Source: a virus. Taken from it: a stretch of 64,000 bases of DNA. The translations under genes and the position numbers were made by a program. This document shows positions 1-64,000 of the stretch, one piece after another. Each line of letters starts with the position of its first letter. The stretch's first letter is position 1. The notes beneath the pieces are model-generated. The model had not been told where the DNA came from. It searched no databases and saw nothing but the letters and a program-made list of their open reading frames with translations. The DNA is taken from positions 13,277 through 77,276 of the IMG/VR virus record IMGVR_UViG_3300020202_000068; one strand, 5' to 3'.

Positions 1-2
1 AG

Positions 3-980
3 GGCTCGTTTGAGAACGGTGGGGACTGGGAAGCCTCCCACCAGACGCCAGAGAAGGCTCGCGAGACGATGGAGGTCATGAAGGGCCTGATCGGGATCGA
101 CCACGAGTTCGAAGTGGACGATAAGACCCGCCAGTACCAGGGCCGCACCCAATACCGGCTCAAGAACTGGCCGGGCAAGCCGCAGTACAGTGGAGGTGGG
201 GGTGGTGGTCGCTCTGGTGGAGGCAGCTTCCAGACACAGTACCGCAACTCCGAGCAGGGCGCGAAGGAAGAGCGGGACTCAATTGCTCGTAGCGTGGCCC
301 TTCAGCAGGCCGTCGTCTTTATCGGCAGCGACAGTAAAGAGCCTGGGGAGGTGCTTTCGGCTGCGGATCGCTTCTACGAGTGGCTGGTGAAGAATAATAA
401 GCCCGTCTCTCAGGCCTTTCAGCAGGCCGCCAACACCGAGGCAACAACGCCCGTCACGGCCGGCACACAGAGCAAGATAGTCCAGAAGGCCAATACGCTC
501 TTCAACGAACCCGACAAACCGGCTCCTCCGGCTGGTGGCTACAAGACGATGACGTGCCCTAAGTGCGGCAAGCCAGAAGCCGTCCGCAAGAGCAAGCTCG
601 ACGGAACACCTCCCTGGTACTGCTACAGCAAGATCGGTGGCTGCGGGCATCAATGGGGCGATACCCAGCCACTCACCAGCGACGCGCCGGTCGAGCATAA
701 GTCCCCCGCCGTCCTGGCATCAGAACAGATCGCCCTCTCCGTGAAGAAGGGGGACATGACTCATCTCAAGAAGGTCATGGAGCGGATCGCGGAGCGGGTG
801 ATCGACGGGGGTATCAGCCAGGCGGAAGCCGACGAGCTGGACATCGAGACCCAGACAGCCAAAAAGGCCATCGAATCAGGCCAATCGTACAACGAGTGGT
901 ATCAGAAGATGCTCCAAGCCGTGCAGAATCGCGAAAGCGAAACCCATCCCGATATGCAGGAGCTTGAGAAGAGGTTCTAG
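3..980 (+). CDS. ssDNA-binding/recombination-type protein with Zn ribbon (5'-truncated)
   Basis: Frame is open from base 3 to the ATG at 69. Gly-rich linker, SIARSVALQQAV..VLSAADRFYEW motif typical of phage SSB-like proteins, and CPKCG...C..GGC Zn ribbon. Confidence 0.45.
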   Translation, partial: GSFENGGDWEASHQTPEKARETMEVMKGLIGIDHEFEVDDKTRQYQGRTQYRLKNWPGKPQYSGGGGGGRSGGGSFQTQYRNSEQGAKEERDSIARSVALQQAVVFIGSDSKEPGEVLSAADRFYEWLVKNNKPVSQAFQQAANTEATTPVTAGTQSKIVQKANTLFNEPDKPAPPAGGYKTMTCPKCGKPEAVRKSKLDGTPPWYCYSKIGGCGHQWGDTQPLTSDAPVEHKSPAVLASEQIALSVKKGDMTHLKKVMERIAERVIDGGISQAEADELDIETQTAKKAIESGQSYNEWYQKMLQAVQNRESETHPDMQELEKRF

Positions 981-1023
981 GGGTTAGGAAGCCCGCTGTT
1001 TCGTTTACTTCTTTGGAGGATTT

Positions 1024-2037
1024 ATGACTGCTGTAGCTACCGCTCCGGCCACTGACCGCCAGCTGACGATCGAGATGCCGGATGAGCCGATTTACGACAT
1101 CTCCAGCCTTGGAGAAGGAATTGCTCTTCGCAACCGCCGTACCGTTGAGTTCACGACCGAGTTCGCCGCAGACTTCCTGAGTCGCTATGCGGAGTTTTGG
1201 GTTAATGACGAGAAGGTGGATCGCAAGCTCTCCGACAATCATGTGATCTACCTGGGTCGCGAGATGCTCTCCAGTAACTTTCGCTGGGAGCAGGTTAATC
1301 TCGTGATCGCGGAGGTTGAAGGCACGATCTATCGCCTCAACGGTCAGCACACCGCCTGGGCCCGGCTGTACGCCGACGACGAGGGCCTCGATAAGAAGAC
1401 CCGCTGCCCGGTCCAGCTCCTGCGGTACAACTGCGAGACGATCCAGGACGCACGACGACTCTACGCCTCCCTGGATCGCGGCCGTCCTCGCGGCCAGAAT
1501 ACCGTCGTCCAGTCCCATCTCCTGGGGACCGAGGAGTTCGAAGGGTACAAATCCAGCCAGCTCAGCCTCCTCTCACAGGGCCTGGCGTTCTGGATGTGGG
1601 ACAGTATGCACACCCGGGGCCTGCATGGCGGGGACGATCGGGCCTACCTGCTCCTCAAGGACTACCACAAGCTGGCCCTGGCGGTCGGCAACATCATTAA
1701 GCAGTCCAAGGCCTCCGACTTTAAGCATATGAAGCGGGCTCCGGTCGTGGGAGCAATGTTCGAGACCTTCAGCAAGGCCCCGCAGATCGCTCACGACTTC
1801 TGGCTGTCCGTGCGGGATGGGGTGGGCATCGGTGACAAAGAGGACCCCCGCTGGACGCTCCGGGAATACCTAAAAAACACGATCCTCTCGAAGTCCAAGG
1901 TCCATGCCGACCTGAAGATCGTGACTCAGGAAGAGACCTACCGGGCCTGCGTTCATATGTGGAACGCTCACCGCTCTGGGCGGCGGGTGAAGCACATCCG
2001 GGTCAACATGACGGAAGCCCGGCCCACGGCCCGTTAA
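1024..2037 (+). CDS. ParB/Srx-like (DGQHR-type) domain protein
   Basis: GGAGG SD; DRKLSDNHV...LNGQHT motif resembling the ParB-N/DGQHR signature. Confidence 0.55.
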   Translation: MTAVATAPATDRQLTIEMPDEPIYDISSLGEGIALRNRRTVEFTTEFAADFLSRYAEFWVNDEKVDRKLSDNHVIYLGREMLSSNFRWEQVNLVIAEVEGTIYRLNGQHTAWARLYADDEGLDKKTRCPVQLLRYNCETIQDARRLYASLDRGRPRGQNTVVQSHLLGTEEFEGYKSSQLSLLSQGLAFWMWDSMHTRGLHGGDDRAYLLLKDYHKLALAVGNIIKQSKASDFKHMKRAPVVGAMFETFSKAPQIAHDFWLSVRDGVGIGDKEDPRWTLREYLKNTILSKSKVHADLKIVTQEETYRACVHMWNAHRSGRRVKHIRVNMTEARPTAR

Positions 2038-2049
2038 TTCAACCATTAG

Positions 2050-2682
2050 ATGGCAGCGAGGAAGACGACGCCTGTCATGGAGATCAATATGCCGGCACCG
2101 AAGATAGTTCAGAAGCTACACGACAAACCGTCGTTCCCGACGACGTACAAAATCGCCTGCCGGGACCACGGCAAGCAGGTCTCTGCCATCATGGATCGGG
2201 TCGCAGCCAGCAAGTCCGAGACGATTAAAGCAGCCGTCAACGACCCAGCGGGGATTAAATGGCAGTTCGTAATGGCGCGGGCGAAAGACCCGGATGACCT
2301 GGAGACCGCCGAGCAGATCAAGGACTACTTCATCAAGAAGAGCAGGGTCTATCTCAAGGCCACGGTCGGTGCGCCAGGCTCCGGGGGACGTTCCCTGCAA
2401 TACGAGCCACTGGACACCATTCCGGTCTCGATCATGGCCCTCTTCGAGCAGAAGGCCAGCCAACTGGCGAAGCGCCGCGACCAGGAGGATACTGACATCG
2501 ACGCCGAAGAGGAGCAGGGGGCCCTGATGATCGGCTACCGGGGAGACGAGGACAGCCTGGTCTCGATCCTCGATCGCTGGTGGACCACCCACCCTCAAGC
2601 CGATAAGCGGCTCTACTACTACGTGCGTGAGGGAGTAAAGCAACTTATGGAGTCGGCTGGCGAAACCAGCCGGAGACGATGA
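2050..2682 (+). CDS. hypothetical protein
   Basis: Operon-contiguous 210 aa ORF; ATGA overlap with next gene. Confidence 0.7.
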   Translation: MAARKTTPVMEINMPAPKIVQKLHDKPSFPTTYKIACRDHGKQVSAIMDRVAASKSETIKAAVNDPAGIKWQFVMARAKDPDDLETAEQIKDYFIKKSRVYLKATVGAPGSGGRSLQYEPLDTIPVSIMALFEQKASQLAKRRDQEDTDIDAEEEQGALMIGYRGDEDSLVSILDRWWTTHPQADKRLYYYVREGVKQLMESAGETSRRR

Positions 2683-3464
2683 GCGATACAGCGAGGCCGG
2701 GGGAATTGCCGACAGAGGTAGACAACAAACGCAATAGCATTATGTGGATACACTACCCGCCAGCCGAAGGGTGGGCGCTGGTCAATCGTGGAGTCACGGA
2801 GTTTAACCGTCACAAGATGGTGTCTATCAGCTTCTCGGCTGACGGTGGTAAATCGTGGTCTAGCTGTGGTTTCGCAAAAAGGAGTTGGGCTGAGTCACTG
2901 TTTGCCAGGATAGATTCGGCCCTCAAGGCCATCGCGCCCGCTGGAGAGCAGACCCCAGATCAGCGACGAGCCACGGCCGCCGCAAGCATCACGGATGAGC
3001 AGCTATCGTTAGTCGAAGTGTCCGAAGAACCCGCCGGCGAGCAAAGGCAGGGTGAGAAGGTGGCGTGGTCCGCCGAACGTATCCGCAAGGAGCTTGGTCA
3101 GTTGTTCGCCAATCGCTTCAACTGCTGGGCGAAGAAAGTCGATGACCCAGAGCCGGACGACGAGATCGGCAGTCACATGGCCATGTCGCAGGATCGCTTC
3201 GTTGAAGTGGTGGGGCCGCTCTTAAAGCAACTGGCCGACGATTACGGGATGCTGACTGCGGCTGCGACCCGGGCCAAAGAGGCGGCAGAGAAAGAGCGAG
3301 GTGCGATTGCCGGCGAGATATACCGGCTCAAGATCGCAGCCAAGCAACTAATGAAGGCGCTCGATCAAGACGAAGCGTCAGGACTGGCGGCCTTTAAAAA
3401 TTCCGACCACACACTCGTTGGCGACCTACTGGAGCTGAGAAGGGCGTTAAATGTCGGGCGGTAA
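2679..3464 (+). CDS. hypothetical protein (C-terminal coiled coil)
   Basis: Translationally coupled 261 aa ORF. Confidence 0.65.
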   Translation: MSDTARPGELPTEVDNKRNSIMWIHYPPAEGWALVNRGVTEFNRHKMVSISFSADGGKSWSSCGFAKRSWAESLFARIDSALKAIAPAGEQTPDQRRATAAASITDEQLSLVEVSEEPAGEQRQGEKVAWSAERIRKELGQLFANRFNCWAKKVDDPEPDDEIGSHMAMSQDRFVEVVGPLLKQLADDYGMLTAAATRAKEAAEKERGAIAGEIYRLKIAAKQLMKALDQDEASGLAAFKNSDHTLVGDLLELRRALNVGR

Positions 3465-3551
3465 TCCGCATTGACAAATTGACGGCAGGATGCCATTTTG
3501 TCCCGCACTGTCACAAAACTACGTCACGCACACCATCGGGAGGGATTTCGT

Positions 3552-4325
3552 ATGGGTCAGGAGTTGAAGGCCGCCGGTTTAGCTCAAGGCCGCATTACGC
3601 TCAAGACCGCCGCCGAGCACATCAATCGGCTGCACCAGGAAGCCACGAACTTCTGCAAGGCCGGGCTGCTGAAGGCCATTGAGGCAGGGGAGGAGTTAGC
3701 CAGGACCAGGTCCGCCATTAAGCACGGGGCGTTTGGAGCCTGGGTCGAGTCGGAGTGCGAGTTCACGCTCCGCACGGCCCAGCGCTACATGGACCTCGCC
3801 GAGAATAAGGACAAACTGTACGAGGACATTGGCCCCGGGCAGATGTCGATCACGACCTTAAATGAGGGGATTGCCAAGCTCACGCAGAAGCGCAAGGAGA
3901 AAAAGGATGCTCTTAAAGCCGCCACTTTACCAGCAAGGGAACCTGCTGTTTCAGAGAATAAACCCACGGAGGGAGCCGTCGATGAGTGCATCAAGGGAGG
4001 AGCCCACAATTGGGAAGGTGACGTGGAGCTTCCCGGCGAGTTCTGTGCCAAATGCCACGAAGCGCGACCCGCTGTACGATCGGCCCCTGACGCGGATGAT
4101 TCGGGATATTCTGCGGCTGAACGATCCGACCCTGAAGAGGAAGCTGATTGTGGCCTGGCTGAGAGGGGATTGGCCGACGATCTCCTCAGCGAACTTGCCG
4201 CCCTACTCAAAGAGGCAGCGGACCTCGTTGACCAAGCGGCGAAAGCCCGCCCGTCGCCGCTCAAAGAAAGCGTCCTGACGAGCCTGACCGTGGCGTATGA
4301 AGATGTTCTTAAATGGAGGAAGTGA
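3552..4325 (+). CDS. DUF3102-family protein
   Basis: GEELARTRSAIKHGAFGAWVESECEFTLRTAQRYM signature. Start moved from TTG 3498 to ATG 3552, which has a GGAGG SD. Confidence 0.75.
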   Translation: MGQELKAAGLAQGRITLKTAAEHINRLHQEATNFCKAGLLKAIEAGEELARTRSAIKHGAFGAWVESECEFTLRTAQRYMDLAENKDKLYEDIGPGQMSITTLNEGIAKLTQKRKEKKDALKAATLPAREPAVSENKPTEGAVDECIKGGAHNWEGDVELPGEFCAKCHEARPAVRSAPDADDSGYSAAERSDPEEEADCGLAERGLADDLLSELAALLKEAADLVDQAAKARPSPLKESVLTSLTVAYEDVLKWRK

Positions 4326-4600
4326 TGAGCGTTGAAACTGATGGTGATGTCCCCATTGAATCGCTCCTGGCTGAATTGTGGTCGGCCGCTCCTATGCCGA
4401 TCTCGCTCACCATCGGTGAGTGGGGTTATGCGATGGCCGATATGGAGATGAGCATCAAGCGATCCAGGGCAGCTGGCGAGACGACGGTCGCCGACTGCCT
4501 GGAGGCCATTCTCCACAAGATGGAGGGCCAACTATTTCCGCAGTTTGGGCTGTCGTCGAGCGTCGAGGAGATTCGCCAGGCTACACGATTACAGGACTGA
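4325..4600 (+). CDS. hypothetical protein
   Basis: TGATG overlap with upstream stop; GGAGG SD. Confidence 0.6.
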   Translation: MSVETDGDVPIESLLAELWSAAPMPISLTIGEWGYAMADMEMSIKRSRAAGETTVADCLEAILHKMEGQLFPQFGLSSSVEEIRQATRLQD

Positions 4601-4614
4601 GAAGCTAAGAACGG

Positions 4615-6180
4615 ATGCTGGAATTACGTGACTATCAAGTAATCGCGGTCCGTCAGGTGTTTGACGCCTGGCGGGCTGGTCATCGTTCGGTGGTGCTCGT
4701 CGCGCCAACAGGGATGGGGAAGCGGATCGTGGCCTTGTGGCTGATGCAATACGCAGCCCAGGCCCGGAGGAAGGTGCTGTTCGTGGGCAACCGCCGGCTC
4801 CTGATCAACCAGGCCCAGGTCGATGCCGAGAAGTTCGGCCTGGATTACGGCGTGCTAATGGCCGACGCCGAGATGGGCAACGCCGGAGCCTCGAACCAGA
4901 TCGCATCCATTCAGTCCCTGGAGAGCTGGTATTTCTATGAACGATTCTCCGACATTCCCACCGGTAGGGGACTGCCCCCAGCCAACTGCGTCATTATTGA
5001 CGAAGGCCATCAGGATGTTGGACGATATGGCACCCTTCTTGGGTTTTATCCCGATGCAAAAATACTCATCCTTACGGCGACACCTGCTGGCGCTGAGGGC
5101 CGGGCTCTCGTCCCGTCGCCCTACGAAGTGATGGTCGAGCCGGTGAAGAACTCGCAGCTCATCCAGCGATTCCGCGACACCGGAGAGGGACTCCTCCCCG
5201 TGAAGGTGTTCGCCCCCAGCGAGCCGTTTCTCAAGGGAGTCTCGATTGATGGTCAGAAAGAATACAACCAAGCGAAGCTCGGCAGGGCGGTCCAAAGCTG
5301 CACCGTCGCGGCCGATGTCTTCAAAGAGTGGGAGCCGCACCAAGACCGGGCGACTGTCTGCTTTGTCCCAGGAATACCTTTCGGGCGTTCACTCGCCGGG
5401 CAATTCAATGATCGTTACGGTTCAGGGACGGCACACCTCATCGAAGCCAAGACAAAACCCCACGATCGGGAGCGGATTATTAACTCGATTAGAGACGGGG
5501 AGAGCCGGGTGCTGGTCTCGTGCGACGTTCTACGAGAGGGGTTTGACCTGCCCCTACTGTCTCTCGGAATTGATCTACAGCCTAATGCTCAGCTCCGAAC
5601 ATACTGGCAAAAACTTGGACGCATTAAGCGTCCTGAAGCAGGTCAAAGTGAAGCTATTTGGCTTGATTTCGCCGGCAACTACTGGCAGTTCCCCCACCCC
5701 GACGAAGACCCGGAGTGGCCGGTCGGCAGCGAAGAGACGACACAGGAGCTGATCCAGCGGAAGCGGAAGGAGCAGGGCGAGTCGCAGCCGATTATGTGCC
5801 CGAAGTGCTCGTACGTGCGGGCCAAAGGCCCTACCTGCCCCAACTGTGGCCACACCTCCGCGAATCCGATCCGCCGCATTCGGATGGGGGACGGCAGGCT
5901 GCAAGAGGTTCCGGCCGTGGCCCGTAAGGCCAAAGAACTGACGGCCGAGCAGCGGATGTTCAATAAATGGAAACAGAGGCTCTTTGCGGCCCTGCATTCC
6001 GGCTTGACGTATGGGCAATGTGCTGCCATCTTCAAGCGAGAGACGGGTCAGTCACCGCGTCACGGGTGGCCCGGGGTTTATCCCGCCCACGATCTATCGT
6101 GGAGCCGGAAGCCTCAACATGATCACAGTCGTGGCAGCCTCAACGCTGCCTGCCGTCACTATCAGGAGTCCATGGAATGA
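4615..6180 (+). CDS. SF2 DEXH helicase (RadD/YejH/Irc3-like) with C-terminal Zn finger
   Basis: LRDYQ Q-motif, APTGMGKR Walker A, IIDEGH, LTATP, EGFDLP, QKLGRIKR, CPKC/CPNC. Confidence 0.9.
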   Translation: MLELRDYQVIAVRQVFDAWRAGHRSVVLVAPTGMGKRIVALWLMQYAAQARRKVLFVGNRRLLINQAQVDAEKFGLDYGVLMADAEMGNAGASNQIASIQSLESWYFYERFSDIPTGRGLPPANCVIIDEGHQDVGRYGTLLGFYPDAKILILTATPAGAEGRALVPSPYEVMVEPVKNSQLIQRFRDTGEGLLPVKVFAPSEPFLKGVSIDGQKEYNQAKLGRAVQSCTVAADVFKEWEPHQDRATVCFVPGIPFGRSLAGQFNDRYGSGTAHLIEAKTKPHDRERIINSIRDGESRVLVSCDVLREGFDLPLLSLGIDLQPNAQLRTYWQKLGRIKRPEAGQSEAIWLDFAGNYWQFPHPDEDPEWPVGSEETTQELIQRKRKEQGESQPIMCPKCSYVRAKGPTCPNCGHTSANPIRRIRMGDGRLQEVPAVARKAKELTAEQRMFNKWKQRLFAALHSGLTYGQCAAIFKRETGQSPRHGWPGVYPAHDLSWSRKPQHDHSRGSLNAACRHYQESME

Positions 6181-6587
6181 AGGCTGAAGAATTGACCGCT
6201 GATTTTTTGGATTGGCTCAAGGGGGTGGGCGAGAAGTCCGCCGAGTTCATCGAGCGCGAGTCCCCACTCTTGGCCCAGGAGATCGTCGCCTGGCACTTCT
6301 GGAGCAACGCCGTTGAGGCGTGCCTGGGGATTCTATTCGCTTCCGTATTCGCTGCCGCATCTGCATATGCCTTTCGGAAGTGGATGCAGATGGCCCCCAT
6401 CAGCCGGGACACTCCCAATGAACACGATGGGAAAGTGCTCGCGCTGGGCTTCGGCTGGGGAATCCTGGCCGCTATCGCCGTCCTGATTTTGGCGATTCAT
6501 CTAACGGATGGCGTCTGGGGTATGGCAAAAGCCTCCTGCGCCCCGCGTCTCGTCATCATCGAAAACCTGAAAGGACTCGCGAAATGA
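6177..6587 (+). CDS. membrane protein (2 TM)
   Basis: Two hydrophobic segments; coupled to neighbours. Confidence 0.65.
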   Translation: MKAEELTADFLDWLKGVGEKSAEFIERESPLLAQEIVAWHFWSNAVEACLGILFASVFAAASAYAFRKWMQMAPISRDTPNEHDGKVLALGFGWGILAAIAVLILAIHLTDGVWGMAKASCAPRLVIIENLKGLAK

Positions 6588-6835
6588 CTAAGGAAGCTAT
6601 CGACGCCATGCTCGACCAGCTGGAAACGGCCATGCGTGAGTCGGCCGAGATGATGGTCAAGCTCAAGGCCCCGTCCACCGACGGCTCGATGCGGCCATCG
6701 CAGAGCCTGCGGATGATGTCGATCTGCGTGATGTTTGGCGAGATCATTGCCAGCTCCTTGGATTCCGGGGACAGGTCGGCCATGGAAATGTACCGGCGCA
6801 TGGTCCAAGAGCTAAATGAGAGGGAAGATGACTAA
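6584..6835 (+). CDS. hypothetical protein
   Basis: ATGA-coupled ORF. Confidence 0.6.
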   Translation: MTKEAIDAMLDQLETAMRESAEMMVKLKAPSTDGSMRPSQSLRMMSICVMFGEIIASSLDSGDRSAMEMYRRMVQELNEREDD

Positions 6836-7169
6836 CCAGGAACTGCGGGATAACATCCTCCGGGACATCAAAGCCGCCTACCGGGACATCAAGCGGCTCA
6901 ACTGCCAGCTCAATACGCCGGCCATGAAGCGGGTCTATCGGACAATCTGCCCGGCCAGGAAGGCGAGGGACGAGCAGAAGTCTGCCTACCGGATCGGAAT
7001 CATGGAAGCAGAGGATGAGCTGCTTCTGGCCTGGGATCGACTGCCTGAGGTAGATAAGCGGCTTCCGCCCACAGCCAGACTCAAGGAGGCGATGGCCTTC
7101 GGGGCTTCGCTCACGCGGCACCCCTATCGCCGTAAATACATGAAGAACCAGCTACAGCTGACGACCTAA
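6828..7169 (+). CDS. hypothetical basic protein
   Basis: GAGAGGGA SD; last gene before a terminator. Confidence 0.6.
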   Translation: MTNQELRDNILRDIKAAYRDIKRLNCQLNTPAMKRVYRTICPARKARDEQKSAYRIGIMEAEDELLLAWDRLPEVDKRLPPTARLKEAMAFGASLTRHPYRRKYMKNQLQLTT

Positions 7170-7248
7170 CGGAGCCGCAGGGATCGCGGTGGCCGGCAAG
7201 GACCGTCGGCCTGGCAAGGACGCGACCGGGCGAAGAGGCCCATTTTTC
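7169..7248 (+). ncRNA. candidate CsrB/RsmZ-like multi-GGA RNA (3'UTR) ending in an intrinsic terminator
   Basis: ACGGA, then hairpins CCGC-AGGGATC-GCGG, GGCCGGC-AAGGACC-GTCGGCC and CCTGG-CAAGGACGCGA-CCGGG, then GGGC-GAAGAG-GCCC-ATTTTT. Confidence 0.6.
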
Positions 7249-7262
7249 GTCCATCACGCGCC

Positions 7263-7291
7263 TTGACGCCAGTCACGGCCAAGTCAATAAT
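7263..7291 (+). promoter_or_regulatory. sigma70-like promoter
   Basis: TTGACG-17 bp-AATAAT directly after the terminator; contains a TTGAC...GTCAA inverted repeat. Confidence 0.5.
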
Positions 7292-7457
7292 CCACCACTG
7301 TCACGCAGCAGCTCAGCGTAAGAGGTCCTTTTCCGGCTCGTCCGGCAGGGCCGACCGAGAATAATCTCTTAGCCTTTCTGGCCACGGGACTCCTGCTCGG
7401 TCGATCACCCTGGTGACAGGGAGGGCCTCTTACCCTGGGCTGCCCAAGGAGTCACGG

Positions 7458-7862
7458 ATGAGCCTGACATTCAGGAGCGAATCCGACCTACTGCACTATC
7501 TCACCACCTCCCCACGCGGGAAGGGCATCCTCCGCGAGGCCTGTACCGAGAAGTGGATCACTGACGAGATATTGGAGTACAACCGCACCACGCACATCCT
7601 CGTGAAGGCTTATCGGGACGGCTGGATCGAGGTCTATGGACCAAAGACTACCCGCGCTCGCATCGTCTTCCTGGGTCGCACAACGACCTTCCCCGAGTAC
7701 GAAGTCACCCTTGAACGGCACCTTGATAGCCTCCTACCCACGCCGTATCGCGAAGTGCATTACCCCGGAAACAGACGGGCCATCGGCTATAGGTATAGCG
7801 GTCTTGAGAAAGACCGAGAGGTGAGGCTGCCGTGGAGCGGAGCGTTAAAATGTTCGAAGTGA
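7458..7862 (+). CDS. hypothetical protein
   Basis: AAGGAG SD before ATG 7458. Confidence 0.65.
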   Translation: MSLTFRSESDLLHYLTTSPRGKGILREACTEKWITDEILEYNRTTHILVKAYRDGWIEVYGPKTTRARIVFLGRTTTFPEYEVTLERHLDSLLPTPYREVHYPGNRRAIGYRYSGLEKDREVRLPWSGALKCSK

Positions 7863-8047
7863 GGAGCGTAGAAGGTAAGTTGCTGGGTAGCTACCTCATC
7901 AAGGATGAGGCCATTGGCCGCATGAATGAGTGGCCCCACGCTCATTACGTGGTCGAGGTGTACGAGGTGCGGCAGCTGGTCACTACCAAGGAGCAGGGAG
8001 GCTCTAGTGAAGCGAATAAGCCCGAAGCGCCGGAAGCGTATTTCTGA
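7850..8047 (+). CDS. hypothetical protein
   Basis: Short ORF contiguous in the operon. Confidence 0.5.
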   Translation: MFEVRSVEGKLLGSYLIKDEAIGRMNEWPHAHYVVEVYEVRQLVTTKEQGGSSEANKPEAPEAYF

Positions 8048-8372
8048 GGTCGCTCCGTTCCGGGAGGCCTTCAAGCTGGAAGTCGGCTGCTGTGAGCGAT
8101 GTCGCAAGCGGAGACACCTGGATGTCCATGAAATCGCCCGAGGATGTGACCGCAGCAAGGCCCTCGACAAGCGATACGCCCTGCTCGTGCTATGTCGAGA
8201 ATGCCACGATCACATGGATCATTGGTCCCGTGCCAAGCAACTATGTCTGCTGTATATCCGACGACCATACGACTTTGATCTCGGACGCTATCACGTCCTT
8301 ATTTGCCGCCGGACTCCCGAGATGGGCGAAGTCCTGGCCTGGGTGGAGCATTTAATGGAGGAGCTAAGATGA
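8007..8372 (+). CDS. HNH-type endonuclease
   Basis: CERC...DVHEI...LCRECH; GGAGG SD before GTG 8007. Confidence 0.75.
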   Translation: MKRISPKRRKRISEVAPFREAFKLEVGCCERCRKRRHLDVHEIARGCDRSKALDKRYALLVLCRECHDHMDHWSRAKQLCLLYIRRPYDFDLGRYHVLICRRTPEMGEVLAWVEHLMEELR

Positions 8373-8821
8373 CTGACAGTGACGCCGGGTGTCTATTTAT
8401 GGTTGTGATGGCCACAGTGGCGGGAGCCGCCGGTATCGGTGGAGGATGCGTGAACAGCAGCTGGAAGAATGCTGCAATCCGAGAGGGAGTGGCCAGCTAC
8501 GATCCGGCCACGAAGGAATTTAAGTGGAAGGGAGAGTCCGATAAGCCATCAGAACCCAAGCCGGAGCTGAAGCTCGGACAGCCGGTCGTGGTCTTGCACT
8601 CCACTACGGACGACCCTTTTTTCGAGGGCAAGGTCCTGGCGTTCACGGCCGACGGCCAGATGGCTAAAGTCGCCGACACTGGTACATTCCAGTGGCAACA
8701 TATCGCAAAGCTACGACCTATCGCCACACCGGAGAAAGTCGATGAACTGCAAGGACGCATCGGAAGTCAAGCAACTCGCCAAGCAGAGCGACAAGGCGAA
8801 GCTGGAGAACAGCTTCCATAG
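8369..8821 (+). CDS. membrane-anchored protein with SH3-like C-terminus
   Basis: GGAGGAG SD; N-terminal TM; LKLGQPVVV..GKVLAF pattern. Confidence 0.55.
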   Translation: MTDSDAGCLFMVVMATVAGAAGIGGGCVNSSWKNAAIREGVASYDPATKEFKWKGESDKPSEPKPELKLGQPVVVLHSTTDDPFFEGKVLAFTADGQMAKVADTGTFQWQHIAKLRPIATPEKVDELQGRIGSQATRQAERQGEAGEQLP

Positions 8822-9149
8822 CCATTGGGTGCTAATGTTCGGCGACCTGCCAGAGCCGGTACGGCAGCATCCGATTCTTAACCCCGAGACGAACCGCCAT
8901 TTCAAGCTGGACTTCGCTTGGGTAGAGGAAAAGCTGGCAGTGGAGATTCAGGGCGGGGCCTGGGGGAAGGGCGGGCACAACACCGCGCTGGGTCAGGCCC
9001 ACGACTACGCCCGCCACAACTACCTGACTCGCATCGGCTGGAGAATCCTGTATTTCAACTCACCCATGCTCAAAGACACGGCGGGCTGCGTGGAGCTGAC
9101 CGCTGAGATACTATGCGGGGCCGAAGAAGTGATCCCGACGGAGGAATGA
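8742..9149 (+). CDS. Vsr/DUF559-like PD-(D/E)xK endonuclease
   Basis: FKLDFAW..KLAVEIQGG...H...D..R.N.L...GWRIL motif. Confidence 0.8.
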   Translation: MNCKDASEVKQLAKQSDKAKLENSFHSHWVLMFGDLPEPVRQHPILNPETNRHFKLDFAWVEEKLAVEIQGGAWGKGGHNTALGQAHDYARHNYLTRIGWRILYFNSPMLKDTAGCVELTAEILCGAEEVIPTEE

Positions 9150-9152
9150 GTA

Positions 9153-9338
9153 ATGCCCAACTACCAATGGACCATCCCGAGAGCGTCAATGCAGGCTTAC
9201 GGCAAGTGGTATGTTTACGATCCGTTCCTGGATCGCTTCGTCTCGAAGGAGCATGAGAGTAAGAACAGTAAAGAGCGTCGTGAGCGCGAGGCCCGTGAGC
9301 TGGCTGAGTTCGACGAGTGGGACCAGCGGCTGGATTAA
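9153..9338 (+). CDS. hypothetical protein
   Basis: GGAGGA SD; stop converges with the late operon (TTAA overlap). Confidence 0.55.
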   Translation: MPNYQWTIPRASMQAYGKWYVYDPFLDRFVSKEHESKNSKERREREARELAEFDEWDQRLD

Positions 9339-9670
9339 CCAATCTCCTGGTAGGTCAGGTGGCCCATTACCGCTGCCGTGCCGGCCTCGATGCTCAATGA
9401 CGCGCCGGCAGCCGTCTCTAGAAGTCCCATCGGGCAGTAATTGCCCTGCACCACCAGATCAGCTGTGGTCGTGACCATTACGCCCGAGAGGGCCGTCCCG
9501 GCGGCTCCGCTCTCGAACCGCACGGTCCCGGCGGCGGACTGGCGGATGTAGTACGCCAAGACGCGAATCTTCTTACCGGCAACGGCCGCTACCGCCTCTA
9601 CATCGCCAGCTCCAGCGCTCGTGATGACAGCGAACTTAACAGGAGCCAGGGACTGGCTGGGATGGTGCAT
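9335..9670 (-). CDS. virion structural protein (beta-sandwich)
   Basis: Ala/Gly/Thr-rich; terminal late gene; RBS hairpin. Confidence 0.6.
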   Translation of the reverse strand: MHHPSQSLAPVKFAVITSAGAGDVEAVAAVAGKKIRVLAYYIRQSAAGTVRFESGAAGTALSGVMVTTTADLVVQGNYCPMGLLETAAGASLSIEAGTAAVMGHLTYQEIG

Positions 9671-9688
9671 TATCGTAATCCTTTACGG

Positions 9689-10042
9689 TTAGTCTGATCC
9701 GTGGTATCGCGCGACGTACGCTAATCGCCTAAATCCTACCCGATCACCAGAGCCGGTGGCGGTGATCTCCAGGTAGTACGTGGAGTTCTCCGTGAGCGAT
9801 ACCCCGTCTTCCAGGACCCCCTCGTAAACCCCCTGCGTGCCCGTCACGTAGGTCATAGAAACGGCGGAGGCTCCAGAGACCGCCGATCCAGCGGAGTTCT
9901 TGAGGGTGAATGTGAGCGTGGCGTCATTCAGAAAGGTCCCGGCCACCCGGTCGTACAGGCCGCTGCCAGGGACATCCCGATCGCCCCAAAAGACGACATT
10001 GTCCTCGCCGATGTATAAGTTACCGCCCTTGATTCCTGGCAC
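9689..10042 (-). CDS. tail-fibre-associated Ig-like protein
   Basis: Beta-rich, adjacent to the fibre genes. Confidence 0.55.
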   Translation of the reverse strand: MPGIKGGNLYIGEDNVVFWGDRDVPGSGLYDRVAGTFLNDATLTFTLKNSAGSAVSGASAVSMTYVTGTQGVYEGVLEDGVSLTENSTYYLEITATGSGDRVGFRRLAYVARYHGSD

Positions 10043-10066
10043 AGCAGCATCCTTGCCGCAAAAGGC

Positions 10067-10279
10067 CTATTCGGCTCCCGATCCATTCACGTAATCCACA
10101 ATCCCAACTTCCCCTTCCAGCCGGGCTCGCAGGCCTATCTTACCATCTAGGTAGGGGTAAATCCCGACCATCCCGATCAGCGCGTTCACCAGCGGCACGG
10201 CCTGGGCCTCACCAGCCACCCAGGTCCACATCTGACCTGAGCAGTCCAGCTGCCCGGATTGATGGAGTTCGGTGATCAT
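10067..10279 (-). CDS. hypothetical protein
   Basis: TAATG-coupled to the fibre gene. Confidence 0.5.
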   Translation of the reverse strand: MITELHQSGQLDCSGQMWTWVAGEAQAVPLVNALIGMVGIYPYLDGKIGLRARLEGEVGIVDYVNGSGAE

Positions 10280-11847
10280 TAGGTGGGTTGCGTGCGGAAC
10301 TGAATAAAGCGGGTGGCGCAGCCAGTCCCAGTGAACTTCAAGAGGATGTTATCCGCCGTCATCTCGGTGCTTGTGAGGGTGATCTTATAGGCCCCAGCAC
10401 TGATCTCGCTGGCGCTGTTCGAGCAGGAGGCAAAGGCTCCGCCATCCTTACTGATTGTGGCCGTGACCGTGACTCCCGTCTCCGGGGTATTGAAGTCCGT
10501 GGCATCCACCATCACGAATGTCAAGTCAGCCAGGGCCACTCCACGGGTGGGGCGATTCGGATTATCGGCAATGATGGAGTCCACGAGCAGGTCCAGCCGA
10601 CCGCCATTGGCCCAATCCGTTTGGAGTTCATTCGTATCCGCCAGGATCGCCGTAATATCCGTCTGGGCCGTGGAGAGCGATGAAGCTGTAGCGTAGCTTG
10701 CTGCTGCAAGCGTCCTAGCCTCCATCTCGGCATTTGTGGGTGGGTCGTACACGGCCAGGGCGTCTGCTACTTCACTCTGTGCTTCGGCGTCCCAATCCGC
10801 GTTCCACTGCGCCGTCGCATGCGGGAGAATCGCGAACTCACTGCCTGACGTGGGCGTTGTGATCCAGGCTGGTGTTACCGTCGCCGTCTTCGAGCTGCCC
10901 ACGTAATCCGTGATGAGCCTCGACTGGCCCGCACCAGTGCCGCTTGTGATCCGCAGCACATTGCCGTTGTAGATGTCATCCGTGGCGCTGGCAGACGTAT
11001 CCAGAACCGCTGTCGTGGAGGTGCTGCCGCTTTGGCAATTCACACCGCTGCGGATAGCCTTCCAGCCAGAGCCGGTAGCGAAGGAATCGGCCCCCACTCC
11101 GCCGCTGGCAATCGTAACCCCCGCTGAGACAGAGGCGACGCTTCCCAGTAGATTTCCCGTAATGTTATCGACAGTGAAGTTCACTCCACCCGTTCCGTCG
11201 AACGCCGCCTCCAGGCTATCGGCGGCCGTAGAGTCACCGCTGATTTGGGCCATGTTCACGGCTGGGATACCGCTGGCGAACGTCCCCGCCGAACCACCAA
11301 AGTTCACCACATTCACCCCAAGCTGCGCCGTACTCGTCGAGACAGCTGAGCCGGCGATGTTGATGAGGTTCGCGCGGACTTCGGTTGAGGCGACTGCGGT
11401 GCCGGCCCAGTGGGTTGTGTTAACTTCTGGGCGTCCGCTGGAGAAGGTGCCGTTGCTGCCGCCAAATTGGGTGACGTTGGCTGGCAGGTTAGCCGCGCTT
11501 AAGTCAGCTTGATACATCGCAGAGGCGTTGCCGTACGTCTCGACATCGAACATTTGGTCTTCAACGGCCTTGGTTGCCGAGTCGGCTACGGTGATGCTGA
11601 GGACTTTGCATTGCAGCTCGGCATCGCTGAATACAAACTTCCACATCGCCGTGTTGCCCATCGTGATAGCTGTCGGGAGCGTGCCGATGTTCGCAGCAGC
11701 GGCTCCATCCTTCGACACCTTCACGTCACCGGCTGATGGCGTCCAATCAGCGCTCACCGCGAAGTCCACGACGGCACGCTTGACAATCGGCACGTAAACA
11801 TCAGCGCCCGTGCCAGTGCCGTATTTGCGAAGAAAAACTCCCATCAA
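10279..11847 (-). CDS. tail fibre protein
   Basis: Ala/Thr/Ser/Gly-rich with internal repeats NVTQFGGSNGTFSSGRPEVN / NVVNFGGSAGTFASGIPAVN; related Ig-like N- and C-terminal domains (VSKDGAA / ISKDGGA). Confidence 0.7.
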   Translation of the reverse strand: MMGVFLRKYGTGTGADVYVPIVKRAVVDFAVSADWTPSAGDVKVSKDGAAAANIGTLPTAITMGNTAMWKFVFSDAELQCKVLSITVADSATKAVEDQMFDVETYGNASAMYQADLSAANLPANVTQFGGSNGTFSSGRPEVNTTHWAGTAVASTEVRANLINIAGSAVSTSTAQLGVNVVNFGGSAGTFASGIPAVNMAQISGDSTAADSLEAAFDGTGGVNFTVDNITGNLLGSVASVSAGVTIASGGVGADSFATGSGWKAIRSGVNCQSGSTSTTAVLDTSASATDDIYNGNVLRITSGTGAGQSRLITDYVGSSKTATVTPAWITTPTSGSEFAILPHATAQWNADWDAEAQSEVADALAVYDPPTNAEMEARTLAAASYATASSLSTAQTDITAILADTNELQTDWANGGRLDLLVDSIIADNPNRPTRGVALADLTFVMVDATDFNTPETGVTVTATISKDGGAFASCSNSASEISAGAYKITLTSTEMTADNILLKFTGTGCATRFIQFRTQPT

Positions 11848-13115
11848 TCAAACCTCGTGTACATGCCGCGCATGAGGCCGCGAGTGCCACGTTCCAATTG
11901 CGTGTAAACGATTCCGACAGCGGACAAGTCAGCCGCCTCGAAGTCGTCATAAAAGACGTTGGCGATATCCACGCCATAGACCCCACCGCGGGTGTTGCCG
12001 GCAATCGAGCTATCCGTCGTTGGTCCCCATTCCGTGGAACCGTTGCGCGAGCCGGTGATGCTTGAGCCGTTGCACGAGATTTTCAAAACGTCATTCGCAT
12101 TGAGCGAAGACGCCCCGCCGGACGCAATCAGCGTGTACGTTCCCGTGACAACCTTGAAGAAGTCGTATCGCGAGTTGGACGCTCGCCACAGATTCACATA
12201 GGCCGTTTCGGCAGAGCCTGAAAACCTCGCTGTCACACCCCTATTGCTTGTGCCACCGCTCACCCATTTGACCTGTCCATAATGATCGGACGATGAAAGG
12301 TCGGAGTCTGCCCGGACTGTCCGGTTGGCGGACGCCCCGGAATCAAGGCGAAGCTGATTGGTGTTATTGCTCCACGCACCGCTCACTTCGGACCAGGTAA
12401 GCGTGTTTCCGGGGGTTGCGCTGTCGGCCGCGTTGAAGTTGTCGGTGATCGTGGTTTCATGCTTGAGCCGGCCAGGCACGTCCTGCTGGAGCGCCTGCGG
12501 CACCAGCTCGCGCCAATCCTCAGCGCCTTGCAGCCCGAATTTCTCGCACCAGAAGTCGAGCACGCGGCGATGGTGCTCGCGATCCCTGAGCCTGCCCTTC
12601 TGGGCATCGTCCATCAGCTCGGCAAACTGTTTCCTGAGCAGATGTTTGATCTTCGGCGTGTGGTCATTGCCACGAGAGCCCGGCCTGCCCCACTCGAATC
12701 GCTCGCTCAAGACGCGGCTGTGGCCAGCCATATAGAGATCAAGCCAGCCAGAGAGCGACGGCATGAGCGGCAGGGGTCCGCTGGAGCCATCCGGGTCCGA
12801 GCCGCCAACCAGGCAGTCGTAGATCAACTCCACCAACCTGTCGCCGCGTGGACGATAGCCAGCGAGCGATTGGAAGGCCGACCGCATGTCGTTGCCAGCC
12901 GCCAGCTCCCGGCAATCGCCATCACCCAGCAGCGCGTACTCGCTCGGCAGAACCGCGCCACTCGTCCAGCAGACGCAAACAGGACGGTCGCTGCCCGCAA
13001 TGGCTTGGCTTGGAACGCTGCCCAAGTCGATCATGCCCAGCGTGCCAGCGGGACGGGAGAAATGCCCGCCAAAGTCATTCACAACCCACGGAATGGGACC
13101 GATGTAATACTTCAT
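11844..13115 (-). CDS. putative receptor-binding protein with C-terminal lectin (ConA-like) domain
   Basis: TITDNFNAAD...W....G.W...YDDFEAAD lectin-like module. Confidence 0.55.
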   Translation of the reverse strand: MKYYIGPIPWVVNDFGGHFSRPAGTLGMIDLGSVPSQAIAGSDRPVCVCWTSGAVLPSEYALLGDGDCRELAAGNDMRSAFQSLAGYRPRGDRLVELIYDCLVGGSDPDGSSGPLPLMPSLSGWLDLYMAGHSRVLSERFEWGRPGSRGNDHTPKIKHLLRKQFAELMDDAQKGRLRDREHHRRVLDFWCEKFGLQGAEDWRELVPQALQQDVPGRLKHETTITDNFNAADSATPGNTLTWSEVSGAWSNNTNQLRLDSGASANRTVRADSDLSSSDHYGQVKWVSGGTSNRGVTARFSGSAETAYVNLWRASNSRYDFFKVVTGTYTLIASGGASSLNANDVLKISCNGSSITGSRNGSTEWGPTTDSSIAGNTRGGVYGVDIANVFYDDFEAADLSAVGIVYTQLERGTRGLMRGMYTRFD

Positions 13116-13552
13116 CCGGCCACCTCCGCGCAGTTCAGCCCGTTGATGTTGACGCCGGGATCAAGCTGGCTCGCGAGAGACTGAATAAGCGAGCGGTACG
13201 AATCGCCGTCCTGGTGACTGGCGTCGAAGTTCAATCCATTTCCGTCGAGGTTATAGGCTTCGACACTCTGCACCAGACCCGTGCGGGCCTCTGACTCCAT
13301 GCCGTCCATACGCCCATCGAGGTTGTAATCTGGGAAGACGTATGCATTGGTGACCGCTGCAATCGCATTCACGTTGGCAGTTGCGACGAGGCACAGCGCG
13401 AAGTTGTGCTTCGGTTGGCCAAGATTGGGGCCGCTCGTGTGGGTCGGGATGATGGCCGCACTGTTCACGTTCGCGACATCCGAGACGGACGCACGATATA
13501 CATCCTCTCCGACGCCGGTTCCAATGATCGGGCTAATCATGTATCGCAGCAT
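13112..13552 (-). CDS. hypothetical virion-associated protein
   Basis: AGGGAG SD; ATGA-coupled to the next gene. Confidence 0.6.
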   Translation of the reverse strand: MLRYMISPIIGTGVGEDVYRASVSDVANVNSAAIIPTHTSGPNLGQPKHNFALCLVATANVNAIAAVTNAYVFPDYNLDGRMDGMESEARTGLVQSVEAYNLDGNGLNFDASHQDGDSYRSLIQSLASQLDPGVNINGLNCAEVAG

Positions 13553-13567
13553 TCAATCACTCCCTAT

Positions 13568-13648
13568 TTATCGTTTTCGAGGCTGCATGAGTTCTTTCCG
13601 ACGTTCCTTCGGCAGGTATTCGCGTTCAACCAGTTCCGGGTCGTGCTG
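13568..13648 (-). pseudogene. displaced original 3' end of gene 14123-14509
   Basis: Encodes QHDPELVEREYLPKERRKEL*-like peptide, paralogous to QWDVELAEREVLPKEKRKEL at the end of 14123-14509. Confidence 0.8.
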
Positions 13649-13649
13649 G

Positions 13650-14126
13650 CTAGTTGTTGGCTGGGGTAACCCAAGACCGGCCGTTCCTGATGTGTTTAAT
13701 AGCTGCCTGCGAAACACCAAAAGCGGTTGCCAGAATGCGCTCATGCACTCCGGCTGCGGATAGCGTTTTGATGTTTTCAACTTCCCATTTTAGCAGCCGC
13801 GACCTGTAGTGCCGCTCGCCGCATGGGATTGTTCCGTGAGCGATCCGGTCACGATTGTTCTCGGTGACAGTGCCCCACACCACGTTATTGGCGTGATTGT
13901 TTCGGGGATTCCCGTCTTTATGGCGGCACACAGCCCCCGCAGGGCGAGGACCGTTAAAAGTCTCGCACACGAGTACATGAACGTGATACGTCTTGCCGTC
14001 TAGGGAGACGTTGAAATACCGCCCATTCCACGATAGCTTCAAAGCCTTTAGAGAGCCACGCCTCTCACTGAGTATTAGCCCGTCTGTTGTCGCGTAATAC
14101 CCAACACGATTGGCGATTGGCCTCAT
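13650..14126 (-). mobile_element. free-standing HNH homing endonuclease (I-HmuI/NUMOD4-type with C-terminal HTH)
   Basis: VHVLVCETFNGPRP..VCRHKDGNPRNNHANNVVWGT..EN..D; ATGA-coupled to upstream gene; flanked by duplicated coding sequence. Confidence 0.85.
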
Positions 14127-14509
14127 TTCCTCTTTGGAACGCAAGGCAGTAGCTCCTTCCTTTTCTCTTTTGGGAGAACCTCCCTCTCTGCCAGCTCTAC
14201 ATCCCATTGTGTCCAGGTCTCTCGGGCGGCTCGTGAGGTAATGTGGCGGGTTTGCTCTCCGTCCTGCCAGTGACAGGTCCAGTAGCCAGTCTGCCAGTCC
14301 TTTTCCGGGAGCTGCTCGTGCTTCTTCACCAGCCGCCAGGCCCGTACATTGTAGCGGCCATCACCACCCGACCAGTCGTAAAAAATAACCTGATCGAAGA
14401 CAAGCCTCCCATGCTCGTCAAAGAAGTGATTGACCTCAATGAGATCGACCGTCTCTCTGGAGGTGCTGTCACGCGGGATGACCCCTAGGAGCAGCAATAA
14501 GATCGGCAT
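14123..14509 (-). CDS. conserved Planctomycete-type hypothetical protein
   Basis: VDLIEVNHFFDEHGRLVFDQVIFYDW...VRAWR...RETWTQ motif, recalled from Planctomycete genomes. Confidence 0.65.
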   Translation of the reverse strand: MPILLLLLGVIPRDSTSRETVDLIEVNHFFDEHGRLVFDQVIFYDWSGGDGRYNVRAWRLVKKHEQLPEKDWQTGYWTCHWQDGEQTRHITSRAARETWTQWDVELAEREVLPKEKRKELLPCVPKRK

Positions 14510-14518
14510 TCGTGCCTC

Positions 14519-14734
14519 CTACGAGTCTGTCTCCAGGACGATATTGCCGTTCCTGAGCACGCGAGCCTTAATTCCCAGCGAGGCCCCGGAGATCAGGTCC
14601 TCGTTACTGAAGGTCCGCTTGCTGAACCGCACGCCAGCTAGCGCCATCCGCTCCCGGAGGGAGTCATTCTCAGCCCATAAGGCCCCGATAATGGCCAGCA
14701 ACTCTTTATTGGTCGGGTCGATCACTACGTCCAT
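14519..14734 (-). CDS. hypothetical protein
   Basis: GGAGG SD. Confidence 0.55.
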   Translation of the reverse strand: MDVVIDPTNKELLAIIGALWAENDSLRERMALAGVRFSKRTFSNEDLISGASLGIKARVLRNGNIVLETDS

Positions 14735-14743
14735 GCGGGCCTC

Positions 14744-15094
14744 CTATTGCCTGTCCCGTTCATCCAGGACGCGATCGAGGTGGCGGTGTACGTTCTGGTC
14801 ATCCGTGGCGGCCTTGGCGGCCTCGGCGATATGGCCCAGCATCTTGGGCACCTTCGACTGGACTGTGAAGCTCTTAGTGAGCATGTCCAGGTTCTTGGTA
14901 TTAGCCTCCAGGCTTTCTGTATTGCGCTTCGAACAGTCCTTGAGCACGTCCGTCAGCTCGATCTGGCCCTGAAACCACTTCCCCCCGTACATCCAGATCA
15001 GGTACATCACCAGCCCGAAGATGGCCGTGAGGGGGCCTTTCTCCAGGAGGTAGGTGACGACGCTGCCGATGTCTGGTGCTTGCGCGAATAGCAT
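14744..15094 (-). CDS. holin-like membrane protein
   Basis: Single N-terminal TM (GPLTAIFGLVMYLIWMYG) followed by a coiled coil, as in BhlA-like holins. Confidence 0.5.
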   Translation of the reverse strand: MLFAQAPDIGSVVTYLLEKGPLTAIFGLVMYLIWMYGGKWFQGQIELTDVLKDCSKRNTESLEANTKNLDMLTKSFTVQSKVPKMLGHIAEAAKAATDDQNVHRHLDRVLDERDRQ

Positions 15095-15120
15095 GGGGCG
15101 AATCCATTCGTCCTAATTAA

Positions 15121-15570
15121 CTACCACCTACGGAAGATGCCCCTCACAGGCCGACTATTATTGTAATAGCTACCTTGAGAGTAGTAGTTGCTGTAGGTTG
15201 AGCGGGCTGGTTGGGGGCAGGTCGCGCAGACCGGAGCGGTGGCCGGGGCCGCGAACACTGTCGGCCTGGCTTTCAGCCCCTCGTTTTCCTTCCGCAGCTC
15301 CGCGATCTCCATATCGAGGAGCACCAGCTTGGTTTGCAGCTCCAGCTCCGTGGCTGTGAACTGCTCAGGTGGAAGATGCTGGGGCGTACCGTCGTCATCG
15401 GCAGAGGCCCCAGCGCCGTCGTCGGAGGAGGAGGCCGACTCGGCAGATGATTCGTTGCCAAAGATCACCTTCTTGATGATCGCGGCGGGGATGCTGGGTT
15501 TCGGAGGCTCAGGCTTCTTAAACAAGAAGAGCACCACAACCACGATTCCCAGCGCTAAAAGACGGTTCAT
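15121..15570 (-). CDS. secreted/membrane protein with coiled coil
   Basis: Signal anchor MNRLLALGIVVVVLFLF; coupled ATGA. Confidence 0.55.
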   Translation of the reverse strand: MNRLLALGIVVVVLFLFKKPEPPKPSIPAAIIKKVIFGNESSAESASSSDDGAGASADDDGTPQHLPPEQFTATELELQTKLVLLDMEIAELRKENEGLKARPTVFAAPATAPVCATCPQPARSTYSNYYSQGSYYNNSRPVRGIFRRW

Positions 15571-16031
15571 GCGACGACCCTCCGAGACAGCAGGCGAACG
15601 AGTGCATTCAGCCACCAATCGTTCCAGCCGCTAAGAATACAGTAATTGCGATCGAAGACCCCATCGTGATGGCCAGCGTGGTGCTGGGGGCTGATGATCA
15701 GGCGCGTGGCCTGTAAGAACGCCACAAACCTCCCACCGCCCTCATGCGCCCAGTAATGCGGGAGCTGGGCGAAGCAGCCGATCACACCCGCGATCGTCAG
15801 AAACTCTGAGTGAACCCAGGCCCCGTAAACCAAGGCCGGAATAGCTGCCAGCATAGGCTGCCAGTCAAAGCCGTCCATGGAATTGGTCTTGTGATGGTTC
15901 TCGAACAGGTCGATCTGCTGCTGGACGTTCCAGCCCTTGTCGGTGAGCAGGTGATAAACGCCCGTTAAGGCATCCACCAGAATGTAGGCCAGCACGGCTT
16001 TCACGAAGAGCATGAGGATCGCGAGCATCAT
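15567..16031 (-). CDS. CarF/TMEM189 (Kua/FAD4-like) lipid desaturase family protein
   Basis: GVYHLLTD, FENHH, HYWAH, QHHAGHH, NYCILSGWN: eight-His membrane desaturase pattern. Confidence 0.85.
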   Translation of the reverse strand: MMLAILMLFVKAVLAYILVDALTGVYHLLTDKGWNVQQQIDLFENHHKTNSMDGFDWQPMLAAIPALVYGAWVHSEFLTIAGVIGCFAQLPHYWAHEGGGRFVAFLQATRLIISPQHHAGHHDGVFDRNYCILSGWNDWWLNALVRLLSRRVVA

Positions 16032-16927
16032 GGACCCCCTACTGGCTTCAGCCAATCGTCCGGGGTGGTCATCGTGGCAATCGCAAACGACCCGCTCCAG
16101 GCACTCCTCATCGTCCCCTTGGAGTCATAACGGATCACATCGTAGCTGTCCGGGTAGGGGGCGGAGCTGATCTCGTTGCCGCTAAACTGGAGCCCCGCCC
16201 AGGGCACGGCGTGGCCCGAGCGACCGACGCTCACCAAGTAACCGTGCAGGAGCAGGCACACAGCCTGTTCGTACGAGGAGGGGAAGATCACCTCCAGGGG
16301 TTTGAACCACTTAGCCGTCTCTTCCCAGCCCGCCGGGAAGCTGGAGACACTGACCCAAGGGCCTTTGGACTGATTCTTTCCGCCCTGGCCAGTCGTGCCT
16401 TGCAGGCTGTGTTTGAAACTGTATTCGAGGGGCTGAATCTTCTCCGGCAGGAAGCCTCGCCGACAAGCAATCTCCAGCACCTGCCGGATGCCTGCTCCGC
16501 CCCATTGCCGGGGGTTAGCCTCGGCGTACACCGAAAGCGGGCTGAGCCAGACCGAGCCCTTCACCGACTCGTCGTAGCGGAAGTCCTTCTTCGGGCCGTC
16601 GGGGAAGATGATGCCCCGGGCCCGGTTGCGGGCCGCTTCGGCATTCGCCCGGAGGGAGTGGCAGGTGCATTCGTGGGTGGGTGACTGGTTCGTGAAGCGG
16701 TCCAGCCGATTCATCCCCCAGGTCTTGTATTTGTCGTTGTCGCGGGCCTTATCCGCCCAGTCCTTGGGCTCAATCCAGAGGGCCGTCGGGAACTCTCGCG
16801 AGGATGAGCCGCAGACATCCATCAAGACATCGCGGGTGTCCCCGGCCTGAATCTCGACCGGGTAACCGTCGTGCTGCGGAAGGACTACGTCAACGAGTTT
16901 GGGGTCAACTGGGTCGAAGCTGCTCAT
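16028..16927 (-). CDS. papain-like (C1-type) cysteine peptidase
   Basis: NQ....ECTCHS catalytic Cys, LSPLSVY, GHAV catalytic His, DSY. Confidence 0.7.
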   Translation of the reverse strand: MSSFDPVDPKLVDVVLPQHDGYPVEIQAGDTRDVLMDVCGSSSREFPTALWIEPKDWADKARDNDKYKTWGMNRLDRFTNQSPTHECTCHSLRANAEAARNRARGIIFPDGPKKDFRYDESVKGSVWLSPLSVYAEANPRQWGGAGIRQVLEIACRRGFLPEKIQPLEYSFKHSLQGTTGQGGKNQSKGPWVSVSSFPAGWEETAKWFKPLEVIFPSSYEQAVCLLLHGYLVSVGRSGHAVPWAGLQFSGNEISSAPYPDSYDVIRYDSKGTMRSAWSGSFAIATMTTPDDWLKPVGGP

Positions 16928-17304
16928 TTCAGTACCTCCATGACATCAGCTTCCGTCTGCGGGGCCTTCACGGTCTTCAAGACCTTCTCGCCAGCCGTGG
17001 CGACAGCCGCTGGCAGGCCAGACTCTCTAGCCGCTGCCACCGGGACCTTGTATTGGTCTGGAATCTCGCCAGAGCCATCCGTGGAATCCACTTCATGGAA
17101 CGTGGCAACTAAACTTAAGTCTTTGTCGCGATTAAGTTTATCGAATGCTGCCTGGACTGGGTTCGGAATGCCGCCCGAGTCCTTCTCGTACACATAAGTC
17201 ACAGCCGTGGCCTTCTGTGTGGACGGGAAGATATTCGGTAGGTTGCCCTTGAACGCGAAGTACAAGAGCGCCAACGCCAGGACAGTGCGTAAGTCAAACT
17301 TCAC
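16924..17304 (-). CDS. exported thioredoxin-like-fold hypothetical protein
   Basis: N-terminal signal/TM; GLPAAVA...KAPQT..V C-terminus. Confidence 0.5.
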   Translation of the reverse strand: MKFDLRTVLALALLYFAFKGNLPNIFPSTQKATAVTYVYEKDSGGIPNPVQAAFDKLNRDKDLSLVATFHEVDSTDGSGEIPDQYKVPVAAARESGLPAAVATAGEKVLKTVKAPQTEADVMEVLK

Positions 17305-17314
17305 AGCCGGCCTC

Positions 17315-17659
17315 CTATTCCGCGCAGTGTTCGCACTTCTTCATGACCTTCAGGACCGCCTCTTCATGGTCCTTATCGCCAGCTTCCTTAGCCTTAAACA
17401 ACTCCTCCAGGAGCTTCTTCAGGAAGTCGGAGAAGTCAAAAGGACCGGGGGCGGGTGGGGTGGGATCAGTGTTAGGGGGCTGCGGCTCCAGGCGAGCCAA
17501 TAGGAACTTCAACAGCTGCACCAGAATCGTGGAGAAACTGAAGCCGCCGCCTGCCTGAGCGGGCTGACTACCCCGGAAGAACAGCAAGTAGATCGCGATC
17601 GCTGCGGCGATCAGCGGGTGGGACTGAATCAGTCCAATCAGGAAAGAGATGTCTTGCAC
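17315..17659 (-). CDS. membrane protein
   Basis: TM segments; GTG start after ATGGAG (track start 17713). Confidence 0.55.
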   Translation of the reverse strand: MQDISFLIGLIQSHPLIAAAIAIYLLFFRGSQPAQAGGGFSFSTILVQLLKFLLARLEPQPPNTDPTPPAPGPFDFSDFLKKLLEELFKAKEAGDKDHEEAVLKVMKKCEHCAE

Positions 17660-17754
17660 GACAAGGCCTCCATGCCAAAGAACGTCCATCATCGACCAGC
17701 CGTGATCATACACGGAACGTCAGTGGTTACGCAAAGACCCACCCGAAATGGCTA

Positions 17755-17798
17755 GGCAAAAGCGACATGCCGTGTCGCTTTTGACGTAAGTCCTTATT
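17755..17798. repeat. dispersed ~45 bp palindromic element, copy A
   Basis: GGCAAAAGCGACA-TGCCG-TGTCGCTTTTGACGTAAGTCCTTATT (11 bp perfect inverted repeat). Confidence 0.85.
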
Positions 17799-20700
17799 TC
17801 TTGGTTGCCTTTCGCTTCTTACCACGCTCATCGAGCAGGCTGTCCAGGGATTTCAGCTGGGCCACCAGCGCCTTTTTCTCGGGTGAGAGCGACGCAATTA
17901 CGTCCTTCGGGATGTAGGCGCTGGAGAAGACCCGGCCACCGAGCTGCTTCTCGACGCGAGCCACCCGGTTGCGCAGCTCACGATCCATCGAGGCCGGAGA
18001 AACGTCCGTTAGATGCACACCAGTTCCGAGATTAACCGCCTTGGTGGCGGCGTTCTTGCGGGGATCGGTGAGTGTGCGGAGGGACGTAGCCACGCCCGAG
18101 AGCGGGGAATTCGAGAGCACATGCTCCATCAGGCCGCTGCCTGGATACCGAACCGGCTCCTTGGACTGCCGTAGGCCTGTCAGTTGGCCGATATTCGCCA
18201 ACGTGCGGCCCAGCGGTGGGTCCAGGTCTTCCAGGTCTCGACCACCGAACGGCCCCTTCTGAAAGGCCGAGCGGCCGAACATATACTCCAGCGGGCCCTT
18301 AATGACCGGGCTGGTGCGGCTGATAGCCTCCAACCCAACCTGCTTCAGGCTGGGGGTGGCGAATCCGGCTGGGTCTTCGAAGCCCAGGCCCAGGCCCGTC
18401 AGGTAGCGGCGCGAACCGTCCTGGAGGTCGCCTAGAGGGATACTGGCGGTCTCGGAGAGGTATTCAGGGGATAAGTCTTCGTGGCGGTGCTCGCGGCCCA
18501 GAGCCTTTATAGTCTGGGCCATCGGGCCGCCGGGGCTCGTCAATAGCCGCTCAATCGTCCATGGCAGGTTATTCCGACTGAACACATAAAACGGCACCAC
18601 CCGCCGCATAACCTCCCGCTCGAACGGGGCCATCGCGTGAGTCGAGTAGTCGTAATGCACCTCGGTCACGATCTTGGCGGCTTGCTCAGGATCAAACCCC
18701 TTGCCCTTCAGGTACTGATAGAGGGCCGCCCGGTTGTGATACTCCACCACCCGGTTCATCTTGGCGTTGGTCTGCATCCAGGTCCCAGCACCTTTACGAA
18801 CCCCCTTCACGCCCTGGCCGAGCAGCGACGAGGGGTCGGCCGTGATCTGGCTCTCGACCTCTTTCGCGGTGGCCTTGATGTTTAGTGGGTTGTCTGGCAG
18901 GGCCTGATGCGGTGGCATTGCTCCCTGATAGACGTGCTGGTGGGCTTCGAGGGTCGAGTCGGCCCCGAGAATACCCATTACCTCCAGCTCACGCTCAAAG
19001 GACTTATCGCCTTTCCGCCAGAGACTATTCACCTCGCCATACGCCTTCACGTAGTCCGCAATGTCGGCCGGGTTCTCGATGTACCCGCTAACAAGGTTGG
19101 CATACTGACCGCTGGTGTGATTGCGGAACCAGAATGCCGGCTTAACAAGCACCATCGCCGGTTTGAAATAACGATTGACGGTATCGAGCGTATTAGTGAC
19201 CAGGTTTGCCCATTCCGGGTTCTCGTAGGTCTTAATGACGGCCGCTGCCGCATTAGCCAGCTCTGCCGGAACACGGGCCGCATCCAGCTGATCCAGCGGC
19301 ACGCCAGACAACTTCCAGAAGTGCTGAAGCGCTGTATTCGGGTCCATCCCGGCGTGCTTAAAGGCGTCTTCTAGCCGCACCCCATCGCTGCCGAGGTTCA
19401 TGTGGAAGGCTTCGTGAATAGCACGGAAGGAGGCGTTCCGTTTATGGGCCTGGAGCATGTACCGTCCGAGGTCCTGGAAGGTCATATTGTCGAACAGTCG
19501 CTTCTGCTTCTCGACAGCGTCGGGGCTGGCGGCTTTCGCATACTCCGCCAGCTCTTTGGCGTGGGAAATCGAGTCCACGATGTCGTCTTTGGCCCGATAG
19601 CCGAGGTTGGGGAAGTCCTTGAGGATTTCAGCCGCCCCACCCTCAGCGCGGTACTTCGGGTTCATTCGCAGGTCTTCAATCTGATCGGCACGCAAATGCC
19701 GCAGCGCCTCCTGGCGACCAGCCATAGACTCGTGTCCGGTTGGCAGCTGACGGAAGGTATCCAGCGGACCTGTGCCCCGCTTGGACATATGCCTGGGGAA
19801 GTGCTGGAATTCATCAGTCTCGTCAATGAGATGCCCTTTACCGCCCATCTCCAGGTTTTGCCGCCACAGCTCGTCTTTGGCGGTGACGGCGTCCTCAGCC
19901 AGCTTGGCGATGTCGTCTTTCAGAGCGGCGGGAATCTCCGCTCCTGAGGCAAATTTCTCGATAGCCGCGTCCACATCCCCCTTCGTCTCGGCCGTCATGC
20001 GGAGAATGCGATCAAAGACCCGGGCTACGGGATCATGGGCAGCCCGCAGGCTCTCCGGTAGGTCGGCTGAGTTCGCCTTGGTGAGCTTCTCGAAGGGCAT
20101 CTTTACCGTGGCCGTGGCCCCGGTCTGTGGGTGGGTGAAATGCACCTCTGCCCCGTCGTCCACCACCGAGGCAACGTACCCGTAGTTGCCACGGTCGGAG
20201 GCCTGAACAAGGTCTCCCTCTCGGAATGGCTTCGCTGATGCCTTGACGCCCTCAAACACATACGACTTACCGCTCCCAACATCCAGCCGAGTCCTTGCCC
20301 CTGGCTGGAGGATTTCGTCGGGACCCAGCTCTCGCCATCCGTCAGGAGCGGCCTGACCGGCAGGCTTAAATGCCTGGCGGAATTTATCATCCACTTCCTT
20401 GAAGCGGTCCCAGAACTGGAGGGATTGCTGGACGACCTGGCGGCGAGCAGCGGGCATCTTCTCGCTGGCCAGCTCAGAAACCACCTGGCCGTACTTATCG
20501 AATCGGCCACCCGATGGACCATGGAACAGGCCCTTTACCGTCCGCTTCACGGCACTGCCAGCGGCAGCAGCGGCGCGAGCACCGGGGATATAAGAGGCGG
20601 CTTTCCCGAGCCCTTCGATCAGCTTGGCCCCGCCCTCCCCAGCGCCCAGTGTTTGCGTCCCCATCCCCGGAATCCACAGATTCGCCACCCCGCCCAGAGG

Positions 20701-21306
20701 TTCTTTAAGTATCTCGTCGAAGTTCACACCCATCTTGGTGGCGGCATTCTTCGCGGCTGATCGGCGGGTGGTCTGCGTGGCCTCATCCCCGAAACTCAAG
20801 AGATCATCGAGCGTGGTGCGGGCCATGGCCGGGGCGCGGCCCATCGTGGCACCTGCCCCCAGCTTGCCGGAGCGGCGGCCAGCGGCGGTCGCAGCCTTCG
20901 CCACGTCTCTCAGGGCCCCGGCCGCGTGAGCGACCTTCCCGGCCTTCGTGGCAGCCCCCAGCTTCGTGGCAAAACCAAGTGGATTGAGATACGTCAGCGG
21001 GTCAGTGGCAATATCCACCGCCAGCCCGGCACCCCAATTACCCCATGTATCCTTTCTTCCCACCATCCCGGCCTGTCGAAGCAGGTCCCGGCCCTCAACC
21101 CGGCCTTCCCCGGAGAGCGGGTGCAGGATCGGGGTAAGTGGGTTCTTGCCGGCCAGGGCGTTCTTAACGACGGCTCCCGGCGTTCCCAGGACGTTGCCGA
21201 TATACGAAAGCCCACTCAGTCCGACACTCTTGGCCTTCGAGAGGACGCCTTCCGGCTCCGGCGTCGGGCCGAGGAGCTGGTCTTCCGTGTATTTACGCTT
21301 AGCCAT
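17794..21306 (-). CDS. large internal virion/DNA-ejection protein
   Basis: 1170 aa; DPLTYL motif, ..P.FWFRN...N, HYDYS...FER..MRRVVPFY.F C-terminal module typical of podo-like ejection proteins. Confidence 0.65.
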   Translation of the reverse strand: MAKRKYTEDQLLGPTPEPEGVLSKAKSVGLSGLSYIGNVLGTPGAVVKNALAGKNPLTPILHPLSGEGRVEGRDLLRQAGMVGRKDTWGNWGAGLAVDIATDPLTYLNPLGFATKLGAATKAGKVAHAAGALRDVAKAATAAGRRSGKLGAGATMGRAPAMARTTLDDLLSFGDEATQTTRRSAAKNAATKMGVNFDEILKEPLGGVANLWIPGMGTQTLGAGEGGAKLIEGLGKAASYIPGARAAAAAGSAVKRTVKGLFHGPSGGRFDKYGQVVSELASEKMPAARRQVVQQSLQFWDRFKEVDDKFRQAFKPAGQAAPDGWRELGPDEILQPGARTRLDVGSGKSYVFEGVKASAKPFREGDLVQASDRGNYGYVASVVDDGAEVHFTHPQTGATATVKMPFEKLTKANSADLPESLRAAHDPVARVFDRILRMTAETKGDVDAAIEKFASGAEIPAALKDDIAKLAEDAVTAKDELWRQNLEMGGKGHLIDETDEFQHFPRHMSKRGTGPLDTFRQLPTGHESMAGRQEALRHLRADQIEDLRMNPKYRAEGGAAEILKDFPNLGYRAKDDIVDSISHAKELAEYAKAASPDAVEKQKRLFDNMTFQDLGRYMLQAHKRNASFRAIHEAFHMNLGSDGVRLEDAFKHAGMDPNTALQHFWKLSGVPLDQLDAARVPAELANAAAAVIKTYENPEWANLVTNTLDTVNRYFKPAMVLVKPAFWFRNHTSGQYANLVSGYIENPADIADYVKAYGEVNSLWRKGDKSFERELEVMGILGADSTLEAHQHVYQGAMPPHQALPDNPLNIKATAKEVESQITADPSSLLGQGVKGVRKGAGTWMQTNAKMNRVVEYHNRAALYQYLKGKGFDPEQAAKIVTEVHYDYSTHAMAPFEREVMRRVVPFYVFSRNNLPWTIERLLTSPGGPMAQTIKALGREHRHEDLSPEYLSETASIPLGDLQDGSRRYLTGLGLGFEDPAGFATPSLKQVGLEAISRTSPVIKGPLEYMFGRSAFQKGPFGGRDLEDLDPPLGRTLANIGQLTGLRQSKEPVRYPGSGLMEHVLSNSPLSGVATSLRTLTDPRKNAATKAVNLGTGVHLTDVSPASMDRELRNRVARVEKQLGGRVFSSAYIPKDVIASLSPEKKALVAQLKSLDSLLDERGKKRKATKK

Positions 21307-21403
21307 TGATTCCTTCCTTGGAATCTGTAATTCTAGTGAATCCCTGGAGGGACGCCGCTATAGAACCTCCAACCCTGGCGTTCGGGACGCGGCACAGAAC
21401 GCA

Positions 21404-21480
21404 TTGATGGGCCCGTAGCGGCAGTGGCTCCCGGTTGCAAACGGCTGCAAGCTGGATGGTGCAAATCCATCACCCGTCAA
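21404..21480 (+). ncRNA. tRNA-like element
   Basis: TTGATGGG/CCCGTCAA acceptor-like stem; GATGG-TGCAAAT-CCATC T-arm; non-canonical centre. Confidence 0.4.
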
Positions 21481-21702
21481 CTGTCTTAGCTTCGGTCTAA
21501 CGAGAGCCGTCATCTTCTCGTGAGGTGTGCGGGCGACCTTCATCGCTTTTGCAACACACCCGCCCGCAAACCCTGGTAGCAGCAGGGAGGGCGTATCGTC
21601 AATCAGGAGCCATCGACCAGGGCTCCGGCTTAGTCCGTCGGGCCTAACGAGCCTCCAATGCAATGGCGGACTTCACGGCCACTAGCAGAAGGTGGCCAAA
21701 CT

Positions 21703-21791
21703 CCCCGTATCGTTTAGTGGCAAGACTTCGTGCAAAACTGGCCTCGGGCTGTAATTGCACGGTTCCCGGCGTTCGATTCCCGGTGCGGGGG
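21703..21791 (+). ncRNA. tRNA-like RNA with extended anticodon arm
   Basis: CCCCGTA/TGCGGGG acceptor, GTTT-AGTGGCA-AGAC D-arm, 8 bp TCGTGCAA/TTGCACGG arm enclosing 19 nt, bulged T-arm with GTTCGATTC. Confidence 0.7.
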
Positions 21792-21793
21792 CT

Positions 21794-21865
21794 GAGTCCT
21801 TAGCCTAGAGGAGAGGCATCCGTCTTCTAAGCGGATATACGCTGGTTCGAATCCAGCAGGACTCG
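21794..21865 (+). tRNA. tRNA-Arg(UCU)
   Basis: GAGTCCT/AGGACTC acceptor, GCCT/AGGC D-arm, TCCGT-CTTCTAA-GCGGA anticodon arm, GCTGG-TTCGAAT-CCAGC T-arm; no encoded CCA. Confidence 0.93.
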
Positions 21866-21970
21866 CTCACCAGCCTGGAAGAATGCCGATCCGCTGTGAC
21901 GGATTCGCGTGGGTGACACACGAGACGAGGTCTTGATCCGGGAGTCCGGGGAGCCAAAGTGATGCACGCC

Positions 21971-22243
21971 TCAGCGGTCGGCACCAGGTTTTTCCAGATA
22001 CTCGATCAGCTTGTCCAAGTACCACCGGCACTTCTTCAGGTCCTGGACGCCGTTCTTGAGCTTCCACCGCCAGAGATACTTGATGCAGTTGCCGGTGAGT
22101 ACCCCCTCGAATCCGTCGAGACCCTGCGTGACCACCTCAATGGCCTGGATGCACTCAACTCCGCCTTGCCGGTAATGATTGGGGTTGATCGCTGGATCGC
22201 TCACAGACGGCTTCCCAGAGTCTTCGTTCGAGGGCTTTGACAT
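21971..22243 (-). CDS. DUF3310 (SaV-like / T7 gp1.7 nucleotide kinase-like) protein
   Basis: INPNHYRQGGVECIQAI...GNCIKYLWRWKLKNGVQDLKKCRWYL. Confidence 0.9.
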   Translation of the reverse strand: MSKPSNEDSGKPSVSDPAINPNHYRQGGVECIQAIEVVTQGLDGFEGVLTGNCIKYLWRWKLKNGVQDLKKCRWYLDKLIEYLEKPGADR

Positions 22244-22366
22244 GGCAGATGGAGTATTTCCCGAGGTCGTTGACGGCGGTTAGATACTGGCGCAGTAGCT
22301 CTCGGTAATGATCGTTCACGGTGGGCTTCCTTGCTAGATGAAATGCGGAGGGTCGATCTTACACGA

Positions 22367-23449
22367 TCACCCACGAACTGCCTTCAGAAACGTAAGCCCG
22401 TCTTCTAACTGGTGGAAGCCAACGATCTTGCGTCGATCCGGGAAGATCACGAACGTTGGGCATGTAGGGCGGGTCTTATTCCAGCCGAACTGCCGAGAAT
22501 AAGCCGACGTGATCTGATAGGACCCCGGGCGACAGGCCCACCGCTCGATCCCGTGGCCGTAAAACGGCTCGACACAGCCCAGGTGGTTGTGGCAGATGCA
22601 GCCGATGTCCCAGTCGCACTCACCATTTCGGAACCACTGCTTTGGCGCGTGCGTCTCGTTAAACGATGAATTGAGGCGGTACTGGTGCCTGACGCCCACC
22701 TTATACGACTGACCCCCCGTACGAATCTTCAGGAAGGCCTCGTCCGGGGCATAGCACACTCGATTCCGCTTCAGCAGGCTCGATAGAACGTCCACGCCAG
22801 CAATTTGATTCGTCCACAGGTCGTGATTACCAGAAATAGCAACGAGGACACGATGAGCGAAGATATTCAAATACCACTCAAACAACTCCATCTGCTCGCT
22901 TGGCTGGGACCTCGCGGCGAGGACGGCGCTACGGTGCTTAATGTGGTTGTCCGTGGCGTCCCCGCCGAGGATGGCGTAGCACCCATCACTTTCAGCCACC
23001 GCCACGGCATCCTGGCGCATCCTGGCCAAATCGACCGTGTTCCCAAGGCTAATATGCTGGTCGCTGATGAACGTAATAGCGCATGGCTCGGCTGGGAGTT
23101 CGACACTGAACTCCGACATGAGCAGTGAGCGTTGAATCTGATCAGCGTTCTCAACCTCTGCCGCCTTCCAGCGGGCCTCTGGCGAGCTGGATTCGGGCGG
23201 GATATAGGCGGGGACGACTTCCGGTCTGGTTCCCTCGGCGATCTTCAGCTGGGCCCTGAGAGCGGCCAGCTCCATTTCCTTGGCCTCCAGCGGGTCCACG
23301 GGAGCGGGTTGGCCGGAATCGGCGGCCAGCTTCTGCTGCCAGCCCCAGGCCGTGGAGCGGGGGACCCCCACGATCCTCCCCACCTCCGTCGCCCCCACCC
23401 CCAACGCGAATAGCTTCTCCGCCTCAGCCTTCTTGGCCAGATCGTCCAT
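22367..23449 (-). CDS. HTH-fused calcineurin-like metallophosphoesterase
   Basis: N-terminal HTH (VGRIVGVPRSTAWGW); SDQH, GGD..DN, SGNHD, RH, CHNH motifs. Confidence 0.85.
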   Translation of the reverse strand: MDDLAKKAEAEKLFALGVGATEVGRIVGVPRSTAWGWQQKLAADSGQPAPVDPLEAKEMELAALRAQLKIAEGTRPEVVPAYIPPESSSPEARWKAAEVENADQIQRSLLMSEFSVELPAEPCAITFISDQHISLGNTVDLARMRQDAVAVAESDGCYAILGGDATDNHIKHRSAVLAARSQPSEQMELFEWYLNIFAHRVLVAISGNHDLWTNQIAGVDVLSSLLKRNRVCYAPDEAFLKIRTGGQSYKVGVRHQYRLNSSFNETHAPKQWFRNGECDWDIGCICHNHLGCVEPFYGHGIERWACRPGSYQITSAYSRQFGWNKTRPTCPTFVIFPDRRKIVGFHQLEDGLTFLKAVRG

Positions 23450-24047
23450 GATTACTCCCAGTCCCTGAGATCAATTCCGCTCTCAAGATCGTCCCTGACT
23501 GCTGTCAGGAGGTCGTTTTCGTTCACGGCTCACCCCCATCCGTGTGAGGTAAACCCCTGAGTTTGTGCATTCTTTTGTAGGGCGGGAGGGAATTTTTGTC
23601 GTGCGGGCTTCCGGGGTTTGCAATAAGTCGGGGGCCTTGCTATGGTTACGGACGGCAAGAGGGTATGGATTTACATGACACATCTTCAGCAATACAATCT
23701 GAGCAGCGTCTGTGGGTCCGGCCTCTTGCCAAGAGCCTCCACGATATTGGCCCAGCACTCCGCCTTGTAAGCGGTTTGTTGGGCCTTTTTCGTGCGCTGG
23801 CTCCTTATTCGGAGGCGGTATTGGATGCCGCCCGGCAAGGACGTGCCGGATAAACCCGCCACCAGGCGAGGTAAAGACGCCTATCGAAATCAGTCACCCA
23901 TAGCCGAGAGGCGGGTGCAGGTTGGAACGCTATCGTTCTCCCGGTCATGCTGACGACTCCAGGCCAGGGCTAATAGAGATAGCGGCGGTGGAGGAATCCT
24001 AAGGCCGTTGTTAATAGAAACTTAGGACGCTAGAGCGATGCCCGGCT

Positions 24048-24122
24048 CCGTCGGTTATCAGGCCAGCGATTTTCCGTACAGCACGGAGTCGCTGCGCTCA
24101 ACCCTCACCGTCGGTTATCAGG
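24048..24122. repeat. 15 bp direct repeat CCGTCGGTTATCAGG x2, 60 bp period
   Basis: Copies at 24048-24062 and 24108-24122. Confidence 0.85.
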
Positions 24123-24132
24123 GTTCACTGAC

Positions 24133-24609
24133 ATGACGACAGATATGTCGGCCTATCCGGCCAGAGACAGGCTATTGAGGCTCATGGGCTATGAGAGCTA
24201 CAGCCAGTACCTGGCATCAGCGTTATGGAGACGCATACGAGAGGCGGCTTTAGCCCGTGATGGCGGGAAGTGTCGATGCGGGAGCCCAGCGACCCAGGTT
24301 CACCATAAAAACTACAACCTCCTCACCCTCCAAGGAGAATGTCTGTCTGGCTTGGTATCTGTCTGTGGTGGGTGCCACTATGGGGCTGAGTTCTCGAAGT
24401 ACGGGAAGACGACGCTGAAAAGAGCCAATAGCAGGCTGAAGACGATCGCCAAGAGGCGGCGTAAATCGAAGGTGGCAGAGTCACCGGAGTATCGCGCTGC
24501 CGTAGCCAGGAAGTGGCGGCTCCTGCGTGGCGGTAGGCCGAGAGAGGAGATCGCGAACGAGCTAAAGGCCGTCCGATCGGAGATTCGCAGGTTGATCGCT
24601 GAGCAGTAG
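24133..24609 (+). CDS. HNH endonuclease
   Basis: YLASALW..R...L.RD..KCRCG....VHHKNY...LVSVCGGCH. Confidence 0.85.
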   Translation: MTTDMSAYPARDRLLRLMGYESYSQYLASALWRRIREAALARDGGKCRCGSPATQVHHKNYNLLTLQGECLSGLVSVCGGCHYGAEFSKYGKTTLKRANSRLKTIAKRRRKSKVAESPEYRAAVARKWRLLRGGRPREEIANELKAVRSEIRRLIAEQ

Positions 24610-24676
24610 GCATGGGGCACCTGCGCGCTAACCCGGAGTTCTTGGATAGAGGTTATCTGTAAAGGAGACCGTGGCC

Positions 24677-25198
24677 ATGGCTGAGAAGTGGAGGCCATAT
24701 CGTTCAATCGGCAAGGAGCTGGTTGAGAGATATGGCCAGAGCGGAGAGATGAATTTACTGGACAAGGAAACTGACATATTGAGTGTCCTCTGCTATCTGA
24801 CCAAGGAAGTATCCGAATTAAAGAACCTACTGACCGTGTTGAGTCTTGATCGTCTGCATGTCGCAAGAGCAAGCCATGAGGACTGGCGTCAGAGAAACCA
24901 GGAGCTTGACAACTGGATTCAAGCGAAAGAGGCCAGACACGGTCCAATCCCAAAGCGTGTCAGGTCGTATATCTCTAGTCAGTGGCTGGCTGTATGGGAT
25001 GGCTTGAACACAATGAGATTGCCGTGGGTTGAAGAAGATGGCTCGATATTTGGCATCACGAGGCGTAGCATCATCATTCCAGGGCCGAAATGGGAGCCAA
25101 AGTTCACCACGCGATCGAAAGTGGCCAAAGAATACCAAGACTGGGTCGGCACGGTTCGCAAGCCCGATCGCTCAGCTTCACCATCGGAATCCAATTAA
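24677..25198 (+). CDS. hypothetical protein
   Basis: AAGGAG SD. Confidence 0.6.
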   Translation: MAEKWRPYRSIGKELVERYGQSGEMNLLDKETDILSVLCYLTKEVSELKNLLTVLSLDRLHVARASHEDWRQRNQELDNWIQAKEARHGPIPKRVRSYISSQWLAVWDGLNTMRLPWVEEDGSIFGITRRSIIIPGPKWEPKFTTRSKVAKEYQDWVGTVRKPDRSASPSESN

Positions 25199-25212
25199 CT
25201 AGGAGCCTGACA

Positions 25213-25398
25213 ATGGCAGTTAAGTTTGTAACGGCAGAGCACCGAGAGGTGCGATCTGAGGATGGAAAGAGACTTCTTGGGTTGCTGGTTCGTAATGATG
25301 GGGAATGGCTATTCAGTCCCCGGCTGGAGGATATGACCTACCAGGACCTGGAGATGGTTAGTCATCACCTCCGGGTCATCAATGGAGCCGTCCAATGA
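25213..25398 (+). CDS. hypothetical protein
   Basis: AGGAG SD; coupled to next gene. Confidence 0.55.
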   Translation: MAVKFVTAEHREVRSEDGKRLLGLLVRNDGEWLFSPRLEDMTYQDLEMVSHHLRVINGAVQ

Positions 25399-25613
25399 AG
25401 CTCCCCCTGACACCGGCCCAGAAGGACGTGCTGGACCAGATCGACCGCTACATCTTCACCCACGGCTACCCACCCACCATCCGAGACCTCAATGCTCTCA
25501 ATGGCTGGAACAGCCCCAATGCCGCCATGCGGCACATCCGGGAGCTGCGCCGTAAAGGCTATCTCAAACCCAACCCCGAGGGACGAGCCCGTGCGCTCGT
25601 GATTCAGCGATGA
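25395..25613 (+). CDS. LexA N-terminal DNA-binding domain-only repressor
   Basis: LTPAQKDVLD.I..YI..HGYPPTIRDL....GWNSPNAAMRHI.EL.RKGYL......ARAL; no peptidase domain. Confidence 0.88.
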   Translation: MKLPLTPAQKDVLDQIDRYIFTHGYPPTIRDLNALNGWNSPNAAMRHIRELRRKGYLKPNPEGRARALVIQR

Positions 25614-25876
25614 TCTATAAGGCCCAGTGGCCGCTGGCAGGCCTGAAGATGGTCGTGATCTATCCCGTGGAGCAGGAGCGACTCATGCCCCTGGAGCGGG
25701 ACACATATTTTCTCCCGGCCACGCCCCAACTACGGAAGCACCTCTTCGACGGTCGCTTCATCAAGGTCTATTTCGAAGGCAGCTGCCTCCCCGGACTAGC
25801 TCCCGCCGTCAAAGAGTTCGTCCGCCACGAGGATTGGGTGGAACGTGATCCCCTCACAGGAGAATTAGTGCCATGA
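25610..25876 (+). CDS. hypothetical protein
   Basis: ATGA-coupled. Confidence 0.6.
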   Translation: MIYKAQWPLAGLKMVVIYPVEQERLMPLERDTYFLPATPQLRKHLFDGRFIKVYFEGSCLPGLAPAVKEFVRHEDWVERDPLTGELVP

Positions 25877-26085
25877 GCGAGCCGATAAAGTTCATGGGAG
25901 AGGTGATCATTCCCGTGGGTAGGGGGCACCTGCTCATTGAGTCCTGGACCGAGCCGGGGGAGTACCACAGCATCGACCTAGAGGAAGGCTCCTGCTCCTG
26001 TCGAGGCTGGGAATGCACCCGAGGGTGTCGTCACTTGGATGTCGCCCGCGAGCTGGCAAAAGCGACACAGCCGTGTCGCATTTGA
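25873..26085 (+). CDS. SWIM zinc-finger protein
   Basis: CSC..W....CRH. Confidence 0.75.
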   Translation: MSEPIKFMGEVIIPVGRGHLLIESWTEPGEYHSIDLEEGSCSCRGWECTRGCRHLDVARELAKATQPCRI

Positions 26086-26100
26086 GCTAAGTCCTTATTC
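26055..26100. repeat. dispersed ~45 bp palindromic element, copy B
   Basis: GGCAAAAGCGACAC-AGCC-GTGTCGCATTTGAGCTAAGTCCTTATTC. Confidence 0.85.
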
Positions 26101-26115
26101 TACGTGTAGGCTTAG

Positions 26116-26370
26116 GTGGATAAGGAAAGATGGATAAGACTGATGGAGAGCAGCGTGCTATCGCTCACACAGGAGGAGCTGGACATCGGCTGGCACTTCT
26201 GCGGAGACTGGGATGGCCTGCTGGTCAGTCCGTCAATGCCGATGGAATGGGACTGCTGCACCTGCATTGCACCCGAGGATAAGAATTATTATGAGCGGCA
26301 AAGCGCTAACGGAATTGACGCGGGGGGAGCTGCTGGAGAAGTGCCTGGACCTGATCGAGGCCCTACATAA
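26116..26370 (+). CDS. hypothetical protein (GWHFC.DWD...CTC motif)
   Basis: Conserved-looking Cys/Trp motif seen in phage ORFs. Confidence 0.5.
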   Translation: MDKERWIRLMESSVLSLTQEELDIGWHFCGDWDGLLVSPSMPMEWDCCTCIAPEDKNYYERQSANGIDAGGAAGEVPGPDRGPT

Positions 26371-26671
26371 GAAGCACGAGCAGCTCCGAGAGGCGAAACG
26401 GGACCTGCCTTTTAATAAGGCCGCCAACGAACGCCATCAGCTCCATAAGCGGGCCTGGGGCCGCCGCAAGGCTCACCTGCTGGGCCTGCTAATCGAGGCC
26501 CAGCGGCTCCTGGAGCTGGCCGATAAAAAAGGCTTCATCTACTCCAAGGACATCGTCTCTGCCATCCAGTACGAGCTGGACTGCGGGGAGCGTGATTTCC
26601 AAAAGCACCTGCACCGCAAGAAGATAAGGAGGCTCCATGCTGCCGCCAGCCGCCCGCTTGATAGAGCGTGA
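26291..26671 (+). CDS. hypothetical coiled-coil protein
   Basis: Helical composition; operon-contiguous. Confidence 0.55.
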   Translation: MSGKALTELTRGELLEKCLDLIEALHKKHEQLREAKRDLPFNKAANERHQLHKRAWGRRKAHLLGLLIEAQRLLELADKKGFIYSKDIVSAIQYELDCGERDFQKHLHRKKIRRLHAAASRPLDRA

Positions 26672-26915
26672 GTCCGCCTTCCGGCAGGGGTCCTGCTTCC
26701 ACGACTTCATGGACAAGCCATGTGCCCCGGGAGATGCGTGTGCATACGACGCCCTGGGGGCGATCTTCAACGCCTACCGGAATACCGATCCCGAGAACCG
26801 CCATCTCGCTGCCAAGCGGGCCTTCGCCCTCTGTCGGGCACGCTACGGCCACGCCATGCTGGGCAAGCTCATTTGGGAGCAAGCCCTGGAATTACTAACC
26901 GACGCCGACTGCTAA

Positions 26916-28628
26916 CTACTTCCGAGGACCTCGCTGCATGTCCTTGGTCTGCTTTCCCGTGATCTTTCCGGCGATATAGCGGCCAATTTTTCCAGCCCAC
27001 GCCTGGGGACTGAATGGGTTGGTCAGGTCCATCGGCGATGCCGGTCCGGGCCGCATAGGTTTCTCGGTAAGGCCCAGGCCCAGTTCCTGGTCGCCGGTCG
27101 CTTCGCGGAGGATTTTGTCCTGGTCTTCCTTGTTTGTGACGCCATTCGCGGCTAGGTCGGCCCGGGCTCCTTCGATGTCACCGCCAGTAGCTTTATCTCG
27201 CACCGAACCAGTGACCTGTTCCGGCAGGCTGGGGGCCGTTGCCAGCGGCGGGGGCTTGGGCGCGGCTGGGCCGTTCTCAGCCTCCGTGCGGGCACGCTGG
27301 GCGTCCACGATAGCCTTGTTTCGACCCTCAGCAATCTTCTCGTTGGAGGTGATCTGCCTCTCAGCTAAGCCGAGTCGCTTGTCAGCCATAAGCTGCTCAC
27401 CGTTCATCCGTGCTTCCATTCCCTTGCGGGCCTGGTAGGCACCAGGATTGGCCGCAGCGAACCGCTCTTCCACGGTCAGGTGGCCACGCTTGACGCGCAC
27501 CGCATCCCGTCGCCCCTTATCCTTTTCCTGGGCCTTGGCGGTCGCCAGCTCCCGCCGCTTACCGAGTTCCGCCTTGCGACCGGCGAGGTACTTCTGCCGG
27601 GCGGGAGCGCTGGCGGTATTGGCCTGCTTCGCAGCCTCCACCCGTTTGGCGGCACTGCTGCCCTGGTTCGGCGTCAGCGATCCACCAGGCGTCTCTGTGT
27701 ACTGACCAGCTGGAAACTGAGGCTTCTGGGCAAGGTCAAGTTCCGGTCGTGGTGTCGGTTGGTAGCCGGTTGGCCGCTTATTGATGCTGGCCAGCATAGC
27801 CTCGCGGCCATTACCCTGGATGCCGATGTTTCGGGCAATCCGCAGGTCGTCCTCGGTGATATTTGGAGTCCCCTGACCGAAGTTCCCGCCGACCGTCGTG
27901 CGCGGCATGTGGCCGTGAGCTTGATAAACCTGATTGGCTCCGTAGTTGCTTGGCAGCATTCCATTGCTGGCTGGGTTCGCCAGGGCATCTGCGTAATGCC
28001 CAGCACCGCTCACCGGCCCGCTGGGGAATCTCTGTTCGATATCCGGCATCGACCCTTGAAGGTTATGGTTGCCGCTGGAGATGGCTCTCAGGGCTTGTAG
28101 CGATGGATGATTATCGACCGGGCTCGGCGGCTGCATCGCCCGGGCTGCCGGGCTACCTGCGATACGGTCGGACTCTCCGCCAGGCGTGAAGATGCCGTAC
28201 GGGGCATTGGGCCCGAGGTTCGGATTCCGACCAGTCCTCATATACGCATCCCAGGCCTGAGCGTGGGGCAGCGGTTGTGCTGGAGCCGGAACTTGCGGAG
28301 CGACCGCCTGTGGCTGGACGGGTGTGCTTGGTTGTGGCCTGAGCGCCTCGGCGGCACCAGCTTCCATGCCTTGAAAAGGAGACGGCCCTGGCTGTGGAGG
28401 AGGCGGCGTGAGTTGGATGGGGTTCGGACGAGCCGCTACCGGGTGCTGCTGGCCCGCTACTGGCTGAGGCGTCAACCCAACGCTGGGAGGCCCAGGTTGA
28501 GCGTGGAGATACCCCTCCCGCGTCCCCGACGGGGCCATCTGCGGCCCCGGAGGCCGCCAGGGAGCCGATAATCCAGTCGGGGATTTGTATCCGGCAGTCC
28601 GCTTGTTCGCCGTGGTGGGATGGGGCAT
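26916..28628 (-). CDS. Pro/Gln-rich low-complexity internal virion protein
   Basis: 570 aa disordered plus coiled coil, at the end of the tail operon. Confidence 0.55.
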   Translation of the reverse strand: MPHPTTANKRTAGYKSPTGLSAPWRPPGPQMAPSGTREGYLHAQPGPPSVGLTPQPVAGQQHPVAARPNPIQLTPPPPQPGPSPFQGMEAGAAEALRPQPSTPVQPQAVAPQVPAPAQPLPHAQAWDAYMRTGRNPNLGPNAPYGIFTPGGESDRIAGSPAARAMQPPSPVDNHPSLQALRAISSGNHNLQGSMPDIEQRFPSGPVSGAGHYADALANPASNGMLPSNYGANQVYQAHGHMPRTTVGGNFGQGTPNITEDDLRIARNIGIQGNGREAMLASINKRPTGYQPTPRPELDLAQKPQFPAGQYTETPGGSLTPNQGSSAAKRVEAAKQANTASAPARQKYLAGRKAELGKRRELATAKAQEKDKGRRDAVRVKRGHLTVEERFAAANPGAYQARKGMEARMNGEQLMADKRLGLAERQITSNEKIAEGRNKAIVDAQRARTEAENGPAAPKPPPLATAPSLPEQVTGSVRDKATGGDIEGARADLAANGVTNKEDQDKILREATGDQELGLGLTEKPMRPGPASPMDLTNPFSPQAWAGKIGRYIAGKITGKQTKDMQRGPRK

Positions 28629-28841
28629 TGTCGTTCCTTCTATTGGCTAGTTGGCGACCATCCTGGCCGCATAACGATCAGTTATTTACCGGACAATCGT
28701 TCACTAGAAATCCTACCACAAGGCGATTCCAATGGACCTGTCGGGTGGATCGTCCGTAAAAATCCACGCCAGGACCAGGAAATGCTGGTGATCGGCCGTC
28801 AATGTGTCGTCAAAATGTCAATACGGACAGGGAGGTGTCCC

Positions 28842-29042
28842 ATCTTGGTGCTATCACGAAAAAAAGGCGAACGTCTTATTATCGGCGAGGACATCGCGAT
28901 TGAGGTCGTCGAGGTCAGGGGAGACCGCGTCAGGCTCGGCCTGGAGGCACCGGACTATGTATCCATCGTCCGGGAGGAGCTATTAGACGTGCTGCGGGAG
29001 CAGGCGCAGCGCGAGACTAGGCTGGCGAGGGCAGCCGGCTAG
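28842..29042 (+). CDS. csrA: carbon storage regulator CsrA/RsmA (RNA-binding translational regulator)
   Basis: (I)LVLSRKKGERLIIGEDIAIEVVEVRGDRVRLGLEAPDYVSIVREEL. The Met1 position is ATC; alternative TTG at 28845. GGAGG SD at 28831-28835. Confidence 0.95.
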   Translation: MLVLSRKKGERLIIGEDIAIEVVEVRGDRVRLGLEAPDYVSIVREELLDVLREQAQRETRLARAAG

Positions 29043-29380
29043 TCGGTAAGTCGGAAGAGCCTACGGAAGAATCGCGAGGCCCTGGCTCCCAGTGAGTTCA
29101 GGGTCTCTTCTCTTTGTGGGCATTTGCAGGGCTTTACCAGACCAAGCATCCGCTTGATCCGATTGATTCGTCGTGGGGTGATGCTGAATACTTCCGCGAT
29201 GATAGAGACCCAGCAGCCAATCTCATGGGCGAATGGCAGTCCATTGCAACTTGCCAAGATTTTTTCGTTTCCGTGAGGCGTCGATAGCGGCCTCGTGTGG
29301 CGCGTGCATGTTGGCCGGCGGCATCGCACGCGGCGAATTCCGTTTACCGTGTCGCAGATGTCCTCCCAGTCACATCGCAT
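29039..29380 (-). CDS. Cys-rich hypothetical protein
   Basis: PCKCPQREETLN motif typical of the last tail gene in this phage type. Confidence 0.6.
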   Translation of the reverse strand: MRCDWEDICDTVNGIRRVRCRRPTCTRHTRPLSTPHGNEKILASCNGLPFAHEIGCWVSIIAEVFSITPRRINRIKRMLGLVKPCKCPQREETLNSLGARASRFFRRLFRLTD

Positions 29381-29381
29381 A

Positions 29382-29954
29382 TTATGGCACGAATGTTACG
29401 GATGCTGTTGAGCCGGCCCCCGCACAGTATCGCGTTGGCGTGGCAAACGGGGCGCAGTTAACCGCAGCATCGCTGAATAAGGTGAACACCTCGCCCGACC
29501 ATGATGCGCACGGGGTTGTCGAGGTTCTCCATTCATAAAAGCACGTTCCCCCACCTGCGATCGAGAGCAATGCCGCTCCGCCGCTTCCGTTGCCGAGAAC
29601 GCTCATTCCCGACCCCGAAAAGACAGTTCCAGGGCAAGGAGTCGGGTCAGGTCCGCTGTCGGCCGGCGTCATGCGGTAGTTGCAGTTTGGAACGTCAAAT
29701 AAATCGTCGCAGACATAAGTGGCATTCATATTTTCGCATGCTGTGCATCCGGCGTCTGCCATTCCCGCGATCACTACTGAGTAGTAGCTCGGGAAGCAAT
29801 CACAGGCTGCTACGCAGCAACCACACCCCGGCCACCAGCCGAATCCCGCAGCGAACACAACAAAGGAAGCCTCCAGTGACCATGTCGACAGAGCGATAGC
29901 GGTCAGGCACACGAGCCCCTTGCGGATGGTCGGTACTAGAGGGTGTTCGCGCAT
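29382..29954 (-). CDS. Cys-rich tail-tip associated protein
   Basis: TM then PGCGCC; TGATG-coupled. Confidence 0.55.
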   Translation of the reverse strand: MREHPLVPTIRKGLVCLTAIALSTWSLEASFVVFAAGFGWWPGCGCCVAACDCFPSYYSVVIAGMADAGCTACENMNATYVCDDLFDVPNCNYRMTPADSGPDPTPCPGTVFSGSGMSVLGNGSGGAALLSIAGGGTCFYEWRTSTTPCASWSGEVFTLFSDAAVNCAPFATPTRYCAGAGSTASVTFVP

Positions 29955-30589
29955 CAACATTGAACCCACATAAGCGCCGGGATACCATTGCCGATCGTCA
30001 CTCCGCAATACTTTCCGTTGACGCTCGTAAGCGCTGTGCCACGGTTAACGACGCCCGTAATGTTCATCGAGGAGTCTGTTTGGTAGGTCGTGCCGACGTG
30101 CACACTGACAGTGCAGGTATTGCCCAAACTGACGTTTGTATCGTCAATCTTCCCAATGACCGTGTGAATTCCTAACCACTGAGCAACGACGACGTTTTGC
30201 CCGGCAGAGGTTGTAGCGCCGCCGATAATTCCATAGCCGTAGTAATTTAGTTCCAGGGTGTGCTGCCCGTGCTTGGGACCATAGACCGCGCCGGCGGATG
30301 GGGCGCTGCCGTTGTAGCGCACAAAGCCTGGCTTCAGGAGATCGGCAGCCCAACCTTCACTGGAACTGCTGGCTCCGATCGCCCAGGGGCCAGTGACGTA
30401 ATAGGCCCCAAAGTTGAACTGAGTGCTGGTGGAGTTGGGCTTGATGACAGACAACACGGGCTCGCCGTCTGAGGTCGTGACAGTGCCGTTCGCCAGGACC
30501 ACGGAATGCGGCGGAATCACTGCTCCGGTCGCGTTCTTGACTCGGAACCAGTTGCGACGAAAGGATGGGGCGATTTCGTTGGAGATCAC
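29954..30589 (-). CDS. tail/baseplate spike-like protein
   Basis: VKNATGAVIPPHSVV beta-rich; coupled. Confidence 0.55.
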   Translation of the reverse strand: MISNEIAPSFRRNWFRVKNATGAVIPPHSVVLANGTVTTSDGEPVLSVIKPNSTSTQFNFGAYYVTGPWAIGASSSSEGWAADLLKPGFVRYNGSAPSAGAVYGPKHGQHTLELNYYGYGIIGGATTSAGQNVVVAQWLGIHTVIGKIDDTNVSLGNTCTVSVHVGTTYQTDSSMNITGVVNRGTALTSVNGKYCGVTIGNGIPALMWVQC

Positions 30590-32133
30590 GGCAGCTCCTC
30601 CAGCTTAAGGGCGAACCGCTTCTCCTGGGCGGAGCGATCGAGCACGTCGTACTCACCACCTTCATAGACCCTGGTCCGGGGAGGCTTATTGATCACCCAC
30701 TCCCAGGTCACTTGGGCGATATTGCCGTTCAGTGTCCCGAATACCAGGCCTGGATAAGTGATCTCGCTGGAGTACGGACTTTGGTACTTGTCGATGAAGA
30801 TTTGGACGTAGGCGTCGGCTTCAGCGATGGTCTGCTCCTCTGTGCTTAGCCCGCTCTGGAGGTCATAGACCGAGAACAGCTCGGGACGCCGGAGGAGCAG
30901 GTCACCGCCATCCCCGCCAACTGTCCCGAAGCGGTAGATACCGCCCACAAACCCCTCGACGGTCTTGAGCTTATAAGCCGTAATCAGATAGAGCGTTGGC
31001 TCGGCAAAGGTCCCCGTGCTGGAGAGCTTGAAGAGTGGCGTATTAAACTCCACGATCTGCCGTTCCCTATGGAGGACGAACGGCACGAAAGATCGCGAGT
31101 TGGTGTGATTAGTGGCGATTTCCAGATAGCCCCAGCACTCCCCGACCTCGACGTAGGGCTGGAGGCTGTGCTGGACGTTGTGATAGTCGGTCTCGGAATA
31201 GAGGATGTAGTCCTGGAGAATGTATTGGTTGATGTTCGTGATCGGGAAGGGGAAGTTCCCGACCGGCAAAGTGCCGTTCTCCTGGCCGATAATCTTGTAC
31301 ATCCGGTACACATCCTCGAAGGCCCGAATGCGATGCTGGGCATTGCCCGACAGGCCAGCGAATATCCAGGGGTGCTCGTAATCCCAACCACCAGCGGGTT
31401 TGATGTTGGTTTGGGAGAGCGACTTCTGCTGGTTGCTGGGATAGTCCCGACAAGCAGCCTGAAGCCTTAGCCGGCTCTGCCAGAGGCTGTCTCCGCAGAT
31501 CACCACCACGCGGTTGGGGACGTTGGCCCGAGGAGCGAACTGCACCTTCGGCAGGACCTCGCCGACATCCGTGGGCGTCCCATTGCCCTGCCCCAGCCGC
31601 CAGATTTCCACCTGATTCGTGAGTGGGTTCAGCACGACCTCGCAGGCTACATAGTCACAGAGCCGCTGAAGGGCGATGTCCGCTCGCTCGTTCTGCCAAT
31701 TGCAGCGGGGAAAGACCCCGCCCGGCATTTGACTCACGTCGTAGCCTGACTCGCCGATGGCATCTAAGAGCAGGGTCGCTAATTCAGCTGGTGACTTCCT
31801 GGTGATCTCGTCGATCTCGCCCGCCGCTGTCCGTCGGTTCCAGTCGCCCCCGATCGTCTTCCCCGCCCACCGCCACCGCCGGTCTAAGAGATGCACGGCC
31901 AGGATCGGGTGGCCATTATGACGCTGCCGGAGATGGGCCGATTTGATGGCCATATCCGGGAATTGCAGGGAGATTTCGTTGTAGGTCAGGGTGAGCGTAC
32001 CGACTGAATCCACGACCTCTTGCGGGGTTAGGTAAAGACAGGCGACCGAGGGGGTCACGCCCCGCGCAAACGGGAAGCGGACGGCCCGGATACCGCTGAG
32101 TCCGCTATGCGTAATCCCTGATTGAATCGGCAT
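30586..32133 (-). CDS. baseplate hub/tail tip protein
   Basis: DRRWRW, LQRLCD motifs; position after tail genes. Confidence 0.55.
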   Translation of the reverse strand: MPIQSGITHSGLSGIRAVRFPFARGVTPSVACLYLTPQEVVDSVGTLTLTYNEISLQFPDMAIKSAHLRQRHNGHPILAVHLLDRRWRWAGKTIGGDWNRRTAAGEIDEITRKSPAELATLLLDAIGESGYDVSQMPGGVFPRCNWQNERADIALQRLCDYVACEVVLNPLTNQVEIWRLGQGNGTPTDVGEVLPKVQFAPRANVPNRVVVICGDSLWQSRLRLQAACRDYPSNQQKSLSQTNIKPAGGWDYEHPWIFAGLSGNAQHRIRAFEDVYRMYKIIGQENGTLPVGNFPFPITNINQYILQDYILYSETDYHNVQHSLQPYVEVGECWGYLEIATNHTNSRSFVPFVLHRERQIVEFNTPLFKLSSTGTFAEPTLYLITAYKLKTVEGFVGGIYRFGTVGGDGGDLLLRRPELFSVYDLQSGLSTEEQTIAEADAYVQIFIDKYQSPYSSEITYPGLVFGTLNGNIAQVTWEWVINKPPRTRVYEGGEYDVLDRSAQEKRFALKLEELP

Positions 32134-32148
32134 TTAGGAGAACTTGCG

Positions 32149-32346
32149 ATGGATGAGATGCGAATGACTTCTGAGGCTCTGGATTACGTGGATAAGCTGC
32201 ACTGGAGGTTTAATAAGCTGCTGTGTGATGCCGCCTTCTCAGAGGCTCATGAACGTGGCCGGGAGGTTGTGCAGGTAATTGATGTCCAGCATGTGCTCTC
32301 CAGGGTCTGTGAGCGGATATTCGATGAGGAGATCGCCAAGCACTAG
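32149..32346 (+). CDS. histone-fold protein (alpha2-L2-alpha3)
   Basis: RMTSEA-26aa-GREVVQVID aligns without gaps to archaeal HMf RVSDDA-26aa-GRKTIKAED, including the R-D clamp; AGGAG SD. Confidence 0.65.
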   Translation: MDEMRMTSEALDYVDKLHWRFNKLLCDAAFSEAHERGREVVQVIDVQHVLSRVCERIFDEEIAKH

Positions 32347-33671
32347 CTGAAGGTGATGGTCTTGTTCGTCCGTGGATGAATGATGGTGACTTCATCAAGA
32401 GTGCAATCAATCAGCTGGATTACTACGTTCCCGGTCCTTCCCTGGGGGTCCCTGAAGGTTGATCCGGCAGACATGGTGATCGTGTTGGTGATCGCGAAGC
32501 TGGCCACGCCCTTGGTGCAGTCGATCTCGCCACCGTTGAGGTCGAGAGTGGTGATCGTCGCCGCCCCAGTGGGCCAGAACTTCGCTCCCTTGTTCACGGT
32601 CAGGCTGGTAATGGTCCCGGCCCCATGCTTCCAGATGCCACCGTTCGCCACCCCAGTCGCTAAAGCGGAATTGGTAGTCAGGCTCCCGCCGTTGATCGTG
32701 ACCGTGGCGGAATTGAACGTGACTCCTGAGCTACAATAAGTCTCGGCCTGGGAGGTGGGGCCGCTACCGTTGATCAGCGTCGTGCAGGTAAAGGTCTCAC
32801 CGCCATAAAAAGCCAGCCCCACATCCCCGTCGAGGTTCCGCACGACGTTGGAGTTGTTGTTGCCGATCAGGAGGATGCAGGGGACACCGTTTGTTTCCCG
32901 CGTACCCTTACCGAAGACGTTATAGACCGAGGCGACTGTGCCGCCGTCGAGCTTGATCCGCCCGCTGCCAGGTCCCGCCCCGACTTCCAGGTCGGCATTC
33001 GTGAAGCCGTCAGCCGTGAGGTATTGAGGGGTGCGGTATTCCGGGTAGGGGTTCGCCGAGTCATCGACGTTCGTCCGGGCCAATCCGATCTTGCCGTTGT
33101 AGCTCTTGTACTTCGTGAATTGGGTGACCGCGATCGCTCCCAGGTCCAGCTCCCACAGGCAGTCCACGCTGCCGGTGTCGAAGATGACCGTGTCGCCATT
33201 ACCAGGAACCGCGTTACCATCCCAGTTATCGGCCTGATTGGCGTGATTGCGGCTCGTGGCGGCTGTAGCGGCGTTGGTGTAGTTCACTGCACCGTCGCCA
33301 GCCGTCGTCTCCGCTTCCGTCATCGTGAACGGCGTGCCAGCTAGAACCCCTGTGCCGGCCGTCGTAATCGTGACCGTGCTGGAGCTGACCGTAGCTGAGA
33401 GGTTGCCGAACTGCGGAATGCCCTGTGCCCCAAGGTCAGCGATCGAGGGCACGCAGCTGGCGGTCGTGTCGGCAAGAGTGTCGCCGTTTAGGGCCTCTTT
33501 GATCGTGGTGGCAACGCCGGCTGTGGTAGTGTTGGCACCAATCGTGATCACGAAATCGACATTCGCGATCGTGTACGTTTCAGTGTCTCCGGCCCCCCAC
33601 GTACCAGACACGATCGCTGTCGCGACTTGCCGCACCGCCTTCGAGGCACCAATCCATTTTGCAGTGGCCGT
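32343..33671 (-). CDS. tail protein with beta-helix-like repeats
   Basis: Thr/Gly/Asn-rich. The frame continues upstream of GTG 33635 to ACG-GCC-ACT-GCA-AAA-TGG (ATAKWIGA..AVRQV); probable ACG start. Confidence 0.65.
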   Translation of the reverse strand, partial: TATAKWIGASKAVRQVATAIVSGTWGAGDTETYTIANVDFVITIGANTTTAGVATTIKEALNGDTLADTTASCVPSIADLGAQGIPQFGNLSATVSSSTVTITTAGTGVLAGTPFTMTEAETTAGDGAVNYTNAATAATSRNHANQADNWDGNAVPGNGDTVIFDTGSVDCLWELDLGAIAVTQFTKYKSYNGKIGLARTNVDDSANPYPEYRTPQYLTADGFTNADLEVGAGPGSGRIKLDGGTVASVYNVFGKGTRETNGVPCILLIGNNNSNVVRNLDGDVGLAFYGGETFTCTTLINGSGPTSQAETYCSSGVTFNSATVTINGGSLTTNSALATGVANGGIWKHGAGTITSLTVNKGAKFWPTGAATITTLDLNGGEIDCTKGVASFAITNTITMSAGSTFRDPQGRTGNVVIQLIDCTLDEVTIIHPRTNKTITFS

Positions 33672-33701
33672 ATAAGTACCCTGCCTTCCTTGGCTTGGGG
33701 G

Positions 33702-34433
33702 TTATTCCTTCGATGTCGGGAAGATGTCCAATTGCCCGAATGTGCTCGGGTCCCGGTACATCGTGTACGACCATCTTATCGGATAGAACCGCAGGCCATT
33801 CCCCAGCTGCTGAGCATTCGAGCGGATGATGCTCCGGGCAGCTTCCATCTCGCCAGCGGGGTTAAGTGGGCCAGGCTCGTCCGGGTAGGCCGTATAGCCG
33901 ATCGCCATCCCGGTTTGCTTGTAGGTAACGGCTGTCTTTTGGGCGGTGAAGATGGCCCGAGGGATGTCATCGATCGTCTCCAGGACGTACCAGCGGGGTC
34001 CGCCTGTACCGATCGTCTGGACGGTCTCCTGCCAGTAAATAAGGTCCTCATCGCAGGCATCATAGACGGCCTGAACCGTGAAGGAGAATGACCGCCGAGT
34101 CACCAGCTCCGCCCCGTCCCCTTTGGGGAACGAGTAGTTCACGCAGCGAACCGCCGAGACGCAGTCCCCGCTGTGACGGATGACATGCGGCGTCCCGCCA
34201 CTGACTCCGTATGTGAAGTCCACGCCCACGTTCCTGAGGGCCTGCTCAATAACCGGGATGCGGCCAATGATCTCCCCAGCCGAATCGCCCTGGATTTCTC
34301 CGAAGCACTGAGCCGTCTCGGTCCGCTGGAGCCGTCGCCCTCGCTGGGAGAATGTAGTCTGCTTGTTGACATTGACGAGGTTGACCTCGTTCTCCTCGAA
34401 GGAGAATCCTCCGAAGCGGCAGAAGCTGGCCAT
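33702..34433 (-). CDS. distal tail/hub protein
   Basis: Beta-rich; TAATG-coupled. Confidence 0.5.
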   Translation of the reverse strand: MASFCRFGGFSFEENEVNLVNVNKQTTFSQRGRRLQRTETAQCFGEIQGDSAGEIIGRIPVIEQALRNVGVDFTYGVSGGTPHVIRHSGDCVSAVRCVNYSFPKGDGAELVTRRSFSFTVQAVYDACDEDLIYWQETVQTIGTGGPRWYVLETIDDIPRAIFTAQKTAVTYKQTGMAIGYTAYPDEPGPLNPAGEMEAARSIIRSNAQQLGNGLRFYPIRWSYTMYRDPSTFGQLDIFPTSKE

Positions 34434-35017
34434 TACAACCTCCCACGCTCAAGGCGTTCGAGGATGCCGTCTAGCTGCTGGGTGTGATCCAGGAGGAAGT
34501 CGGCGGTGGCCTGACTGAAGTTACCGGCTGACTGGATGTATTGCTTGAGGGGCTCGCCCGCCTCTTCGGGGCGTGGACCAGGAATTCCCGGTAGGGCACC
34601 TAGCCCGCCCTGGATCGTGCCACCAGCCTCGTAGAAGTCTTTTAGGGTTGCTGGTGGTGCCTGAGGATCGTCCTCTGGCATGTCGCTTATGTCTGGCGAT
34701 GCTGGCTGACTAATGGGCTCGACGGCAGCAGAGGCCTGGTGGGCCTGGGGCTGAAAAGGTTCGTTGGTCTCCAGGGTTTGGAGCTGATCCTTAAGGGCTT
34801 CGTCTGGGTGGATTGGGGAAACGCCTTCGTCGGCGATCTCCGGCTCCTGAGCCATCTCTGGCTCATTGGCTTCCAAGTGTTTAAGTTGGGCGTCCAATTC
34901 CTCGGAGCTAGGCAATTCAGGCGCAGGCTCATCCCGAGAGACTTCCTCATTGGTGATGGGTCCCTCCTCCCAGTCGTCATCTTCGCCGCCGTTATCGACG
35001 ATTGTGTTAATAGCCAT
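34433..35017 (-). CDS. acidic low-complexity protein at the tape-measure position
   Basis: 194 aa, E/D/P-rich; directly after the tube gene. Confidence 0.55.
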   Translation of the reverse strand: MAINTIVDNGGEDDDWEEGPITNEEVSRDEPAPELPSSEELDAQLKHLEANEPEMAQEPEIADEGVSPIHPDEALKDQLQTLETNEPFQPQAHQASAAVEPISQPASPDISDMPEDDPQAPPATLKDFYEAGGTIQGGLGALPGIPGPRPEEAGEPLKQYIQSAGNFSQATADFLLDHTQQLDGILERLERGRL

Positions 35018-35958
35018 TACGTGGTCTCGTCAATCGTGACTTCCAAGCTGGCCGTACTACTGACTCTGCGGGCCGAGAACTGCAACTGGAGATCGATTTC
35101 GCTCTTCCCGGCTACGACCGGCGTCACCACATCGGCCTGAAGCATTCCGAACGTGAACAGGATGCTGGTGTTTCCATTAACGAACGTCAGCGTGCCGGCG
35201 GCTGAGCTGCCCAGGGCGACGTTGTAGAGGTTGGAGGTCCCAGAGTCGTAGGGGTGCGTCGTCTGGAGCGTGATCGTCCGCCGTGTCGGGCAGAGTGAAG
35301 TCGGCTCTAAGGCGTTCACATACCGAGGCTGGACATGGTTGTTGATGTCCAGGCGGAAGGATTTGTATTCACGGGCCGACCCGCCGAGCACTAAGCGGCT
35401 AGTGCCGGAGTTATCGCTGTCTTCCAGGACGAGCGGCGTGTACTCTCCGGTAACGCCCAGGGTGACGCTGGGATAGCTCTCGGCGGAGGAGGGGTCCTTG
35501 TAGCTGCGGAACATGCACTGCACGGCACAGCGGAGGAAGTTCGGACCATTCCCAGGACCCTTCTGCTCGCCTTCGATGATGCAGCGATTGACGACGCCGT
35601 TGTAAAACTCATGGACGCCCGTGACTTTATCGACCAGCATCCCGAAGGTCTGGAGGGTCTCGGCCAAGGCGAAGGTGTTCGTGCTCTCGTCGCTCCCGAG
35701 AACCCACGGGAAGAAGAAGTCGGCAAATCCCGGCGAGAGCCCAAAGACTACCCACCCGCCGTAGAAGTACGGCTCCATCCGTGCCCGTTCGGAGATTTCC
35801 TCGCGGGTCCCATGGATGAAGTCTGGGACGCCATTGCGAGCCCGTTTTTGCAGGGACTCACGCGCAAACGGGAAGCCAGTGGCTCCCGAGCTGAAATCAA
35901 TCTCACCCGACCCCTCCTTCATGCAGAGGCGGGCGAGGGCTCCTTGTGCGCACGGCAT
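35017..35958 (-). CDS. major tail tube protein
   Basis: F..ESL, GG.V.F, SFRLDINNH, RRTITL, TP.V.G..I...L.F.A tube motifs. Confidence 0.75.
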   Translation of the reverse strand: MPCAQGALARLCMKEGSGEIDFSSGATGFPFARESLQKRARNGVPDFIHGTREEISERARMEPYFYGGWVVFGLSPGFADFFFPWVLGSDESTNTFALAETLQTFGMLVDKVTGVHEFYNGVVNRCIIEGEQKGPGNGPNFLRCAVQCMFRSYKDPSSAESYPSVTLGVTGEYTPLVLEDSDNSGTSRLVLGGSAREYKSFRLDINNHVQPRYVNALEPTSLCPTRRTITLQTTHPYDSGTSNLYNVALGSSAAGTLTFVNGNTSILFTFGMLQADVVTPVVAGKSEIDLQLQFSARRVSSTASLEVTIDETT

Positions 35959-36100
35959 TGGCGAGCATCCTTGCTCTGGTTATTTGATCCGTATAAACGC
36001 TCCTGGAATTCATTTCGGAGCGTCTCCAAGTCCCAGCTGCCACGGTCTTCATCCTCCCACTGCGGCTTTCTTGCTAGATGCGACAGAAGGAGTAGCTCGA

Positions 36101-36571
36101 TCATGGATTCAATTCTCGCAACCACACGACAACAACCAATCGGCTGATGTTGCAATTGGGGTATTTCTTGGGGTTACTCAGCGACTCCCCCGAGCGGATG
36201 ACCCTGCATACATGCTCGCTCGGATCAGTGCTGTTTACGATTGTAACCGAGAGCCGTTGGTCGGTCAGTCTGCGGCGGACCAGCTCCCGCCAGGCTTGCA
36301 TCTGGTCCCCGGACAGCCGGGCGTCATAGTCGTCCTTCTCGACGAACACGATCCCGCAGGTGTAGCCAATATCCTGGGCCCCGATCACCCCAGCTGCGTA
36401 CTGCTCCCCGAGGTCGTAGATCGTGACCCCACGGAGCGGCTCCCCCTGGATCAGCCAGGAACCACGAACCTGGACCTCCTCGTCTGCCATATTGTCGGGC
36501 TGGAGGTCTTTTATGAGGTCTCGCAGGGCGGCCATCACCTGACCGTGATTGGAGCCAAATGACTCGGCCAT
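36101..36571 (-). CDS. tail terminator/completion protein
   Basis: Size and position between adaptor and tube. Confidence 0.5.
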   Translation of the reverse strand: MAESFGSNHGQVMAALRDLIKDLQPDNMADEEVQVRGSWLIQGEPLRGVTIYDLGEQYAAGVIGAQDIGYTCGIVFVEKDDYDARLSGDQMQAWRELVRRRLTDQRLSVTIVNSTDPSEHVCRVIRSGESLSNPKKYPNCNISRLVVVVWLRELNP

Positions 36572-37767
36572 TAGGGCTGCGTCCCTCCGGTTGTGAGGTC
36601 AGCACTGGCGACAATGTCGGCTAGGTTACTAACCATCTTCCCGCCGGGCTGGGTTTCCTCCATTCGCTGGTCAGCAGCCATTGCCAGGCTCAGGGCCCGC
36701 TCGTACCGGGCCTGCCGCTCTTCGTAGCCCTTCCGGTCGCCTGGGGCGAACTTCGCCTCACAGCCCAGCAGGAAGGCGTTCCGCATAGCTCCGGGCTCGA
36801 TGTCGATCCGGCTGGAGATGCGGTAATTACTTCCCGAGAGGGTGGTGTCGGCGTCTTGTTCGAGGATCAACTCGGTGGCGGAGTTGCGGGTCTTGATCAC
36901 CCGCTGCATGGCGTACGGCTCCAGCCGGTTCTTGTCGATCTCCCCCTGAAAGTCTGTGGGAATCTTTACCGATCCGGTGGCACTGAACCGCATCACGCAC
37001 CCCTCATGGGCAGCGGTGAACGTCGTGCTCGTGCCGGTGACCGTGGCGGAGTCGGCCGTCGTGGCCACCGTCCCGATGCTGTGGTAATCCAGGGTCTTTA
37101 ATGGCTGGGGCCAAAAGAGTCCCAGAGCTTGGTAGGTGATGGCCGAGGCTGGGGCAGGGGCAAAGTGGATGGCCAGTCCCGAAGCATATCGCTCGGACCG
37201 AAACACTGAATACATTCTTGGCGTGCTGGCGGTTCTGGCGATTCGCTGCTCGGCGATAATATCTCCGGGGTCAACGCACTCAACGAGTCTCCCAGGGGAG
37301 GAAGTGTCATAAAGGGAGAGGAGCTTACGAAGGTTATCGGGGAGTTCGTAGGTGTCTCTAGCAAGCGTATAAGACGTTCCCGACGCAATATCTCTCGTCG
37401 GAGCGTCCTTCTCATCCAGAACCACCACCGTCGAACTCGTGCGCGTAGTGATCCCATAACGGTTCCCTGCAATCCAAAGAGCGTATTTCGTCACGTCGCT
37501 GGGCCAGGTCGTGCTGGTCAGCGTCACTGAGCGGGTCGAGGCCGTATAGGCGACCGAGCCGGTCGTCTGCTGGGCTGCTGTGGGGATCGTGATGGGCCGG
37601 TAGTAGTATCGCCAGTTCCGCCGCATGGCGATCTCGGCGTACATCTCCTGCACGGCCCGCGTAGCCATCCGGCGACTACGGGGCGTTGAGTCTCCTGAGA
37701 GCACGGAATCCAGGACGTGATCGACACAATCCTGGACCGTGAGGAGTGGATAATTGATTAGGCTCAT
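36571..37767 (-). CDS. head-tail adaptor protein
   Basis: WRYY, YELPDNLRKL, TPRMY..F.PAP, ARYERAL motifs. Confidence 0.65.
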   Translation of the reverse strand: MSLINYPLLTVQDCVDHVLDSVLSGDSTPRSRRMATRAVQEMYAEIAMRRNWRYYYRPITIPTAAQQTTGSVAYTASTRSVTLTSTTWPSDVTKYALWIAGNRYGITTRTSSTVVVLDEKDAPTRDIASGTSYTLARDTYELPDNLRKLLSLYDTSSPGRLVECVDPGDIIAEQRIARTASTPRMYSVFRSERYASGLAIHFAPAPASAITYQALGLFWPQPLKTLDYHSIGTVATTADSATVTGTSTTFTAAHEGCVMRFSATGSVKIPTDFQGEIDKNRLEPYAMQRVIKTRNSATELILEQDADTTLSGSNYRISSRIDIEPGAMRNAFLLGCEAKFAPGDRKGYEERQARYERALSLAMAADQRMEETQPGGKMVSNLADIVASADLTTGGTQP

Positions 37768-37797
37768 ACGCAGCCCTCCATGGCTGGAGGACTAGGC

Positions 37798-38463
37798 TTA
37801 GAAGCCGAAAATCTCGATCAGGAACTTACCGGCCGTGTAGGTGCCGACCGTACCAGCCGCACCGCACGTCAGATATAGATACTCGGTCGAGAGCGGGACG
37901 GTCGTGGCACCCTTAACCGTGCCGTTCGCCCAGGCCCCACCAGCGGTGATTACCGCCGTCTCGGCCAGCGAAGCGATGCCACCATCGAACACACCCGTGC
38001 CTTCCGTGGCCGAGTAGAGGTCGATGTCGGTGACACCCGTGGCAGGGGCTTCCAGGCAGGTCATCCGTACCGCCAGGATCGTGGTCCCGCATTCGGCCGC
38101 TGTGAGCTTGGCGATGTAAGCCGCCGACCCACCCTGACCGATGATGTCCAGGTCCGTCGTCGAGGACTGAAGGTCCGTGATGTCGATCAGGATCGAAGTG
38201 ACGTACAGATTGCCTTCCCGGCGGAGGCTGTTCTTATAGACCGTCCCGGCACCGCCAGTGACGCCAGCCCCAGCACCGGTGGCCAGGCCGGATGGATTCA
38301 GGACCACGCCAGTAGCGCCCTTGCTGGAATCCAGGACCAGCGCCTTCGAGGCCTCAGCCGTACCAGCCGTAGTCACGTCGTAGATGTCTCGGAACTCTTT
38401 CGAGGCTCCGATACTACCGAGGGCCGAGTTCAGGCGGTTCTTCAGGTTTTGGGAGAAAGACAT
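37798..38463 (-). CDS. virion structural protein
   Basis: TAGTAEASKALVLDS, YTAGKFLIEIFG. Confidence 0.6.
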   Translation of the reverse strand: MSFSQNLKNRLNSALGSIGASKEFRDIYDVTTAGTAEASKALVLDSSKGATGVVLNPSGLATGAGAGVTGGAGTVYKNSLRREGNLYVTSILIDITDLQSSTTDLDIIGQGGSAAYIAKLTAAECGTTILAVRMTCLEAPATGVTDIDLYSATEGTGVFDGGIASLAETAVITAGGAWANGTVKGATTVPLSTEYLYLTCGAAGTVGTYTAGKFLIEIFGF

Positions 38464-38498
38464 CGGGGGGAATCCTTTCCTTGAGGCGATGCTTTGCC

Positions 38499-39185
38499 TT
38501 ATTTGGATGGACCAAAGCGGTCCAGCACTTTCTCGCGAGCCTGTTTCCTGTCCAGACCCTTAAAGGCATCTTTGTCCTTTTGTAGCATCATCCGGCCTTT
38601 TTTACGAATGATGTCGTCGGCTAGCGGGACGGCCGTCTCGTATGGGTCCTCGTCGGGGTCCCGGTGATCGACGGTCACGGCCCCATCGCATTGCCAACCC
38701 CGCTTTTGGCAGAGGTTTTTGATGTAACTCCTTGCCCCTTCGAATGGTACGACCGCTTCTGGGTCAGCCTGGTAGCGGGCCAGCTCGGGCATGTACTCTT
38801 TATTCGTGATGTCAACGCCCTGGGCCGCCAGCTTCTTTTTGATCGTTTCGACGTAGCGGGGGTCAAAGACCTGGTGCCAGGGCTTCCGGCCGGCCCAGAA
38901 GGTGTCGGTGGTCTTAAGGCCGGGAGGGGCGTTGAGACTGAGCATCGTTGCCCAGCGATCCCCGGAGGCCATCTTGTCCTCCCGCCGGACCCGCACATAG
39001 ATCGCCCCCCGGCTAACGTACGACCCGCCCTCTGTGACCATCTCCATGCAGCGGGCTAAGACCTCCGGGCTCACGTCATGAAACTCTTCCATGATCTCTT
39101 CGACCAGGGGCGGGAAGGCCACGAGGTCCGCGTACCCACACCAGTCGGGATTGTCCCGGAAAAACTTCTCCAAATCCATTTCCAT
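38499..39185 (-). CDS. hypothetical protein
   Basis: AAGGAGG SD before ATG 39185 (track start 39293). Confidence 0.6.
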   Translation of the reverse strand: MEMDLEKFFRDNPDWCGYADLVAFPPLVEEIMEEFHDVSPEVLARCMEMVTEGGSYVSRGAIYVRVRREDKMASGDRWATMLSLNAPPGLKTTDTFWAGRKPWHQVFDPRYVETIKKKLAAQGVDITNKEYMPELARYQADPEAVVPFEGARSYIKNLCQKRGWQCDGAVTVDHRDPDEDPYETAVPLADDIIRKKGRMMLQKDKDAFKGLDRKQAREKVLDRFGPSK

Positions 39186-39301
39186 CCTCCTTGCTCGATC
39201 CTTGAGTAAGTAGTGCCTCTGGAAGTCCTCGCCAGTGACTAAAAGTTGAGGTTGTGCCAGAACAAGAGTACCCATAAGTATTCCAGCGACCATTTCACGG
39301 G

Positions 39302-39601
39302 TTACTCCTCTGAGAATGGGATTGGTGGCATGTACGACTGAACGACCTGTTCGCCTCTCGCGGCCCCCATAGCCACGGCCAATCCCCTGTCGATCTCCAT
39401 CTCGGGCTCATCAGCAAGCCGCAGATTGTTCAGGAAATTGGCGTACTGCGAGGCACGGCGATGATGGTCTGGCCCATAAAAGCAAGTCACCATCGCGTTA
39501 TCACGGAGGTACGGTGTATTGACCGGGTGGCACTCCACTCGCGTGCAGCCGCGATATGCCTGGTCAGGCATGACGTTGATTAGGTAATCGCAGTAGTTCA
39601 T
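39302..39601 (-). CDS. hypothetical protein
   Basis: ATGA-coupled to the portal gene. Confidence 0.55.
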   Translation of the reverse strand: MNYCDYLINVMPDQAYRGCTRVECHPVNTPYLRDNAMVTCFYGPDHHRRASQYANFLNNLRLADEPEMEIDRGLAVAMGAARGEQVVQSYMPPIPFSEE

Positions 39602-42600
39602 TTCTTACTCCCTGAGGGTTTCGGCTTGGCTGCGGCTACGGCTTTTGTAGCCTGCACTTTCGCCTGTGTCGTTTGTTTGGTGCTATCCACTTTGGCCTTC
39701 GTGGCCTGCTTGGATTGCTCGATCTTCTGCTGGCCCTGGGCCTTATCGAGCTGCATCTTCTGAGCGCCCTGGGCGAGCTGCTGGCCTCCCTGCGCCTTCT
39801 GGAGCTGAAGCTGCTGCCGTCCCTGAGCAATCTGAAGAGCCCCCTGCTCCTTCGTCACGGCCAGGTCCACCTGACCCTTCTCCTGCTGGAGCTGGAGGTC
39901 CTGCTGATGCTCCTGTTGTTTGAACTGCATGTCAATCTGCTTTTCCTGAATCTTCAGTTCCAGCTCGACACGCTTGGCCTCTAGCTCAGCTTGCAGCTTC
40001 TGCATTTCCATCTGGAGCCGCTGGACTTCAGCCTCCTGCTCCATCTGGAGTTCCTGCTGCTTGAACTGGGCTTCCATTTGAAGCTCGACCATCGGATTGG
40101 CCTGGGCCTCGCCCTGGAGCTTCATGGCCTCGGCCTGGAGCTTCTGAACCTCTGCCTGCTTCATCTGCTGATCCAGCTGGGCGTTCGGATCATTCGGGTC
40201 CTTCTGCGGGAACATGAGTCCGTCCAGCTCCATGTCGTGCAGTTCCGCGAACTTCCGCATGTAGCCGTTGGCCGGCTCGTAATCGCCGGAGAGTTCCCCG
40301 TACTTCTGCACCATTGGCAGGAAGCGGGTCCCGAACTCAGAGAAGTTGTCGATGTCTCGATCCTTGTTTGGCCGGCGGATACTGGCCGCTGCGACCTCGT
40401 ACCTCATCTGCCGCATGATCAGCTCGTGGTCGGCGTTCTCGATGTACTGGGCCCAGAGAGAGGCTCCCGTGCGGCCCATGAGCGGGGCCACGTCCTTGCT
40501 CTTCACGAACATCCAGGCGATCAAGGCCTCGACGCTGGCCACCCGGCTCTGCCACTCCACGACCTTCTTCTGCATGTGCTCGGGACGCACCCCGACCGCT
40601 TGCTTGCGGGCGTTGGTGGTCTCGGCCGTGCGGTCCTGGGTGCCGCCTTCGTTCTGGCCATACACGAACGGGGTCATACCCATCCGCTTATCGAACAAGC
40701 TGTTCAGTAGCTCCAATACCTCCCAGGGGTCCTTATTAATGTCCTTGCCCTCGACGAGCTGGATCATCTTCTTGACATCCTGATCACCGCCGATGGGAAT
40801 CCCGAAGACGCTCATATCGTCGCCGTCTTCGAGCTGCTTCTTCAGCTCGTCGTGGTACTGGCTCATCACGGCCCACATCTGCCGGCTGGATTGCCAGGTG
40901 CGGTTCACGAGCCAGGAGACAATGGCGTTGATCGCCTTTAGCTCACCCAGAGCGGGAGCCAATGGAGGGAGTCCGTATGGACTGTCTGTGTCCTGGTAGA
41001 AGATGAGTCGCTCAACAGGCCATCTATCATCGGTCCAGAGAGGGATAGGCCACTCGAAATGTGATCTAACCTCTTCAGAACTAGCTCCGCTCCTAATTTT
41101 GTCGGATGGGCAGTTGAGTGGGTACGGGCAATCAGGGCAGATCGCAAGGTAGGCGTAATCACCGACGGTTTCCTCCAGCTGATTCTTGAGCATGTCCGGC
41201 ATCCCGGTCATCCGGCTGCCGACACCGCATTTCGACCAGATTTCGTACCAGACCACCAGGTCGTTCGTCTTCCCGCTCTTCCGCTCTCCGGTGGCTTGGC
41301 CTTCCTGGCTCATGGCTTCGGCGTAATGCCAGCCTGACTCTAGGGAGGCCTTGCCTTTGAGAGCGCCTTTAGGGAGCTTGAACTTCCGCTCGACCTGCCA
41401 GTGGGGCTGGATGTGCTTGCGGGCCACCCACTTACACTGTTGGGAGGTCTTGAAGTCAGGGTCGTAGATCAGGTCTTCCGGGGGGCAATGGAAGCAGCCA
41501 GTGAGCTGGAGATCGGAGCCCGGCATCGTATAGGGACCCGGGATCAGGCAGCCCGCCCCCTTGAGCATGGCGTCTAGGACCGCCAGTTCGTTATGGCCCG
41601 AGAGCCCGTCCCCCGGCATTTCCCGGGGCGTGTAGTTCAGCCACTGCTGCATCATGTGCCCGACGATTTTGTCGCTGGCACTTTCCTGGGCAGCTTGCTG
41701 CTGAATGAACTGATAGAGCTGCTGATCGGGGAACAGCTCGGGTGGGATTTCCAGCAGCTTTTTGCTCGTAGCTGTGCGATGCGGTACGTCCCATAAGAGA
41801 TTGGGGCCGAAAACCGCCACATACTCGAAAGCCTTGTTGATATTGATCCGAAAGCGGGGAGCCTTCACTCCCCGCCAGAACTTCTTGGCGTACAGCGGGT
41901 CCCACATGGCAGCCGCTGACTTGCCGTAGAACATGACGCAATTGCCGCTAATTAGCGGCTTGCCGTTGCGGCGTGTGATCAGCGTACCGTTCGGGACGGT
42001 GGCGCAGTACACCATTCCGTCGTACTGCTCCGTGTGGTACTTCAGCTTAATCTCGTCGCCGGTGTGTCGCTTTAGAGAGGCTCGCTTGCCTTCGCTCCAG
42101 GAGGTCACGAGGTAGAGCTTGCCGCTCATCCCGGTCCTGGTTTCGAGGCCTGGGTCGGTGATCGCGTATGGTGCTGGCTGTCTCTCGCTGATCGAGGCGC
42201 TGCGGCCGATCTTGAGCCACAACTCCTGGATGTCATCGGCAAGCTGTTTGCTGGCTGTTCCTGATATGGCATGGCCGTGGCGGACGTGGCCGTCACCGGC
42301 CAGATACCCACGCAGGAACGCGCGGATCACGTTCTGGGGGGAGTCTTTAACCCACTGAGGAACCCGCTTGTCGTAGCAGCTTGTGCCGAACTGGCGAAGG
42401 TATTCGCACAGCTCCTTGCTGGTGAATGTGTACGACTTCATCAGCTTGCTATACGGCGGAGCTGGGAACCCGACCCGCTTTGCCAGCTGCTCGTAATACC
42501 TGCGTCCAGCCGTCTTTTTCTGCGCAATGCCAACTCGATATGGAACGCGAGCTTTCTTCTCGCTCTTTTTCGAGCACCAGCCTTCGGCAATGTAAAAGCC

Positions 42601-43107
42601 AAGCCATTCGGCGAAGTCAGCCGGGTCGGTGTCGCCAACGAAATCAGGCAATCTCGGCTTAGTGCCATGCCAATTGGCTGAGGTCAGCTTTAGTTGCTCG
42701 CTACGGCGAAGGGAGCTGGCTTCCTTCAGGGCGGCCCGCCCGGAGTGTGGCGGGAAAAAGACCATTCGGTGGCCTGGGGTCACCATGGCGTCAAGAGACT
42801 TACCGGCAAAGCGGATCATCTCACCGGCCCTGTGGTGACGGACCAGCCTGGTAGGAACCTGGAACTCGATTGTGTCGGTTTCCAGGTTCACGGTCCCAAG
42901 CGGCTCGTCGCCGGTTAGGTCACTGAAGAGCATCCAGCCGGTGCTGGTGAGCACCTCTGTTTGCTCGTCATGGCATTCATCCGCCACTTCCTTCCACCGC
43001 TTGCGGGCGGGGCAGGTCAGCGCAGACTCCAGCTTGGCTAACCAACCTGTAACAATAGGGCGCAGGAATTCATAATTCCTGTCCTCGAAGGCTGCCAGGT
43101 CTTGCAT
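39598..43107 (-). CDS. portal protein (P22/podo-like, Gln-rich coiled-coil barrel) containing an intein
   Basis: Position after terminase; DLIYDPD, RTAETT motifs; long Q/E/K C-terminal coil; 824 aa after splicing. Confidence 0.85.
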   Translation of the reverse strand: MQDLAAFEDRNYEFLRPIVTGWLAKLESALTCPARKRWKEVADECHDEQTEVLTSTGWMLFSDLTGDEPLGTVNLETDTIEFQVPTRLVRHHRAGEMIRFAGKSLDAMVTPGHRMVFFPPHSGRAALKEASSLRRSEQLKLTSANWHGTKPRLPDFVGDTDPADFAEWLGFYIAEGWCSKKSEKKARVPYRVGIAQKKTAGRRYYEQLAKRVGFPAPPYSKLMKSYTFTSKELCEYLRQFGTSCYDKRVPQWVKDSPQNVIRAFLRGYLAGDGHVRHGHAISGTASKQLADDIQELWLKIGRSASISERQPAPYAITDPGLETRTGMSGKLYLVTSWSEGKRASLKRHTGDEIKLKYHTEQYDGMVYCATVPNGTLITRRNGKPLISGNCVMFYGKSAAAMWDPLYAKKFWRGVKAPRFRININKAFEYVAVFGPNLLWDVPHRTATSKKLLEIPPELFPDQQLYQFIQQQAAQESASDKIVGHMMQQWLNYTPREMPGDGLSGHNELAVLDAMLKGAGCLIPGPYTMPGSDLQLTGCFHCPPEDLIYDPDFKTSQQCKWVARKHIQPHWQVERKFKLPKGALKGKASLESGWHYAEAMSQEGQATGERKSGKTNDLVVWYEIWSKCGVGSRMTGMPDMLKNQLEETVGDYAYLAICPDCPYPLNCPSDKIRSGASSEEVRSHFEWPIPLWTDDRWPVERLIFYQDTDSPYGLPPLAPALGELKAINAIVSWLVNRTWQSSRQMWAVMSQYHDELKKQLEDGDDMSVFGIPIGGDQDVKKMIQLVEGKDINKDPWEVLELLNSLFDKRMGMTPFVYGQNEGGTQDRTAETTNARKQAVGVRPEHMQKKVVEWQSRVASVEALIAWMFVKSKDVAPLMGRTGASLWAQYIENADHELIMRQMRYEVAAASIRRPNKDRDIDNFSEFGTRFLPMVQKYGELSGDYEPANGYMRKFAELHDMELDGLMFPQKDPNDPNAQLDQQMKQAEVQKLQAEAMKLQGEAQANPMVELQMEAQFKQQELQMEQEAEVQRLQMEMQKLQAELEAKRVELELKIQEKQIDMQFKQQEHQQDLQLQQEKGQVDLAVTKEQGALQIAQGRQQLQLQKAQGGQQLAQGAQKMQLDKAQGQQKIEQSKQATKAKVDSTKQTTQAKVQATKAVAAAKPKPSGSKK
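41941..42975 (-). mobile_element. intein with LAGLIDADG homing endonuclease (345 aa)
   Basis: Starts CHDEQTEVLT..GW; block B VTPGHRM; WLGFYIAEG and FLRGYLAGDG; ends VYCATVPNGTLITRRNGKPLISGN, with Cys at +1. Confidence 0.95.
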
Positions 43108-43124
43108 TTAGGCGTCCTTGCCTG

Positions 43125-43592
43125 TTAGGCCGGGGCCGGCAGGATGTCCGGCGGGCGTCGCTTCACCAGGGGAGCGGTCTTTCGCTCCTCCTGCTTCTTC
43201 TTAAACAGGTCCTCGTTCGCTTTGGCGTTTTCCTCGCCAGCCCGAAGGTTGGTTTCCCGTTTAGCGATCTCCGAGCGATGGAGGTCGTAATCCCCATCTT
43301 CGATGTCGCTCTGCCGGACGTAATCCCAGGCCCCGTTGTTGCGGGTTCCGGGGTTCGGCTTCTGGTGAATTTTAGCAGAGACGTGGTACACGCCGGGCCT
43401 GTGCTGGGGAAAGCTGTTGATCGGGAAGACCACCAGCTTCAGCCGCCCGGGCCCTTCGATACCGCTGATCTGGGCCGGAACGGGGTGTTTCAGGTCCCCG
43501 CCCACGTACCAGACCACCTTCTCACCCACCGGGGGAGTCGGCTGGAGGTTCGCTTTGTCCTCCTGAATTTCCTTCCAAGCTACCTCGTTCAT
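43125..43592 (-). CDS. hypothetical protein (PTPPVGEKVVWY SH3-like)
   Basis: RBS hairpin before ATG 43592. Confidence 0.65.
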   Translation of the reverse strand: MNEVAWKEIQEDKANLQPTPPVGEKVVWYVGGDLKHPVPAQISGIEGPGRLKLVVFPINSFPQHRPGVYHVSAKIHQKPNPGTRNNGAWDYVRQSDIEDGDYDLHRSEIAKRETNLRAGEENAKANEDLFKKKQEERKTAPLVKRRPPDILPAPA

Positions 43593-43721
43593 CGGAATCC
43601 TTTCCTGGGGTAACAAAAATAGTGAACGTCATGTCCCCGAACGGCATGTTCAGATCGTAACGCCCGTCAAGGAGCAGCTCCGTGCCGTCTCCTAAATTCT
43701 CATCGAGCCAAATCGCACTCA

Positions 43722-44030
43722 TTACAGGTCAATCCTTGAGAGAAGCTCGCCGACTCGGTCGTTGAGGCGGTCGAGGACGTGATAGGTGTGGTTTAGCTGC
43801 TCGGCCACCTTGCAGCTGGAGCAGTCCCCCTGGGCACCAGGCGGAACCGCCGCTGGCGACGATGGTCGCATGATCGGCTCAAGCCGCGAGAACAGCATCC
43901 CGATCTTGTCGTCCAATGCCGAGGCGGCACTCTCTATTGAGCTAAAGGCGATCGCCACGCCGGAGGCTGGCCGATCCGTCCCGACATGACACATATCTCG
44001 CGTTGGGCTGTCCTGGTATCTCATCTGCAT
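43722..44030 (-). CDS. hypothetical coiled-coil protein
   Basis: AGGGAG SD before ATG 44030. Confidence 0.55.
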   Translation of the reverse strand: MQMRYQDSPTRDMCHVGTDRPASGVAIAFSSIESAASALDDKIGMLFSRLEPIMRPSSPAAVPPGAQGDCSSCKVAEQLNHTYHVLDRLNDRVGELLSRIDL

Positions 44031-44042
44031 TCTCCCTGGCAA

Positions 44043-45839
44043 TTAAACGGCAGCCCCTGGTCCGAAGTGGACGTACTTGCCACCGTTTTCTAGGTTCATT
44101 TGGCTGATCAGGCCCATGGCCGTGTGATAGGCCATGCTGCCTTGTCCTTTGCGGTTCTCAGGGGTGATGTAGGCCGTACCGTCCCGGAAGCGGCCGGCGA
44201 TGTATTCGGCGATGTATTCGACGCACATCACGCAGTCGTTCACTCGTTCGGCCTCACCGTCGTCCGTGGGGACGCTTTCCCCTTCGGCATTCTTGACTTC
44301 CTTCTTACGGAAGCTGCGGACCTCGCTGATCGTCAACGGGCATCGCTGCGAGAAGAGGAGACGTGGCCAGCCCCGTTCCGTGGGCTCCATGAGGTCGCGG
44401 ACCATCCGGCGACGGAGGGCCTTGTCATTGCAGCCCCGCATAAAGCCGTGCTTCGTGACCCGGCTCTCCAAGCCCTTCTTGCGAAACTCTTCCTCATAAG
44501 CCGCGAAGACGGTAGAGTCTGAGCCGACCGAGGTCTGACGACCCACCATCTGATCCATCACAAAGGCCTCGAACTTCAGGTCCCCGACCCGCGAAGCCAC
44601 CACCCCCGCAAACATGGAGGGCGTATGTTTTCTGACGATGATCTCTTCTTCAATGATCAGCCGATTGCCCAGCTCTTTGAATGTCGGGGGCGGGACGACG
44701 CAGACCAGGGCGGCGGTGCGGGTATGGCTCGGGTCGATCACCAGGTAGCGGGTCCAGTTGGCCGGCAATCGGTTCGGGTTTTTAGCCAAGAGCGAGCAGA
44801 TCGCCTTCCAGGCGTTCTCTTCCTGCTCCTTTTCCAGGAACTCCTGCGGCTTCACGATATGCAGGGCCGAGCCGAAGTTGTACATCAACCGCCCGCTAAT
44901 GAACGCACTGATGTCACCCTGGTTACGATGGGCCTCATCGTCGTCGTTATCCATCCGCTCGATCATTTCCTGGAGACCGAGCTTGTCGGAGTAGGGATTA
45001 TCGACGCTGACCAGACGGAAGACTTTGATTGGTGGTTTGTTGGTTTCCTTTTCCCCGCCGGGCTCGTACCGTTTGGCCCGCTCGATGGTTTTGATCAGGG
45101 CTTCATTGGCGACCTGCGGCCACACCGACCACAGGAACCAGCCCCGAGTCGTGGCCAGACGATCCTGCCATTCCTTGAGGTAAGAGCCCTTATCCACGTC
45201 CTCGTCGATCCAGATGCCATCGACGGCGTCTCCCTTCTTCGGGCTGTCCCCGGTGCTGGGATAGGCGCAGATCGTGGCTCCGTTGGTGAGCCGCACGCTC
45301 TTGAAGACGTTGCCGGCCGCACTCTCCATGTGCCAACTCTTGGGCACGATCATGTGCTCGCCAAACAGCGGCGGGGAGAGCTGGCTCTCGTTGTACCGCT
45401 CCCGGTCGAAGTTGGGGTTATAGGCCCGCCACTTCCTGGTGGTCAGGTCCTGGATGATGCGGAAGTTCGCTCCCTCTCCGAGGCCCGGGGCGAAGAGTCG
45501 GTGATAGAGGGTTTGGCCGATATGGTTCACGTCGAACCCAATTACCCAATAAAGGCCCGGGTTCTTTTTGCTGGGAGCCCGAAACCGGAGTGGTATTTGA
45601 GTCCCGTCTTCGCGGGTGATCGGGATGCCGAGAATGCGGCTGGCGAACTCCATCACCACCGCGATGGTCTTGCCCGACCGCTTTCCTCCGATGGTCAGGA
45701 CCTCACTAGCCGACGACTCGTGAACCGGGAGTTGGAACTGGGTCGGTCGATAGACGTGGAGCGGGTGCTGCTCGCGCAGCTCTAGCTCTAGCAAGCCCTT
45801 CTTGATCGTCTGGAGTTCGTATTTATTCGATCCCGGCAT
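44043..45839 (-). CDS. terL: terminase large subunit
   Basis: GGKRSGKT Walker A, GIWIDED Walker B, DNPY, VIDPS RNase-H nuclease, C-terminal ND motif. Confidence 0.92.
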   Translation of the reverse strand: MPGSNKYELQTIKKGLLELELREQHPLHVYRPTQFQLPVHESSASEVLTIGGKRSGKTIAVVMEFASRILGIPITREDGTQIPLRFRAPSKKNPGLYWVIGFDVNHIGQTLYHRLFAPGLGEGANFRIIQDLTTRKWRAYNPNFDRERYNESQLSPPLFGEHMIVPKSWHMESAAGNVFKSVRLTNGATICAYPSTGDSPKKGDAVDGIWIDEDVDKGSYLKEWQDRLATTRGWFLWSVWPQVANEALIKTIERAKRYEPGGEKETNKPPIKVFRLVSVDNPYSDKLGLQEMIERMDNDDDEAHRNQGDISAFISGRLMYNFGSALHIVKPQEFLEKEQEENAWKAICSLLAKNPNRLPANWTRYLVIDPSHTRTAALVCVVPPPTFKELGNRLIIEEEIIVRKHTPSMFAGVVASRVGDLKFEAFVMDQMVGRQTSVGSDSTVFAAYEEEFRKKGLESRVTKHGFMRGCNDKALRRRMVRDLMEPTERGWPRLLFSQRCPLTISEVRSFRKKEVKNAEGESVPTDDGEAERVNDCVMCVEYIAEYIAGRFRDGTAYITPENRKGQGSMAYHTAMGLISQMNLENGGKYVHFGPGAAV

Positions 45840-46393
45840 TAGCCATCTCGTCCGATAATTGAGTGCATAAGCATCATGTGCAGGTCACCATGGCAAACGA
45901 GGCCATGATTTCGATTCCAGCACCGGGGGTACAGGAACGTCGGCCCTCCTGCTGCTTTGTACTTGTCCACGTTCTCGTCACGATCATCGACCAGCAGCCG
46001 AACGGGAGACGCCATAAACTCCTTGGCTGATCCGATCATTAGTCGCTTTGAGAACTCTGGCAGGTTTTTCCTGACCCAATCTCGCTTCCCTTCGACGCAG
46101 CCAGCCGTGGCACAGGGGGCTGTCAGCAGGCAGACGTTGTCAGTGCCAACCGCAGAGTCCAGGACTCCGAGAATGTCCTGGGCATCTGGCATCCAGTCCA
46201 TCGTGCTCCAGAAGTCGTACCCGCATGGGCTCCAGAAATCACTGGCCGACATGCCCCAGATTTTGTCCATCTCGAATAAACCGCGATTCTCTCCATGGAG
46301 AAATGGGTTCGGGCGGTTGTGTAGTTGACAGATGTGTTTCACGAAGTCCGTGAGCACGCCATCCATATCGAGTAATACTTGCTTAATCACCAA
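45839..46393 (-). CDS. HAD-family 5'(3')-deoxyribonucleotidase (NT5C)
   Basis: LLDMDGVLTDF, LLTAP, GK..W, LVDDR..N, WN. Confidence 0.88.
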   Translation of the reverse strand: MVIKQVLLDMDGVLTDFVKHICQLHNRPNPFLHGENRGLFEMDKIWGMSASDFWSPCGYDFWSTMDWMPDAQDILGVLDSAVGTDNVCLLTAPCATAGCVEGKRDWVRKNLPEFSKRLMIGSAKEFMASPVRLLVDDRDENVDKYKAAGGPTFLYPRCWNRNHGLVCHGDLHMMLMHSIIGRDG

Positions 46394-46916
46394 TCTCCTC
46401 CTGTCCCAGGATGGCCTTGAGGGCGGCCCCTTTCGCCAGGCTCTCTGGCGTCGAGCCGCTTAGTAGCTCGGTCATGCGGACGATGAGCGTGGCCTTCAAG
46501 GTCTCGTCGTCCATCTGCTTCCAGTCGTCTTCGAGCTTCATGCGATCCACCTTGGCGTGGAATCCAAGGAGCTTGAGGGCGGCCTGTACAGCCTGAGGCT
46601 TGGTCTTCGGGTGATCACCCATATCCTTGATCCAGGTGACCACATCTTCCATGAAGGCCACCGGACCACCCCAGGCGTCGTACCCCTGAGACACCATCTG
46701 TTCTAACGGACGCAGGCCCTTGCCGGCTTCGTTGGCGTCGAACAGCTTGGCGATAACCTGCCCGGCCTTCTTGACTCGGAGGTCCTGGATGCGCATGGCC
46801 TGGTCAACGGGGACGCAGGCCTGGCATCGCTTTTCCCCGACCGGCAGCCCGTCAAATTCAATGACAGGCTTCCACGCCAGGCAGCCGGGGCACTGGAGTT
46901 TCTCAGAATCGCTCAT
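46383..46916 (-). CDS. Zn-finger protein, possible terminase small subunit
   Basis: CPGC..CQAC; AALKLLG..; KQMDDETL tail; upstream of terL. Confidence 0.45.
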   Translation of the reverse strand: MSDSEKLQCPGCLAWKPVIEFDGLPVGEKRCQACVPVDQAMRIQDLRVKKAGQVIAKLFDANEAGKGLRPLEQMVSQGYDAWGGPVAFMEDVVTWIKDMGDHPKTKPQAVQAALKLLGFHAKVDRMKLEDDWKQMDDETLKATLIVRMTELLSGSTPESLAKGAALKAILGQEEIGD

Positions 46917-48609
46917 TGGTTAGCTCAGCTAAACGCTCCAGGTCAACCCGCTCGTCATCGTTATCGGCCGGCTCAGCGATGATCTTCGTCTTCTGCGTGA
47001 CCCGCAGGGCCCAAACATCGTCCGAGTTCTGGAGGATCAGGTCGTTCTCCTTGGCGAACTTCTTCACCAGGCGAGCGGTCTGCGTCCGTTCGAATCCCAG
47101 GCCCGCGATCAATCCACCCGGCTGGACGTTCGGGAGCCATTGCTCCAGCTTGTCGGCCGTCACGCATTGTTCGAAGAACACGCAGTCCAGATGCTGCCGA
47201 TCGGGCGGGAATGGCTGCTTCCGCTGGAGGTTGTCGGCATGGATACGACCTGACTCGATCTCCTTGGAGAAAGTCTGGTTGAACTGTTCGGCCGGGATGG
47301 TGCTGAAGCCGTGGATCGTGAAGTTGTCCAGGGCGTAGATGTGTGAACCTTCCGGCAGGGCCGCGTTGATGGCGGCCGTCGATTGGCCCGTCCCGCCGTG
47401 AATCACCGCTACTTCCAGAGCCCCGCCACGGCGGGCCTGGAGCCAGCTCATCAGGGCCTCGACACCTTCCAGGGAGCGGCCGAAGTCCTTGCCGTCGTAG
47501 ATCGCGACTTTCTTCCCACCGACCGTCGTGTAGGTCAGAGGCTTATCGCCGTGATCCTGGCCATTGCCGTCATAGCTGGCAACGGGCGTCTCGATCACGT
47601 CCGTGGCGTCTTCGTCGATGTCCGTATCGTCGTCAGCCTCGACCTCGTTAATCTCGGCTTGAATCAGCTCTTTAGCCGCAGCCATCTGCTCTTCCGTGAT
47701 CACTACACAGTCGTCATCCGGGCCCAGCATCTGGCCGAGCTTCGGCAGGTCCTTCGTGCAATCGAGCTGGACCTTACCTTCCCGCACGGAGACGGGGTCG
47801 GCGAGGGCGTCCCGCATGTTCTTCGCCACCGACTCAACAGGTGTTACGCGCGGCCGCCCGACCTTCTTGGGCTTGTAATGCAGAGCCCAGGAGTCGCAGG
47901 CTGCGAAGCATACGTCGATCTCTTTTTTGATCGACCAGTAGAGGCTGAGATTGCGGGTGCAGTAAACGTCCTCGGTGCTGTGTTTCTCGCTGTGGTCTTC
48001 ATTCCACTCGTAATCGAAGTACGGCTTCGGCGGGCCGTCGAAGATGTTGGTTGTGAACAGGCAGCAGCCGGTCGGCAGGGCTGCCACCGGATGAATCCCG
48101 CGTAGGCGAGCCGCCTCATTGCGGGTCAACAGCTCCAGCTTCCGCTGCGGGTATTCCTCATCGCTCTCGTTATCCATCCACTCAAAGAGGTACGGGACCT
48201 CCCCGCCGCTCTCGTGGACCGGGTGCGGGGGAGGGCCGCAGTAGGGGGCACCGATGACCGTTGGTAGTCCCTGAATCAGGCGGTCGTAGGCGAAGTCGAA
48301 AGAGACCGACCAGAAGGGCTTTGCCTGAGGGTCGTAATCCAGATACCCATCAGGTTCATTGTCACTGTCGAGCATCAGGATCGTGTCGAAGCCTTCGTCT
48401 CGGGCAATCCGCACGGCCCGGTTGCGGGTCATCGTGATGGGTGTGTCCGAGAGGATAATCGGCTTGATCCGGTCGATCCGCTCGTCGCCCTTCATCTGAA
48501 GCATGGCCCGGGCAGCCCAGAGCATCATCTCCGGGATCACCGAGCTGACCCCACCATTTCCCCCGTAACAGAAGAAGCAAACCAGGACATCGACTTTGGC
48601 TTTCTGCAT
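46903..48609 (-). CDS. GT-A glycosyltransferase fused to class I SAM-methyltransferase-like domain
   Basis: TRNRAV, LMLDSD (DxD), PTGCCL, TEDVYC; acidic linker; VIHGGTGQST, LDCVFF, WLPNVQPGGLIAG; GGAGGAG SD. Confidence 0.8.
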   Translation of the reverse strand: MQKAKVDVLVCFFCYGGNGGVSSVIPEMMLWAARAMLQMKGDERIDRIKPIILSDTPITMTRNRAVRIARDEGFDTILMLDSDNEPDGYLDYDPQAKPFWSVSFDFAYDRLIQGLPTVIGAPYCGPPPHPVHESGGEVPYLFEWMDNESDEEYPQRKLELLTRNEAARLRGIHPVAALPTGCCLFTTNIFDGPPKPYFDYEWNEDHSEKHSTEDVYCTRNLSLYWSIKKEIDVCFAACDSWALHYKPKKVGRPRVTPVESVAKNMRDALADPVSVREGKVQLDCTKDLPKLGQMLGPDDDCVVITEEQMAAAKELIQAEINEVEADDDTDIDEDATDVIETPVASYDGNGQDHGDKPLTYTTVGGKKVAIYDGKDFGRSLEGVEALMSWLQARRGGALEVAVIHGGTGQSTAAINAALPEGSHIYALDNFTIHGFSTIPAEQFNQTFSKEIESGRIHADNLQRKQPFPPDRQHLDCVFFEQCVTADKLEQWLPNVQPGGLIAGLGFERTQTARLVKKFAKENDLILQNSDDVWALRVTQKTKIIAEPADNDDERVDLERLAELTNERF

Positions 48610-48625
48610 TTCCAACTCCTCCAAT

Positions 48626-48669
48626 AAAAAACCGACCGCTGAGACCGTGCAGGCGATCTCAGGGTCGGC
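48626..48669 (-). terminator. intrinsic terminator after capsid/cement genes
   Basis: GCCGACC-CTGAGATCG/CGGTCTCAG-C-GGTCGGT followed by TTTTT. Confidence 0.7.
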
Positions 48670-48765
48670 TAAACCCCAGTGGATTTTCATCCACAACAAA
48701 GCTCCCCTCAGGGAAAAAGGAGCCTTGTTCTATGTCCCATACCTGCATATGGGGATTTCGATCGC

Positions 48766-49404
48766 TTAGAACAACTGAACGTCGATCAAAATGTCGGCGT
48801 TCGTGTTGCCAGTCGTTTTGGCGGACATCGCTCGGGCGAATTTGTAGAGCTGGTTGCTGTTGGCGAACGTGATGTTCGTCGTGACGCCAGCTTCCGAGAT
48901 CGCGGGAACCACACGGCCGGAGGTCGTCGAGTGCGTCGAGGCGGCACCCGTCGAGTTCACCAACCAGTCGTCCACCGCAATGACGTTCGTGCCGTCAGCC
49001 GCGAGGCCGGTGAGGGCGAGCGTCGGACCTCGGACGGTCAGCCAGAAGTAGTCGTTGTTCGGGCAGCCCGTGGAGGGGAGCCATTCATCGACGATTCCGG
49101 CGATCGCCCGGTCGGGGCAGAACTCGGCGTAGCCATCCACCTGCTTGCCGCGCTGACCCGATTTCCAGGTCACCGCCATCTTCGGCAGGAGGGCCACACC
49201 ACTCGAATTCCGTACGAGGATGCAGACCACTTCGCCACCCGAACGCGGAGCCTTTGGCCCGGTGCCCGAGTAATCGAGGTCTTTGAAGGTCTTGATGATT
49301 CCCTCAATGGCCTTGCTGGTCGTGCCGGTTGAGTCGGCAGTCCGGTTGGGGCCAGTGAGGTAGGTCTTCCCGCGCTGGGGAAGGGCAACAACATTGTCAG
49401 GCAT
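48766..49404 (-). CDS. capsid cement/decoration protein
   Basis: Follows the major capsid gene; AGIVDEWL, YFWLTVRGP. Confidence 0.65.
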   Translation of the reverse strand: MPDNVVALPQRGKTYLTGPNRTADSTGTTSKAIEGIIKTFKDLDYSGTGPKAPRSGGEVVCILVRNSSGVALLPKMAVTWKSGQRGKQVDGYAEFCPDRAIAGIVDEWLPSTGCPNNDYFWLTVRGPTLALTGLAADGTNVIAVDDWLVNSTGAASTHSTTSGRVVPAISEAGVTTNITFANSNQLYKFARAMSAKTTGNTNADILIDVQLF

Positions 49405-49478
49405 TGTGAGAAATCCTTTTCTCGCTAGTCAGTTTTTGCCTTTTGGCGAATACCCTGAATCCTGAGGGGTTAAATGGC

Positions 49479-50591
49479 TTAGGCGAAGTTCTTGAGCTTG
49501 GCGAAGAACTTCGGGCTCTCGAAGCTGGCCTGGCCGTAGAAGCCGCAGGCCCAGAGGGCCGCATAGCCACTACGCGGGTCTTCGGTCGGACCACGCATCC
49601 AGAACAGCTCGGGCATCAGGCTCGCGATCTCCATCTTGGAGGTGTTGAGCATGTAGCCGGTGTTGGCCGGGCAGTCGTAGTCCGAGCTGATCGCACAACC
49701 ATCCTGGTTCAGGGTGAAGCCCTGGAAGCCGAGGTCGTTGGCGGTCTTGTGCGGGATGCTGATCCGGCGGATCGCTTCGTCGTGGTTCTTGTACGACTGG
49801 AAGAGATTGGGAGCCAGGACGCAGAGTTCCGGGCCACCCTCGTCGCCGTTGGTGTGGGTCAGCCAGGTGATCGTCTGGCTGATGACGCGCCAGCAGTTGT
49901 CTTCGAACGTGGTGCTGCCGGTGCCCCAGCCCGTGCTCGACCAATTGACCAGCTTCGGCGCGAAGTAGTCGTACTCGCTGTCGCCCGAGCCGTCCGGCCA
50001 GTCCTTGGCCAGCGTGGCATTGGGATACGTTGAGAGAGCCGAACTCCAGGTCCCGCCCTGATCGGCGAGGTTGGTATTCAGGCCGGCGTAGCTGTCATTG
50101 GGTGTGGAGATGCGGTTGCCGGCGGCGCTATTGGCCTCGGTCATGAACGTCTCCAGGCCGTAGATCGCGTTCTCGCGACCCGACCCACCACCTGCGCTGT
50201 AGATTTCCGCTGCCAGACCGTTCTGGAGCTTCTTCATCAGGCGACCTTGTTTGGTCTTGAAGAGATTGACGAGAGCGGCTTCCCCGCTGTTCATCGCCTT
50301 CTGCTTCATCGTGATCGAGTCCGAGGCCTGGTAGCCCGACCACGGGAGGACGGCCTGTTGGAAGGCCTGGTGATTCGTAAAGTCGATCATCGAGCCGTCG
50401 CCATGCTGGTGCATGGTGGGCTGCGAGAACTCAACCTGCCAGCGGAACTCATAACCGCTGTTGTTGAACGTGATCCGGCCCTTCCGCTTGAGCATCGCAA
50501 ACAAGAGACGCTTGCGAACGGTCAGGTCCGAGGCCCCCTTCATGTAGGCTGGCTTCGTGGTATTGATTACGCCAATCCATTCGTCAGACAT
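49479..50591 (-). CDS. major capsid protein (HK97 fold)
   Basis: 370 aa after the scaffold; GLETF, LGFQGF..DG..I..DYDCP....Y.LNT. Confidence 0.88.
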   Translation of the reverse strand: MSDEWIGVINTTKPAYMKGASDLTVRKRLLFAMLKRKGRITFNNSGYEFRWQVEFSQPTMHQHGDGSMIDFTNHQAFQQAVLPWSGYQASDSITMKQKAMNSGEAALVNLFKTKQGRLMKKLQNGLAAEIYSAGGGSGRENAIYGLETFMTEANSAAGNRISTPNDSYAGLNTNLADQGGTWSSALSTYPNATLAKDWPDGSGDSEYDYFAPKLVNWSSTGWGTGSTTFEDNCWRVISQTITWLTHTNGDEGGPELCVLAPNLFQSYKNHDEAIRRISIPHKTANDLGFQGFTLNQDGCAISSDYDCPANTGYMLNTSKMEIASLMPELFWMRGPTEDPRSGYAALWACGFYGQASFESPKFFAKLKNFA

Positions 50592-50593
50592 CG

Positions 50594-50611
50594 CTTTTCA
50601 TCCTTGAAAAG
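50594..50611 (-). promoter_or_regulatory. CsrA-type RBS hairpin of the major capsid gene
   Basis: CTTTTCA-AGGA-TGAAAAG, 2 nt before ATG. Confidence 0.75.
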
Positions 50612-50692
50612 GCCGGCGTAGGGCAGGCCGCCCAGGTCAGCGTCGTGCTGGCCCTAGGAAGGGCGTGATGCCTACTACCGAAATCTCGTCGT

Positions 50693-51877
50693 TCAGGCCG
50701 CCCCGCTGTGCTGCCGGTAAGCGTTGCTGAACATATTTTCTAGCTCGCCATCATTGGCGACATTGAATTCCCCGCCGGAGGTGTAGGAGCCTTGACTGGC
50801 TTCCTGACCTGCTTTACGGCGAGCGGCATCAATGAAAGATTCCTGTTTCGTCTTCGGCGGCTCAGGAGCCGGCGTCCCTGCCGGCAGAAACCGTCCTTGG
50901 TCATCCCGTGGCCGCTGATCAGTGTTCGTATTTGTAGCAGAAGGATTCGGATTTGGCGCGGCAGGCTGCGCAGGCTGGGCTGCGGCCTGAGGATTGATGC
51001 CGGCAAACCGCATCGCGTAGTCGGCCAGCTCCTGGACCGTGCCCTGGAAGCCCCGGGCCTTGAGGTCGGCGATCGCGGTCTTGAGCTTGACGCCGTCGGG
51101 GCTCAGGTTTTGGCCGTCGGGCGTGAGTAGCCAGGCCTTGTTCTGGTCGATGAACTTCTGCTCGTAGCTCTGGTTCTCGTATTGTTCGAGCCGCTCCTCG
51201 GTCATCCCGCTGAACTTCGAAGAGAACTTGTGTTCGAAGTAGGGGAGCAGCTTCTCCGCCATGAACTTGACGGGGTTATTCGCGAAGGCCTCGTTCTGCT
51301 GGACTTTGGCCTGTTGGTAGTCGTTGATCTCGCGGAGGTACTGCATCCCGACAGCGTTGAGGTGCGGCTCCTTCGAGGGTACGATCATTCCTTGTTCGTT
51401 GGTCTCGAACGCCCCGTGCTCCAGAGCCCACTTGGCTCCCGGGCTCAACTGCGGGACGGTCCAAGCTTGGGAGAAGAACTCATCTTCATTGAACTCGACA
51501 TCTGGGGCGTCATCGTTCTGTGGCTGAGCGGCTTCTGCTTCGGCACGGTTTGGGGGATGTGCCAGCGCTGATCGCCCATAGTCAGCGTATGGCCGGAGGT
51601 TGGCGTATTGATCGGCCAGGTACTCGGCGAAGCGTTCAGCCGAGTCGATCCCATCCAGCGGCAGGCCCAGCTGCTGGGCTCTCGCCAGGAGTCCCGGAGG
51701 CAAGGACGCAGGCGGTGGCGTTACATCACCCCCTGATTGAAGCCCCTCCGAGCCCTGATCCACAGCACCTTGAGCCTGCTGCTGGGATGGTAGCGAAGCC
51801 TCATCGTCGGGTGGCGTCCCGGGCGTGAGGAGTGTGTCTTCGAGATTGAGATCGAGTCCGTTCGATTCTGCCGGCAT
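50693..51877 (-). CDS. capsid scaffolding protein
   Basis: Acidic, Q/P-rich, RPRDDQGRF motif; ATG 51877 preceded by TTCGC-AGGGAA-GCGAA. Confidence 0.8.
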   Translation of the reverse strand: MPAESNGLDLNLEDTLLTPGTPPDDEASLPSQQQAQGAVDQGSEGLQSGGDVTPPPASLPPGLLARAQQLGLPLDGIDSAERFAEYLADQYANLRPYADYGRSALAHPPNRAEAEAAQPQNDDAPDVEFNEDEFFSQAWTVPQLSPGAKWALEHGAFETNEQGMIVPSKEPHLNAVGMQYLREINDYQQAKVQQNEAFANNPVKFMAEKLLPYFEHKFSSKFSGMTEERLEQYENQSYEQKFIDQNKAWLLTPDGQNLSPDGVKLKTAIADLKARGFQGTVQELADYAMRFAGINPQAAAQPAQPAAPNPNPSATNTNTDQRPRDDQGRFLPAGTPAPEPPKTKQESFIDAARRKAGQEASQGSYTSGGEFNVANDGELENMFSNAYRQHSGAA

Positions 51878-52037
51878 AGATTCGCTTCCCTGCGAAATAG
51901 TGAGACTTGCCATCGTGGCAAGGTGGGGTATTACTTGTGGTAATAACGCAAGTTGTTATTTTTGTCACGCGGCTCTTGCCAGAAACCCACGCTTTCCTCC
52001 ACAATAAACCCGTCACGCAACCCATAAGGAGTCTTCC

Positions 52038-52358
52038 ATGAACCGTCGAGAGATGATCCAAGCTGCCGCTGCGGCGGTGGGCTGTGCGGCGCTGCCGACC
52101 ACGACAACAGGGCTGACACCGCACAAGAACGGCCACAACCGATTCATCGTGGCGCACGACTATTTCAATCTCAGTAAGCTGTATGCGATTACCGACATCG
52201 ACTGGAACGGATCGAATATCGGGATTGGGCGCGTAGTAATCGGCTCCGATATAGAGGCTGGCAACCGGCTTGTTGGGCGACCTGCATTGGTCGCGACATG
52301 CGGCGACGGAGTCTATCGCTGCCACGTCTTCGAACACGGTCAATATTACCCATCTTAA
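52038..52358 (+). CDS. Tat-signal protein
   Basis: MNRREMIQAAAAAVG twin-arginine leader; AAGGAG SD. Confidence 0.65.
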   Translation: MNRREMIQAAAAAVGCAALPTTTTGLTPHKNGHNRFIVAHDYFNLSKLYAITDIDWNGSNIGIGRVVIGSDIEAGNRLVGRPALVATCGDGVYRCHVFEHGQYYPS

Positions 52359-52374
52359 CAGCCTGGCGACCATG

Positions 52375-52421
52375 GAATAAGGACTTACGTCAAATGCGAC
52401 ACACCTGTGTCGCTTATTGCC
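52375..52421. repeat. dispersed ~45 bp palindromic element, copy C (inverted)
   Basis: Reverse complement reads GGCAATAAGCGACAC-AGGT-GTGTCGCATTTGACGTAAGTCCTTATTC. Confidence 0.85.
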
Positions 52422-52435
52422 ACTTTGGAGGGGGT

Positions 52436-52951
52436 ATGCCGATTCAATGGATGCTGTTCGATAATCCTGGGCGGCGGACTGCCACGCTCTCCGGGGAGCT
52501 GAATGGTCACACGGTGAGTATCGAGATCGACAACTCGTATCAATCCCACTTCCCGGACTGGTTGCGAGCCGCCAAGCTAGAGATCGAGCGGCAGATGCTT
52601 CCAATACGCCCGATCGGGACTGTCGAGCAGATTCACGAGGACGGGACGGTCCAGGTGCGGATGGGGGGCGAGATCGTGCGGGATGGCGATGAGCTGATCG
52701 GCGTGACCTACACCACGCCCGAGATACGCTACCGGGATATTCCAACACGCTACGGACCGCCGGTTCGGCAGGTCCAGTCTATTCAGGACTATGGCACCTG
52801 GGGGAATTGGATGCGGGACGCTGATGGCAGGTTTGTGCGGCGAGTACAGCCCTGGGAATGCACCTCCCACCAGATCAAGACCAACGAACCGAAGTTCACT
52901 CCCGAGGAGCTGGCCGAGTGGGATGAATATGATCAACGGGAGGATGGCTAA
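52436..52951 (+). CDS. hypothetical protein
   Basis: GGAGG SD; TAATG-coupled to dam. Confidence 0.6.
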   Translation: MPIQWMLFDNPGRRTATLSGELNGHTVSIEIDNSYQSHFPDWLRAAKLEIERQMLPIRPIGTVEQIHEDGTVQVRMGGEIVRDGDELIGVTYTTPEIRYRDIPTRYGPPVRQVQSIQDYGTWGNWMRDADGRFVRRVQPWECTSHQIKTNEPKFTPEELAEWDEYDQREDG

Positions 52952-53763
52952 TGCCGGTTTCGTCATCCATTAAGAGGCACGGCGGCAAGGCTTATCTCGC
53001 CAAGCAGATTCGCCAGCTCTTTCCGCCGCATACCCGCTACTGCGAGCCGTACTTCGCTACCGGGGCGGTGCTGTTCTCCGGGGACGGGGAGGGCGTGGCG
53101 GAGTTCGTTAACGACATCGACAACGAGCTAACCAATTTCTGGTGTCGACTCCGCGACGGAGACGACTTCCTGCGACTGCTCAGGGAGTTGCAATGCACGC
53201 CCTTGTCTCAAGTGGAATTCGAGGTGGCCTCAGCGTGCCGCGATGAGCCCGATGATGTGATGCGGGCCTGGGCGTTTTTCGTCCGCAACCGGCAATCACG
53301 CCAGGGCCTGGAAGAGGACTATTGCACGCCGACTTCCCGACTCCGGCGTGGGATGAACGAGCAGGTCAGCGCCTGGTTATCGGCTGTGGATGGGCTGCCG
53401 GAGTTCCATGCCAGGCTGCGGCGGGTGGAGATTCGCTGCCAGGACGCCCAGGAATTCATCGCCGAGCTTGACTCCCCAGAGGCGTTGTTTTATTGCGACC
53501 CACCATACATCCACGAGACACGCTCCTCAGTGGGAGAATACGGCCCGCATGAAATGGATCAGGTGGCTCACGCCAGCCTGCTCGGGCAACTGGCTGCCAT
53601 CCAAGGGAGATTCTGCTTAAGCGGCTACAGGCACCCTCTGTACGACGGCTGGGCTAAGCAAGAGGGCTGGAGGCGGGTGGATTTCCAGATCGACAATAAA
53701 GCCAGCAGCTCTAAGAGCAAGCAGATCAAGACGGAATGTGTGTGGTTGAATTATGAAGGTTAA
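52951..53763 (+). CDS. dam: DNA adenine methyltransferase (Dam/D12 class)
   Basis: GGKAYLA, YCEPYFATGAV, ND, YCDPPY, SGY, TECVW.NY. Confidence 0.92.
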   Translation: MPVSSSIKRHGGKAYLAKQIRQLFPPHTRYCEPYFATGAVLFSGDGEGVAEFVNDIDNELTNFWCRLRDGDDFLRLLRELQCTPLSQVEFEVASACRDEPDDVMRAWAFFVRNRQSRQGLEEDYCTPTSRLRRGMNEQVSAWLSAVDGLPEFHARLRRVEIRCQDAQEFIAELDSPEALFYCDPPYIHETRSSVGEYGPHEMDQVAHASLLGQLAAIQGRFCLSGYRHPLYDGWAKQEGWRRVDFQIDNKASSSKSKQIKTECVWLNYEG

Positions 53764-54631
53764 ACAGCGGCACTTCGCCGAGGCGGGTTACGTCCCGAAG
53801 TTCTACGGCTACGCCCGCGTCAGCCACAAGAATCAGTCCGACCGTGGGACGAGCATCGCCGACCAGGAGACACGCATCCGGGCGTACTTCGAAATGCTCA
53901 AGGCCCAGGAGGGCCAACCGGCACTGGAGTGGGGCGGGGTGCATATCGAGCCCGTGGCCCAATCGGCGTACTCCAAGACCTTCCCCAACCGCCCCGCCGG
54001 GAAAGAACTGAAGGCGATCCTCCGCCCCAGCGACCAAGTCTGCGTCGAGAAGTTCGACCGTATCTTCCGGGACCTAGAGGACTTCGCGATCCATCGCCGC
54101 TGGTTCAAGGAACGGGGGATCGGGTTCCATATCGTGTCCTTCTTCGGGAACGCCTTCGATGCCAATAGCCAGCTGGCGGATATGATCCTGCCGATCTTCG
54201 CGGGGCTCGGGGAGATGGAGAGCACGATCAAGAGCGAGCGGATGCTCCTGGCCCGCTCCAGCCGTCGGGCGGAAGGCCGCCACGCCGGGACTGCTCCGCC
54301 ATTCTTCTGTCAGGTCGTGGATAACGAGCCCGGCAAAAAGGCGGGTGGGCGGCTGGTTCTCAAGGACTGGGCGGAGGTGGTCTGTGAGAAGATCATCTTC
54401 CTTTACGACCGGGAGGGGTTGTCGTTCATGGCGATCTCCAAGGTCCTCATGAAGGACATGAAGCTCAATATGCGGCTCCATAAGGTCCAGGACCTCTACG
54501 CCTTCTGGAAGCGGTGGAACCGACTAAGTCGCCCCGACATCAACACCTTTAAGATGCGGGAATTTATTGACGAGTTTTGGCGCGAGAACCCGGACGTGAA
54601 GCCGGGATTTGATAATCCATTTGGAGGATGA
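53753..54631 (+). CDS. serine recombinase (resolvase/invertase-size)
   Basis: YGYARVS catalytic Ser, SIADQ, RP, KFDRIFR, E...KSER; 292 aa. Confidence 0.9.
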   Translation: MKVKQRHFAEAGYVPKFYGYARVSHKNQSDRGTSIADQETRIRAYFEMLKAQEGQPALEWGGVHIEPVAQSAYSKTFPNRPAGKELKAILRPSDQVCVEKFDRIFRDLEDFAIHRRWFKERGIGFHIVSFFGNAFDANSQLADMILPIFAGLGEMESTIKSERMLLARSSRRAEGRHAGTAPPFFCQVVDNEPGKKAGGRLVLKDWAEVVCEKIIFLYDREGLSFMAISKVLMKDMKLNMRLHKVQDLYAFWKRWNRLSRPDINTFKMREFIDEFWRENPDVKPGFDNPFGG

Positions 54632-54954
54632 GCATGGATAGGCCGATCTGTAAGACGTGCGCGTACTGGGATGAATATGACAGCCTGAATGACGAGGGTT
54701 TCTGCCGCAGGTATTCGCCGAGGCTGTCGAATATCGACACCAATCTACCCGGCATCGCCGATGGACATCCAGGAACGGGGTCGTGGTTTACCACGATGGG
54801 CCACGACTGGTGTGGGGAGCATCAGGATTTCGTAAAGTGGATGCTGGATCAATGGAAGCCACATCAGCCAGAGCAAGGAAGCTCGCCATGTCCTGCACCA
54901 CCATCCGCTTCGTCGGCGGCCCCTGGCACAACCGGATCGAGTGCATCGAGTTAG
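54628..54954 (+). CDS. Cys-rich protein (CKTCAYW..C.R..P...WCGEH)
   Basis: Common phage Zn-binding motif. Confidence 0.65.
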   Translation: MSMDRPICKTCAYWDEYDSLNDEGFCRRYSPRLSNIDTNLPGIADGHPGTGSWFTTMGHDWCGEHQDFVKWMLDQWKPHQPEQGSSPCPAPPSASSAAPGTTGSSASS

Positions 54955-55226
54955 CCCCGCAGGTGGTGGTCCGGGCCGTCCAGCCGAAGACGACCCTCTC
55001 GTACGCTGGGTGCTTCGCGAAGGCCGACATCCGTCTGGACCATTACTACCTGGCGAAGTACCACACCAACTGGGGAACGGACTATCTTCAGTACGTCCAC
55101 AGCTCCCTGGTGAATGGGGATCGGGCGGCTCCCGTGACCCATCACGAACGATTCAAGGTCTGGCGGATTGACCGCCGGCAGTTAGAAGCACGCCTGAGGA
55201 GGGCGATGGGCCATGGAAGAAGTTGA
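54888..55226 (+). CDS. hypothetical protein (FVGGPWH motif)
   Basis: AAGGAAG SD; common phage motif. Confidence 0.6.
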   Translation: MSCTTIRFVGGPWHNRIECIELAPQVVVRAVQPKTTLSYAGCFAKADIRLDHYYLAKYHTNWGTDYLQYVHSSLVNGDRAAPVTHHERFKVWRIDRRQLEARLRRAMGHGRS

Positions 55227-55449
55227 CCTGTCCTTGGTTACCACAAAGGAGCTATTAGATGCCTTGATGGGTCGATTCGACCACGGCATCGTCTGCGGCA
55301 TGATGGTCACGAATGAGACGAATCGTGTGGTGGTGAGGAAATATGTCGGTGACCCGATGACGGCTTGCGGTCTTTCCCAGTGGGCGATCAGGCTCGTTAT
55401 GGCGGAAGCGGAAGATGGGGCTGGAGATTTAACCCTCGATGATATTTAG
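55213..55449 (+). CDS. hypothetical protein
   Basis: GAGGAGG SD. Confidence 0.6.
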   Translation: MEEVDLSLVTTKELLDALMGRFDHGIVCGMMVTNETNRVVVRKYVGDPMTACGLSQWAIRLVMAEAEDGAGDLTLDDI

Positions 55450-55455
55450 GAGAGC

Positions 55456-55671
55456 ATGATGCTACGCGGCAACGTCTGCGACATGAACCAGAACACCCAA
55501 TTGATCTACGCCCTAGAGGAACTGGAGAAGAGGACTGGCGAGGATGGCTGCTGGACGGAGTACAACCCGCTCCTTGGCCCGTGGGAGTTCATCCTCGACG
55601 GGGAGACGCTCCAGTGCGGGGCGGCCCTCTACGACCAACTCCGCCTTGATGAGCAAGCGATGTGCAATTAG
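55456..55671 (+). CDS. hypothetical protein
   Basis: AGGAG SD. Confidence 0.55.
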   Translation: MMLRGNVCDMNQNTQLIYALEELEKRTGEDGCWTEYNPLLGPWEFILDGETLQCGAALYDQLRLDEQAMCN

Positions 55672-55868
55672 TAGATGATCCGGCCTTCGTGAAGCTTCTG
55701 GAGGACGGTGCGAACATAACCCTCCACGCTCAGCTTCCTGGCCTCAGCCAGCATCTTGACCTTCTTATACCCGTCCTCAGTGAGGCGAACGGCGATCACC
55801 TTGTTGCGCACATTCCAGGGGTCGAGCTTCGGGCGGCCACCCTTTTTCTTTGGGGGTTGATCATCCAT
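55668..55868 (-). CDS. ribbon-helix-helix regulator with AT-hook-like GRP
   Basis: KKGGRPK..VIAVRLTED....L..A....LSVEGYVR. Confidence 0.8.
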   Translation of the reverse strand: MDDQPPKKKGGRPKLDPWNVRNKVIAVRLTEDGYKKVKMLAEARKLSVEGYVRTVLQKLHEGRIIY

Positions 55869-55952
55869 GAATTATTCGCGTTGCAGGAAAGGGTGGTTAT
55901 CGTATCATGAAACCATCCTAGTCAGTTTACTCGATCTTCCTTGGAGGGTGAA

Positions 55953-56285
55953 ATGAGGTTGTTCGTCGAGTGTTTCGCGTGTCTGGTGGTGAGCGTTGCG
56001 ATCGGTGCTCTGGGCTTAGCCTGTGCGGACGTGAAGATGCAGGACCGGGTGGTTACTGCTGAGCGGGCAGATGGCGGCAAGACAGAGAAGTGGTGGACCG
56101 TAAACATATACAGCGGCGGGACTTGCGTCAAAACTCTGTATGTCAAAGGCGAGCATCCATACCCACGCGGAGCGGTCAATGGCCAGACGGGATTCACGTT
56201 CTGGGATCACACTGGCGAGCAGGTCGAGGCGTACGGTGCCACGATCATGATTGAGCGTTGCTATTACCCACCGAAACCGAGGTAA
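55953..56285 (+). CDS. putative lipoprotein
   Basis: Hydrophobic leader ending LAC; GGAGG SD. Confidence 0.55.
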   Translation: MRLFVECFACLVVSVAIGALGLACADVKMQDRVVTAERADGGKTEKWWTVNIYSGGTCVKTLYVKGEHPYPRGAVNGQTGFTFWDHTGEQVEAYGATIMIERCYYPPKPR

Positions 56286-56517
56286 GTCATGACGCCAGAA
56301 GAACTTGCGATGCTTTAAGAGATGGCACCAGAGATCATGAAGAAGGCCAAGCTCTACGACTGGCTCGTGTCGCAGCTGAGGCCCAGCGGGGCCAGTAATT
56401 ACGGGACCGTATTCTGGAGTATTCCGCTTGGCGTCTTGAGCGGGATACCAGCCAAAAGCCCGCAAGAAGCGGTCGAGAAGGCCTACGCTAAGTGGAATAG
56501 CAATAAGGACTTAAGTC

Positions 56518-56805
56518 GTGGTAGAGCTGACGAAGCACGCGATCAAGCGGTTCCAGCAACGGTACACCCAATGCTCGAACCGGGAAGCAGCGGAGATGCT
56601 CCGCCTGGCCTACCAGGAAGCGAAGCCGCCCCCGAAGTACGTTCGTCGTAAATACAAGCCATATAGCACTTTAAGCGAACACGGACGGGTGGCTTTCTAC
56701 CACAAGTTCTCGGGCCTATTGATCGTGTGCTCCAGCGGCACGCGATGGCCGCACTGCATCGTCACCGTCATTTCCGTTCCCTTCCCCCAGGAGGAGCCCG
56801 CATGA
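56518..56805 (+). CDS. RelE-like/DUF4258-type protein
   Basis: LTKHAIKRFQQR...IVTVI. Confidence 0.6.
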   Translation: MVELTKHAIKRFQQRYTQCSNREAAEMLRLAYQEAKPPPKYVRRKYKPYSTLSEHGRVAFYHKFSGLLIVCSSGTRWPHCIVTVISVPFPQEEPA

Positions 56806-57017
56806 ACTGGACTGAAGCCAAGAGCTGGCTGATGTGCGAAAACAAGCCTCTCGTATTCAATCCAGACCGAGAAGCATTCGAGGCAATGGTCGAGCAGATC
56901 GAAGCTAACCGCTTGGCAATACAGGAGTTACGTGCTGAGTACGACAGCCATTATCACCGCGAGGACGGAGGTGGTTACACTGGCGGACCGAGGTGGATTG
57001 CCCAGATTAACACCTGA
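56802..57017 (+). CDS. hypothetical protein
   Basis: GGAGGAG SD; ATGA overlap. Confidence 0.55.
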   Translation: MNWTEAKSWLMCENKPLVFNPDREAFEAMVEQIEANRLAIQELRAEYDSHYHREDGGGYTGGPRWIAQINT

Positions 57018-57049
57018 TGAAACGTGATGGACTCCAGGGGGCTAACAGC

Positions 57050-57412
57050 ATGAAGGTGATTATCGCTGGCTCTCGCTCTATCACCGACGAGAACGAAGTG
57101 GTGCAAGCCATTGTGGATTCAGGGTTTATGATCACGGAGGTGGTTTCTGGAGGGGCTCGTGGCGTGGATCGGATCGGCGAGAAGTGGGCCCAGATGATGG
57201 GGATTCCTGTTACCAGATTCATCCCCGACTGGGAGCACCTCGGTAAGTCAGCAGGTCACACCAGGAACCATGACATGGCAGTTTACGTGGGTTCACAAGG
57301 AGGGCTGATTCTGGTCTGGGATGGGATGTCATCTGGATCAAAGAATATGTTGCAACATGCGACCACATATGAACTTAGGATTCATCAGCATGTGCCAAAC
57401 CTCCTATTTTAA
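57050..57412 (+). CDS. YspA/SLOG (DUF2493) family protein
   Basis: KVIIAGSR, VSGGARGVD, GKSAG..RN..M, WDG.S.GS.NM. Confidence 0.88.
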   Translation: MKVIIAGSRSITDENEVVQAIVDSGFMITEVVSGGARGVDRIGEKWAQMMGIPVTRFIPDWEHLGKSAGHTRNHDMAVYVGSQGGLILVWDGMSSGSKNMLQHATTYELRIHQHVPNLLF

Positions 57413-57923
57413 CAGGCGAGAAAACAGGCCAAGCTCCAGATGGGTAACCTTAAATCAAAGACTGTTCCGATGGGTGCCCCGCCCCCCTTCCGTTTCCACC
57501 TGGCAGTACCGCTCTAACTCCCTGCTATTACTAGACTTATGGCCCGTCCTAGCTATCTACGGTCTTGACATCGCGGCCATCTCATCCACCATTCACCGTC
57601 TAACAGGCATCTACCACCAGCCAATACGCCATTGGACCACGCCGCATTGTGGGGCCTATCGCCATTGGTGCGCTGGAGTCTATCGGCTCCCTGATCCCTT
57701 CCACCCCTACTGGCCGCTACCCGCCTATTGATTCCTCTTGGAGTGTATGAGGAGGGTTTAGACCATCATTACTCCCGCTAATACTAAGTCGTCTCAACTG
57801 TAGGCTGGTTTAATAGTTCACGGCAACCAGCCGCTTGCGATTTCGCACCCCCCGAAATGGGAATTTCCGCGTTTTGCCCCCTCCCGGTTGTAGCCCGATT
57901 CGGAATTTCTTTCCGCGTGGTGC

Positions 57924-57951
57924 TTGCAATCGCACCGCTTCCCGCTACACT
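57924..57951 (+). promoter_or_regulatory. sigma70-like early promoter
   Basis: TTGCAA-16 bp-TACACT upstream of the 58008 gene. Confidence 0.5.
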
Positions 57952-58007
57952 TCTCTTTAGTTGGTCACTGTCACTGACCGACAAACACGCAATCAGGAGT
58001 CTCCGCC

Positions 58008-58643
58008 ATGCTACTTGCCGCCCATTGCGGGCCATCCGGGTTCACTGCCATCGCCGATGATGGTCAACGGTTCAAGGGTCAATACCTTGCCCCCCTGCCA
58101 GCCCATCTTAAATCCGATGGTTCCGCAGCCATCCAAGAGGGCGAGGACCGTAACCCGGTTGATTCCCCTATCCGCCTACGTCAGCCGCACCGCTTCGACG
58201 CAATGGCCGACAGCCGCTTTGATCCGGCCCGCATGACAGACGAAGAACGGGCCGGATTGCTCGCCGCTGAAGTGCAGAATGACAGCCAGCCGGTCTTGAT
58301 TGCCATTCGTCTCTTTCATCGTCTGGGATGGTCGATACGCGACCTGCTGGACGATAACAGCCAGCCAGTTCCCAAGGTGGAACCATACGTGGCCTACAGC
58401 CGCTTGCCGGTTGTAGGGGAATCGGAAGGCTATTCGATGCCGCAGCCGATTCTCTCCCCTGCCCGCAGCCGCTTTGCCGACGTGCAATACGCAATCGAGA
58501 ATTGCCGCCAGCTTGGTGAATTCCTCTCTCTCTTGGCGCGTCGCTTTGAGCCAGTGCCGTTTGATCCGACGCCCGCCAGCCGCTTGGGTGAATACGTCAT
58601 GCGGCAGTATGCCAAGCGGCACACGGCGGAATGCGGCAGCTAG
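58008..58643 (+). CDS. hypothetical early protein
   Basis: AGGAG SD after the promoter. Confidence 0.6.
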   Translation: MLLAAHCGPSGFTAIADDGQRFKGQYLAPLPAHLKSDGSAAIQEGEDRNPVDSPIRLRQPHRFDAMADSRFDPARMTDEERAGLLAAEVQNDSQPVLIAIRLFHRLGWSIRDLLDDNSQPVPKVEPYVAYSRLPVVGESEGYSMPQPILSPARSRFADVQYAIENCRQLGEFLSLLARRFEPVPFDPTPASRLGEYVMRQYAKRHTAECGS

Positions 58644-58741
58644 TTGCGGCCTATCATCGGCTGCCGTGAGTGTCACGGTGGCCATTGATAGGCCGGGCTA
58701 TTTCGGCCCGGTCAATTGTCCCCTGTCAAAGGGTATGAACC

Positions 58742-59221
58742 ATGACGAAGATTCAGAGCAAGCAAGAGGCGCAAGCGTTTTTGGCCGCGTTCAAGCTGGA
58801 TGAGGACGGCCTGCCCCCCGCTGGCACGGCCGACAGCGCTCTGGCCGATTACATGACGGCCACAACGCTTGTCGGCAAGACGTTTGATTTCGTGGCATTC
58901 CTCTCGAAAGCGAAAAACTCGGTGGCCAAGAGCGGCGCGCCCTGCCCGATCGATGAGGCGACGTTCGCGGCCCGTGCCCCCGAATTGGAATTGACCATGT
59001 TCGGGACGAAGATCAAGACCATGAAAAAGCATGGTGCCCCCCGCAAGAATCCCAAGACTGGGGAACTCTCTGGCGGCGCGTTCAAGAGCGGCGCGTTTGG
59101 CTACTGGTTCGGCGGTCAGGTCACGCTGGAAATCGACGGCAAGCCCGTCAAGTTCCAAGCGGGTGGCCAGTTGGTTGCCGTCAACAGTGGCAAGGGCAGC
59201 GACGAAGCCCAGAGCAGCTAA
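58742..59221 (+). CDS. hypothetical early protein
   Basis: Strong codon bias; followed by a terminator. Confidence 0.7.
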   Translation: MTKIQSKQEAQAFLAAFKLDEDGLPPAGTADSALADYMTATTLVGKTFDFVAFLSKAKNSVAKSGAPCPIDEATFAARAPELELTMFGTKIKTMKKHGAPRKNPKTGELSGGAFKSGAFGYWFGGQVTLEIDGKPVKFQAGGQLVAVNSGKGSDEAQSS

Positions 59222-59250
59222 CAGCCGCTTACACCCCTGTTTCTCACTCA

Positions 59251-59288
59251 AGCCCCTATTCGCCTAGTGCGGGTAGGGGCTACTTTTA
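59251..59288 (+). terminator. intrinsic terminator
   Basis: AGCCCCTATTCGC/GCGGGTAGGGGCT then ACTTTT. Confidence 0.7.
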
Positions 59289-59582
59289 TGCGCTGATTGA
59301 ATCGGCCATATGGCGGGCCGCAATACAAGCCGCGCCCTGCCGATTTTCAGTTTGCGGGCATCGGGACGCATTTTCGATTTGCGGGCCGCAGCGGGCCGCG
59401 CAGGAGGCTTGACGGGCATTCTGGCGCGTCGCTTGCGGCGGATTCGGGCCGCGCCGCAGCGACCACTAGCCCAACCGGACAGTTCATAGGCCAACTGGAC
59501 TATGCGGAATGCCGCACCTACGCTGTCCTAACGCTGCTGATTAAGGAACACATCCTCTTTCCACGCAATAAGGAACACTAGC

Positions 59583-60962
59583 ATGAACATTCATCACGAG
59601 ATTCAGGACGCCAGGTTTCAGGATAAGCGTGTCACCATGGAGATCACCCCGGACAATCACGGCGTAACCATTGGGGTGGATGGTGTTGACAACGAGATCA
59701 TTATTGACCTGTCGGCCGGCTTCCTGAATATCTACACCACAAATGCACGGGGTGAGACCGACGGCAGGATTTTGGGGTCTCTTGCGGTTGGTCGGTAAGG
59801 GGCGCGAGTAGCCTTCAGTGGCCTAGTTCCACTGGGGGCCTTCCTGCCTCTTTACTAGGAGCTGGCTATTCACATGAAGGCATACCTTCGATGGACAAAG
59901 AATTAAGGGACAAAGCCATCCTGGCTATTGCCTCATGCGATCAGATCGAGATGGCCATTAGAGAGAAGGACGAGGTGATGATTGCCGTCTATCGGAAGGC
60001 CATTAAGGACTGGGCCAAGGACATTACGAAGGAAAAGATGCTGGTTTGGTGCCAGATGGTCAGGGGAGAGGCATTGGCTGCCCTGAGGGAGCTGGAGGAA
60101 GAGGATTGTGAGGGGGCCTGAGGGTCGATCTTGTGTTCCTGTCCCTTTAACCACGCTAGAAGGAAGACCTGCCATGAACGACGATTGCGATATTGACGAG
60201 GTTGAGAGAAAGGTCACAGAGATATTTCACGGACCAGCCCCCAAGTGTGAATGCTGCGGGGAGAGGGACATTCACTGCCGCTGGCGGCCGGCATATCAGA
60301 TGATCCTGTGTCCAAGCTGTCCGAAGTAGTTCGTTTCCTTAACTGTCACTAGGGAAAGGAGTTAGGTGGGTCATGGGAACAGCTCTTGAGGCCCTGCATG
60401 TCGCTGCTGAGGCGATCAGGAACATGCCGGACATCCTGGAATGCACGGCTGATAACGATAACGACAGCGGGGAGATCATCTTCACTGTTAAGAGCACTAA
60501 TCGACAGTTCGTGCTCAGACTGTCGGAGGATGAGGATTATGGACAGGGAGGTGGATGAATAGCTTGTTTCTTCCGTGTCACCTGAAGAAAGGAGTGAGTG
60601 CCTATGGGTCCAGACCTAATGCTCGCGTACCTGCTGTGGGAGATGGAGCCCCTGCTTCCTCAGAGCGAGGAACAACTGCCGGAGGATGACCCCTGGCGGG
60701 ATATTGGGGGTGAGGGATGAACTACTTCCCTCCAGCAGGCGTCCGAACAGATGATTGGCCAGCCAGAAACAAATATGGCGGCTATCGGATGAAGAATATG
60801 TACGGCTGGTGGATGGGAGTGACGCAATACGTCGATTACTTCCAGGCCCATATGTGGCACCACCGCGATGGAGGGGACTCGAAGATGAGGAAGTTCAGCA
60901 CTGAACTGGAAGCACTGAACTGGCTCGATGACCAAGTCCTGCTCTTAGCCATCCCCATATGA
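59583..60962 (+). other. cluster of small early ORFs (59583-59798, 59891-60121, 60174-60329, 60373-60558, 60717-60962)
   Basis: Short co-oriented ORFs, mostly with SD-like sequences. Confidence 0.55.
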
Positions 60963-61033
60963 GGGGCCGTAATCAGCAGTCGTGGGATAGCTCACGGCTG
61001 CTCTTTATGTTTCCTTAAAAGAAGGAGGTTCCC

Positions 61034-61411
61034 ATGAAACGCATCACACCCAATTCAGTGGTTGATGCCTACATCGCCACAGGCATGTATCCCGTGTTCC
61101 GCAAATGGTCCACGCGGGACAACAAGGGCGGGTGTGGACTGATTGTCACGCTCTGCTCGCTCAATGGCAGCTATCCGAAGCACAAGAGTCGATTCGACAC
61201 GATCGTGAAGGTCCTGGGGCTGGAATTGGACTACGCCCGGGGGTTCACGCGGGGCTTTGACGGCCGCCCGCCGCTGAATTACAGCGAGTATTTTGACATT
61301 GGCCAGCATGACGGGAGAGCGGCTCGCGAGGCTGTCCGCGAATACTTCGGCATCGGACGCAGGAAGAAGGCACTCTCGCGAAGCTCTACCCCCGAGCTGG
61401 CGACTGTCTAA
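61034..61411 (+). CDS. hypothetical protein
   Basis: AAGGAGG SD; flanked by terminators. Confidence 0.65.
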   Translation: MKRITPNSVVDAYIATGMYPVFRKWSTRDNKGGCGLIVTLCSLNGSYPKHKSRFDTIVKVLGLELDYARGFTRGFDGRPPLNYSEYFDIGQHDGRAAREAVREYFGIGRRKKALSRSSTPELATV

Positions 61412-61427
61412 TCGTTTTGGCGTGGCG

Positions 61428-61471
61428 ACCCGTCCGGTGCCCTGCGTGGGGGTGCTGAGACGGGTTTTTTT
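61428..61471 (+). terminator. intrinsic terminator
   Basis: ACCCGTC...GACGGGT followed by a T tract. Confidence 0.7.
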
Positions 61472-61504
61472 ATTGCCTCTTAGCCACGAAGGGAGCTGAT
61501 AGCC

Positions 61505-62662
61505 ATGAGAATGCCACGCTTTATCGAAAGACGGCTCAGTTGGGTGAGCTGGTGGATTGCGAAATGGGCCATTGCCAGACTGGGTATCGACGGGAATTGG
61601 CCACGCTGGAATGGGTCGCAGTGGGAGGTCTATGCCAGTGGACGCTGGCAGCGTGCTCCCACGCCGCCGTATGTGTATGAAGCCAGTATGGGCTGGTTCT
61701 ACAAAATCAAGGGCTGGGAGACCGGCAGGCCGGTTCTCGAAACCATCTTCGAGAGCCAGGCGGACGCCGATGATTTCGTGAAGAAGCATATGGCCGTTAG
61801 TGGCACATTGCAGGCCACCCCCAAAATGAAACAAGGAGCCTGAGCCATGCCACCGAAAGAATGGGAACATCCGGTCTTTACTGTGACCGTGGAGGAGGTT
61901 TCTCGTACGGAGTATTACATCCGTGCGGAGAGCGTGGAGGAGGCCGAGGCGATGGTCTTAAGGACTAAGCCCGGACTGCTGGCTAATGGGATGGGGCACG
62001 GCCAGCCCGCTGTCATCTCGACCCGCACCCTATCCACCGTCAAAGAGGAGCATTCCCAATGATCCGTCGGATTATGTCGCTAGTGGATTATGGGTCGGAT
62101 GAGTTCTGGCTCGTGATCCACGCCGTCGCGAAGGTAGCCGGTCTAATCCTCTGGTTTTGCCTGGCCTATCAAGTCCCTCAGGAGCAGCAGGCGCTCCTCT
62201 GGGCGGTCGTCGGGTTCATCTGGCTCTGGGAGAACCTGGAATGAGTGAGCCTCGACGCATCTTCGATGTGAATGGTGGCATCATCTCCCATCCCGATGGG
62301 TTTTTTAACGCCGTCCAGGCAATTGTCCAGATGATCGACGGAATGGAGGAAGGCAACTTCGACCGGGCGGATATGAGGGCCATGCTCGCCGTCGTTGTGG
62401 GAGAGGCTGAATTTCACCTGCTGTTCCTAAAGCCACGAAATAAGGGGGATTCATGAAGTACATCATCCGGGAGCAGATTCCCTGCTACGTGGACTTCTTC
62501 CGGGAGGTCGAGGCGGAGAGCGAGGAAGATGCTCTCGATAAGGACGTGCAGGGCGACAACCGCTATCTCGGTCATCGTGTCGGTGACTCTATTGGCCATA
62601 TGGACCCCACAGAGCATGGGGTTGTCGATTCCCTGCCGGAGTTTGGATTTCATCCCGAATAG
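61505..62662 (+). other. cluster of small early ORFs (61505-61843, 61847-62062, 62059-62244, 62241-62456, 62453-62662)
   Basis: Contiguous, mostly ATGA-coupled; two carry the (V/I)xAESxEEA motif. Confidence 0.6.
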
Positions 62663-62693
62663 CCACCCCGCTTAAACCGGATGCGTGGCAGGA

Positions 62694-62739
62694 GCCCCTA
62701 GCTGGCAGGCATCGAGCCTGACTGGCTAGGGGCATTTTT
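62694..62739 (+). terminator. intrinsic terminator
   Basis: GCCCCTAGCTGG...CTGGCTAGGGGC-ATTTTT. Confidence 0.7.
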
Positions 62740-62760
62740 CAGTATTGGAGGGCCACGCAA

Positions 62761-63213
62761 ATGCCATTGAAATTGAACCAATTAGTGATCGGGAAGAAGT
62801 ACCGGATTACCCGCGTCACGCGAGGGGAGCTGTATTCTGCGTCCACCGCTGACGGGGTTGCCCGGAACGAGGCTGTTGGGATGGTGGTTACGATCCTGGA
62901 TATTCCCAGGGAAATAGACCCCCGCTGGACGCTACGGATGGAGTTCTCACCCAAGGACGCCGATAAGCTCAGGAAATGCGGTGTCAGCATCAACCCAAAC
63001 AACATCAAAGGCTTCTATCCACCCGAGCTGGAAGAGGTCATTGAGGACCCCCGGGAAGCTATCGAGCTGGCCTGGTTCGACTACACGGATCAAGTTGAGT
63101 ATCTGGCGTCGGGCCGACCGATTAAGGAGATTGAGGACGATCTACGGGACGCCTTTGAGGCCGGCTATCGGGCTGCTGTCGAGGGAGGTGCGTCATGCCG
63201 CAATACGAAGTAG
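62761..63213 (+). CDS. SH3-like domain protein, paralogue 1
   Basis: LVIGKKYRI N-terminus; ELAWFDY..AFEAGY C-terminus. Confidence 0.65.
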   Translation: MPLKLNQLVIGKKYRITRVTRGELYSASTADGVARNEAVGMVVTILDIPREIDPRWTLRMEFSPKDADKLRKCGVSINPNNIKGFYPPELEEVIEDPREAIELAWFDYTDQVEYLASGRPIKEIEDDLRDAFEAGYRAAVEGGASCRNTK

Positions 63214-63818
63214 GGAAGAAATACCGGATCGTGGGGATCAACGAGATCAGTGATTTCAAGCCCCTGGAGTCGCTGTTACTGGGGCAGGTGGTCACGGTCA
63301 GGAAGCATGATGATGGGCCTGGGTGGGTCACGGTCTGCGAGTTCGAGAGCCTGCCCACCGAACTGACATCGCACTGGGCCTGGCTGAACAATCACAAGTC
63401 GGCCACCAGCACGTCCATCTACTGTCCCGTCCTGGAGGAAGTCATGCCCGCAGAGCTGAAGGTCGGGATGCGGGTGCGGGTCGTGGGCAAGCCAGTGGGG
63501 GTGTATCAGGCGATCGACGCGGTGGGCACGATCATTGTCTTCAACCCGGACATGAGACAGGAGTACAACCAAAATTACGGCATCGAATTCGATTGTGATG
63601 TGCCTAATGGACACGATCTCGGCCAGCTGAGGATGGGCAGCAAACGCGGCTTATGGGTCGAACCCAAGCTCATCACCCCCCTCGAATCCACCCCCGACTT
63701 CACCGCCCTAGAGCTGGCCTGGGGGGACTATCTCGATCAAGATGGCGATCCCGCCCACGAGGAAGCCTTCAAGGCCGGGTGGGAGGCTGCTCTGGCCAGT
63801 AAAGGAGCCACGAAATGA
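63195..63818 (+). CDS. tandem SH3/CAP-Gly-like domain protein, paralogue 2
   Basis: YEVGKKYRI, LKVGMRVRV..GTI..YGIEFD...GHDLG; ELAWGDY..AFKAGW. Confidence 0.65.
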   Translation: MPQYEVGKKYRIVGINEISDFKPLESLLLGQVVTVRKHDDGPGWVTVCEFESLPTELTSHWAWLNNHKSATSTSIYCPVLEEVMPAELKVGMRVRVVGKPVGVYQAIDAVGTIIVFNPDMRQEYNQNYGIEFDCDVPNGHDLGQLRMGSKRGLWVEPKLITPLESTPDFTALELAWGDYLDQDGDPAHEEAFKAGWEAALASKGATK

Positions 63819-64000
63819 GGAAGCGTGAGTGCAAGGTCGGGGCGCGGGTCAGGATCAAAGATAAGGCCTACGGAAAAAGCTACTTCCCGGGACCAGGAAC
63901 GATCGTGTTTGTTTTCCCGCACGGCCCGTACGTGGGCGTTGAGTTTGATGACGTGGGCCTGGACAATGCTGGCCATTCCATAAATGGCTTGGCTGCTGAT
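63815..64000 (+). CDS. SH3/CAP-Gly-like protein, paralogue 3 (3'-truncated)
   Basis: AAGGAG SD; CKVGARVRI..GTIV..YVGVEFD...GHSING; runs off the window. Confidence 0.6.
   Translation, partial: MRKRECKVGARVRIKDKAYGKSYFPGPGTIVFVFPHGPYVGVEFDDVGLDNAGHSINGLAAD

Follow-up and report, generated by a model that had tools for sequence, protein, structure and literature searches.

A conserved, folded non-coding RNA module at the end of a phage helicase gene cluster, a candidate docking site for the phage's own CsrA

The helicase gene cluster of an uncultured 77-kb soil phage ends in a conserved, non-coding, folded RNA module that occupies the 78 nt past the stop codon at position 7169. The phage makes its own CsrA and carries ribosome-binding sites (RBSs) in GGA-loop hairpins similar to those of the module; hence, docking of CsrA is the most likely role of the module, which would serve either as a small decoy or as a cis-acting switch. 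We put the probability of this reading, drawn from the nucleotide sequence, at roughly 0.45. The DNA analysed, here called the window, is a stretch of 64,000 nt (G+C ~59%) that corresponds to positions 13277-77276 of a 77,276-bp IMG/VR virus record rated complete by CheckV, and coordinates refer to the window unless stated otherwise. An earlier note on this DNA had described the module as a CsrB/RsmZ-like sponge RNA, with four ANGGA motifs in non-coding DNA, three of them in the loops of consecutive hairpins that run directly into an intrinsic terminator. Its observation is partly confirmed: the motifs and their non-coding status stand, and the combination of three loops with a terminator does not.

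A near-identity search of INPHARED phages returned no match to this phage, and the best helicases of cultured phages are ~30% identical to its own. The helicase cluster (2679-7169, plus strand) consists of tightly packed, partly overlapping genes, among them a DEAD/ResIII helicase (4615-6180, plus strand). The last ORF of this translationally coupled cluster (6828-7169, plus strand, with an alternative start at 6816; coding score +0.21 per codon) ends with the stop codon TAA at 7167-7169. The 288-nt gap that follows is the largest in the plus-strand gene block, and further plus-strand genes lie past it at 7458-7862, 7926-8372 and 8742-9149. The first of these encodes a protein of 134 aa with no family match (7447-7862 including its Shine-Dalgarno (SD) sequence, AAGGAG, at 7447-7452), and among the relatives' loci compared a homologue was found only in L016. 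Searches with g6816 and g7458 in IMG/VR and in a set of 5.8 billion proteins gave no relatives outside the phage's own cluster. Within the gap stands a sigma-70-like promoter site, TTGACG-17-AATAAT (7263-7291, plus strand; 10 of 12 matches), the sole site of its kind found in 6000-8500, and it probably marks the start of the next transcription unit. No such site was found in 6000-7169 with the sigma-70 consensus, which may not be the promoter type of the host. Because plus-strand genes continue past the promoter-like site, the module is only presumptively the "operon's 3' end".

The four ANGGA words stand at 7169 (ACGGA), 7179 (AGGGA), 7198 (AAGGA) and 7216 (AAGGA), all where the earlier note had placed them. 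The first (7169-7173, plus strand) is single-stranded in the predicted fold and shares its first A with the TAA stop; its unpaired probability is 0.10 (52nd percentile), and ACGGA is retained in G002, the related phage to which the module is compared below. Next come hairpin H1 (7174-7190, plus strand; a 5-bp stem of four Watson-Crick pairs and one G-U pair, loop AGGGAUC, -6.6 kcal/mol) and hairpin H2 (7191-7211, plus strand; a 7-bp stem, loop AAGGACC, -11.9 kcal/mol), both of which are contained in the centroid fold. By predicted accessibility the GGA of H1 has an unpaired probability of 0.84 (99th percentile) and that of H2 lies at the 87th percentile. The AAGGA at 7216, the third motif said to be looped, sits instead in the single-stranded linker of the predicted fold, within the site GGCAAGGACGC (7213-7223, plus strand), whose core C-AAGGAC-G fits CANGGANG and is closed by two base pairs (GC/GC). 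The 9-mer GGCAAGGAC forms an exact direct repeat (D4) with copies at 7195 and 7213, 18 nt apart. The placement of the four GGA is thus two in loops, one in the linker and one at the stop codon. A GGA in a loop closed by a C-G pair, with the consensus CANGGANG, is what we take to be the SELEX-type CsrA-binding site. The form of that site (GGA in a loop of 5-8 nt, a C-G closing pair and a flanking A) is found in C-AGGGAUC-G (H1), C-AAGGACC-G (H2) and C-AAGGAC-G (linker).

The element closes with H3 (7228-7247, plus strand), which combines a 4-bp stem GGGC/GCCC with the loop GAAGAG (7228-7241, -7.0 kcal/mol) and is followed by an A and five U (7242-7247). The stem and the U-run of the claimed intrinsic terminator are therefore present, but a consensus terminator scanner that needs 5 pairs made no call on the 4 pairs of H3, and by the usual definition of an intrinsic terminator (a GC stem of at least 5 bp and a U-run) H3, with 4 pairs and U5, falls short. 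It is one of 13 hairpin-plus-T-run sites in the non-coding DNA of the genome, ranking far below two strong terminators with 12-bp stems, and as modelled this 3' end resembles a terminator that would at most work weakly. An alternative hairpin (7209-7231, plus strand, -9.1 kcal/mol) would loop out the linker AAGGA. Since this hairpin overlaps bases of both H2 and H3, three looped motifs and a terminator cannot coexist; in the modelled folds it could act as an anti-terminator. A separate palindrome family, GCGACA-N4-6-TGTCGC followed by TTTTG, occurs at three loci (17745-17790, both strands; ~26061, minus strand; and genome position 5633-5652, window -7643 to -7624). It can be read as a terminator on either strand and has the look of a bidirectional terminator, or of a protein site, peculiar to this phage.

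That the motifs lie in non-coding DNA is borne out by the coding scores: all six frames of 7170-7363 are negative (-0.17 to -0.30 per codon, where the gene median is +0.16), and the one contact with a gene is the A that the first motif shares with the stop. The accompanying claim, that no start codon explains the motifs as SD sequences, is less secure, for a GUG at 7189, 5 nt after AGGGA, opens a frame of 25 codons; the coding score of that frame is -0.04 per codon. One could picture a very short gene or leader peptide that begins at this GUG here and, in G002, at an AUG within the loop of H1 (22 codons); ribosomes reading it would pass through H2 and H3, which would couple translation to read-through. 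In both phages the start codon lies 4-5 nt after a GGA, and the conserved block ACGCRACCGGG is read in the same phase. We nevertheless regard such a peptide as very improbable: apart from the coding score, the two start codons are at non-homologous positions, the frame of one phage is lost in the other through 1-nt indels, and the SD-to-start spacing is below the 7-10 nt usual in this phage. Taken together, the 1-nt indels relative to G002 and the negative coding scores argue that the element is not a gene.

IMG/VR, JGI metagenomes and GTDB genomes were scanned with the helicase profile, which yielded 57 loci. Many helicase relatives, with 45-78% identity, are found on metagenome contigs of ~70-77 kb, the closest of them (P0003-P0009) being 64-78% identical. 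In several relatives the helicase is ~800-880 aa long and interrupted by intein or homing-endonuclease domains (PF14890, PF05203/PF05204, PF14528), as at L004 5992-8547 (G002) and in P0012, P0015, P0048, P0052, P0056 and P0073; the helicase match of G002 is split into residues 1-349 and 285-520. Among the loci found, a homologue of the element is present only in G002 (with the near-identical copies L005 and L019), where it lies 140 nt past the helicase stop. The ORFs between helicase and element have no homologues, and the region from the helicase to the conserved g7926/g8742 pair is variable; the element stands at the end of the helicase cluster regardless of the genes that precede it. In a syntenic search space, local alignment to G002 scores 60; shuffles give 26.8 +/- 4.7, with none of 2000 above 45, and the other relatives score 32-40. 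This homology is visible only with the syntenic search space and softer scoring, and strict whole-genome local alignment against G002 missed it (score 27, equal to shuffles). When IMG/VR was searched twice with patterns of the conserved blocks, collagen-like coding repeats and unrelated matches were all that came back, and an IMG/VR scan with P0003 recovered G002 again and nothing further.

In the sequence-based alignment, which has one informative relative, G002 retains 13 of the 16 pairs of H1-H3. Two pairs have changed on both sides (7176-7188 from C-G to G-C and 7194-7208 from C-G to U-A), and the three pairs lost are all at helix ends, with none broken inside a helix. H1 keeps four pairs, one of them through the C-G to G-C change, and its loop, AUGAG, is without GGA. 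H2 keeps five, one through the C-G to U-A change, and its loop retains AGGGA; the linker keeps both its 2-bp GC/GC closure and its GGA. The stem of H3 is invariant, its loop has gained a GGA (AUUGGAG) and its U-run is only 3 U. A MAFFT alignment of the two sequences is inconsistent with the structure at H1. Each phage thus has GGA at three of the four loop or linker positions, the positions differing between them, and at ~30% divergence G002 still has 6-7 GGA over the corresponding 80 nt. The earlier note had made its proposal depend on conservation of the GGA loops in relatives, and here the outcome is divided: H2 and the linker are kept in G002, but the GGA of H1 is lost, and the csrA-carrying relatives G001, G003 and G005 are without the element. 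The next gene of G002 starts ~35 nt past H3, so the stem cannot terminate efficiently there, and no room is left for a promoter between H3 and that gene.

The same comparison bears on a reading at the level of DNA, in which the two GGCAAGGAC repeats (7195 and 7213) would be transcription-factor sites controlling the promoter at 7263-7291. An exact 9-mer repeated at a spacing of 18 nt, 42-68 nt upstream of the -35 hexamer, is compatible with such an arrangement. However, G002 has the element and neither the promoter-like site nor the exact repeats, the changes between the phages keep RNA pairing rather than DNA words, and a spacing of 18 nt is off the helical repeat. We find this reading scarcely credible.

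The case for CsrA docking starts from the protein. The phage csrA gene (28845-29042, plus strand; TTG start at 28845, 65 aa) is intact as judged by its sequence and matches PF02599 with 69.3 bits (E 2.3e-20; cut-off 27). In a full-length alignment, residues 1-60 match the CsrA structures of B. subtilis and E. coli (PDB 1t3o and 1y00), and both the N-terminal LSRK and the arginine of VxxxREE are retained. The SD of csrA itself lies in the loop of a hairpin, GGACA-GGGAGG-UGUCC (28825-28840, plus strand), with an ACGGA before it. The gene is conserved in this phage clade: four of five related IMG/VR phages carry csrA (G001, G002, G003 and G005; L059-L062), and its position is the same in G000 and G002. 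In the phage studied here, SDs in hairpin loops are more frequent than in flank-shuffled controls, both for stems of at least 5 bp (12 vs 4.6, p = 0.007) and for stems of at least 6 bp (6 vs 1.3); the excess is weak in G002 and there is none in G001, G003 and G005. On the minus strand, hairpins of the type stem-A(A)GGA(N)-stem carry the RBSs of late genes 6-9 nt ahead of their start codons and outnumber those in shuffled flanks (for example 50594-50611, 49408-49423, 43110-43123, 35962-35975, 21309-21326 and 10044-10059). The RBS hairpin and start of the capsid gene are identical in G002. The phage's own csrA, together with a structurally conserved homologue of the element in one relative, is the strongest support for the likeness to Csr decoys, and it went uncited in the earlier note.

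CsrA homologues encoded by phages and plasmids are on record (Sobrero & Valverde 2020, PMC7366521), csrA occurring in ~1% of sequenced phages (PMC7366521), and in a CRISPRi-ART study the phage csrA PTXU04 gp28 had a fitness effect, its knockdown giving smaller plaques (PMC11879866). Our literature search turned up no phage CsrA with a described RNA partner or set of targets. The present phage resembles the known cases in having an intact csrA on a mobile element and differs from them in that candidate targets (the RBS hairpins) and a candidate decoy are in the same genome. Atlas neighbours of the phage CsrA are mostly from Planctomycetota, a possible host lead only. The sole genome match, L102 (CAZZDD010000003.1, 71,867 nt), is binned in a 'Candidatus Peribacteria' MAG and has a 50%-identical helicase and a size typical of this phage clade. 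It is probably the mis-binned genome of a related phage and not a sign of the host.

As a cluster of motifs, the element is only modestly unusual. Four ANGGA in 60 nt occur 5 times over both strands of the window, the genome has six tandem GGA-loop hairpins (stems of at least 5 bp), and Tandem Repeats Finder found no array. The element folds no better than shuffles (z = -0.44; z = +0.98 for the G002 homologue), and its summed GGA unpaired probability is 1.54, against at least 1.81 in each of the 25 best 80-nt windows of the genome. What stands out is CARGGAY, present three times within 50 nt; the motif was defined after the sequence had been seen, and ~0.013 such triples would be expected genome-wide. 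This is the sole triple in five related genomes. A CARGGAY site fits the consensus at which CsrA-family proteins dock and equally the SD context of the phage. CARGGAN is the ordinary SD context here (10 per kb at start sites vs ~1 per kb elsewhere); the sites of the element could be SDs, relics or decoys, that have nothing to do with CsrA.

These figures lend weight to a plainer explanation, that the element is an ordinary transcription-unit boundary whose GC hairpins stabilise the 3' end of the mRNA and terminate weakly, the GGA arising incidentally, from G+A richness or as remnants of old RBSs, and CsrA having no role. The promoter-like site, the only one in 2.5 kb, begins 16 nt past the stem and U5, the element lies in the largest gap of the plus-strand block, and few sites in the non-coding parts of the genome (the 13 counted above) pair a hairpin with a T-run. 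The fold z-scores and the density of accessible GGA are unexceptional, three csrA-carrying relatives do without the element, and G002 keeps the stems but loses one GGA loop. On the other side, the CARGGAY triple is not expected by chance, G002 retains its 6-7 GGA at ~30% divergence, its stem, with a gene close behind and no promoter between, is not an efficient terminator, and the phage encodes CsrA, a protein that reads such loops. We consider a boundary without CsrA possible, if rather doubtful, and prefer docking of CsrA.

Other structured sequences occur near the element and elsewhere in the genome. Directly past the promoter-like site, a strongly folded leader RNA lies upstream of gene 7458 (7308-7443, plus strand), bounded by the 22-nt arms of inverted repeat I1 (7308-7329 and 7422-7443). 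The fold is multi-branched over 7298-7445, and the fold of 7298-7475 reaches -81.7 kcal/mol (z = -3.45; none of 200 shuffles matched its stability). This RNA, which has no Rfam match and no copy in the relatives, may have a regulatory role as a leader or be a small RNA in its own right, and its bases 7385-7394 form a potential anti-SD to the SD of gene 7458. Two overlapping GGA-loop hairpins stand at window 23813-23850, one with the loop UUGGA and the other with AGGACG, which shares GGCAAGGACG with the element; they fall within a gap of ~900 nt (23450-24350) between divergent gene blocks. Upstream of the window, L103 10960-11320 (genome coordinates) is a 370-nt gap with a tRNA-like sequence whose long insert contains CAAGGACCG. 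The gap also has more closed stem structures, and neither Rfam nor ARAGORN makes a call in it. In the whole genome these two gave a single match, a phage-encoded tRNA-Arg (anticodon TCT, window 21794-21866).

The element is outside all named sponge families. No Rfam model, CsrB, CsrC, RsmX, RsmY and RsmZ included, matched 6500-8000 in a cmscan at E<=10, and a whole-genome Rfam scan at the gathering score returned nothing except a tRNA. The decoys RsmX/RsmY/RsmZ and CsrB/CsrC (RF02144, RF00195, RF00166, RF00018, RF00084) share with the element the placement of GGA in short hairpin loops and linkers and an end made of a stem and a U-run, and the 18-19-nt spacing of its sites suits bridging by a CsrA dimer. 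Unlike the decoys, with their 5-22 GGA, the element has 4, of which 2 are looped at once, a count below that of any named sponge family and comparable to minimal binders. It also differs in being an mRNA tail with no upstream promoter-like site and a very weak terminator, on a phage rather than at a chromosomal locus, and in having no covariance-model match at E<=10. The likeness to Csr/Rsm decoys claimed by the earlier note thus holds for the GGA in loops and linker and for the closing stem and U-run, and not for family membership, the number of looped sites or the strength of the terminator.

The fuller proposal was that a trans-acting CsrB/RsmZ-like RNA builds up during infection, titrates CsrA and so releases late-gene translation. 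It draws on the same evidence as CsrA docking, and the perfect stem-A(A)GGA(N)-stem hairpins before late and structural genes on the minus strand, including the identical capsid hairpin of G002, would supply its targets. Against it, the element offers only 2-4 sites where known sponges have 5-22, Rfam is silent, 6000-7169 has no promoter-like site from which a separate RNA could start, and the other csrA-carrying relatives have not conserved the element. Transcription of the element, titration of CsrA and a "late-gene timer" would each have to be supposed, and we think the full model unlikely.

Systems with fewer sites offer other comparisons. The Salmonella fim mRNA leader titrates CsrA, and pgaA, glgC and hcnA have CsrA-controlled leaders with structure switching. 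The latter leaders resemble the element in carrying several GGA in or beside hairpins, and its exclusive folds (H2 and H3 vs 7209-7231) could let CsrA alter termination; in contrast to these leaders, no site of the element overlaps a downstream SD, the next start being 288 nt off and behind a separate promoter-like site. In vitro, CsrA is also bound by the rrA/rrB/rrF RNAs, which E. coli rRNA operons encode between their dual terminators (PMC8144298). The fim leader and rrA/rrB/rrF both resemble the element in that a few CsrA sites sit within a longer transcript, at the edge of an operon, with no dedicated sponge gene. They differ from it in having binding data, whereas the phage element is known from its sequence and its protein partner would be encoded by the phage.

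If the module docks CsrA, about two CsrA dimers would be accommodated on it. This could work in two ways. The module may be a small decoy borne on the 3' end of an abundant early or middle mRNA, or it may act in cis, CsrA shifting the balance between H2 and H3 (stop) and the hairpin at 7209-7231 (read-through into the next genes). On this reading RNA would end or be processed at the element, CsrA would bind there and late-gene translation may be affected. A still more ambitious picture, which we hold to be improbable, is a viral Csr circuit in a soil phage, possibly of Planctomycetota, in which the phage CsrA acts at late-gene RBS hairpins and a decoy in the tail of the replication transcript relieves this control as infection proceeds.

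Should the tail turn out not to dock CsrA, it would serve as a caution that GGA-loop hairpins before a terminator arise easily where the SD of a phage is AAGGAG. Beyond such hairpins, the present phage stands out by its conserved csrA, its RBS hairpins and the pairing retained in G002. The genome provides a compact testable set for distinguishing these outcomes: a 65-aa CsrA, at least 12 GGA-loop RBS hairpins and an 80-nt tail with three consensus-like sites, the tail being conserved in one relative. If the viral Csr circuit were true, the tail would be the first RNA from a virus to antagonise CsrA. And if the tail does dock CsrA, the virus would bring with it both a regulator and its antagonist, and may time its own translation independently of the host.

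Follow-up and report, generated by a model that had tools for sequence, protein, structure and literature searches.

Phage-borne csrA genes are widespread, but what they do during the phage cycle is reported to be essentially untested (PMC11879866). The window analysed here, a stretch of 64,000 nucleotides (IMGVR_UViG_3300020202_000068:13277-77276), comes from a soil phage of Planctomycetes with a csrA of its own; the public runs containing it are soil DNA metagenomes only, with no RNA run listed. A sequence-only reading had proposed that the virion and lysis genes of this phage carry CsrA-binding hairpins over their ribosome-binding sites (RBS). As small hairpins with GGA in the loop are the shape best bound by CsrA proteins, such hairpins may be a translational gate on the late genes. 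The question is whether they are real, whether selection maintains them and what might read them.

Hairpins at the late ribosome-binding sites

Genes were called anew, with starts picked by Shine-Dalgarno (SD) score and blind to hairpins, and minus-strand starts (virion and lysis genes, n = 40) were treated as late and plus-strand starts (n = 61) as early. We scored perfect Watson-Crick stems around a GGA at -20 to -3 with a loop of 3-8 nt, and all statistics are limited to such stems because allowing G-U pairs inflated weak matches. Folding was done for the region from -30 to +3 of each start (33-nt leaders).

All 13 hairpins named by the sequence-only reading are present on the minus strand at the claimed coordinates (Table 1), and their 3' ends lie 0-9 nt upstream of the start codon, so that they overlap the SD sequence or start codon as CsrA sites do. 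At 11 of the 13 sites the hairpin with GGA in its loop is also the minimum free energy (MFE) structure (-2.7 to -8.3 kcal/mol), and the 'portal' and 'adaptor' starts fold otherwise. For the former an alternative pairing is preferred, and its G008 ortholog shows GCGGC-ACGGAG-GCCGC. At the latter, the SD sequence GGAGGG pairs with UCCUCC (-17.4 kcal/mol, z = -3.9), which places the SD in a stem and not in a loop, and the claimed hairpin had to be given up in favour of this stable sequestering helix. The CCCTCC...GGAGGG arrangement is also found in G008 and G009, and the upstream stop codon lies 11 nt 5' of the listed adaptor hairpin. Four further sites with stems of at least 4 bp were found beyond the original 13, at starts 46393, 30589, 14509 and 10231.

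Table 1: Positions of csrA and of the RBS structures in the window (stem-loop-stem, 5' to 3'; distances are from hairpin to start codon).
Feature	Positions	Strand	Gene and remarks
csrA	28845..29042	+	65 aa, TTG start; PF02599, 69 bits (cut-off 27)
csrA leader, possible hairpin GGACA-GGGAGG-TGTCC	28825..28840	+	over own SD; MFE instead pairs GGGA with UCCC
TTCGC-AGGGAA-GCGAA	51881..51896	-	3 nt 5' of ATG 51877, 394-aa scaffold-position gene; MFE -5.5 kcal/mol, GGA in loop
CTTTTCA-AGGA-TGAAAAG	50594..50611	-	2 nt 5' of ATG 50591, major capsid protein (phrog_9953 major head protein)
GAGAAA-AGGA-TTTCTC	49408..49423	-	3 nt 5' of ATG 49404, 212-aa decoration-position gene after capsid gene
TCCTG-GGA-CAGGA	46399..46411	-	5 nt 5' of TTG 46393, NT5C-like gene; not in the original list
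GGAA-AGGA-TTCC	43594..43605	-	1 nt 5' of ATG 43592 (155 aa)
AGGC-AAGGAC-GCCT (possible)	43110..43123	-	5' of ATG 43107, 1169-aa portal-position protein with LAGLIDADG domain
GGAA-AGGA-TTCC	38469..38480	-	5 nt 5' of ATG 38463 (221 aa); CGGAA/TTCCG in G006
RBS of 'adaptor' gene	37771..37797	-	398 aa, start 37767; listed CAGCC-ATGGAG-GGCTG (37771-37786) overridden by 10-bp helix
GAGCA-AGGA-TGCTC	35963..35976	-	4 nt 5' of ATG 35958, tail tube protein (PF18906)
AGCT-GGAGG-AGCT	30593..30605	-	3 nt 5' of GTG 30589; not in the original list
TCTCAG-GGA-CTGGGA	23456..23470	-	5' of ATG 23449, metallophosphoesterase; one G-U pair
GATTCC-AAGGAA-GGAATC	21308..21325	-	1 nt 5' of ATG 21306 (1170 aa); -7.7 kcal/mol, z = -2.9
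CGAA-TGGA-TTCG	15099..15110	-	4 nt 5' of ATG 15094 (116 aa)
GCGGCA-AGGA-TGCTGC	10044..10059	-	5' of GTG 10042 (117 aa); one G-U pair; -8.3 kcal/mol
CGTAA-AGGA-TTACG	9674..9687	-	3 nt 5' of ATG 9670 (111 aa)

Stems of at least 4 bp occur at 14 of the 40 late starts and stems of at least 5 bp at 7, where shuffling of the flanks gives 3.3 and 0.8 (0 of 2000 shuffles as high, P < 0.0005). Early starts stay at their null, with 5 of 61 (4.5 expected) and a single stem of at least 5 bp, so the proposed restriction to late genes is borne out (Fisher p = 0.0013 for stems of at least 4 bp). The difference persists when only starts preceded by an intergenic gap of 15 nt or more are counted (11/24 late versus 4/44 early, p = 0.0014), and in Boltzmann sampling the probability of a GGA in a hairpin loop exceeds 0.5 at 12/40 late and 7/61 early starts. 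Roughly one in three virion and lysis genes has its ribosome-binding GGA placed in a small hairpin loop. The genome contains five CARGGATG octamers, of which three are late SD hairpins. Stems of 4 bp or more are found at 12 of 127 genes in a Planctomycetaceae MAG, a background rate, and the hairpins are therefore not a general SD style of Planctomycetes or an RBS habit of the host. The SD of the MAG's flagellin leader lacks GGA, which made this leader uninformative as a local positive control for CsrA sites, and it was rejected.

Could the pattern come from chance and selective reading, as short palindromes around AGGA in a genome of 59% G+C? Around any GGA, stems of 4 bp or more have a background frequency of 9-10%, the single hairpins are weak, and most leaders are no more stable than their own shuffles, with z-scores mostly non-significant individually. 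But it is the placement of the GGA and not the folding energy that is non-random, and the excess over the shuffles, its replication in the relatives G006 and G008 and its absence from early genes, the host-like MAG and distant relatives make chance a highly improbable explanation. For the whole set it is already refuted, and single 4-bp sites are individually uncertain.

Hairpins and csrA among related phages

On the structural strand of three related lineages hairpins are again more frequent than expected (G008, 8/13 versus 0.95; G006, 7/21 versus 2.0; G001, 7/38 versus 3.05), and orthologous genes carry them on different stems. For the capsid gene, whose orthologs in G006 and G008 both have a hairpin, the stems read CTTTTCA/TGAAAAG, TTTAGC/GCTAAA and CGCA/TGCG, and at the decoration position GAGAAA/TTTCTC corresponds to GGAAA/TTTCC in G001 and GCGA/TCGC in G008. 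The hairpin at 43594..43605 is kept in sequence in G008 and varied in G001 and G006, the one at 21308..21325 has the counterpart CTTC-ACGGAG-GAAG in G001, and the tail tube orthologs of the relatives are without a hairpin. The claim that the structure is conserved while the stems diverge thus holds, and a trait shared by three related lineages with different stems at orthologs shows that the structure is under selection. This is a real, lineage-specific RBS structure at late genes.

The hairpins go together with a csrA that lies antisense within the tail module and is syntenic in G000, G001 and G006; the csrA locus of G008 falls outside its contig. A tree of five virion proteins nests G007 among lineages with hairpins; G007 has no csrA at the syntenic site, although its contig runs 3.4 kb past it, and no hairpins (0/20). 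In six further relatives without csrA at the tail-module locus hairpins are at background. The comparison of relatives with and without csrA, proposed as a test, therefore came out in favour of the sequence-only reading for the nested G007, but not for the more distant relatives G002-G004, which have a co-oriented csrA at another position and no hairpin enrichment, nor for structural genes of unrelated csrA-bearing phages (Pseudomonas phi297, 0/26; Vibrio 431E46.1, 0/28). Presence of csrA alone is not sufficient to predict hairpins, and as the association amounts to about one gain and about one loss it is phylogenetically thin. Near-complete contigs with capsid homologues of 72-79% identity (P0010, P0014, P0016, P0020, P0023 and P0026) were left out, and single-protein and alignment scans of IMG/VR did not enlarge the subclade with hairpins by any new, independent member.

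The phage csrA and its surroundings

The csrA gene is bona fide, as had been claimed: in addition to its PF02599 score, the alignment to the CsrA structures of B. subtilis and E. coli (1t3o, 1y00) shows that ..ivREEl.. is kept, including the RNA-binding arginine of VxREE. Lying alone on the plus strand within a tail module that reads on the minus strand, it converges with the gene at 29039-29380. A promoter and terminator scan around csrA gave nothing usable for its timing, no FliW was found in the phage, and CTGTCAC was dropped as an early-promoter motif (10 matches versus 7.8 expected, not enriched).

Two accessory proposals found no support. The candidate sponge RNA at 7161-7230 has four ANGGA in 70 nt, a density equalled by six other windows of that size elsewhere in the genome, of which five are fully coding, and with no Rfam match a CsrB/RsmZ-type sponge was rejected here; in the MFE structure only some of the motifs lie in loops. 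One comparable non-coding ANGGA window is seen in G001 (24974-25043). The lysogeny-silencing variant is not established either, as no tyrosine integrase was found in the phage, only a 292-aa resolvase-type recombinase.

What may read the hairpins

Taken together, the hairpins, their late restriction, csrA and the divergent stems of the sequence-only reading stand, and its adaptor site, its sponge and csrA alone as a predictor of hairpins do not. The best explanation, to which we give a probability of about 0.5, is that a CsrA-family protein gates late-gene translation through the predicted SD hairpins. The late RBSs of this lineage would have evolved into short hairpins with the SD GGA in a loop of 4-6 nt; the typical form is an NGGA tetraloop closed by A-U on a CA/UG stem, in agreement with the RsmE-hcnA RNA and the SELEX consensus (PMC2896534, PMC11882435). 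The reader would be the phage CsrA or one of several host paralogs. By covering the SD it would keep the 30S subunit from loading and hold back synthesis of the capsid, decoration and tube proteins and of further virion or lysis proteins until CsrA is withdrawn. Binding, repression and timing are in this proposal predictions from sequence. The loop sequence itself does not discriminate, as ANGGA is simply the SD consensus, and although no hairpin site lacks a second GGA within 65 nt (dimer bridging by CsrA calls for a second GGA 10-63 nt away), the mean of 3.5 versus 2.5 expected is little above chance.

A more specific version, which we consider tentative, is a regulon built by the phage itself. 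As csrA lies alone and antisense inside the tail operon, late transcription through it could switch it off and release the late messages; phage CsrA would clamp the late RBS hairpins until silenced by this read-through, which would amount to a post-transcriptional timer between early and late expression.

It is also possible, if again rather doubtful, that the hairpins act as structure only, tuning or insulating the late RBSs without any CsrA, and that csrA co-occurs by shared ancestry. They might hold the weak AAGGA SD in a defined fold, enforce coupling at adjacent stops and/or stabilise processed late mRNA segments as 5' stem-loops, which are known stabilisers of mRNA and are discussed as such for the T1 stem-loop of cel (PMC2896534). 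At 6 of the 13 sites the hairpin begins 1-18 nt past the upstream stop, in reach of a terminating ribosome, as the adaptor helix also is, so that these could equally be translational-coupling devices, but at the other seven, capsid, decoration and tube among them, the distance to any upstream stop is at least 55 nt. The weakness of the hairpins (-3 to -8 kcal/mol), the existence of csrA-bearing phages without them and the adaptor RBS with its classical anti-SD:SD helix, kept in G008 and G009, fit such a role. It does not explain why GGA sits in the loop and neither in the stem nor beyond the hairpin, why the tetraloop is NGGA closed by A-U on CA/UG, why early and host-like genes are free of the trait and why the one nested lineage without csrA at the site lost it.

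Another phage RNA-binding factor might read the hairpins instead, with csrA serving for example to reprogram host motility, metabolism or defence. Mu Com, a phage translational activator, and the coat-protein operator, a model of repression, are precedents for such an activator or repressor. Most late-region proteins are without a family assignment, csrA is conserved in relatives without hairpins, and host manipulation is the role proposed in the literature for CsrA of mobile elements (PMC11879866, PMC7366521). However, no candidate gene co-varying with the trait was found, the freely varying stems make a sequence-specific stem reader unlikely, and the sole feature common to all hairpins is the GGA loop, the known CsrA determinant; we regard this explanation as improbable.

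If the hairpins are CsrA sites, they would provide the first concrete targets of any phage CsrA and would reveal a virus that times its structural genes by translation using a borrowed global regulator; a post-transcriptional early/late timer run by a phage CsrA would be undescribed for any phage. Without a role for CsrA they would be a clean case of lineage-specific selection for an RBS architecture with the SD in a loop. Natural controls exist in the sister phages, some of which have the hairpins, or csrA at the site, and some of which do not, and a few leaders together with one 65-aa protein would allow a direct test.

Comparison with known systems

Small RBS hairpins that gate a phage gene are familiar from the coat-protein operator of MS2 and Q-beta and from coupling by hairpin melting, but that operator is a single sequence-specific hairpin, whereas here many hairpins with unrelated stems have only the GGA loop in common. 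A close structural likeness is the hcnA SD hairpin bound by RsmE/CsrA (PDB 2JPP, GGGCUUCACGGAUGAAGCCC; SELEX consensus RUACARGGAUGU; PMC11882435), which likewise overlaps the SD with an NGGA tetraloop closed by A-U on a C-G pair. In the same architecture, CUUUUCA-AGGA-UGAAAAG of the capsid gene corresponds to CUUCA-CGGA-UGAAG of hcnA, and sites of the hcnA/SELEX type share the short and variable stems. However, hcnA is a target on the host chromosome whose binding by a host regulator was established by experiment, whereas the sites described here are predicted and belong to phage virion genes.

CsrA paralogs on mobile elements are known from about 1.2% of phages (PMC7366521), from plasmids and, as CsrT, from Legionella ICEs (as cited in PMC7366521), and knock-down in PTXU04 leads to small plaques (PMC11879866). 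For these genes no late-gene self-regulon has been described, and phi297 and Vibrio 431E46.1 are without hairpin enrichment. A parallel in function is the ColE7 lysis gene cel, which is repressed by CsrA at the SD and a GGA in a hairpin loop (PMC2896534). There, as predicted here, the SD and a loop GGA serve to restrain a lethal late function encoded by a mobile element, but cel is one gene under host CsrA, whereas the phage would have about 14-17 such sites across its late module and brings its own csrA.

Results and Discussion

The window covers bases 13277–77276 of a 77,276-bp IMG/VR phage contig, and its virion, tail and lysis genes form a minus-strand block with a major head protein (phrog_9953), a tail tube protein (PF18906) and a weak terminase match. 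Plus-strand genes of replication type and small early genes flank this late block on both sides. The capsid gene has its nearest cellular relatives in prophages of Planctomycetaceae and Planctomicrobium, and soil DNA metagenomes are the only public holders of the phage sequence. No tyrosine integrase was found in the phage genome, and a role of the proposed switch in lysogeny is unproven because the only recombinase found is of the resolvase type.

Features of the phage discussed in the text
Feature	Window position	Strand	Remarks
Late block	~9.3 to 51.9 kb	-	virion, tail, lysis genes
csrA	28845-29042	+	TTG start; PF02599, 69 bits
Serine recombinase, resolvase type	53753-54631	+	292 aa; adjoins divergent early/late junction
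Portal-position protein	39598-43107	-	1169 aa; LAGLIDADG_3 domain, residues 260-309
Tube-gene RBS hairpin	35963-35976	-	GAGCAAGGATGCTC
Adaptor RBS helix	37765-37797	-	10 bp; -17.4 kcal/mol, z = -3.9
430-aa gene, start region	33635-33700	-	GCC-AAGGAA-GGC hairpin upstream of ACT GCA AAA
CsrA-consensus hairpin	7894-7910	+	CCTCA-TCAAGGA-TGAGG
Early RBS cassette	52394; 56518	+	AATAAGGACTTA, TAA-GGAC-TTA mini-hairpin; third copy at genome base 8015, outside window
Proposed sponge RNA	7161-7230

All 13 stem-loop-stem strings that the sequence-only reading had listed at late ribosome-binding sites (RBS) were found as written. Genes were called independently by codon-usage score, with starts picked on Shine-Dalgarno (SD) strength and structure ignored, and for each start we took the longest perfect Watson-Crick stem around a 3–8 nt loop holding GGA at -20 to -3. 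Stems of at least 4 and at least 5 bp occurred at 14/40 and 7/40 minus-strand starts vs 5/61 and 1/61 plus-strand starts, and at 9–10% and ~3% of GGA elsewhere in the genome. After 2000 shuffles of the flanks with each GGA held in place, 3.3 and 0.8 such stems were expected on the minus strand, where the observed counts were reached in 0/2000 shuffles; the plus-strand expectations of 4.5 and 1.1 were as observed. The contrast holds for starts whose intergenic gap is 15 nt or more (late 11/24 vs early 4/44, p = 0.0014) and in a thermodynamic test with P(GGA in hairpin loop) >0.5 (12/40 vs 7/61). Upon folding, 11 of the 13 listed leaders kept GGA in a loop of the minimum free energy (MFE) structure (-2.7 to -8.3 kcal/mol), the exceptions being the adaptor site and the portal site (start 43107), whose hairpin faces a competing fold.

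At the adaptor start (37767) the MFE structure is a helix pairing UCCUCC with the SD GGAGGG, and the CCCTCC...GGAGGG pairing recurs in the related contigs G008 and G009. The adaptor RBS is an SD-sequestering device and not the SD-presenting loop read before. A five-codon mini-ORF (AUG GAG GGC UGC GUA UGA) overlaps the real start of this 398-aa adaptor gene as AUGA.

Several further sites were noted. The CsrA-consensus hairpin lies within an early coding region and not at a start, and the early RBS cassette is common to three early genes. Relatives of the 430-aa gene start ATG GCA .. AAG TGG ATT GG, and the phage reads ACT GCA AAA TGG ATT GG without a canonical start codon there. Relatives align to the portal-position protein from residue 386 on and not before it, suggesting an intein or else an inserted homing endonuclease.

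Capsid searches yielded nine contigs from IMG/VR and 35 from metagenomes as relatives, the long ones being analysed whole. Counting stems of at least 4 bp on the structural strand, we found hairpins at 8/13 starts in G008 (capsid identity 75%, shuffle expectation 0.95), 3/3 in L044 of the same lineage (75%), 7/21 in G006 (81%, 2.0), 7/38 in G001 (72%, 3.05), 0/20 in G007 (75%, 1.25) and 2/17 in G009 (73%, 0.97); relatives below 70% capsid identity showed no enrichment and were all at the null. The capsid-gene stem is CTTTTCA/TGAAAAG in the phage and G001, TTTAGC/GCTAAA in G006 and CGCA/TGCG in G008, orthologs of the following gene carry GAGAAA/TTTCTC, GGAAA/TTTCC or GCGA/TCGC, and those of the 1170-aa gene GATTCC/GGAATC or CTTC/GAAG. 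At these orthologous genes the stem changes while the loop is kept, so that structure is the target of selection, in one subclade only. The tube-gene 14-mer GAGCAAGGATGCTC is found at the portal-gene start in G001 (near 35422) and G006 (near 15760), where its ATG appears to be the start codon; a moved RBS cassette or convergence could account for its presence at different genes.

That the phage has its own csrA is borne out by the PF02599 match and by alignment to the B. subtilis and E. coli CsrA structures with the VREE arginine conserved. It is the single plus-strand gene within the minus-strand tail module, and csrA of G001 and G006 occupies the same antisense position directly after the ortholog of gene 30589. 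A concatenated tree of five virion proteins, with G002–G004 as the root, has G008 branching off first, G007/G009 next, and last G001 together with G006 and the phage, and therefore the hairpin-less G007/G009 lineage is nested among hairpin-bearing ones. The expected link between csrA and hairpins stands for G007, where csrA is absent from the syntenic site (the contig extends 3.4 kb beyond with co-directional tail genes only), and for six more distant contigs that lack csrA at this locus, with hairpins at background. It fails for G002–G004, all with a co-oriented csrA at a different position and unenriched, and for two unrelated csrA-positive phages (0/26 and 0/28 structural genes). The co-distribution is as the CsrA hypothesis predicts, but amounts to roughly one gain and one loss.

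A general SD style of the host was checked in a Planctomycetaceae MAG that contains a related prophage, where stems of at least 4 and 5 bp are at background (12/127 and 3/127 starts), the MAG not necessarily being the phage's host and the gene caller being crude. This MAG has six csrA paralogs, one of them immediately preceding a flagellin gene in the same orientation.

In our best reading, held at a probability of about 0.5, a CsrA-family protein would bind the GGA loops and block translation initiation on late mRNAs. Placed antisense, csrA might be silenced by late transcription; a scan around the gene gave neither a promoter nor a terminator call. A CsrA site cannot be told by its loop sequence alone because AAGGA is the SD consensus too; the genome has five CARGGATG octamers, three of which are late SD hairpins. 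The main rival, that the hairpins act as structure only, is in our view less probable. Six of the 13 begin 1–18 nt past an upstream stop, so that terminating ribosomes could melt them, and the adaptor helix is a classic coupling element, but seven sites, those of the capsid, decoration and tube genes among them, have no upstream stop closer than 55 nt. The CsrB-like sponge RNA once proposed found no support in motif density or Rfam.

Comparison with known systems

Full-text literature searches returned no paper on a phage late module with CsrA-type SD hairpins and its own csrA. Phage-borne csrA and CsrA repression of a mobile-element lysis gene are already known: csrA genes occur in ~1.2% of phages (PMC7366521), a small-plaque knock-down is the only test of their role in infection (PMC11879866), and CsrA represses the lysis gene of ColE7 (PMC2896534). 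The affinity of CsrA goes up when its site is placed in a hairpin (PMC2896534). The RNA of the RsmE complex, GGGCUUCACGGAUGAAGCCC, presents an A-U-closed NGGA tetraloop on CUUC/GAAG (PMC11882435), and the capsid hairpin CUUUUCA-AGGA-UGAAAAG has this same architecture.

Follow-up and report, generated by a model that had tools for sequence, protein, structure and literature searches.

The csrA gene described here is best read as an intact, functional gene of a planctomycete soil phage from a temperate lineage, the product of which would act mainly on the phage's own mRNAs; on the sequence evidence set out below, we put the probability of this reading at roughly 0.55. The stretch of DNA analysed, referred to as the window, spans 64,000 nt (IMGVR_UViG_3300020202_000068:13277-77276), and all positions are those of the whole window, csrA and its leader lying in the 28,629–29,042 region. 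Whereas an earlier note on this DNA considered host mRNAs only, the strongest evidence points to the ribosome-binding sites of the phage itself as the targets of its CsrA.

The gene is the following:

28845–29042, plus strand: csrA, 65 amino acids, from TTG 28845 to TAG 29042, with an alternative start, ATC, at 28842

The csrA product scores 69 bits against the Pfam CsrA profile (PF02599; cut-off 27, E 3e-19) and matches PHROG 9500, 'CsrA-like regulator' (E 7e-16). Its AlphaFold model (mean pLDDT 92, built on eight homologues) displays the expected strands and C-terminal helix and is superposable on solved CsrA structures; its 15 best Foldseek matches are all solved CsrA, RsmA or RsmE proteins, with TM scores of 0.47–0.76 and an rmsd of about 2 Å for most of them. 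In alignments with the solved CsrA proteins of B. subtilis, E. coli and Yersinia, which extend over residues 1–54/60, the RNA-contacting residues (the equivalents of E. coli L4, R6, R44 and E46) are kept, and the nearest homologues all have R43 and E45. Thus, the profile search that the earlier note had proposed, together with the PHROG and fold matches, bears out its identification of the protein as a CsrA, and the RNA-contacting arginine that it had pointed out in the VREE motif is indeed present, being the equivalent of E. coli R44.

All the residues that are invariant in the CsrA family are retained in the phage copy and the reading frame is intact. The GC content at the three codon positions (0.73/0.38/0.73) is typical of coding sequence and the codon-usage score (0.18 per codon) is similar to that of neighbouring phage genes; the in-frame extension upstream of the gene (28620–28844) is not coding-like, with a GC3 of 0.51. 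The csrA region is identical, without a single difference, in four soil metagenome assemblies, and there is therefore no population variation to exploit. In the protein database, the product is present as a 65-residue protein called from TTG (entry P0002), an identical protein is found on a second contig, and the closest partial homologue is entry P0003.

Relatives of the phage were found by aligning two capsid proteins, which retrieved nine related viral contigs with 55–81% capsid identity; a search with CsrA itself retrieved only L002, where the context is different, and searches with the 570-aa and 515-aa proteins retrieved none. The gene is present in all four complete genomes of the lineage (this phage, G412, G414 and G415) and in the fragment G407. 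The closest relatives found, G412, a complete genome with terminal repeats, and G407, have the same cassette arrangement as this phage: csrA is encoded on the strand opposite to that of the capsid gene, about 20 kb beyond it, and is flanked by a Cys-rich gene and a gene for a Pro-rich protein of about 540–570 aa. In G415, csrA is the first gene of an early operon that includes a YqaJ-type recombinase gene, at the prophage end; in G414, it is found 16 kb upstream of the capsid gene; and in the GenBank phages phi297 and PSTCR8lys, it belongs to the early region. Altogether, csrA is a genuine, conserved phage gene, and the opposite-strand cassette is conserved in this phage and its two closest relatives.

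Around csrA, the window contains:

26916–28628, minus strand: divergent gene for a Pro/Gln-rich protein of 570 aa, with a charged C-terminal half according to its translation
28629–28844: divergent intergenic region and csrA leader, 216 bp, of lower GC content
28825–28840, plus strand: hairpin GGACA-GGGAGG-UGUCC at the csrA ribosome site, holding the Shine–Dalgarno sequence (SD), with ACGGA and AGGGA sites
29039–29380, minus strand: convergent gene for a Cys-rich protein of 113 aa, with a G407 homologue and six invariant cysteines in three phages
29060–29125, plus strand: terminator-like hairpin 3′ of csrA, with a UUCUCUUU tail, a structure of the plus strand only
29382–29954, minus strand: gene for a Cys-rich, membrane-anchored protein of 190 aa (P0010 and homologues, including one in G407), in the variable region after the tail genes

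The genes flanking csrA on either side are on the minus strand, and the 211-, 515- and 430-aa genes of the virion block follow beyond the 190-aa gene. The earlier note had described csrA as a lone plus-strand gene in a minus-strand tail operon; this holds for the strand of the flanking genes, but 'lone' and 'tail operon' are loose terms for a gene located at the distal end of the virion block, in a region of alternating gene orientation. The CTAG at 29039–29042, which had been taken for an overlap between convergent stops, does consist of two overlapping stop codons, those of csrA and of the 113-aa gene. We considered the 113-aa ORF to be spurious on account of its weak codon score and of the absence of any homologue in a 5.8-billion-protein database, a view that was withdrawn after homologues turned up in G407 (a syntenic protein, 47 bits, E 1e-11, with no DNA similarity) and in G412, where the corresponding ORF has the same six cysteines, which are invariant in the three phages; we take it as a real gene. 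Members of this family of small six-Cys proteins lie beside csrA at 29039–29380 in the window, L104:1582–1983 and L106:1790–2245, each time on the minus strand, and were apparently skipped by gene callers, hence their absence from the large database. On the other side of csrA, the 570-aa protein has a partial homologue beside csrA in G412, and the counterparts of its gene in G412 and G407 carry hairpins with a GGA-containing loop (GGA-loop hairpins) at their ribosome-binding sites.

The hairpin located 3′ of csrA has a predicted stability of −29.7 kcal/mol (z −2.7) and a U-rich tail, and the minus-strand fold of 29043–29135 has a z-score of +0.2; G412 displays a strong terminator at this position, with a long GC stem followed by a U run. 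A sigma-70 consensus scan revealed no plus-strand promoter before csrA, the alignment of the three csrA leaders (this phage, G412 and G407) revealed no common promoter block, the only conserved element being A(A/G)GGAGGUGUC, and an Rfam search of the 26–31 kb region gave no match. No RNA sequencing run containing the sequence was found either. The 10-mer TTCACTAGAA is present at 28700–28709 (plus strand), 145 nt upstream of csrA, and again at about 21331–21340 (minus strand), 35 nt upstream of a 1170-aa gene, where it contains a TAGAAT-like −10 box; this repeat may be part of a promoter or have arisen by chance. The interpretation given in the earlier note is, as a whole, partly supported. Its proposal that csrA is expressed independently of late transcription would be consistent with the architecture of the locus because csrA has a strong SD of its own, lies on the opposite strand in three related phages and is followed by a terminator-like hairpin. 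Note that csrA does not have the hallmarks of a moron, since the terminator-like hairpin is present but no promoter was found, and since every complete relative has the gene, which is thus not patchily distributed.

The beginning of csrA differs from that of its homologues. Close homologues all begin with MLVLSRKK, an ATG is found at the position homologous to the phage ATC in 79 of 80 cellular csrA loci, and csrA starts at ATG in both relatives that share the cassette. Where the family has its ATG, the phage gene has ATC (28842), followed by TTG (28845) and GTG (28848), and the canonical N-terminus, Met-Leu-(Ile/Val)-Leu opening strand β1, is not found. Since the family ATG is replaced by ATC, translation must start at a non-AUG codon: either the protein is one residue shorter (TTG) or a rare start codon is used (ATC). 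The strong SD is located 8 nt before ATC and 11 nt before TTG, and the distance from GGA to the start, 7–9 nt at the hairpin-bearing ribosome sites of the phage, is likewise 8 nt for ATC and 11 nt for TTG in csrA. Whichever start is used, the initiation codon is predicted to be weak or unusual, and a gene that has lost its ATG may be impaired in function.

The IMG/VR virus record to which the window belongs is 77,276 bp long, has been rated complete (CheckV 100%) and contains a single CsrA gene. No DNA similarity between this genome and GenBank phages was found. The genes recognised include those for a tail tube, a 1169-aa protein in the portal position with a LAGLIDADG domain, a terminase-like protein, an exonuclease, a D12 methylase, a small serine recombinase and a helicase; the completeness of the record, together with the capsid, tube, terminase-like and portal-position genes, places csrA on a bona fide phage genome. 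In the portal-position gene (39598–43107, minus strand), the LAGLIDADG domain of the 1169-aa protein is accompanied by intein-like PHROG hits, and the homologue encoded by the related prophage described below aligns over only 723 residues, which suggests the presence of an intein in the protein of this phage.

The cellular CsrA proteins nearest to that of the phage (43–70% identity) come nearly all from Planctomycetota MAGs. Moreover, a 56%-identical copy of the capsid protein is found in one of 401 Planctomycetota genomes, where it belongs to a syntenic prophage next to which a host formyltransferase gene marks the boundary. This supports the host phylum and makes the lineage a temperate one. 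The related prophage (G389:C22, about 186–255 kb, loci L090–L094) lies inside a 352-kb Planctomycetota contig, with csrA heading a YqaJ recombinase operon at one end and the formylmethanofuran–H4MPT formyltransferase gene just outside. G415 appears to be this same prophage, because the sequence before the capsid start is identical. The host CsrA paralogues presupposed by the earlier note do exist, with 6–20 CsrA genes per planctomycete genome: G001–G005 and G389 each have 6–20 CsrA-family genes above the Pfam cut-off, several of which are identical repeated copies. At most one CsrA gene per Planctomycetota genome is adjacent to fliW, which is present as a single copy in two of the four genomes searched and absent from the other two; fliW is absent from the phage genome. 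In the phylogeny of the phage protein and host paralogues that the same note had called for, the phage CsrA falls within the planctomycete CsrA cloud, but on a long branch without a resolved placement, so that no donor can be named.

The hairpin over the csrA SD, which had been noticed along with the ACGGA and AGGGA sites, is present and matches the RsmE/CsrA consensus WCANGGANGW at 10 of 10 positions, although it is not the optimum predicted by RNAfold, which prefers two smaller competing hairpins in the csrA leader; the stability of the region is ordinary (z about 0). Its loop is GGGAGG and not ANGGAN, and a 5-bp Watson–Crick hairpin of this type arises in 5% of leader shuffles, i.e. 1 in 20. 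Taken alone, the csrA hairpin is weak evidence; it acquires significance because csrA of G407 has a different stem at the same place, namely the 6-bp stem of UAAGUC-AGGA-GACUUA, which ends two bases before the ATG and is part of the predicted optimum. No such hairpin is found at the csrA ribosome site of G412, which has two A(N)GGA sites further upstream. In the G412 leader (L106:1440–1512), the SD is predicted to pair with codons 2–4, leaving the AUG in the loop, a predicted form of ribosome-site masking unlike the hairpins of this phage and G407. A hairpin at the SD as a family trait of planctomycete csrA was considered and rejected: in 78 cellular homologues, the number of GGA-loop hairpins observed on the csrA leaders equals that of shuffles, and they are thus not in excess. 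In conclusion, autorepression of csrA, as suggested in the earlier note, is plausible because GGA-loop hairpins cover the SD both here and in G407 and because the plus strand of the leader (28629–28844) contains six GGA, three of which are ANGGA. Note that a 12-mer of the csrA ribosome site, GGACAGGGAGGT, recurs at 60541–60552 (plus strand) before a 44-codon ORF, without the complementary 3′ arm.

Similar hairpins are found on ribosome sites throughout the phage genome. Strict hairpins were defined as an ANGGAN hexaloop closed by at least 4 Watson–Crick pairs, and were called start-adjacent when they ended 0–6 nt before an open frame of at least 50 codons. The genome contains 20 strict hairpins, 12 of them start-adjacent, against 3.0 and 0.23, respectively, in dinucleotide shuffles, and against 2.6 and 0.5 per 77 kb of planctomycete cellular DNA; among the 12, that at 3966 probably lies within a real gene. 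With broader loops (AGGA-type added), the start-adjacent hairpins amount to 14 in this phage, 11 in G412 and 7 in the 28 kb of G407, for shuffle means of 0.87, 0.43 and 0.27; G414 and G415 have one each (shuffle means of 0.37 and 0.6). The enrichment is limited to the A(N)GGA(N) class and to the start-adjacent position. Indeed, hairpins of any kind precede 17.7% of candidate starts here against 19.0% in cellular DNA, while GGA-loop hairpins are 2.3 times commoner, and GGA-loop hairpins of any loop type are not significantly enriched genome-wide (178 against 156 ± 13). Individually, each hairpin is thermodynamically ordinary. The hairpins concerned are:

50594–50611, minus strand: major capsid gene, CUUUUCA-AGGA-UGAAAAG, 2 nt before the ATG
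51881–51896, minus strand: gene in the scaffold position, UUCGC-AGGGAA-GCGAA
51851–51866, minus strand: second hairpin, just inside the scaffold-position gene, 30 nt downstream
49408–49423, minus strand: 212-aa gene after the capsid gene
43110–43123, minus strand: 1169-aa portal-position gene, AGGC-AAGGAC-GCCU
43594–43605, minus strand: 155-aa gene, GGAA-AGGA-UUCC
38469–38480, minus strand: 221-aa gene, GGAA-AGGA-UUCC
37771–37786, minus strand: 398-aa fibre-like gene, with weak PHROG tail-fibre hits
35963–35976, minus strand: tail tube gene (Pfam Phage_tube_2)
21308–21325, minus strand: 1170-aa gene, GAUUCC-AAGGAA-GGAAUC, with four ANGGA within 70 nt
9674–9687, minus strand: 111-aa gene
54871–54884, plus strand: 112-aa gene, GAGC-AAGGAA-GCUC
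7991–8004, plus strand: before GTG 8007, GAGC-AGGGAG-GCUC

The hairpin of the major capsid gene can be followed among relatives: its stem is CUUUUC/GAAAAG here and in G412, UUUAGC/GCUAAA in G407 and AAGG/CCUU in G413, the changes between this phage and G407 being compensatory. It is absent in G414 and G415, where the homologous genes have weak SDs. This csrA-bearing phage thus has a significant excess of hairpins on its own ribosome sites (12–14, against 0.2–0.9 expected), which is kept in relatives. Hence, the occurrence of CsrA-type hairpins at ribosome-binding sites is strongly non-random and has been preserved by evolution in the cassette-bearing sub-lineage.

The start codon of the scaffold-position gene is bracketed by two GGA-loop hairpins 30 nt apart (51851–51896, minus strand), as in classical two-site CsrA targets. 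Another cluster of motifs is located at 7169–7248 (plus strand), in the 3′UTR of the gene at 6816–7169, where a segment of about 55 nt contains four A(N)GGA, including two in hairpin loops, and is followed by a terminator-like GGGC..GCCC-AUUUUU; this 3′UTR is a candidate sponge, with the reservation that its ANGGA density is not unique, being that of one of seven windows with at least 4 per 70 nt. We also considered start-site hairpins as a general trait of csrA-bearing phages. No start-site GGA-loop hairpin was found in phi297 and PSTCR8lys, which both have csrA, or in phiC31, where csrA is not annotated, and the L002 phage has one; this idea was rejected in view of phi297, PSTCR8lys, the L002 phage, G414 and G415.

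How might the phage CsrA work? GGA-loop hairpin binding is, to our knowledge, common to all studied CsrA proteins, and the phage CsrA dimer would be expected to bind such hairpins. Its main targets would be phage mRNAs, through the 7–14 hairpins per genome located 0–6 nt before the starts of the capsid, scaffold-position, portal-position, tube, fibre-like and other genes, and it would also act on the hairpin over its own SD, thereby limiting its own synthesis and, together with the weakness of the start codon, holding the protein at a low level. By covering the SD, CsrA would block the ribosome and thereby set the timing or the amount of virion-protein synthesis, until the block is lifted, possibly by antisense late transcription through the cassette or by titration by abundant late mRNAs; additional effects on host mRNAs are possible. 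In short, the phage CsrA probably controls the phage's own protein synthesis. A more specific version of this scheme, which we put forward tentatively as possible but not likely, is a private circuit of the clade in which the cassette CsrA would shut off the genes with capsid, scaffold, portal and tube hairpins as well as its own SD, whereas antisense late transcription and titration by late mRNAs (perhaps including the 7169–7248 3′UTR) would release virion synthesis in a switch-like manner. If such a circuit exists, it would be a CsrA-based counterpart of T4 RegA.

The presence of csrA and the hairpin excess are not obligatorily coupled, because G414 and G415 carry csrA without the excess, and their co-occurrence in three close relatives may go back to a single ancestral event. 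Besides, the real binders of the hairpins could be the 6–20 CsrA paralogues of the host. This bears on a reading in which the phage CsrA is a host-directed regulator only, which joins or competes with the host paralogues and retunes host translation during lysogeny or infection, defence systems, motility and metabolism being affected; the phage hairpins would then be read by the host CsrAs or serve otherwise. Such a role has been proposed for phage CsrA proteins (Campa 2021, PMC8450108), has a plasmid precedent in RsmQ (PMC9928087), and fits a host lineage with so many CsrA genes and the lack of a hairpin excess in csrA-bearing G414, G415, phi297 and PSTCR8lys; furthermore, the integrated prophage in the lineage and the recombinase gene make a lysogenic function possible. 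It leaves unexplained, however, why 7–14 CsrA-type hairpins lie on the phage's own starts exactly in the sub-lineage with the cassette and why the SD of csrA itself is among these sites, and we regard it as unlikely, though still a serious contender.

SD-presenting hairpins could also be functional without any protein, by displaying the SD or stabilising the mRNA on highly expressed GC-rich transcripts, with csrA as unrelated cargo. Most of the hairpins are located on genes for which high expression is expected (capsid, scaffold, portal and tube), their thermodynamics are ordinary and csrA-bearing relatives devoid of them exist, all of which would be in keeping with this idea. We nevertheless find it improbable, given that the loops are restricted to A(N)GGA(N) instead of the full anti-SD complement, that several of them carry the CAAGGAUG core of the CsrA SELEX consensus, that the same virion genes have no hairpins and weak SDs in the related prophage, and that the second hairpin, 30 nt inside the scaffold-position gene, creates the two-site layout typical of CsrA targets. 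Finally, csrA might be decaying, as a passenger gene on its way out: the ATG with which 79 of 80 cellular homologues and both cassette relatives begin is replaced by ATC, and the tree branch of the protein is long and without resolved placement. The intact frame with all the invariant family residues, the codon usage adapted to the phage, the strong SD (8 nt before ATC, 11 nt before TTG), the identical sequence in four metagenomes and the conservation of the gene across the lineage make this very improbable. We therefore favour a functional CsrA that would act mainly on the phage's own mRNAs. Regarding the function of phage-encoded CsrA proteins, this reading offers the phage's own virion genes as an alternative to host manipulation, with candidate targets that are named, short and numerous, and nature provides controls, namely two csrA-bearing relatives without hairpins and orthologous genes with and without them. 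The case also draws attention to the CsrA expansion in Planctomycetota (6–20 copies per genome), unstudied so far.

Phage-encoded RsmA/CsrA proteins have been surveyed in GenBank and IMG/VR, and host manipulation, e.g. CRISPR-Cas repression, has been proposed as their role (Campa 2021, PMC8450108); examples are found in Pseudomonas phages F116 and phi297 and in Burkholderia DC1 (PMC8450108), and phage copies are also cited in the RsmQ paper (PMC9928087). In E. coli phage PTXU04, gp28 is a CsrA homologue that was subjected to knock-down (PMC11879866); in a 2025 screen, knock-down of one phage CsrA homologue resulted in small plaques, and, according to that screen, a role in the phage cycle had not been tested previously. 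The established CsrA recognition element is ANGGA in apical loops, in line with the CLIP consensus (PMC5207318). Our literature search found no paper reporting a phage CsrA for which genes of the phage itself carry cognate operators. Thus, the csrA gene alone is of a known kind, phage CsrA proteins having already been published; what is new is its genomic context, i.e. a conserved antisense cassette, initiation at a non-AUG codon and the link with a set of hairpins that are found at ribosome-binding sites specifically in this clade.

Like the published phage CsrA/RsmA proteins, that of the present phage is encoded by a tailed phage, has conserved RNA-binding residues and belongs to a system in which the host lineage has CsrA of its own. 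It differs from them by its non-AUG start, its planctomycete host and the genome-wide hairpins, which phi297 and PSTCR8lys do not have; moreover, csrA is co-directional in the early or recombination region of phi297, PSTCR8lys and the G415 prophage, whereas here it is a cassette on the opposite strand, located where the virion block ends. RsmQ of plasmid pQBR103 (PMC9928087) and csrT/csrR of Legionella ICEs (PMC4471563) are likewise extra CsrA paralogues on mobile elements; they act, however, on host mRNAs or on the transfer genes of the element, and no element-wide family of operators at ribosome-binding sites has been described for them. With RsmE–hcnA and CsrA–glgC repression (PDB 2JPP), the phage sites have in common A(N)GGA(N) loops on stems of 4–7 bp located directly over the SD and, on some genes, a second site nearby. 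Here, the candidate targets are virion genes of the phage and not host genes.

As Yakhnin et al. reportedly found in 2011, CsrA of E. coli binds the leader of its own mRNA and thereby blocks the SD. The phage leader also has GGA sites, one of which lies over the SD, but it displays just one hairpin, which is short and has a GGGAGG loop, and it leads to a start codon other than AUG; this hairpin is not conserved in the csrA leaders of cellular planctomycetes or in that of G412. The action proposed for the phage CsrA resembles, lastly, that of T4 RegA, a phage protein that represses the translation of a set of phage mRNAs, including its own, at the ribosome site. This is an analogy and not a membership: T4 RegA has an unrelated fold, early-gene targets and unstructured sites, whereas the phage CsrA would act on virion genes through structured GGA-loop hairpins.

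What the first reader, a model, noticed from the sequence alone, without database searches (positions are those of the whole stretch)
32149..32346. Histone-fold protein encoded antisense inside the tail operon
SEEN: RMTSEA-LDYVDKLHWRFNKLLCDAAFSEAHER-GREVVQVIDV. By hand alignment it matches archaeal HMf (RVSDDA-26 aa-GRKTIKAEDI) without gaps, including the Arg..Asp(+7) clamp. With the SD-supported ATG at 32149, helix alpha1 is missing and the protein is not basic; the TTG at 32122 would add a short helix. INFERENCE: a truncated histone could act as a dominant-negative partner or decoy for a host histone-fold protein, or as a DNA-coating factor. Phage histones are little characterised.
Basis: partly seen in the sequence, partly recalled or inferred. 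Interest (0 to 1): 0.7.

Follow-up and report, generated by a model that had tools for sequence, protein, structure and literature searches.

The report
Orphan half-histone gene in phage
An uncultured tailed phage carries a probably real 65-residue gene, found in no relative, for an acidic protein that keeps only the back two-thirds of a histone fold; it more likely binds proteins than DNA, and nothing about its function has been tested.

Summary

**Real gene?** Probably.
- Its codon use is typical of this phage's genes.
- It is the only open frame in a 209-bp, low-GC insertion between two minus-strand tail genes. Those two genes abut (0-22 bp) in seven distinct related phages.

**Histone likeness: better than chance, but not family-grade.**
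- Pfam PF00808 is the only hit: E 6e-4, 20.6 bits against a cut-off of 21.4, gapless over alpha2-L2-alpha3.
- The best PDB sequence hit is the M. kandleri histone.
- All named ESM Atlas neighbours are histone-fold families.
- A homodimer model passes its controls, with handshake-like contacts.

**What does not fit a true histone.**
- Helix alpha1 is absent with either start codon.
- The protein is acidic (pI 5.2, net charge -5).
- The L2 Lys and Thr that contact DNA are replaced by Glu and Val.
- DNA coating is therefore unlikely. A protein-binding dimer or decoy is the best guess.

**Limits.** It is a singleton: an exhaustive search of 1.84 billion proteins found no homologue, so there is no conservation evidence. 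Expression and host are unknown.

Phage histone-fold proteins are already catalogued, so this is at most a new variant. Earlier notes from this scan report acidic half-histones in giant viruses and acidic histone-fold proteins in other phages. I did not check those notes.

The parts
32134..32342 (.). 209-bp lineage-specific insertion between two tail genes that abut in related phages
   Evidence: The gap is 0-22 bp in L003/L010, L004/L005/L012, L006, L007, L009, L013 and L018. The insert has 51.7% GC against 58.8% for the genome, placing it in the lowest 3.7% of 209-bp windows. No flanking repeats, no RNA structure (z +0.97) and no Rfam match.
32135..32139 (+). Shine-Dalgarno AGGAG, 9 nt before the ATG
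   Evidence: Read from the sequence. 26 of 38 long genes of this phage have an SD-like motif, and AGGAG occurs about 1.7 times per kb per strand.
32149..32346 (+). 65-aa ORF plus stop (P0001): an acidic, alpha1-less histone-fold-like protein
   Evidence: Codon score is 0.271 per codon, against a coding mean of 0.328 (sd 0.199); 2.6% of stop-free non-coding windows reach that score. PF00808 E 6-8e-4.
32122..32124 (+). Alternative TTG start (74 aa), unlikely
   Evidence: It has no SD, directly follows a TGA, and overlaps the start of the divergent 515-aa gene by 12 bp. AF2 gives no separate alpha1 with this start.
32161..32178 (+). L1/alpha2-start motif RMTSEA (residues 5-10); Arg5 aligns with the L1 'sprocket' arginine of histones
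   Evidence: Aligned with RASSDA of 1f1e and lies inside the gapless Pfam match.
32167..32256 (+). Long central helix (about residues 7-36), the counterpart of histone alpha2
   Evidence: AF2 predicts a helix over residues 2-36. In the dimer model it crosses its partner around residue 21.
32257..32286 (+). L2 and start of alpha3: GREVVQVIDV, with Arg38 and Asp45 (+7) as in the RxTxxxxD clamp; Lys is replaced by Glu39 and Thr by Val40
   Evidence: Sequence read; alignment to GRKTVQGEDV of 1f1e. The motif's meaning is taken from PMC11390915.
32284..32340 (+). Lengthened C-terminal helix (residues 46-64), about twice the length of a nucleosomal alpha3
   Evidence: AF2 predicts a helix over residues 46-64. 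All of its turns touch the partner chain in the dimer model.
32343..32346 (.). CTAG palindrome that supplies the stop codons of both convergent genes
   Evidence: The csrA insert ends in the same arrangement at 29039-29042.
30586..32133 (-). Conserved 515-aa tail-region gene; its start is 16 bp from the small ORF's ATG, divergent
   Evidence: 39 homologues with an invariant Met1. It has no SD-like motif.
32343..33635 (-). Conserved 430-aa tail-region gene, convergent with the small ORF
   Evidence: Homologues of 436-449 aa lie directly upstream of the 515-aa homologue in the related loci.

Best explanation
The ORF is a real accessory gene of the 'moron' type. It sits on the opposite strand, in a slot between two conserved tail genes. 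It encodes a 7.7-kDa acidic protein that corresponds to the L1-end, alpha2, L2 and alpha3 of an archaeal or nucleosomal-type histone fold. It has no alpha1, and its alpha3 is about twice the usual length.

The protein is predicted to form a symmetric homodimer. In the model the two long helices cross antiparallel at their centres. L2 of one chain lies against the N-terminal (L1) residues of the other. The lengthened alpha3 lies along the partner's long helix. I infer that this longer alpha3 covers the surface that alpha1 normally covers.

The alpha1 DNA face is missing, the L2 Lys and Thr are replaced, and the net charge is -5 per chain. It therefore most likely does not wrap or coat DNA. It more likely uses the histone fold as a protein-protein module, for example to sequester or cap a basic nucleic-acid-binding protein of the host or phage.

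What is shown: the ORF, its SD, its codon use, the insertion, the sequence likeness and the charge. What is predicted: the fold and the dimer. What is inferred: the protein-binding role and its timing, which would be at a time other than the late tail operon.
For: **Gene reality**
- AGGAG lies 9 nt before the ATG.
- The codon-usage score falls within the coding distribution; 0.5% of all non-coding-frame windows and 2.6% of stop-free ones reach it.
- It is the only open frame in the gap.
- The operon is otherwise tightly packed.
- The insert differs in composition from the genome, and no RNA-element signal was found.
- The same slot holds a different extra gene in L011.
- A second opposite-strand insert, csrA, is confirmed 3 kb away with the same CTAG ending.

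**Histone-fold likeness**
- PF00808 is the only Pfam match up to E 10: E 5.7e-4 to 8e-4, gapless over profile positions 16/17-65.
- The genome-wide six-frame scan gives E 9e-5 with no other candidate. Five related phage records have no hit.
- The top PDB sequence hit is a histone.
- ESM Atlas feature neighbours: the two nearest clusters are unnamed viral proteins, and every named cluster listed is a histone-fold family. When ten such families are excluded, the next named neighbours are still TAF13 and TAF11.
- The Atlas's own model (pLDDT 0.84) aligns to CENP-X at TM 0.79-0.81 and to archaeal histones at TM 0.61-0.71.

**Dimer**
- The ESMFold2 homodimer scores ipSAE 0.41, against 0.00 for the best of 3 controls.
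- That mark was reached by 21 of 30 proteins solved as pairs of one chain and by 0 of 23 solved as single chains.
- The runs agree in at least 95% of contacts, and the partner's pLDDT is at least 79.
- Contacts include 21:21', residues 40-43 with 6-7', and residue 46 with 10/14/17'.
- Histone dimers are solved structures, so this pass may only reflect likeness to them.

**Not a DNA coat**
- pI 5.2 and net charge -5.
- Glu39 and Val40 sit where RKT has Lys and Thr (motif roles from PMC11390915).
Against: - The Pfam score (20.0-20.6 bits) is below the gathering cut-off of 21.4.
- phmmer against 1.84 billion representatives, and the 5.8-billion word search, found nothing but the protein itself. 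The two extra hits are tandem-repeat artefacts. There is therefore no conservation, no covariation and no test for purifying selection.
- The dimer contact list would also fit an ordinary antiparallel four-helix bundle. No coordinates were returned to test this.
- Only 15 bp of the insert lie upstream of the ATG, and no promoter-like site was found.
- The ORF's stop is supplied by the neighbouring gene's CTAG. The insert could therefore be a captured gene fragment.
Confidence: 0.5

Rival explanations
1. The insert is a captured fragment of a histone-fold gene, a remnant. A piece of a foreign histone gene that lacked its 5' part (alpha1) and its own stop landed between the tail genes. The frame stays open only until the first flanking stops. 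It may or may not be translated and has no selected function.
For: - The frame is bounded by stops that belong to the flanks: a TGA inside the 515-aa gene's start region, and the CTAG of the 430-aa gene.
- alpha1 is missing exactly at the insertion edge.
- The insert has low GC.
- It is a singleton, absent from all relatives.
- No promoter was found.
Against: - A full AGGAG at ideal spacing before an ATG has roughly a 1% chance at a given ATG, from the count.
- Codon use matches this phage.
- The C-terminal extension is predicted to be helical and to pack in the dimer.
- A tight phage genome rarely keeps 209 useless bases inside an essential operon.
Confidence: 0.2
2. It is a real or spurious small helical hairpin unrelated to histones. 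On this reading the PF00808 hit and the language-model neighbours reflect a generic amphipathic helix-loop-helix rather than common descent or a handshake dimer.
For: - The Pfam score is sub-threshold.
- Atlas scores of 0.88-0.89 fall under the 0.9 'lead only' line, and a third of shuffled proteins also get ten same-clan hits.
- The AF2 monomer is a plain hairpin whose best matches are unrelated hairpins.
- One AAA_lid_2 structural neighbour has TM 0.68.
- A 65-74 codon open frame is not rare in 59% GC DNA: about 8% per frame from base composition, by my own calculation.
Against: - Two histone signature motifs (R-hydrophobic-S/T-x-acidic-A, and G-R-x-[TV]-[IV]-x-x-x-D-[IV]) are present. The 33-residue Arg-to-Arg spacing is identical to that of 1f1e.
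- The per-genome E-value is 9e-5, with zero background hits in about 240 kb of related phage DNA.
- No other Pfam family matches up to E 10, and there is no AAA_lid_2 match.
- With histone families excluded, the next Atlas neighbours are still histone-fold TAFs.
Confidence: 0.2
3. It is a true phage histone that coats, bends or bridges phage or host DNA. This is the first reader's second option, and would be like the catalogued phage histone-fold proteins.
For: - Histone-fold likeness.
- Arg5 is retained at the L1 'sprocket' position, and Arg36 and Arg38 lie in or next to L2.
- Phage histone-fold proteins exist (PMC11390915, PMC13681535).
Against: - pI 5.2 and net charge -5.
- There is no alpha1, which carries the central DNA-binding face in archaeal and bacterial histones (PMC11390915).
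- Lys and Thr of RKT are replaced by Glu and Val.
- The gene does not lie in a replication or packaging module.
Confidence: 0.04

Closest known systems
Archaeal nucleosomal histones and the HMk doublet of Methanopyrus kandleri (PDB 1f1e; Pfam PF00808 CBFD_NFYB_HMF)
   Same: - Gapless alignment over L1-end, alpha2, L2 and alpha3, with about 37% identity (my count) over the 46 residues aligned to the second fold of 1f1e.
- L1 arginine present.
- Central helix of about 30 residues.
- Gly-Arg...Asp-Val clamp at the same spacing.
- Predicted antiparallel homodimer.
   Different: - No alpha1.
- alpha3 is about twice as long.
- Acidic rather than basic.
- Lys and Thr of the RKT DNA contact are replaced by Glu and Val.
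- The score is just under the Pfam cut-off.
'Phage histones' of Schwab et al. 2024 (alpha3-histone superfamily, e.g. A0A2E7QIQ9; PMC11390915) and the related VTTHFP cluster of Liu et al. 2025 (PMC13681535)
   Same: A small histone-fold-type protein encoded by a tailed phage. The function is computationally inferred only.
   Different: The described proteins have alpha1, an alpha3 truncated to 3-4 residues, a C-terminal tetramerisation helix and conserved lysines, and they lack the RxTxxxD motif. This protein lacks alpha1, has a long alpha3, keeps the Arg...Asp pair and is acidic. I could not compare sequences directly, because none were available through the tools.
CENP-X / MHF2 and other non-histone histone-fold partners (TAFs, NF-Y, CENP-S/T/W)
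   Same: These are the best structural neighbours of the Atlas model (TM 0.79-0.81 normalised to the query). From general knowledge, they use the fold mainly as a protein dimerisation module, and not all are basic.
   Different: They are eukaryotic and have alpha1. PF09415 does not match by sequence.
Acidic alpha1-less 'half-histone' H4-like proteins of giant viruses
   Same: The same idea: only alpha2-L2-alpha3 is kept, the protein is acidic, and it was judged to bind proteins rather than DNA.
   Different: Those form a large conserved family in Nucleocytoviricota with extra tail modules. This one is a 65-aa singleton in a tailed phage. No sequence relation was tested.

Membership tests
Histone fold, Pfam PF00808 CBFD_NFYB_HMF (clan CL0012) | Profile score at or above the curated gathering cut-off (21.4 bits) | tested here: not met
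   20.6 bits (74-aa form) and 20.0 bits (65-aa form). E is 5.7e-4 and 8e-4, and only 49-50 of the 65 profile positions are matched.
Histone fold, Pfam PF00808 CBFD_NFYB_HMF (clan CL0012) | Three helices alpha1-L1-alpha2-L2-alpha3 | tested here: not met
   Only two helices are predicted: 2-36 and 46-64. The TTG-extended form gives 2-45 and 55-73 with no separate alpha1. An in-frame TGA at 32119 excludes a longer N-terminus.
Histone fold, Pfam PF00808 CBFD_NFYB_HMF (clan CL0012) | Long central alpha2 (about 28-30 residues), then an L2 loop and alpha3 | tested here: met
   AF2 gives helix 2-36, loop 37-45 and helix 46-64. The alignment to the profile and to 1f1e is gapless.
Histone fold, Pfam PF00808 CBFD_NFYB_HMF (clan CL0012) | RxTxxxxD motif (the Arg-Asp clamp that shapes L2; the Thr contacts DNA) | tested here: inconclusive
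   Arg38 and Asp45 are present at +7. The Thr position is Val40, and the Lys of RKT is Glu39. The motif definition comes from PMC11390915.
Histone fold, Pfam PF00808 CBFD_NFYB_HMF (clan CL0012) | Handshake dimer (antiparallel alpha2 crossing, L1 paired with L2') | tested here: inconclusive
   The homodimer model scores ipSAE 0.41 against 0.00 for the best of 3 controls. That mark was reached by 21 of 30 proteins solved as pairs of one chain and by 0 of 23 solved as single chains. Runs agree in at least 95% of contacts, and partner pLDDT is at least 79. Contacts are 21:21' and residues 40-43 with 6-7'. This is a prediction only and may come from likeness to solved histone dimers. A hairpin four-helix bundle would give a similar contact list.
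DNA-binding histones (archaeal nucleosomal, bacterial HBb/Bd0055-type) | Basic protein with DNA-contact residues on alpha1 and in L1/L2 | tested here: not met
   pI 5.2 and net charge -5. alpha1 is absent, and the L2 Lys and Thr are replaced.
'Phage histones' / alpha3 histones (Schwab 2024) | alpha3 truncated to 3-4 residues plus a C-terminal tetramerisation helix; no RxTxxxD | tested here: not met
   alpha3 is predicted as 19 residues with no further domain, and the Arg...Asp pair is present. No family profile was available, so this is a comparison of features only.
   No match at E up to 1 in a six-frame scan of the genome. No lid family appears in Pfam up to E 10. One Atlas structural neighbour has TM 0.68, so a fold-level resemblance is not excluded.

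The most novel reading that the evidence does not exclude
A tailed phage makes an alpha1-less, acidic 'half-histone' that forms mixed handshake dimers with a host histone-fold or other nucleoid protein and so poisons it. This would be a dominant-negative chromatin weapon, and the phage counterpart of the acidic half-histones noted in giant viruses.
Probability: 0.08. Interest if true: 0.7.

Novelty: new variant of a known kind. Interest (0 to 1): 0.35.

Why it matters
Histone-fold proteins of tailed phages were catalogued only recently, by computation, and none has a tested function. The described ones are basic, complete folds thought to bridge or bend DNA.

An acidic version that has lost alpha1 and the DNA contacts would show a different use of the fold. 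The phage would be using it as a protein-binding or decoy module. That could point to a host nucleoid protein as a target of phage attack.

The finding also illustrates an insertion slot between two conserved tail genes where unrelated accessory genes are lodged.

The case is weak as it stands: one sequence, no relatives, no expression data and an unknown host.

Tried and rejected
**Homologue searches**
- The word-based search of 5.8 billion proteins found only the protein itself.
- Exhaustive phmmer of 1.84 billion representatives found the protein itself plus P0003 (a tandem-repeat translation) and P0004 (a GAF-repeat protein). Both are repeat-inflated artefacts.
- Nothing was found in IMG/VR with peptide patterns.
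- tblastn against 50,697 GenBank phages gave only E of 6 or more.
- PHROGs gave only E 0.2.

**Structure**
- Foldseek of the AF2 monomer against the PDB gave nothing at E 0.001 or below.
- Folding the TTG-extended form added no alpha1.

**Non-coding readings of the gap**
- RNA fold z-score +0.97.
- No Rfam match.
- No terminal or target-site repeats.
- No sigma-70-like promoter.
- No shared motif with the csrA upstream region.
- Minus-strand frames in the gap are closed or score as non-coding.

**Host and relatives**
- The 515-aa protein and the terminase have no GenBank phage relatives.
- There are no prophage copies in 185,579 genomes.
- The PF10520 desaturase profile found no cellular relative.
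- The neighbouring 430-aa and 515-aa proteins have no PDB, Pfam or PHROG identity.

**A second histone-fold partner in the phage.** None was found with PF00808, PF00125 or PF09415.

Full report
**Setting.** The window is part of a 77,276-bp IMG/VR virus record judged complete by CheckV. A minus-strand late block runs from about 26.9 to 48.7 kb. It holds a large-terminase-like gene (a weak, below-cut-off Terminase_6N match), a 1169-aa protein with a LAGLIDADG_3 domain, a tail-tube protein (Phage_tube_2, E 8e-11) and tail-fibre-like genes. Genes in this block are tightly packed, with most gaps under 70 bp.

**The observation.**
- On the + strand an ATG at 32149 opens a 65-codon frame that ends at TAG 32344-32346.
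- AGGAG lies 9 nt upstream of the ATG.
- The frame can extend only to a TTG at 32122, which directly follows a TGA. That TTG has no SD and overlaps the start of the divergent 515-aa gene.
- The ORF is not antisense to coding sequence. It fills a 209-bp gap between the start of the 515-aa gene (32133, minus strand) and the stop of the 430-aa gene (32343, minus strand). It shares only a CTAG palindrome that supplies both stop codons.

**Is it a gene?**
- A codon log-odds model trained on 38 long ORFs of this phage gives the frame 0.271 per codon. The coding mean is 0.328 (sd 0.199). Only 0.5% of all non-coding-frame windows reach that score, and 2.6% of stop-free ones.
- The other five frames in the gap are closed or score as non-coding.
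- Two-thirds of the phage's long genes carry an SD-like motif, so the AGGAG is meaningful.
- The gap shows no RNA structure (z +0.97), no Rfam family and no flanking repeats.
- The protein was also called as a 65-aa gene product in the protein collection.
- I put the chance that it is a translated gene at about 0.75-0.8.
- Against this, only 15 bp of the insert lie upstream of the ATG, and no promoter-like site was found.

**Comparative context.**
- The 515-aa neighbour has 39 homologues with an invariant Met1.
- In related phage contigs the 430-like and 515-like genes abut:
  - a 22-bp gap in L003/L010;
  - 3-5 bp in L004/L005/L012, L006, L009, L013 and L018;
  - an overlap in L007.
- None of five related records has a PF00808 match or any match to the small protein.
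- L011 has a 420-bp gap in the same slot. It holds a different, same-strand 139-aa ORF with no Pfam family.
- The 209 bp are therefore a lineage-specific insertion in a slot that accepts accessory genes.
- The insert's GC (51.7%) is in the lowest 3.7% of windows of that size in the genome.
- A second opposite-strand insert 3 kb away is a clear csrA (PF02599, E 6.5e-19). It also ends in a CTAG shared with the convergent gene.

**Is it a histone fold?**
- Sequence evidence:
  - PF00808 is the only Pfam match up to E 10. It scores 20.0-20.6 bits and is gapless over profile positions 16/17-65, that is L1-end, alpha2, L2 and alpha3. This is 1 bit under the cut-off.
  - The best PDB sequence hit is the M. 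kandleri histone doublet 1f1e. E is 0.36, with about 37% identity (my count) over 46 gapless residues.
  - In that alignment the L1 Arg, the Gly-Arg of L2 and the Asp-Val of alpha3 are in register. The Arg-to-Arg spacing of 33 residues is the same in both.
  - The Arg and Asp are the pair that shapes L2 in the RxTxxxxD motif (PMC11390915).
- Language-model and structure evidence:
  - The two nearest ESM Atlas clusters are unnamed viral proteins, and every named cluster listed is a histone-fold family (0.85-0.88).
  - After ten such families are excluded, the next named neighbours are still TAF13 and TAF11 (0.83 and 0.81).
  - The Atlas's own model (pLDDT 0.84) aligns best to CENP-X (TM 0.79-0.81) and to archaeal histones (0.61-0.71). 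A single AAA_lid_2 row has TM 0.68.
  - These scores are below the tool's 0.9 'lead only' line.
- AAA lid: PF17863 does not match by sequence.
- AF2 single-sequence models are plain two-helix hairpins (helix 2-36, loop 37-45, helix 46-64; pLDDT 74). They find only generic hairpins. This is uninformative, because a histone monomer has no meaning outside its dimer.
- The homodimer test passed:
  - ipSAE is 0.41, against 0.00 for the best of 3 controls.
  - That mark was reached by 21 of 30 proteins solved as pairs of one chain and by 0 of 23 solved as single chains.
  - Runs agree in at least 95% of contacts, and the partner's pLDDT is at least 79.
  - Contacts are 21:21', residues 40-43 with 6-7', and residue 46 with 10/14/17'. 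A handshake gives this pattern.
  - A hairpin four-helix bundle could give much the same list. The pass may also reflect memory of solved histone dimers.
- Overall I give about 0.65-0.7 that the protein is derived from, or folds like, the alpha2-L2-alpha3 part of a histone fold.

**What it is not.**
- alpha1 is absent with either start.
- The protein has pI 5.2 and net charge -5.
- The Lys-Thr of the RKT DNA contact is Glu-Val.
- It is not a member of the described 'phage histones'. Those have alpha1, a truncated alpha3, a C-terminal tetramerisation helix, no RxTxxxD motif and conserved lysines.
- A DNA-coating role is therefore unlikely.

**Most likely mechanism (inferred).**
- It is a small acidic homodimer in which the lengthened alpha3 lies along the partner's long helix, where alpha1 would normally pack.
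- It would act as a protein-binding module.
The host is unknown. No prophage or cellular relatives were found.
- The phage has no second histone-fold gene.
- Because the gene faces the late operon, I infer that it is expressed at another time. A small serine recombinase is present but no tyrosine integrase, so lysogeny is uncertain.

**Rivals.**
- A captured, non-functional fragment of a histone gene (0.2).
- A helical hairpin unrelated to histones, or a chance ORF (0.2).
- A genuine DNA-binding phage histone (0.04).

**Novelty and score.**
- Phage histone-fold proteins are already catalogued (PMC11390915; PMC13681535, which lists 289 non-redundant Caudoviricetes proteins).
- Earlier notes of this scan report acidic histone-fold proteins in other phages and acidic alpha1-less half-histones in giant viruses. 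I did not check them.
- This is at most a new variant, and it rests on one sequence without relatives.
- Interest: 0.35.

Noticed in passing
window 28620-29042 (+): This frame holds a clear CsrA domain (PF02599, E 6.5e-19, frame residues 76-123). It is a second opposite-strand insert in the late operon. Its TAG (29040-29042) shares a CTAG palindrome with the stop of the convergent 113-aa gene, the same arrangement as at 32343-32346.
   Followed up: partly
L011:3582-4001 (+): In a related phage contig the same slot between the 430-like and 515-like genes holds a different, same-strand 139-aa ORF. It has a hydrophobic C-terminal stretch and no Pfam family. The junction looks like a recurrent site for accessory-gene insertion.
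   Followed up: partly
window 32134-32151 (minus strand, upstream of the 515-aa gene): The conserved 515-aa gene has no SD-like motif and lies 209 bp from the preceding gene. In relatives it abuts or overlaps that gene. The insertion seems to have broken a translational coupling, and how the 515-aa gene is now initiated is unexplained.
   Followed up: no
window 39598-43107 (-): A 1169-aa late protein carries a LAGLIDADG_3 domain (E 5e-14) near residues 260-309.
   Followed up: no
window 15567-16055 (-): A small membrane protein of the PF10520 lipid-desaturase (CarF/TMEM189) family. Its 11 homologues are all short metagenomic proteins of about 150 aa, and no relative was found in 185,579 cellular genomes with the pattern scan.
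   Followed up: partly
window 45839-46393 (-): An NT5C-type 5'-deoxynucleotidase (PF06941, E 1.9e-8) sits next to the terminase-like gene.
   Followed up: no
window 53753-54631 (+): A 292-aa serine recombinase (Resolvase domain, E 2e-19). No tyrosine integrase is present in the genome, so it is unclear whether the phage is temperate.
   Followed up: no
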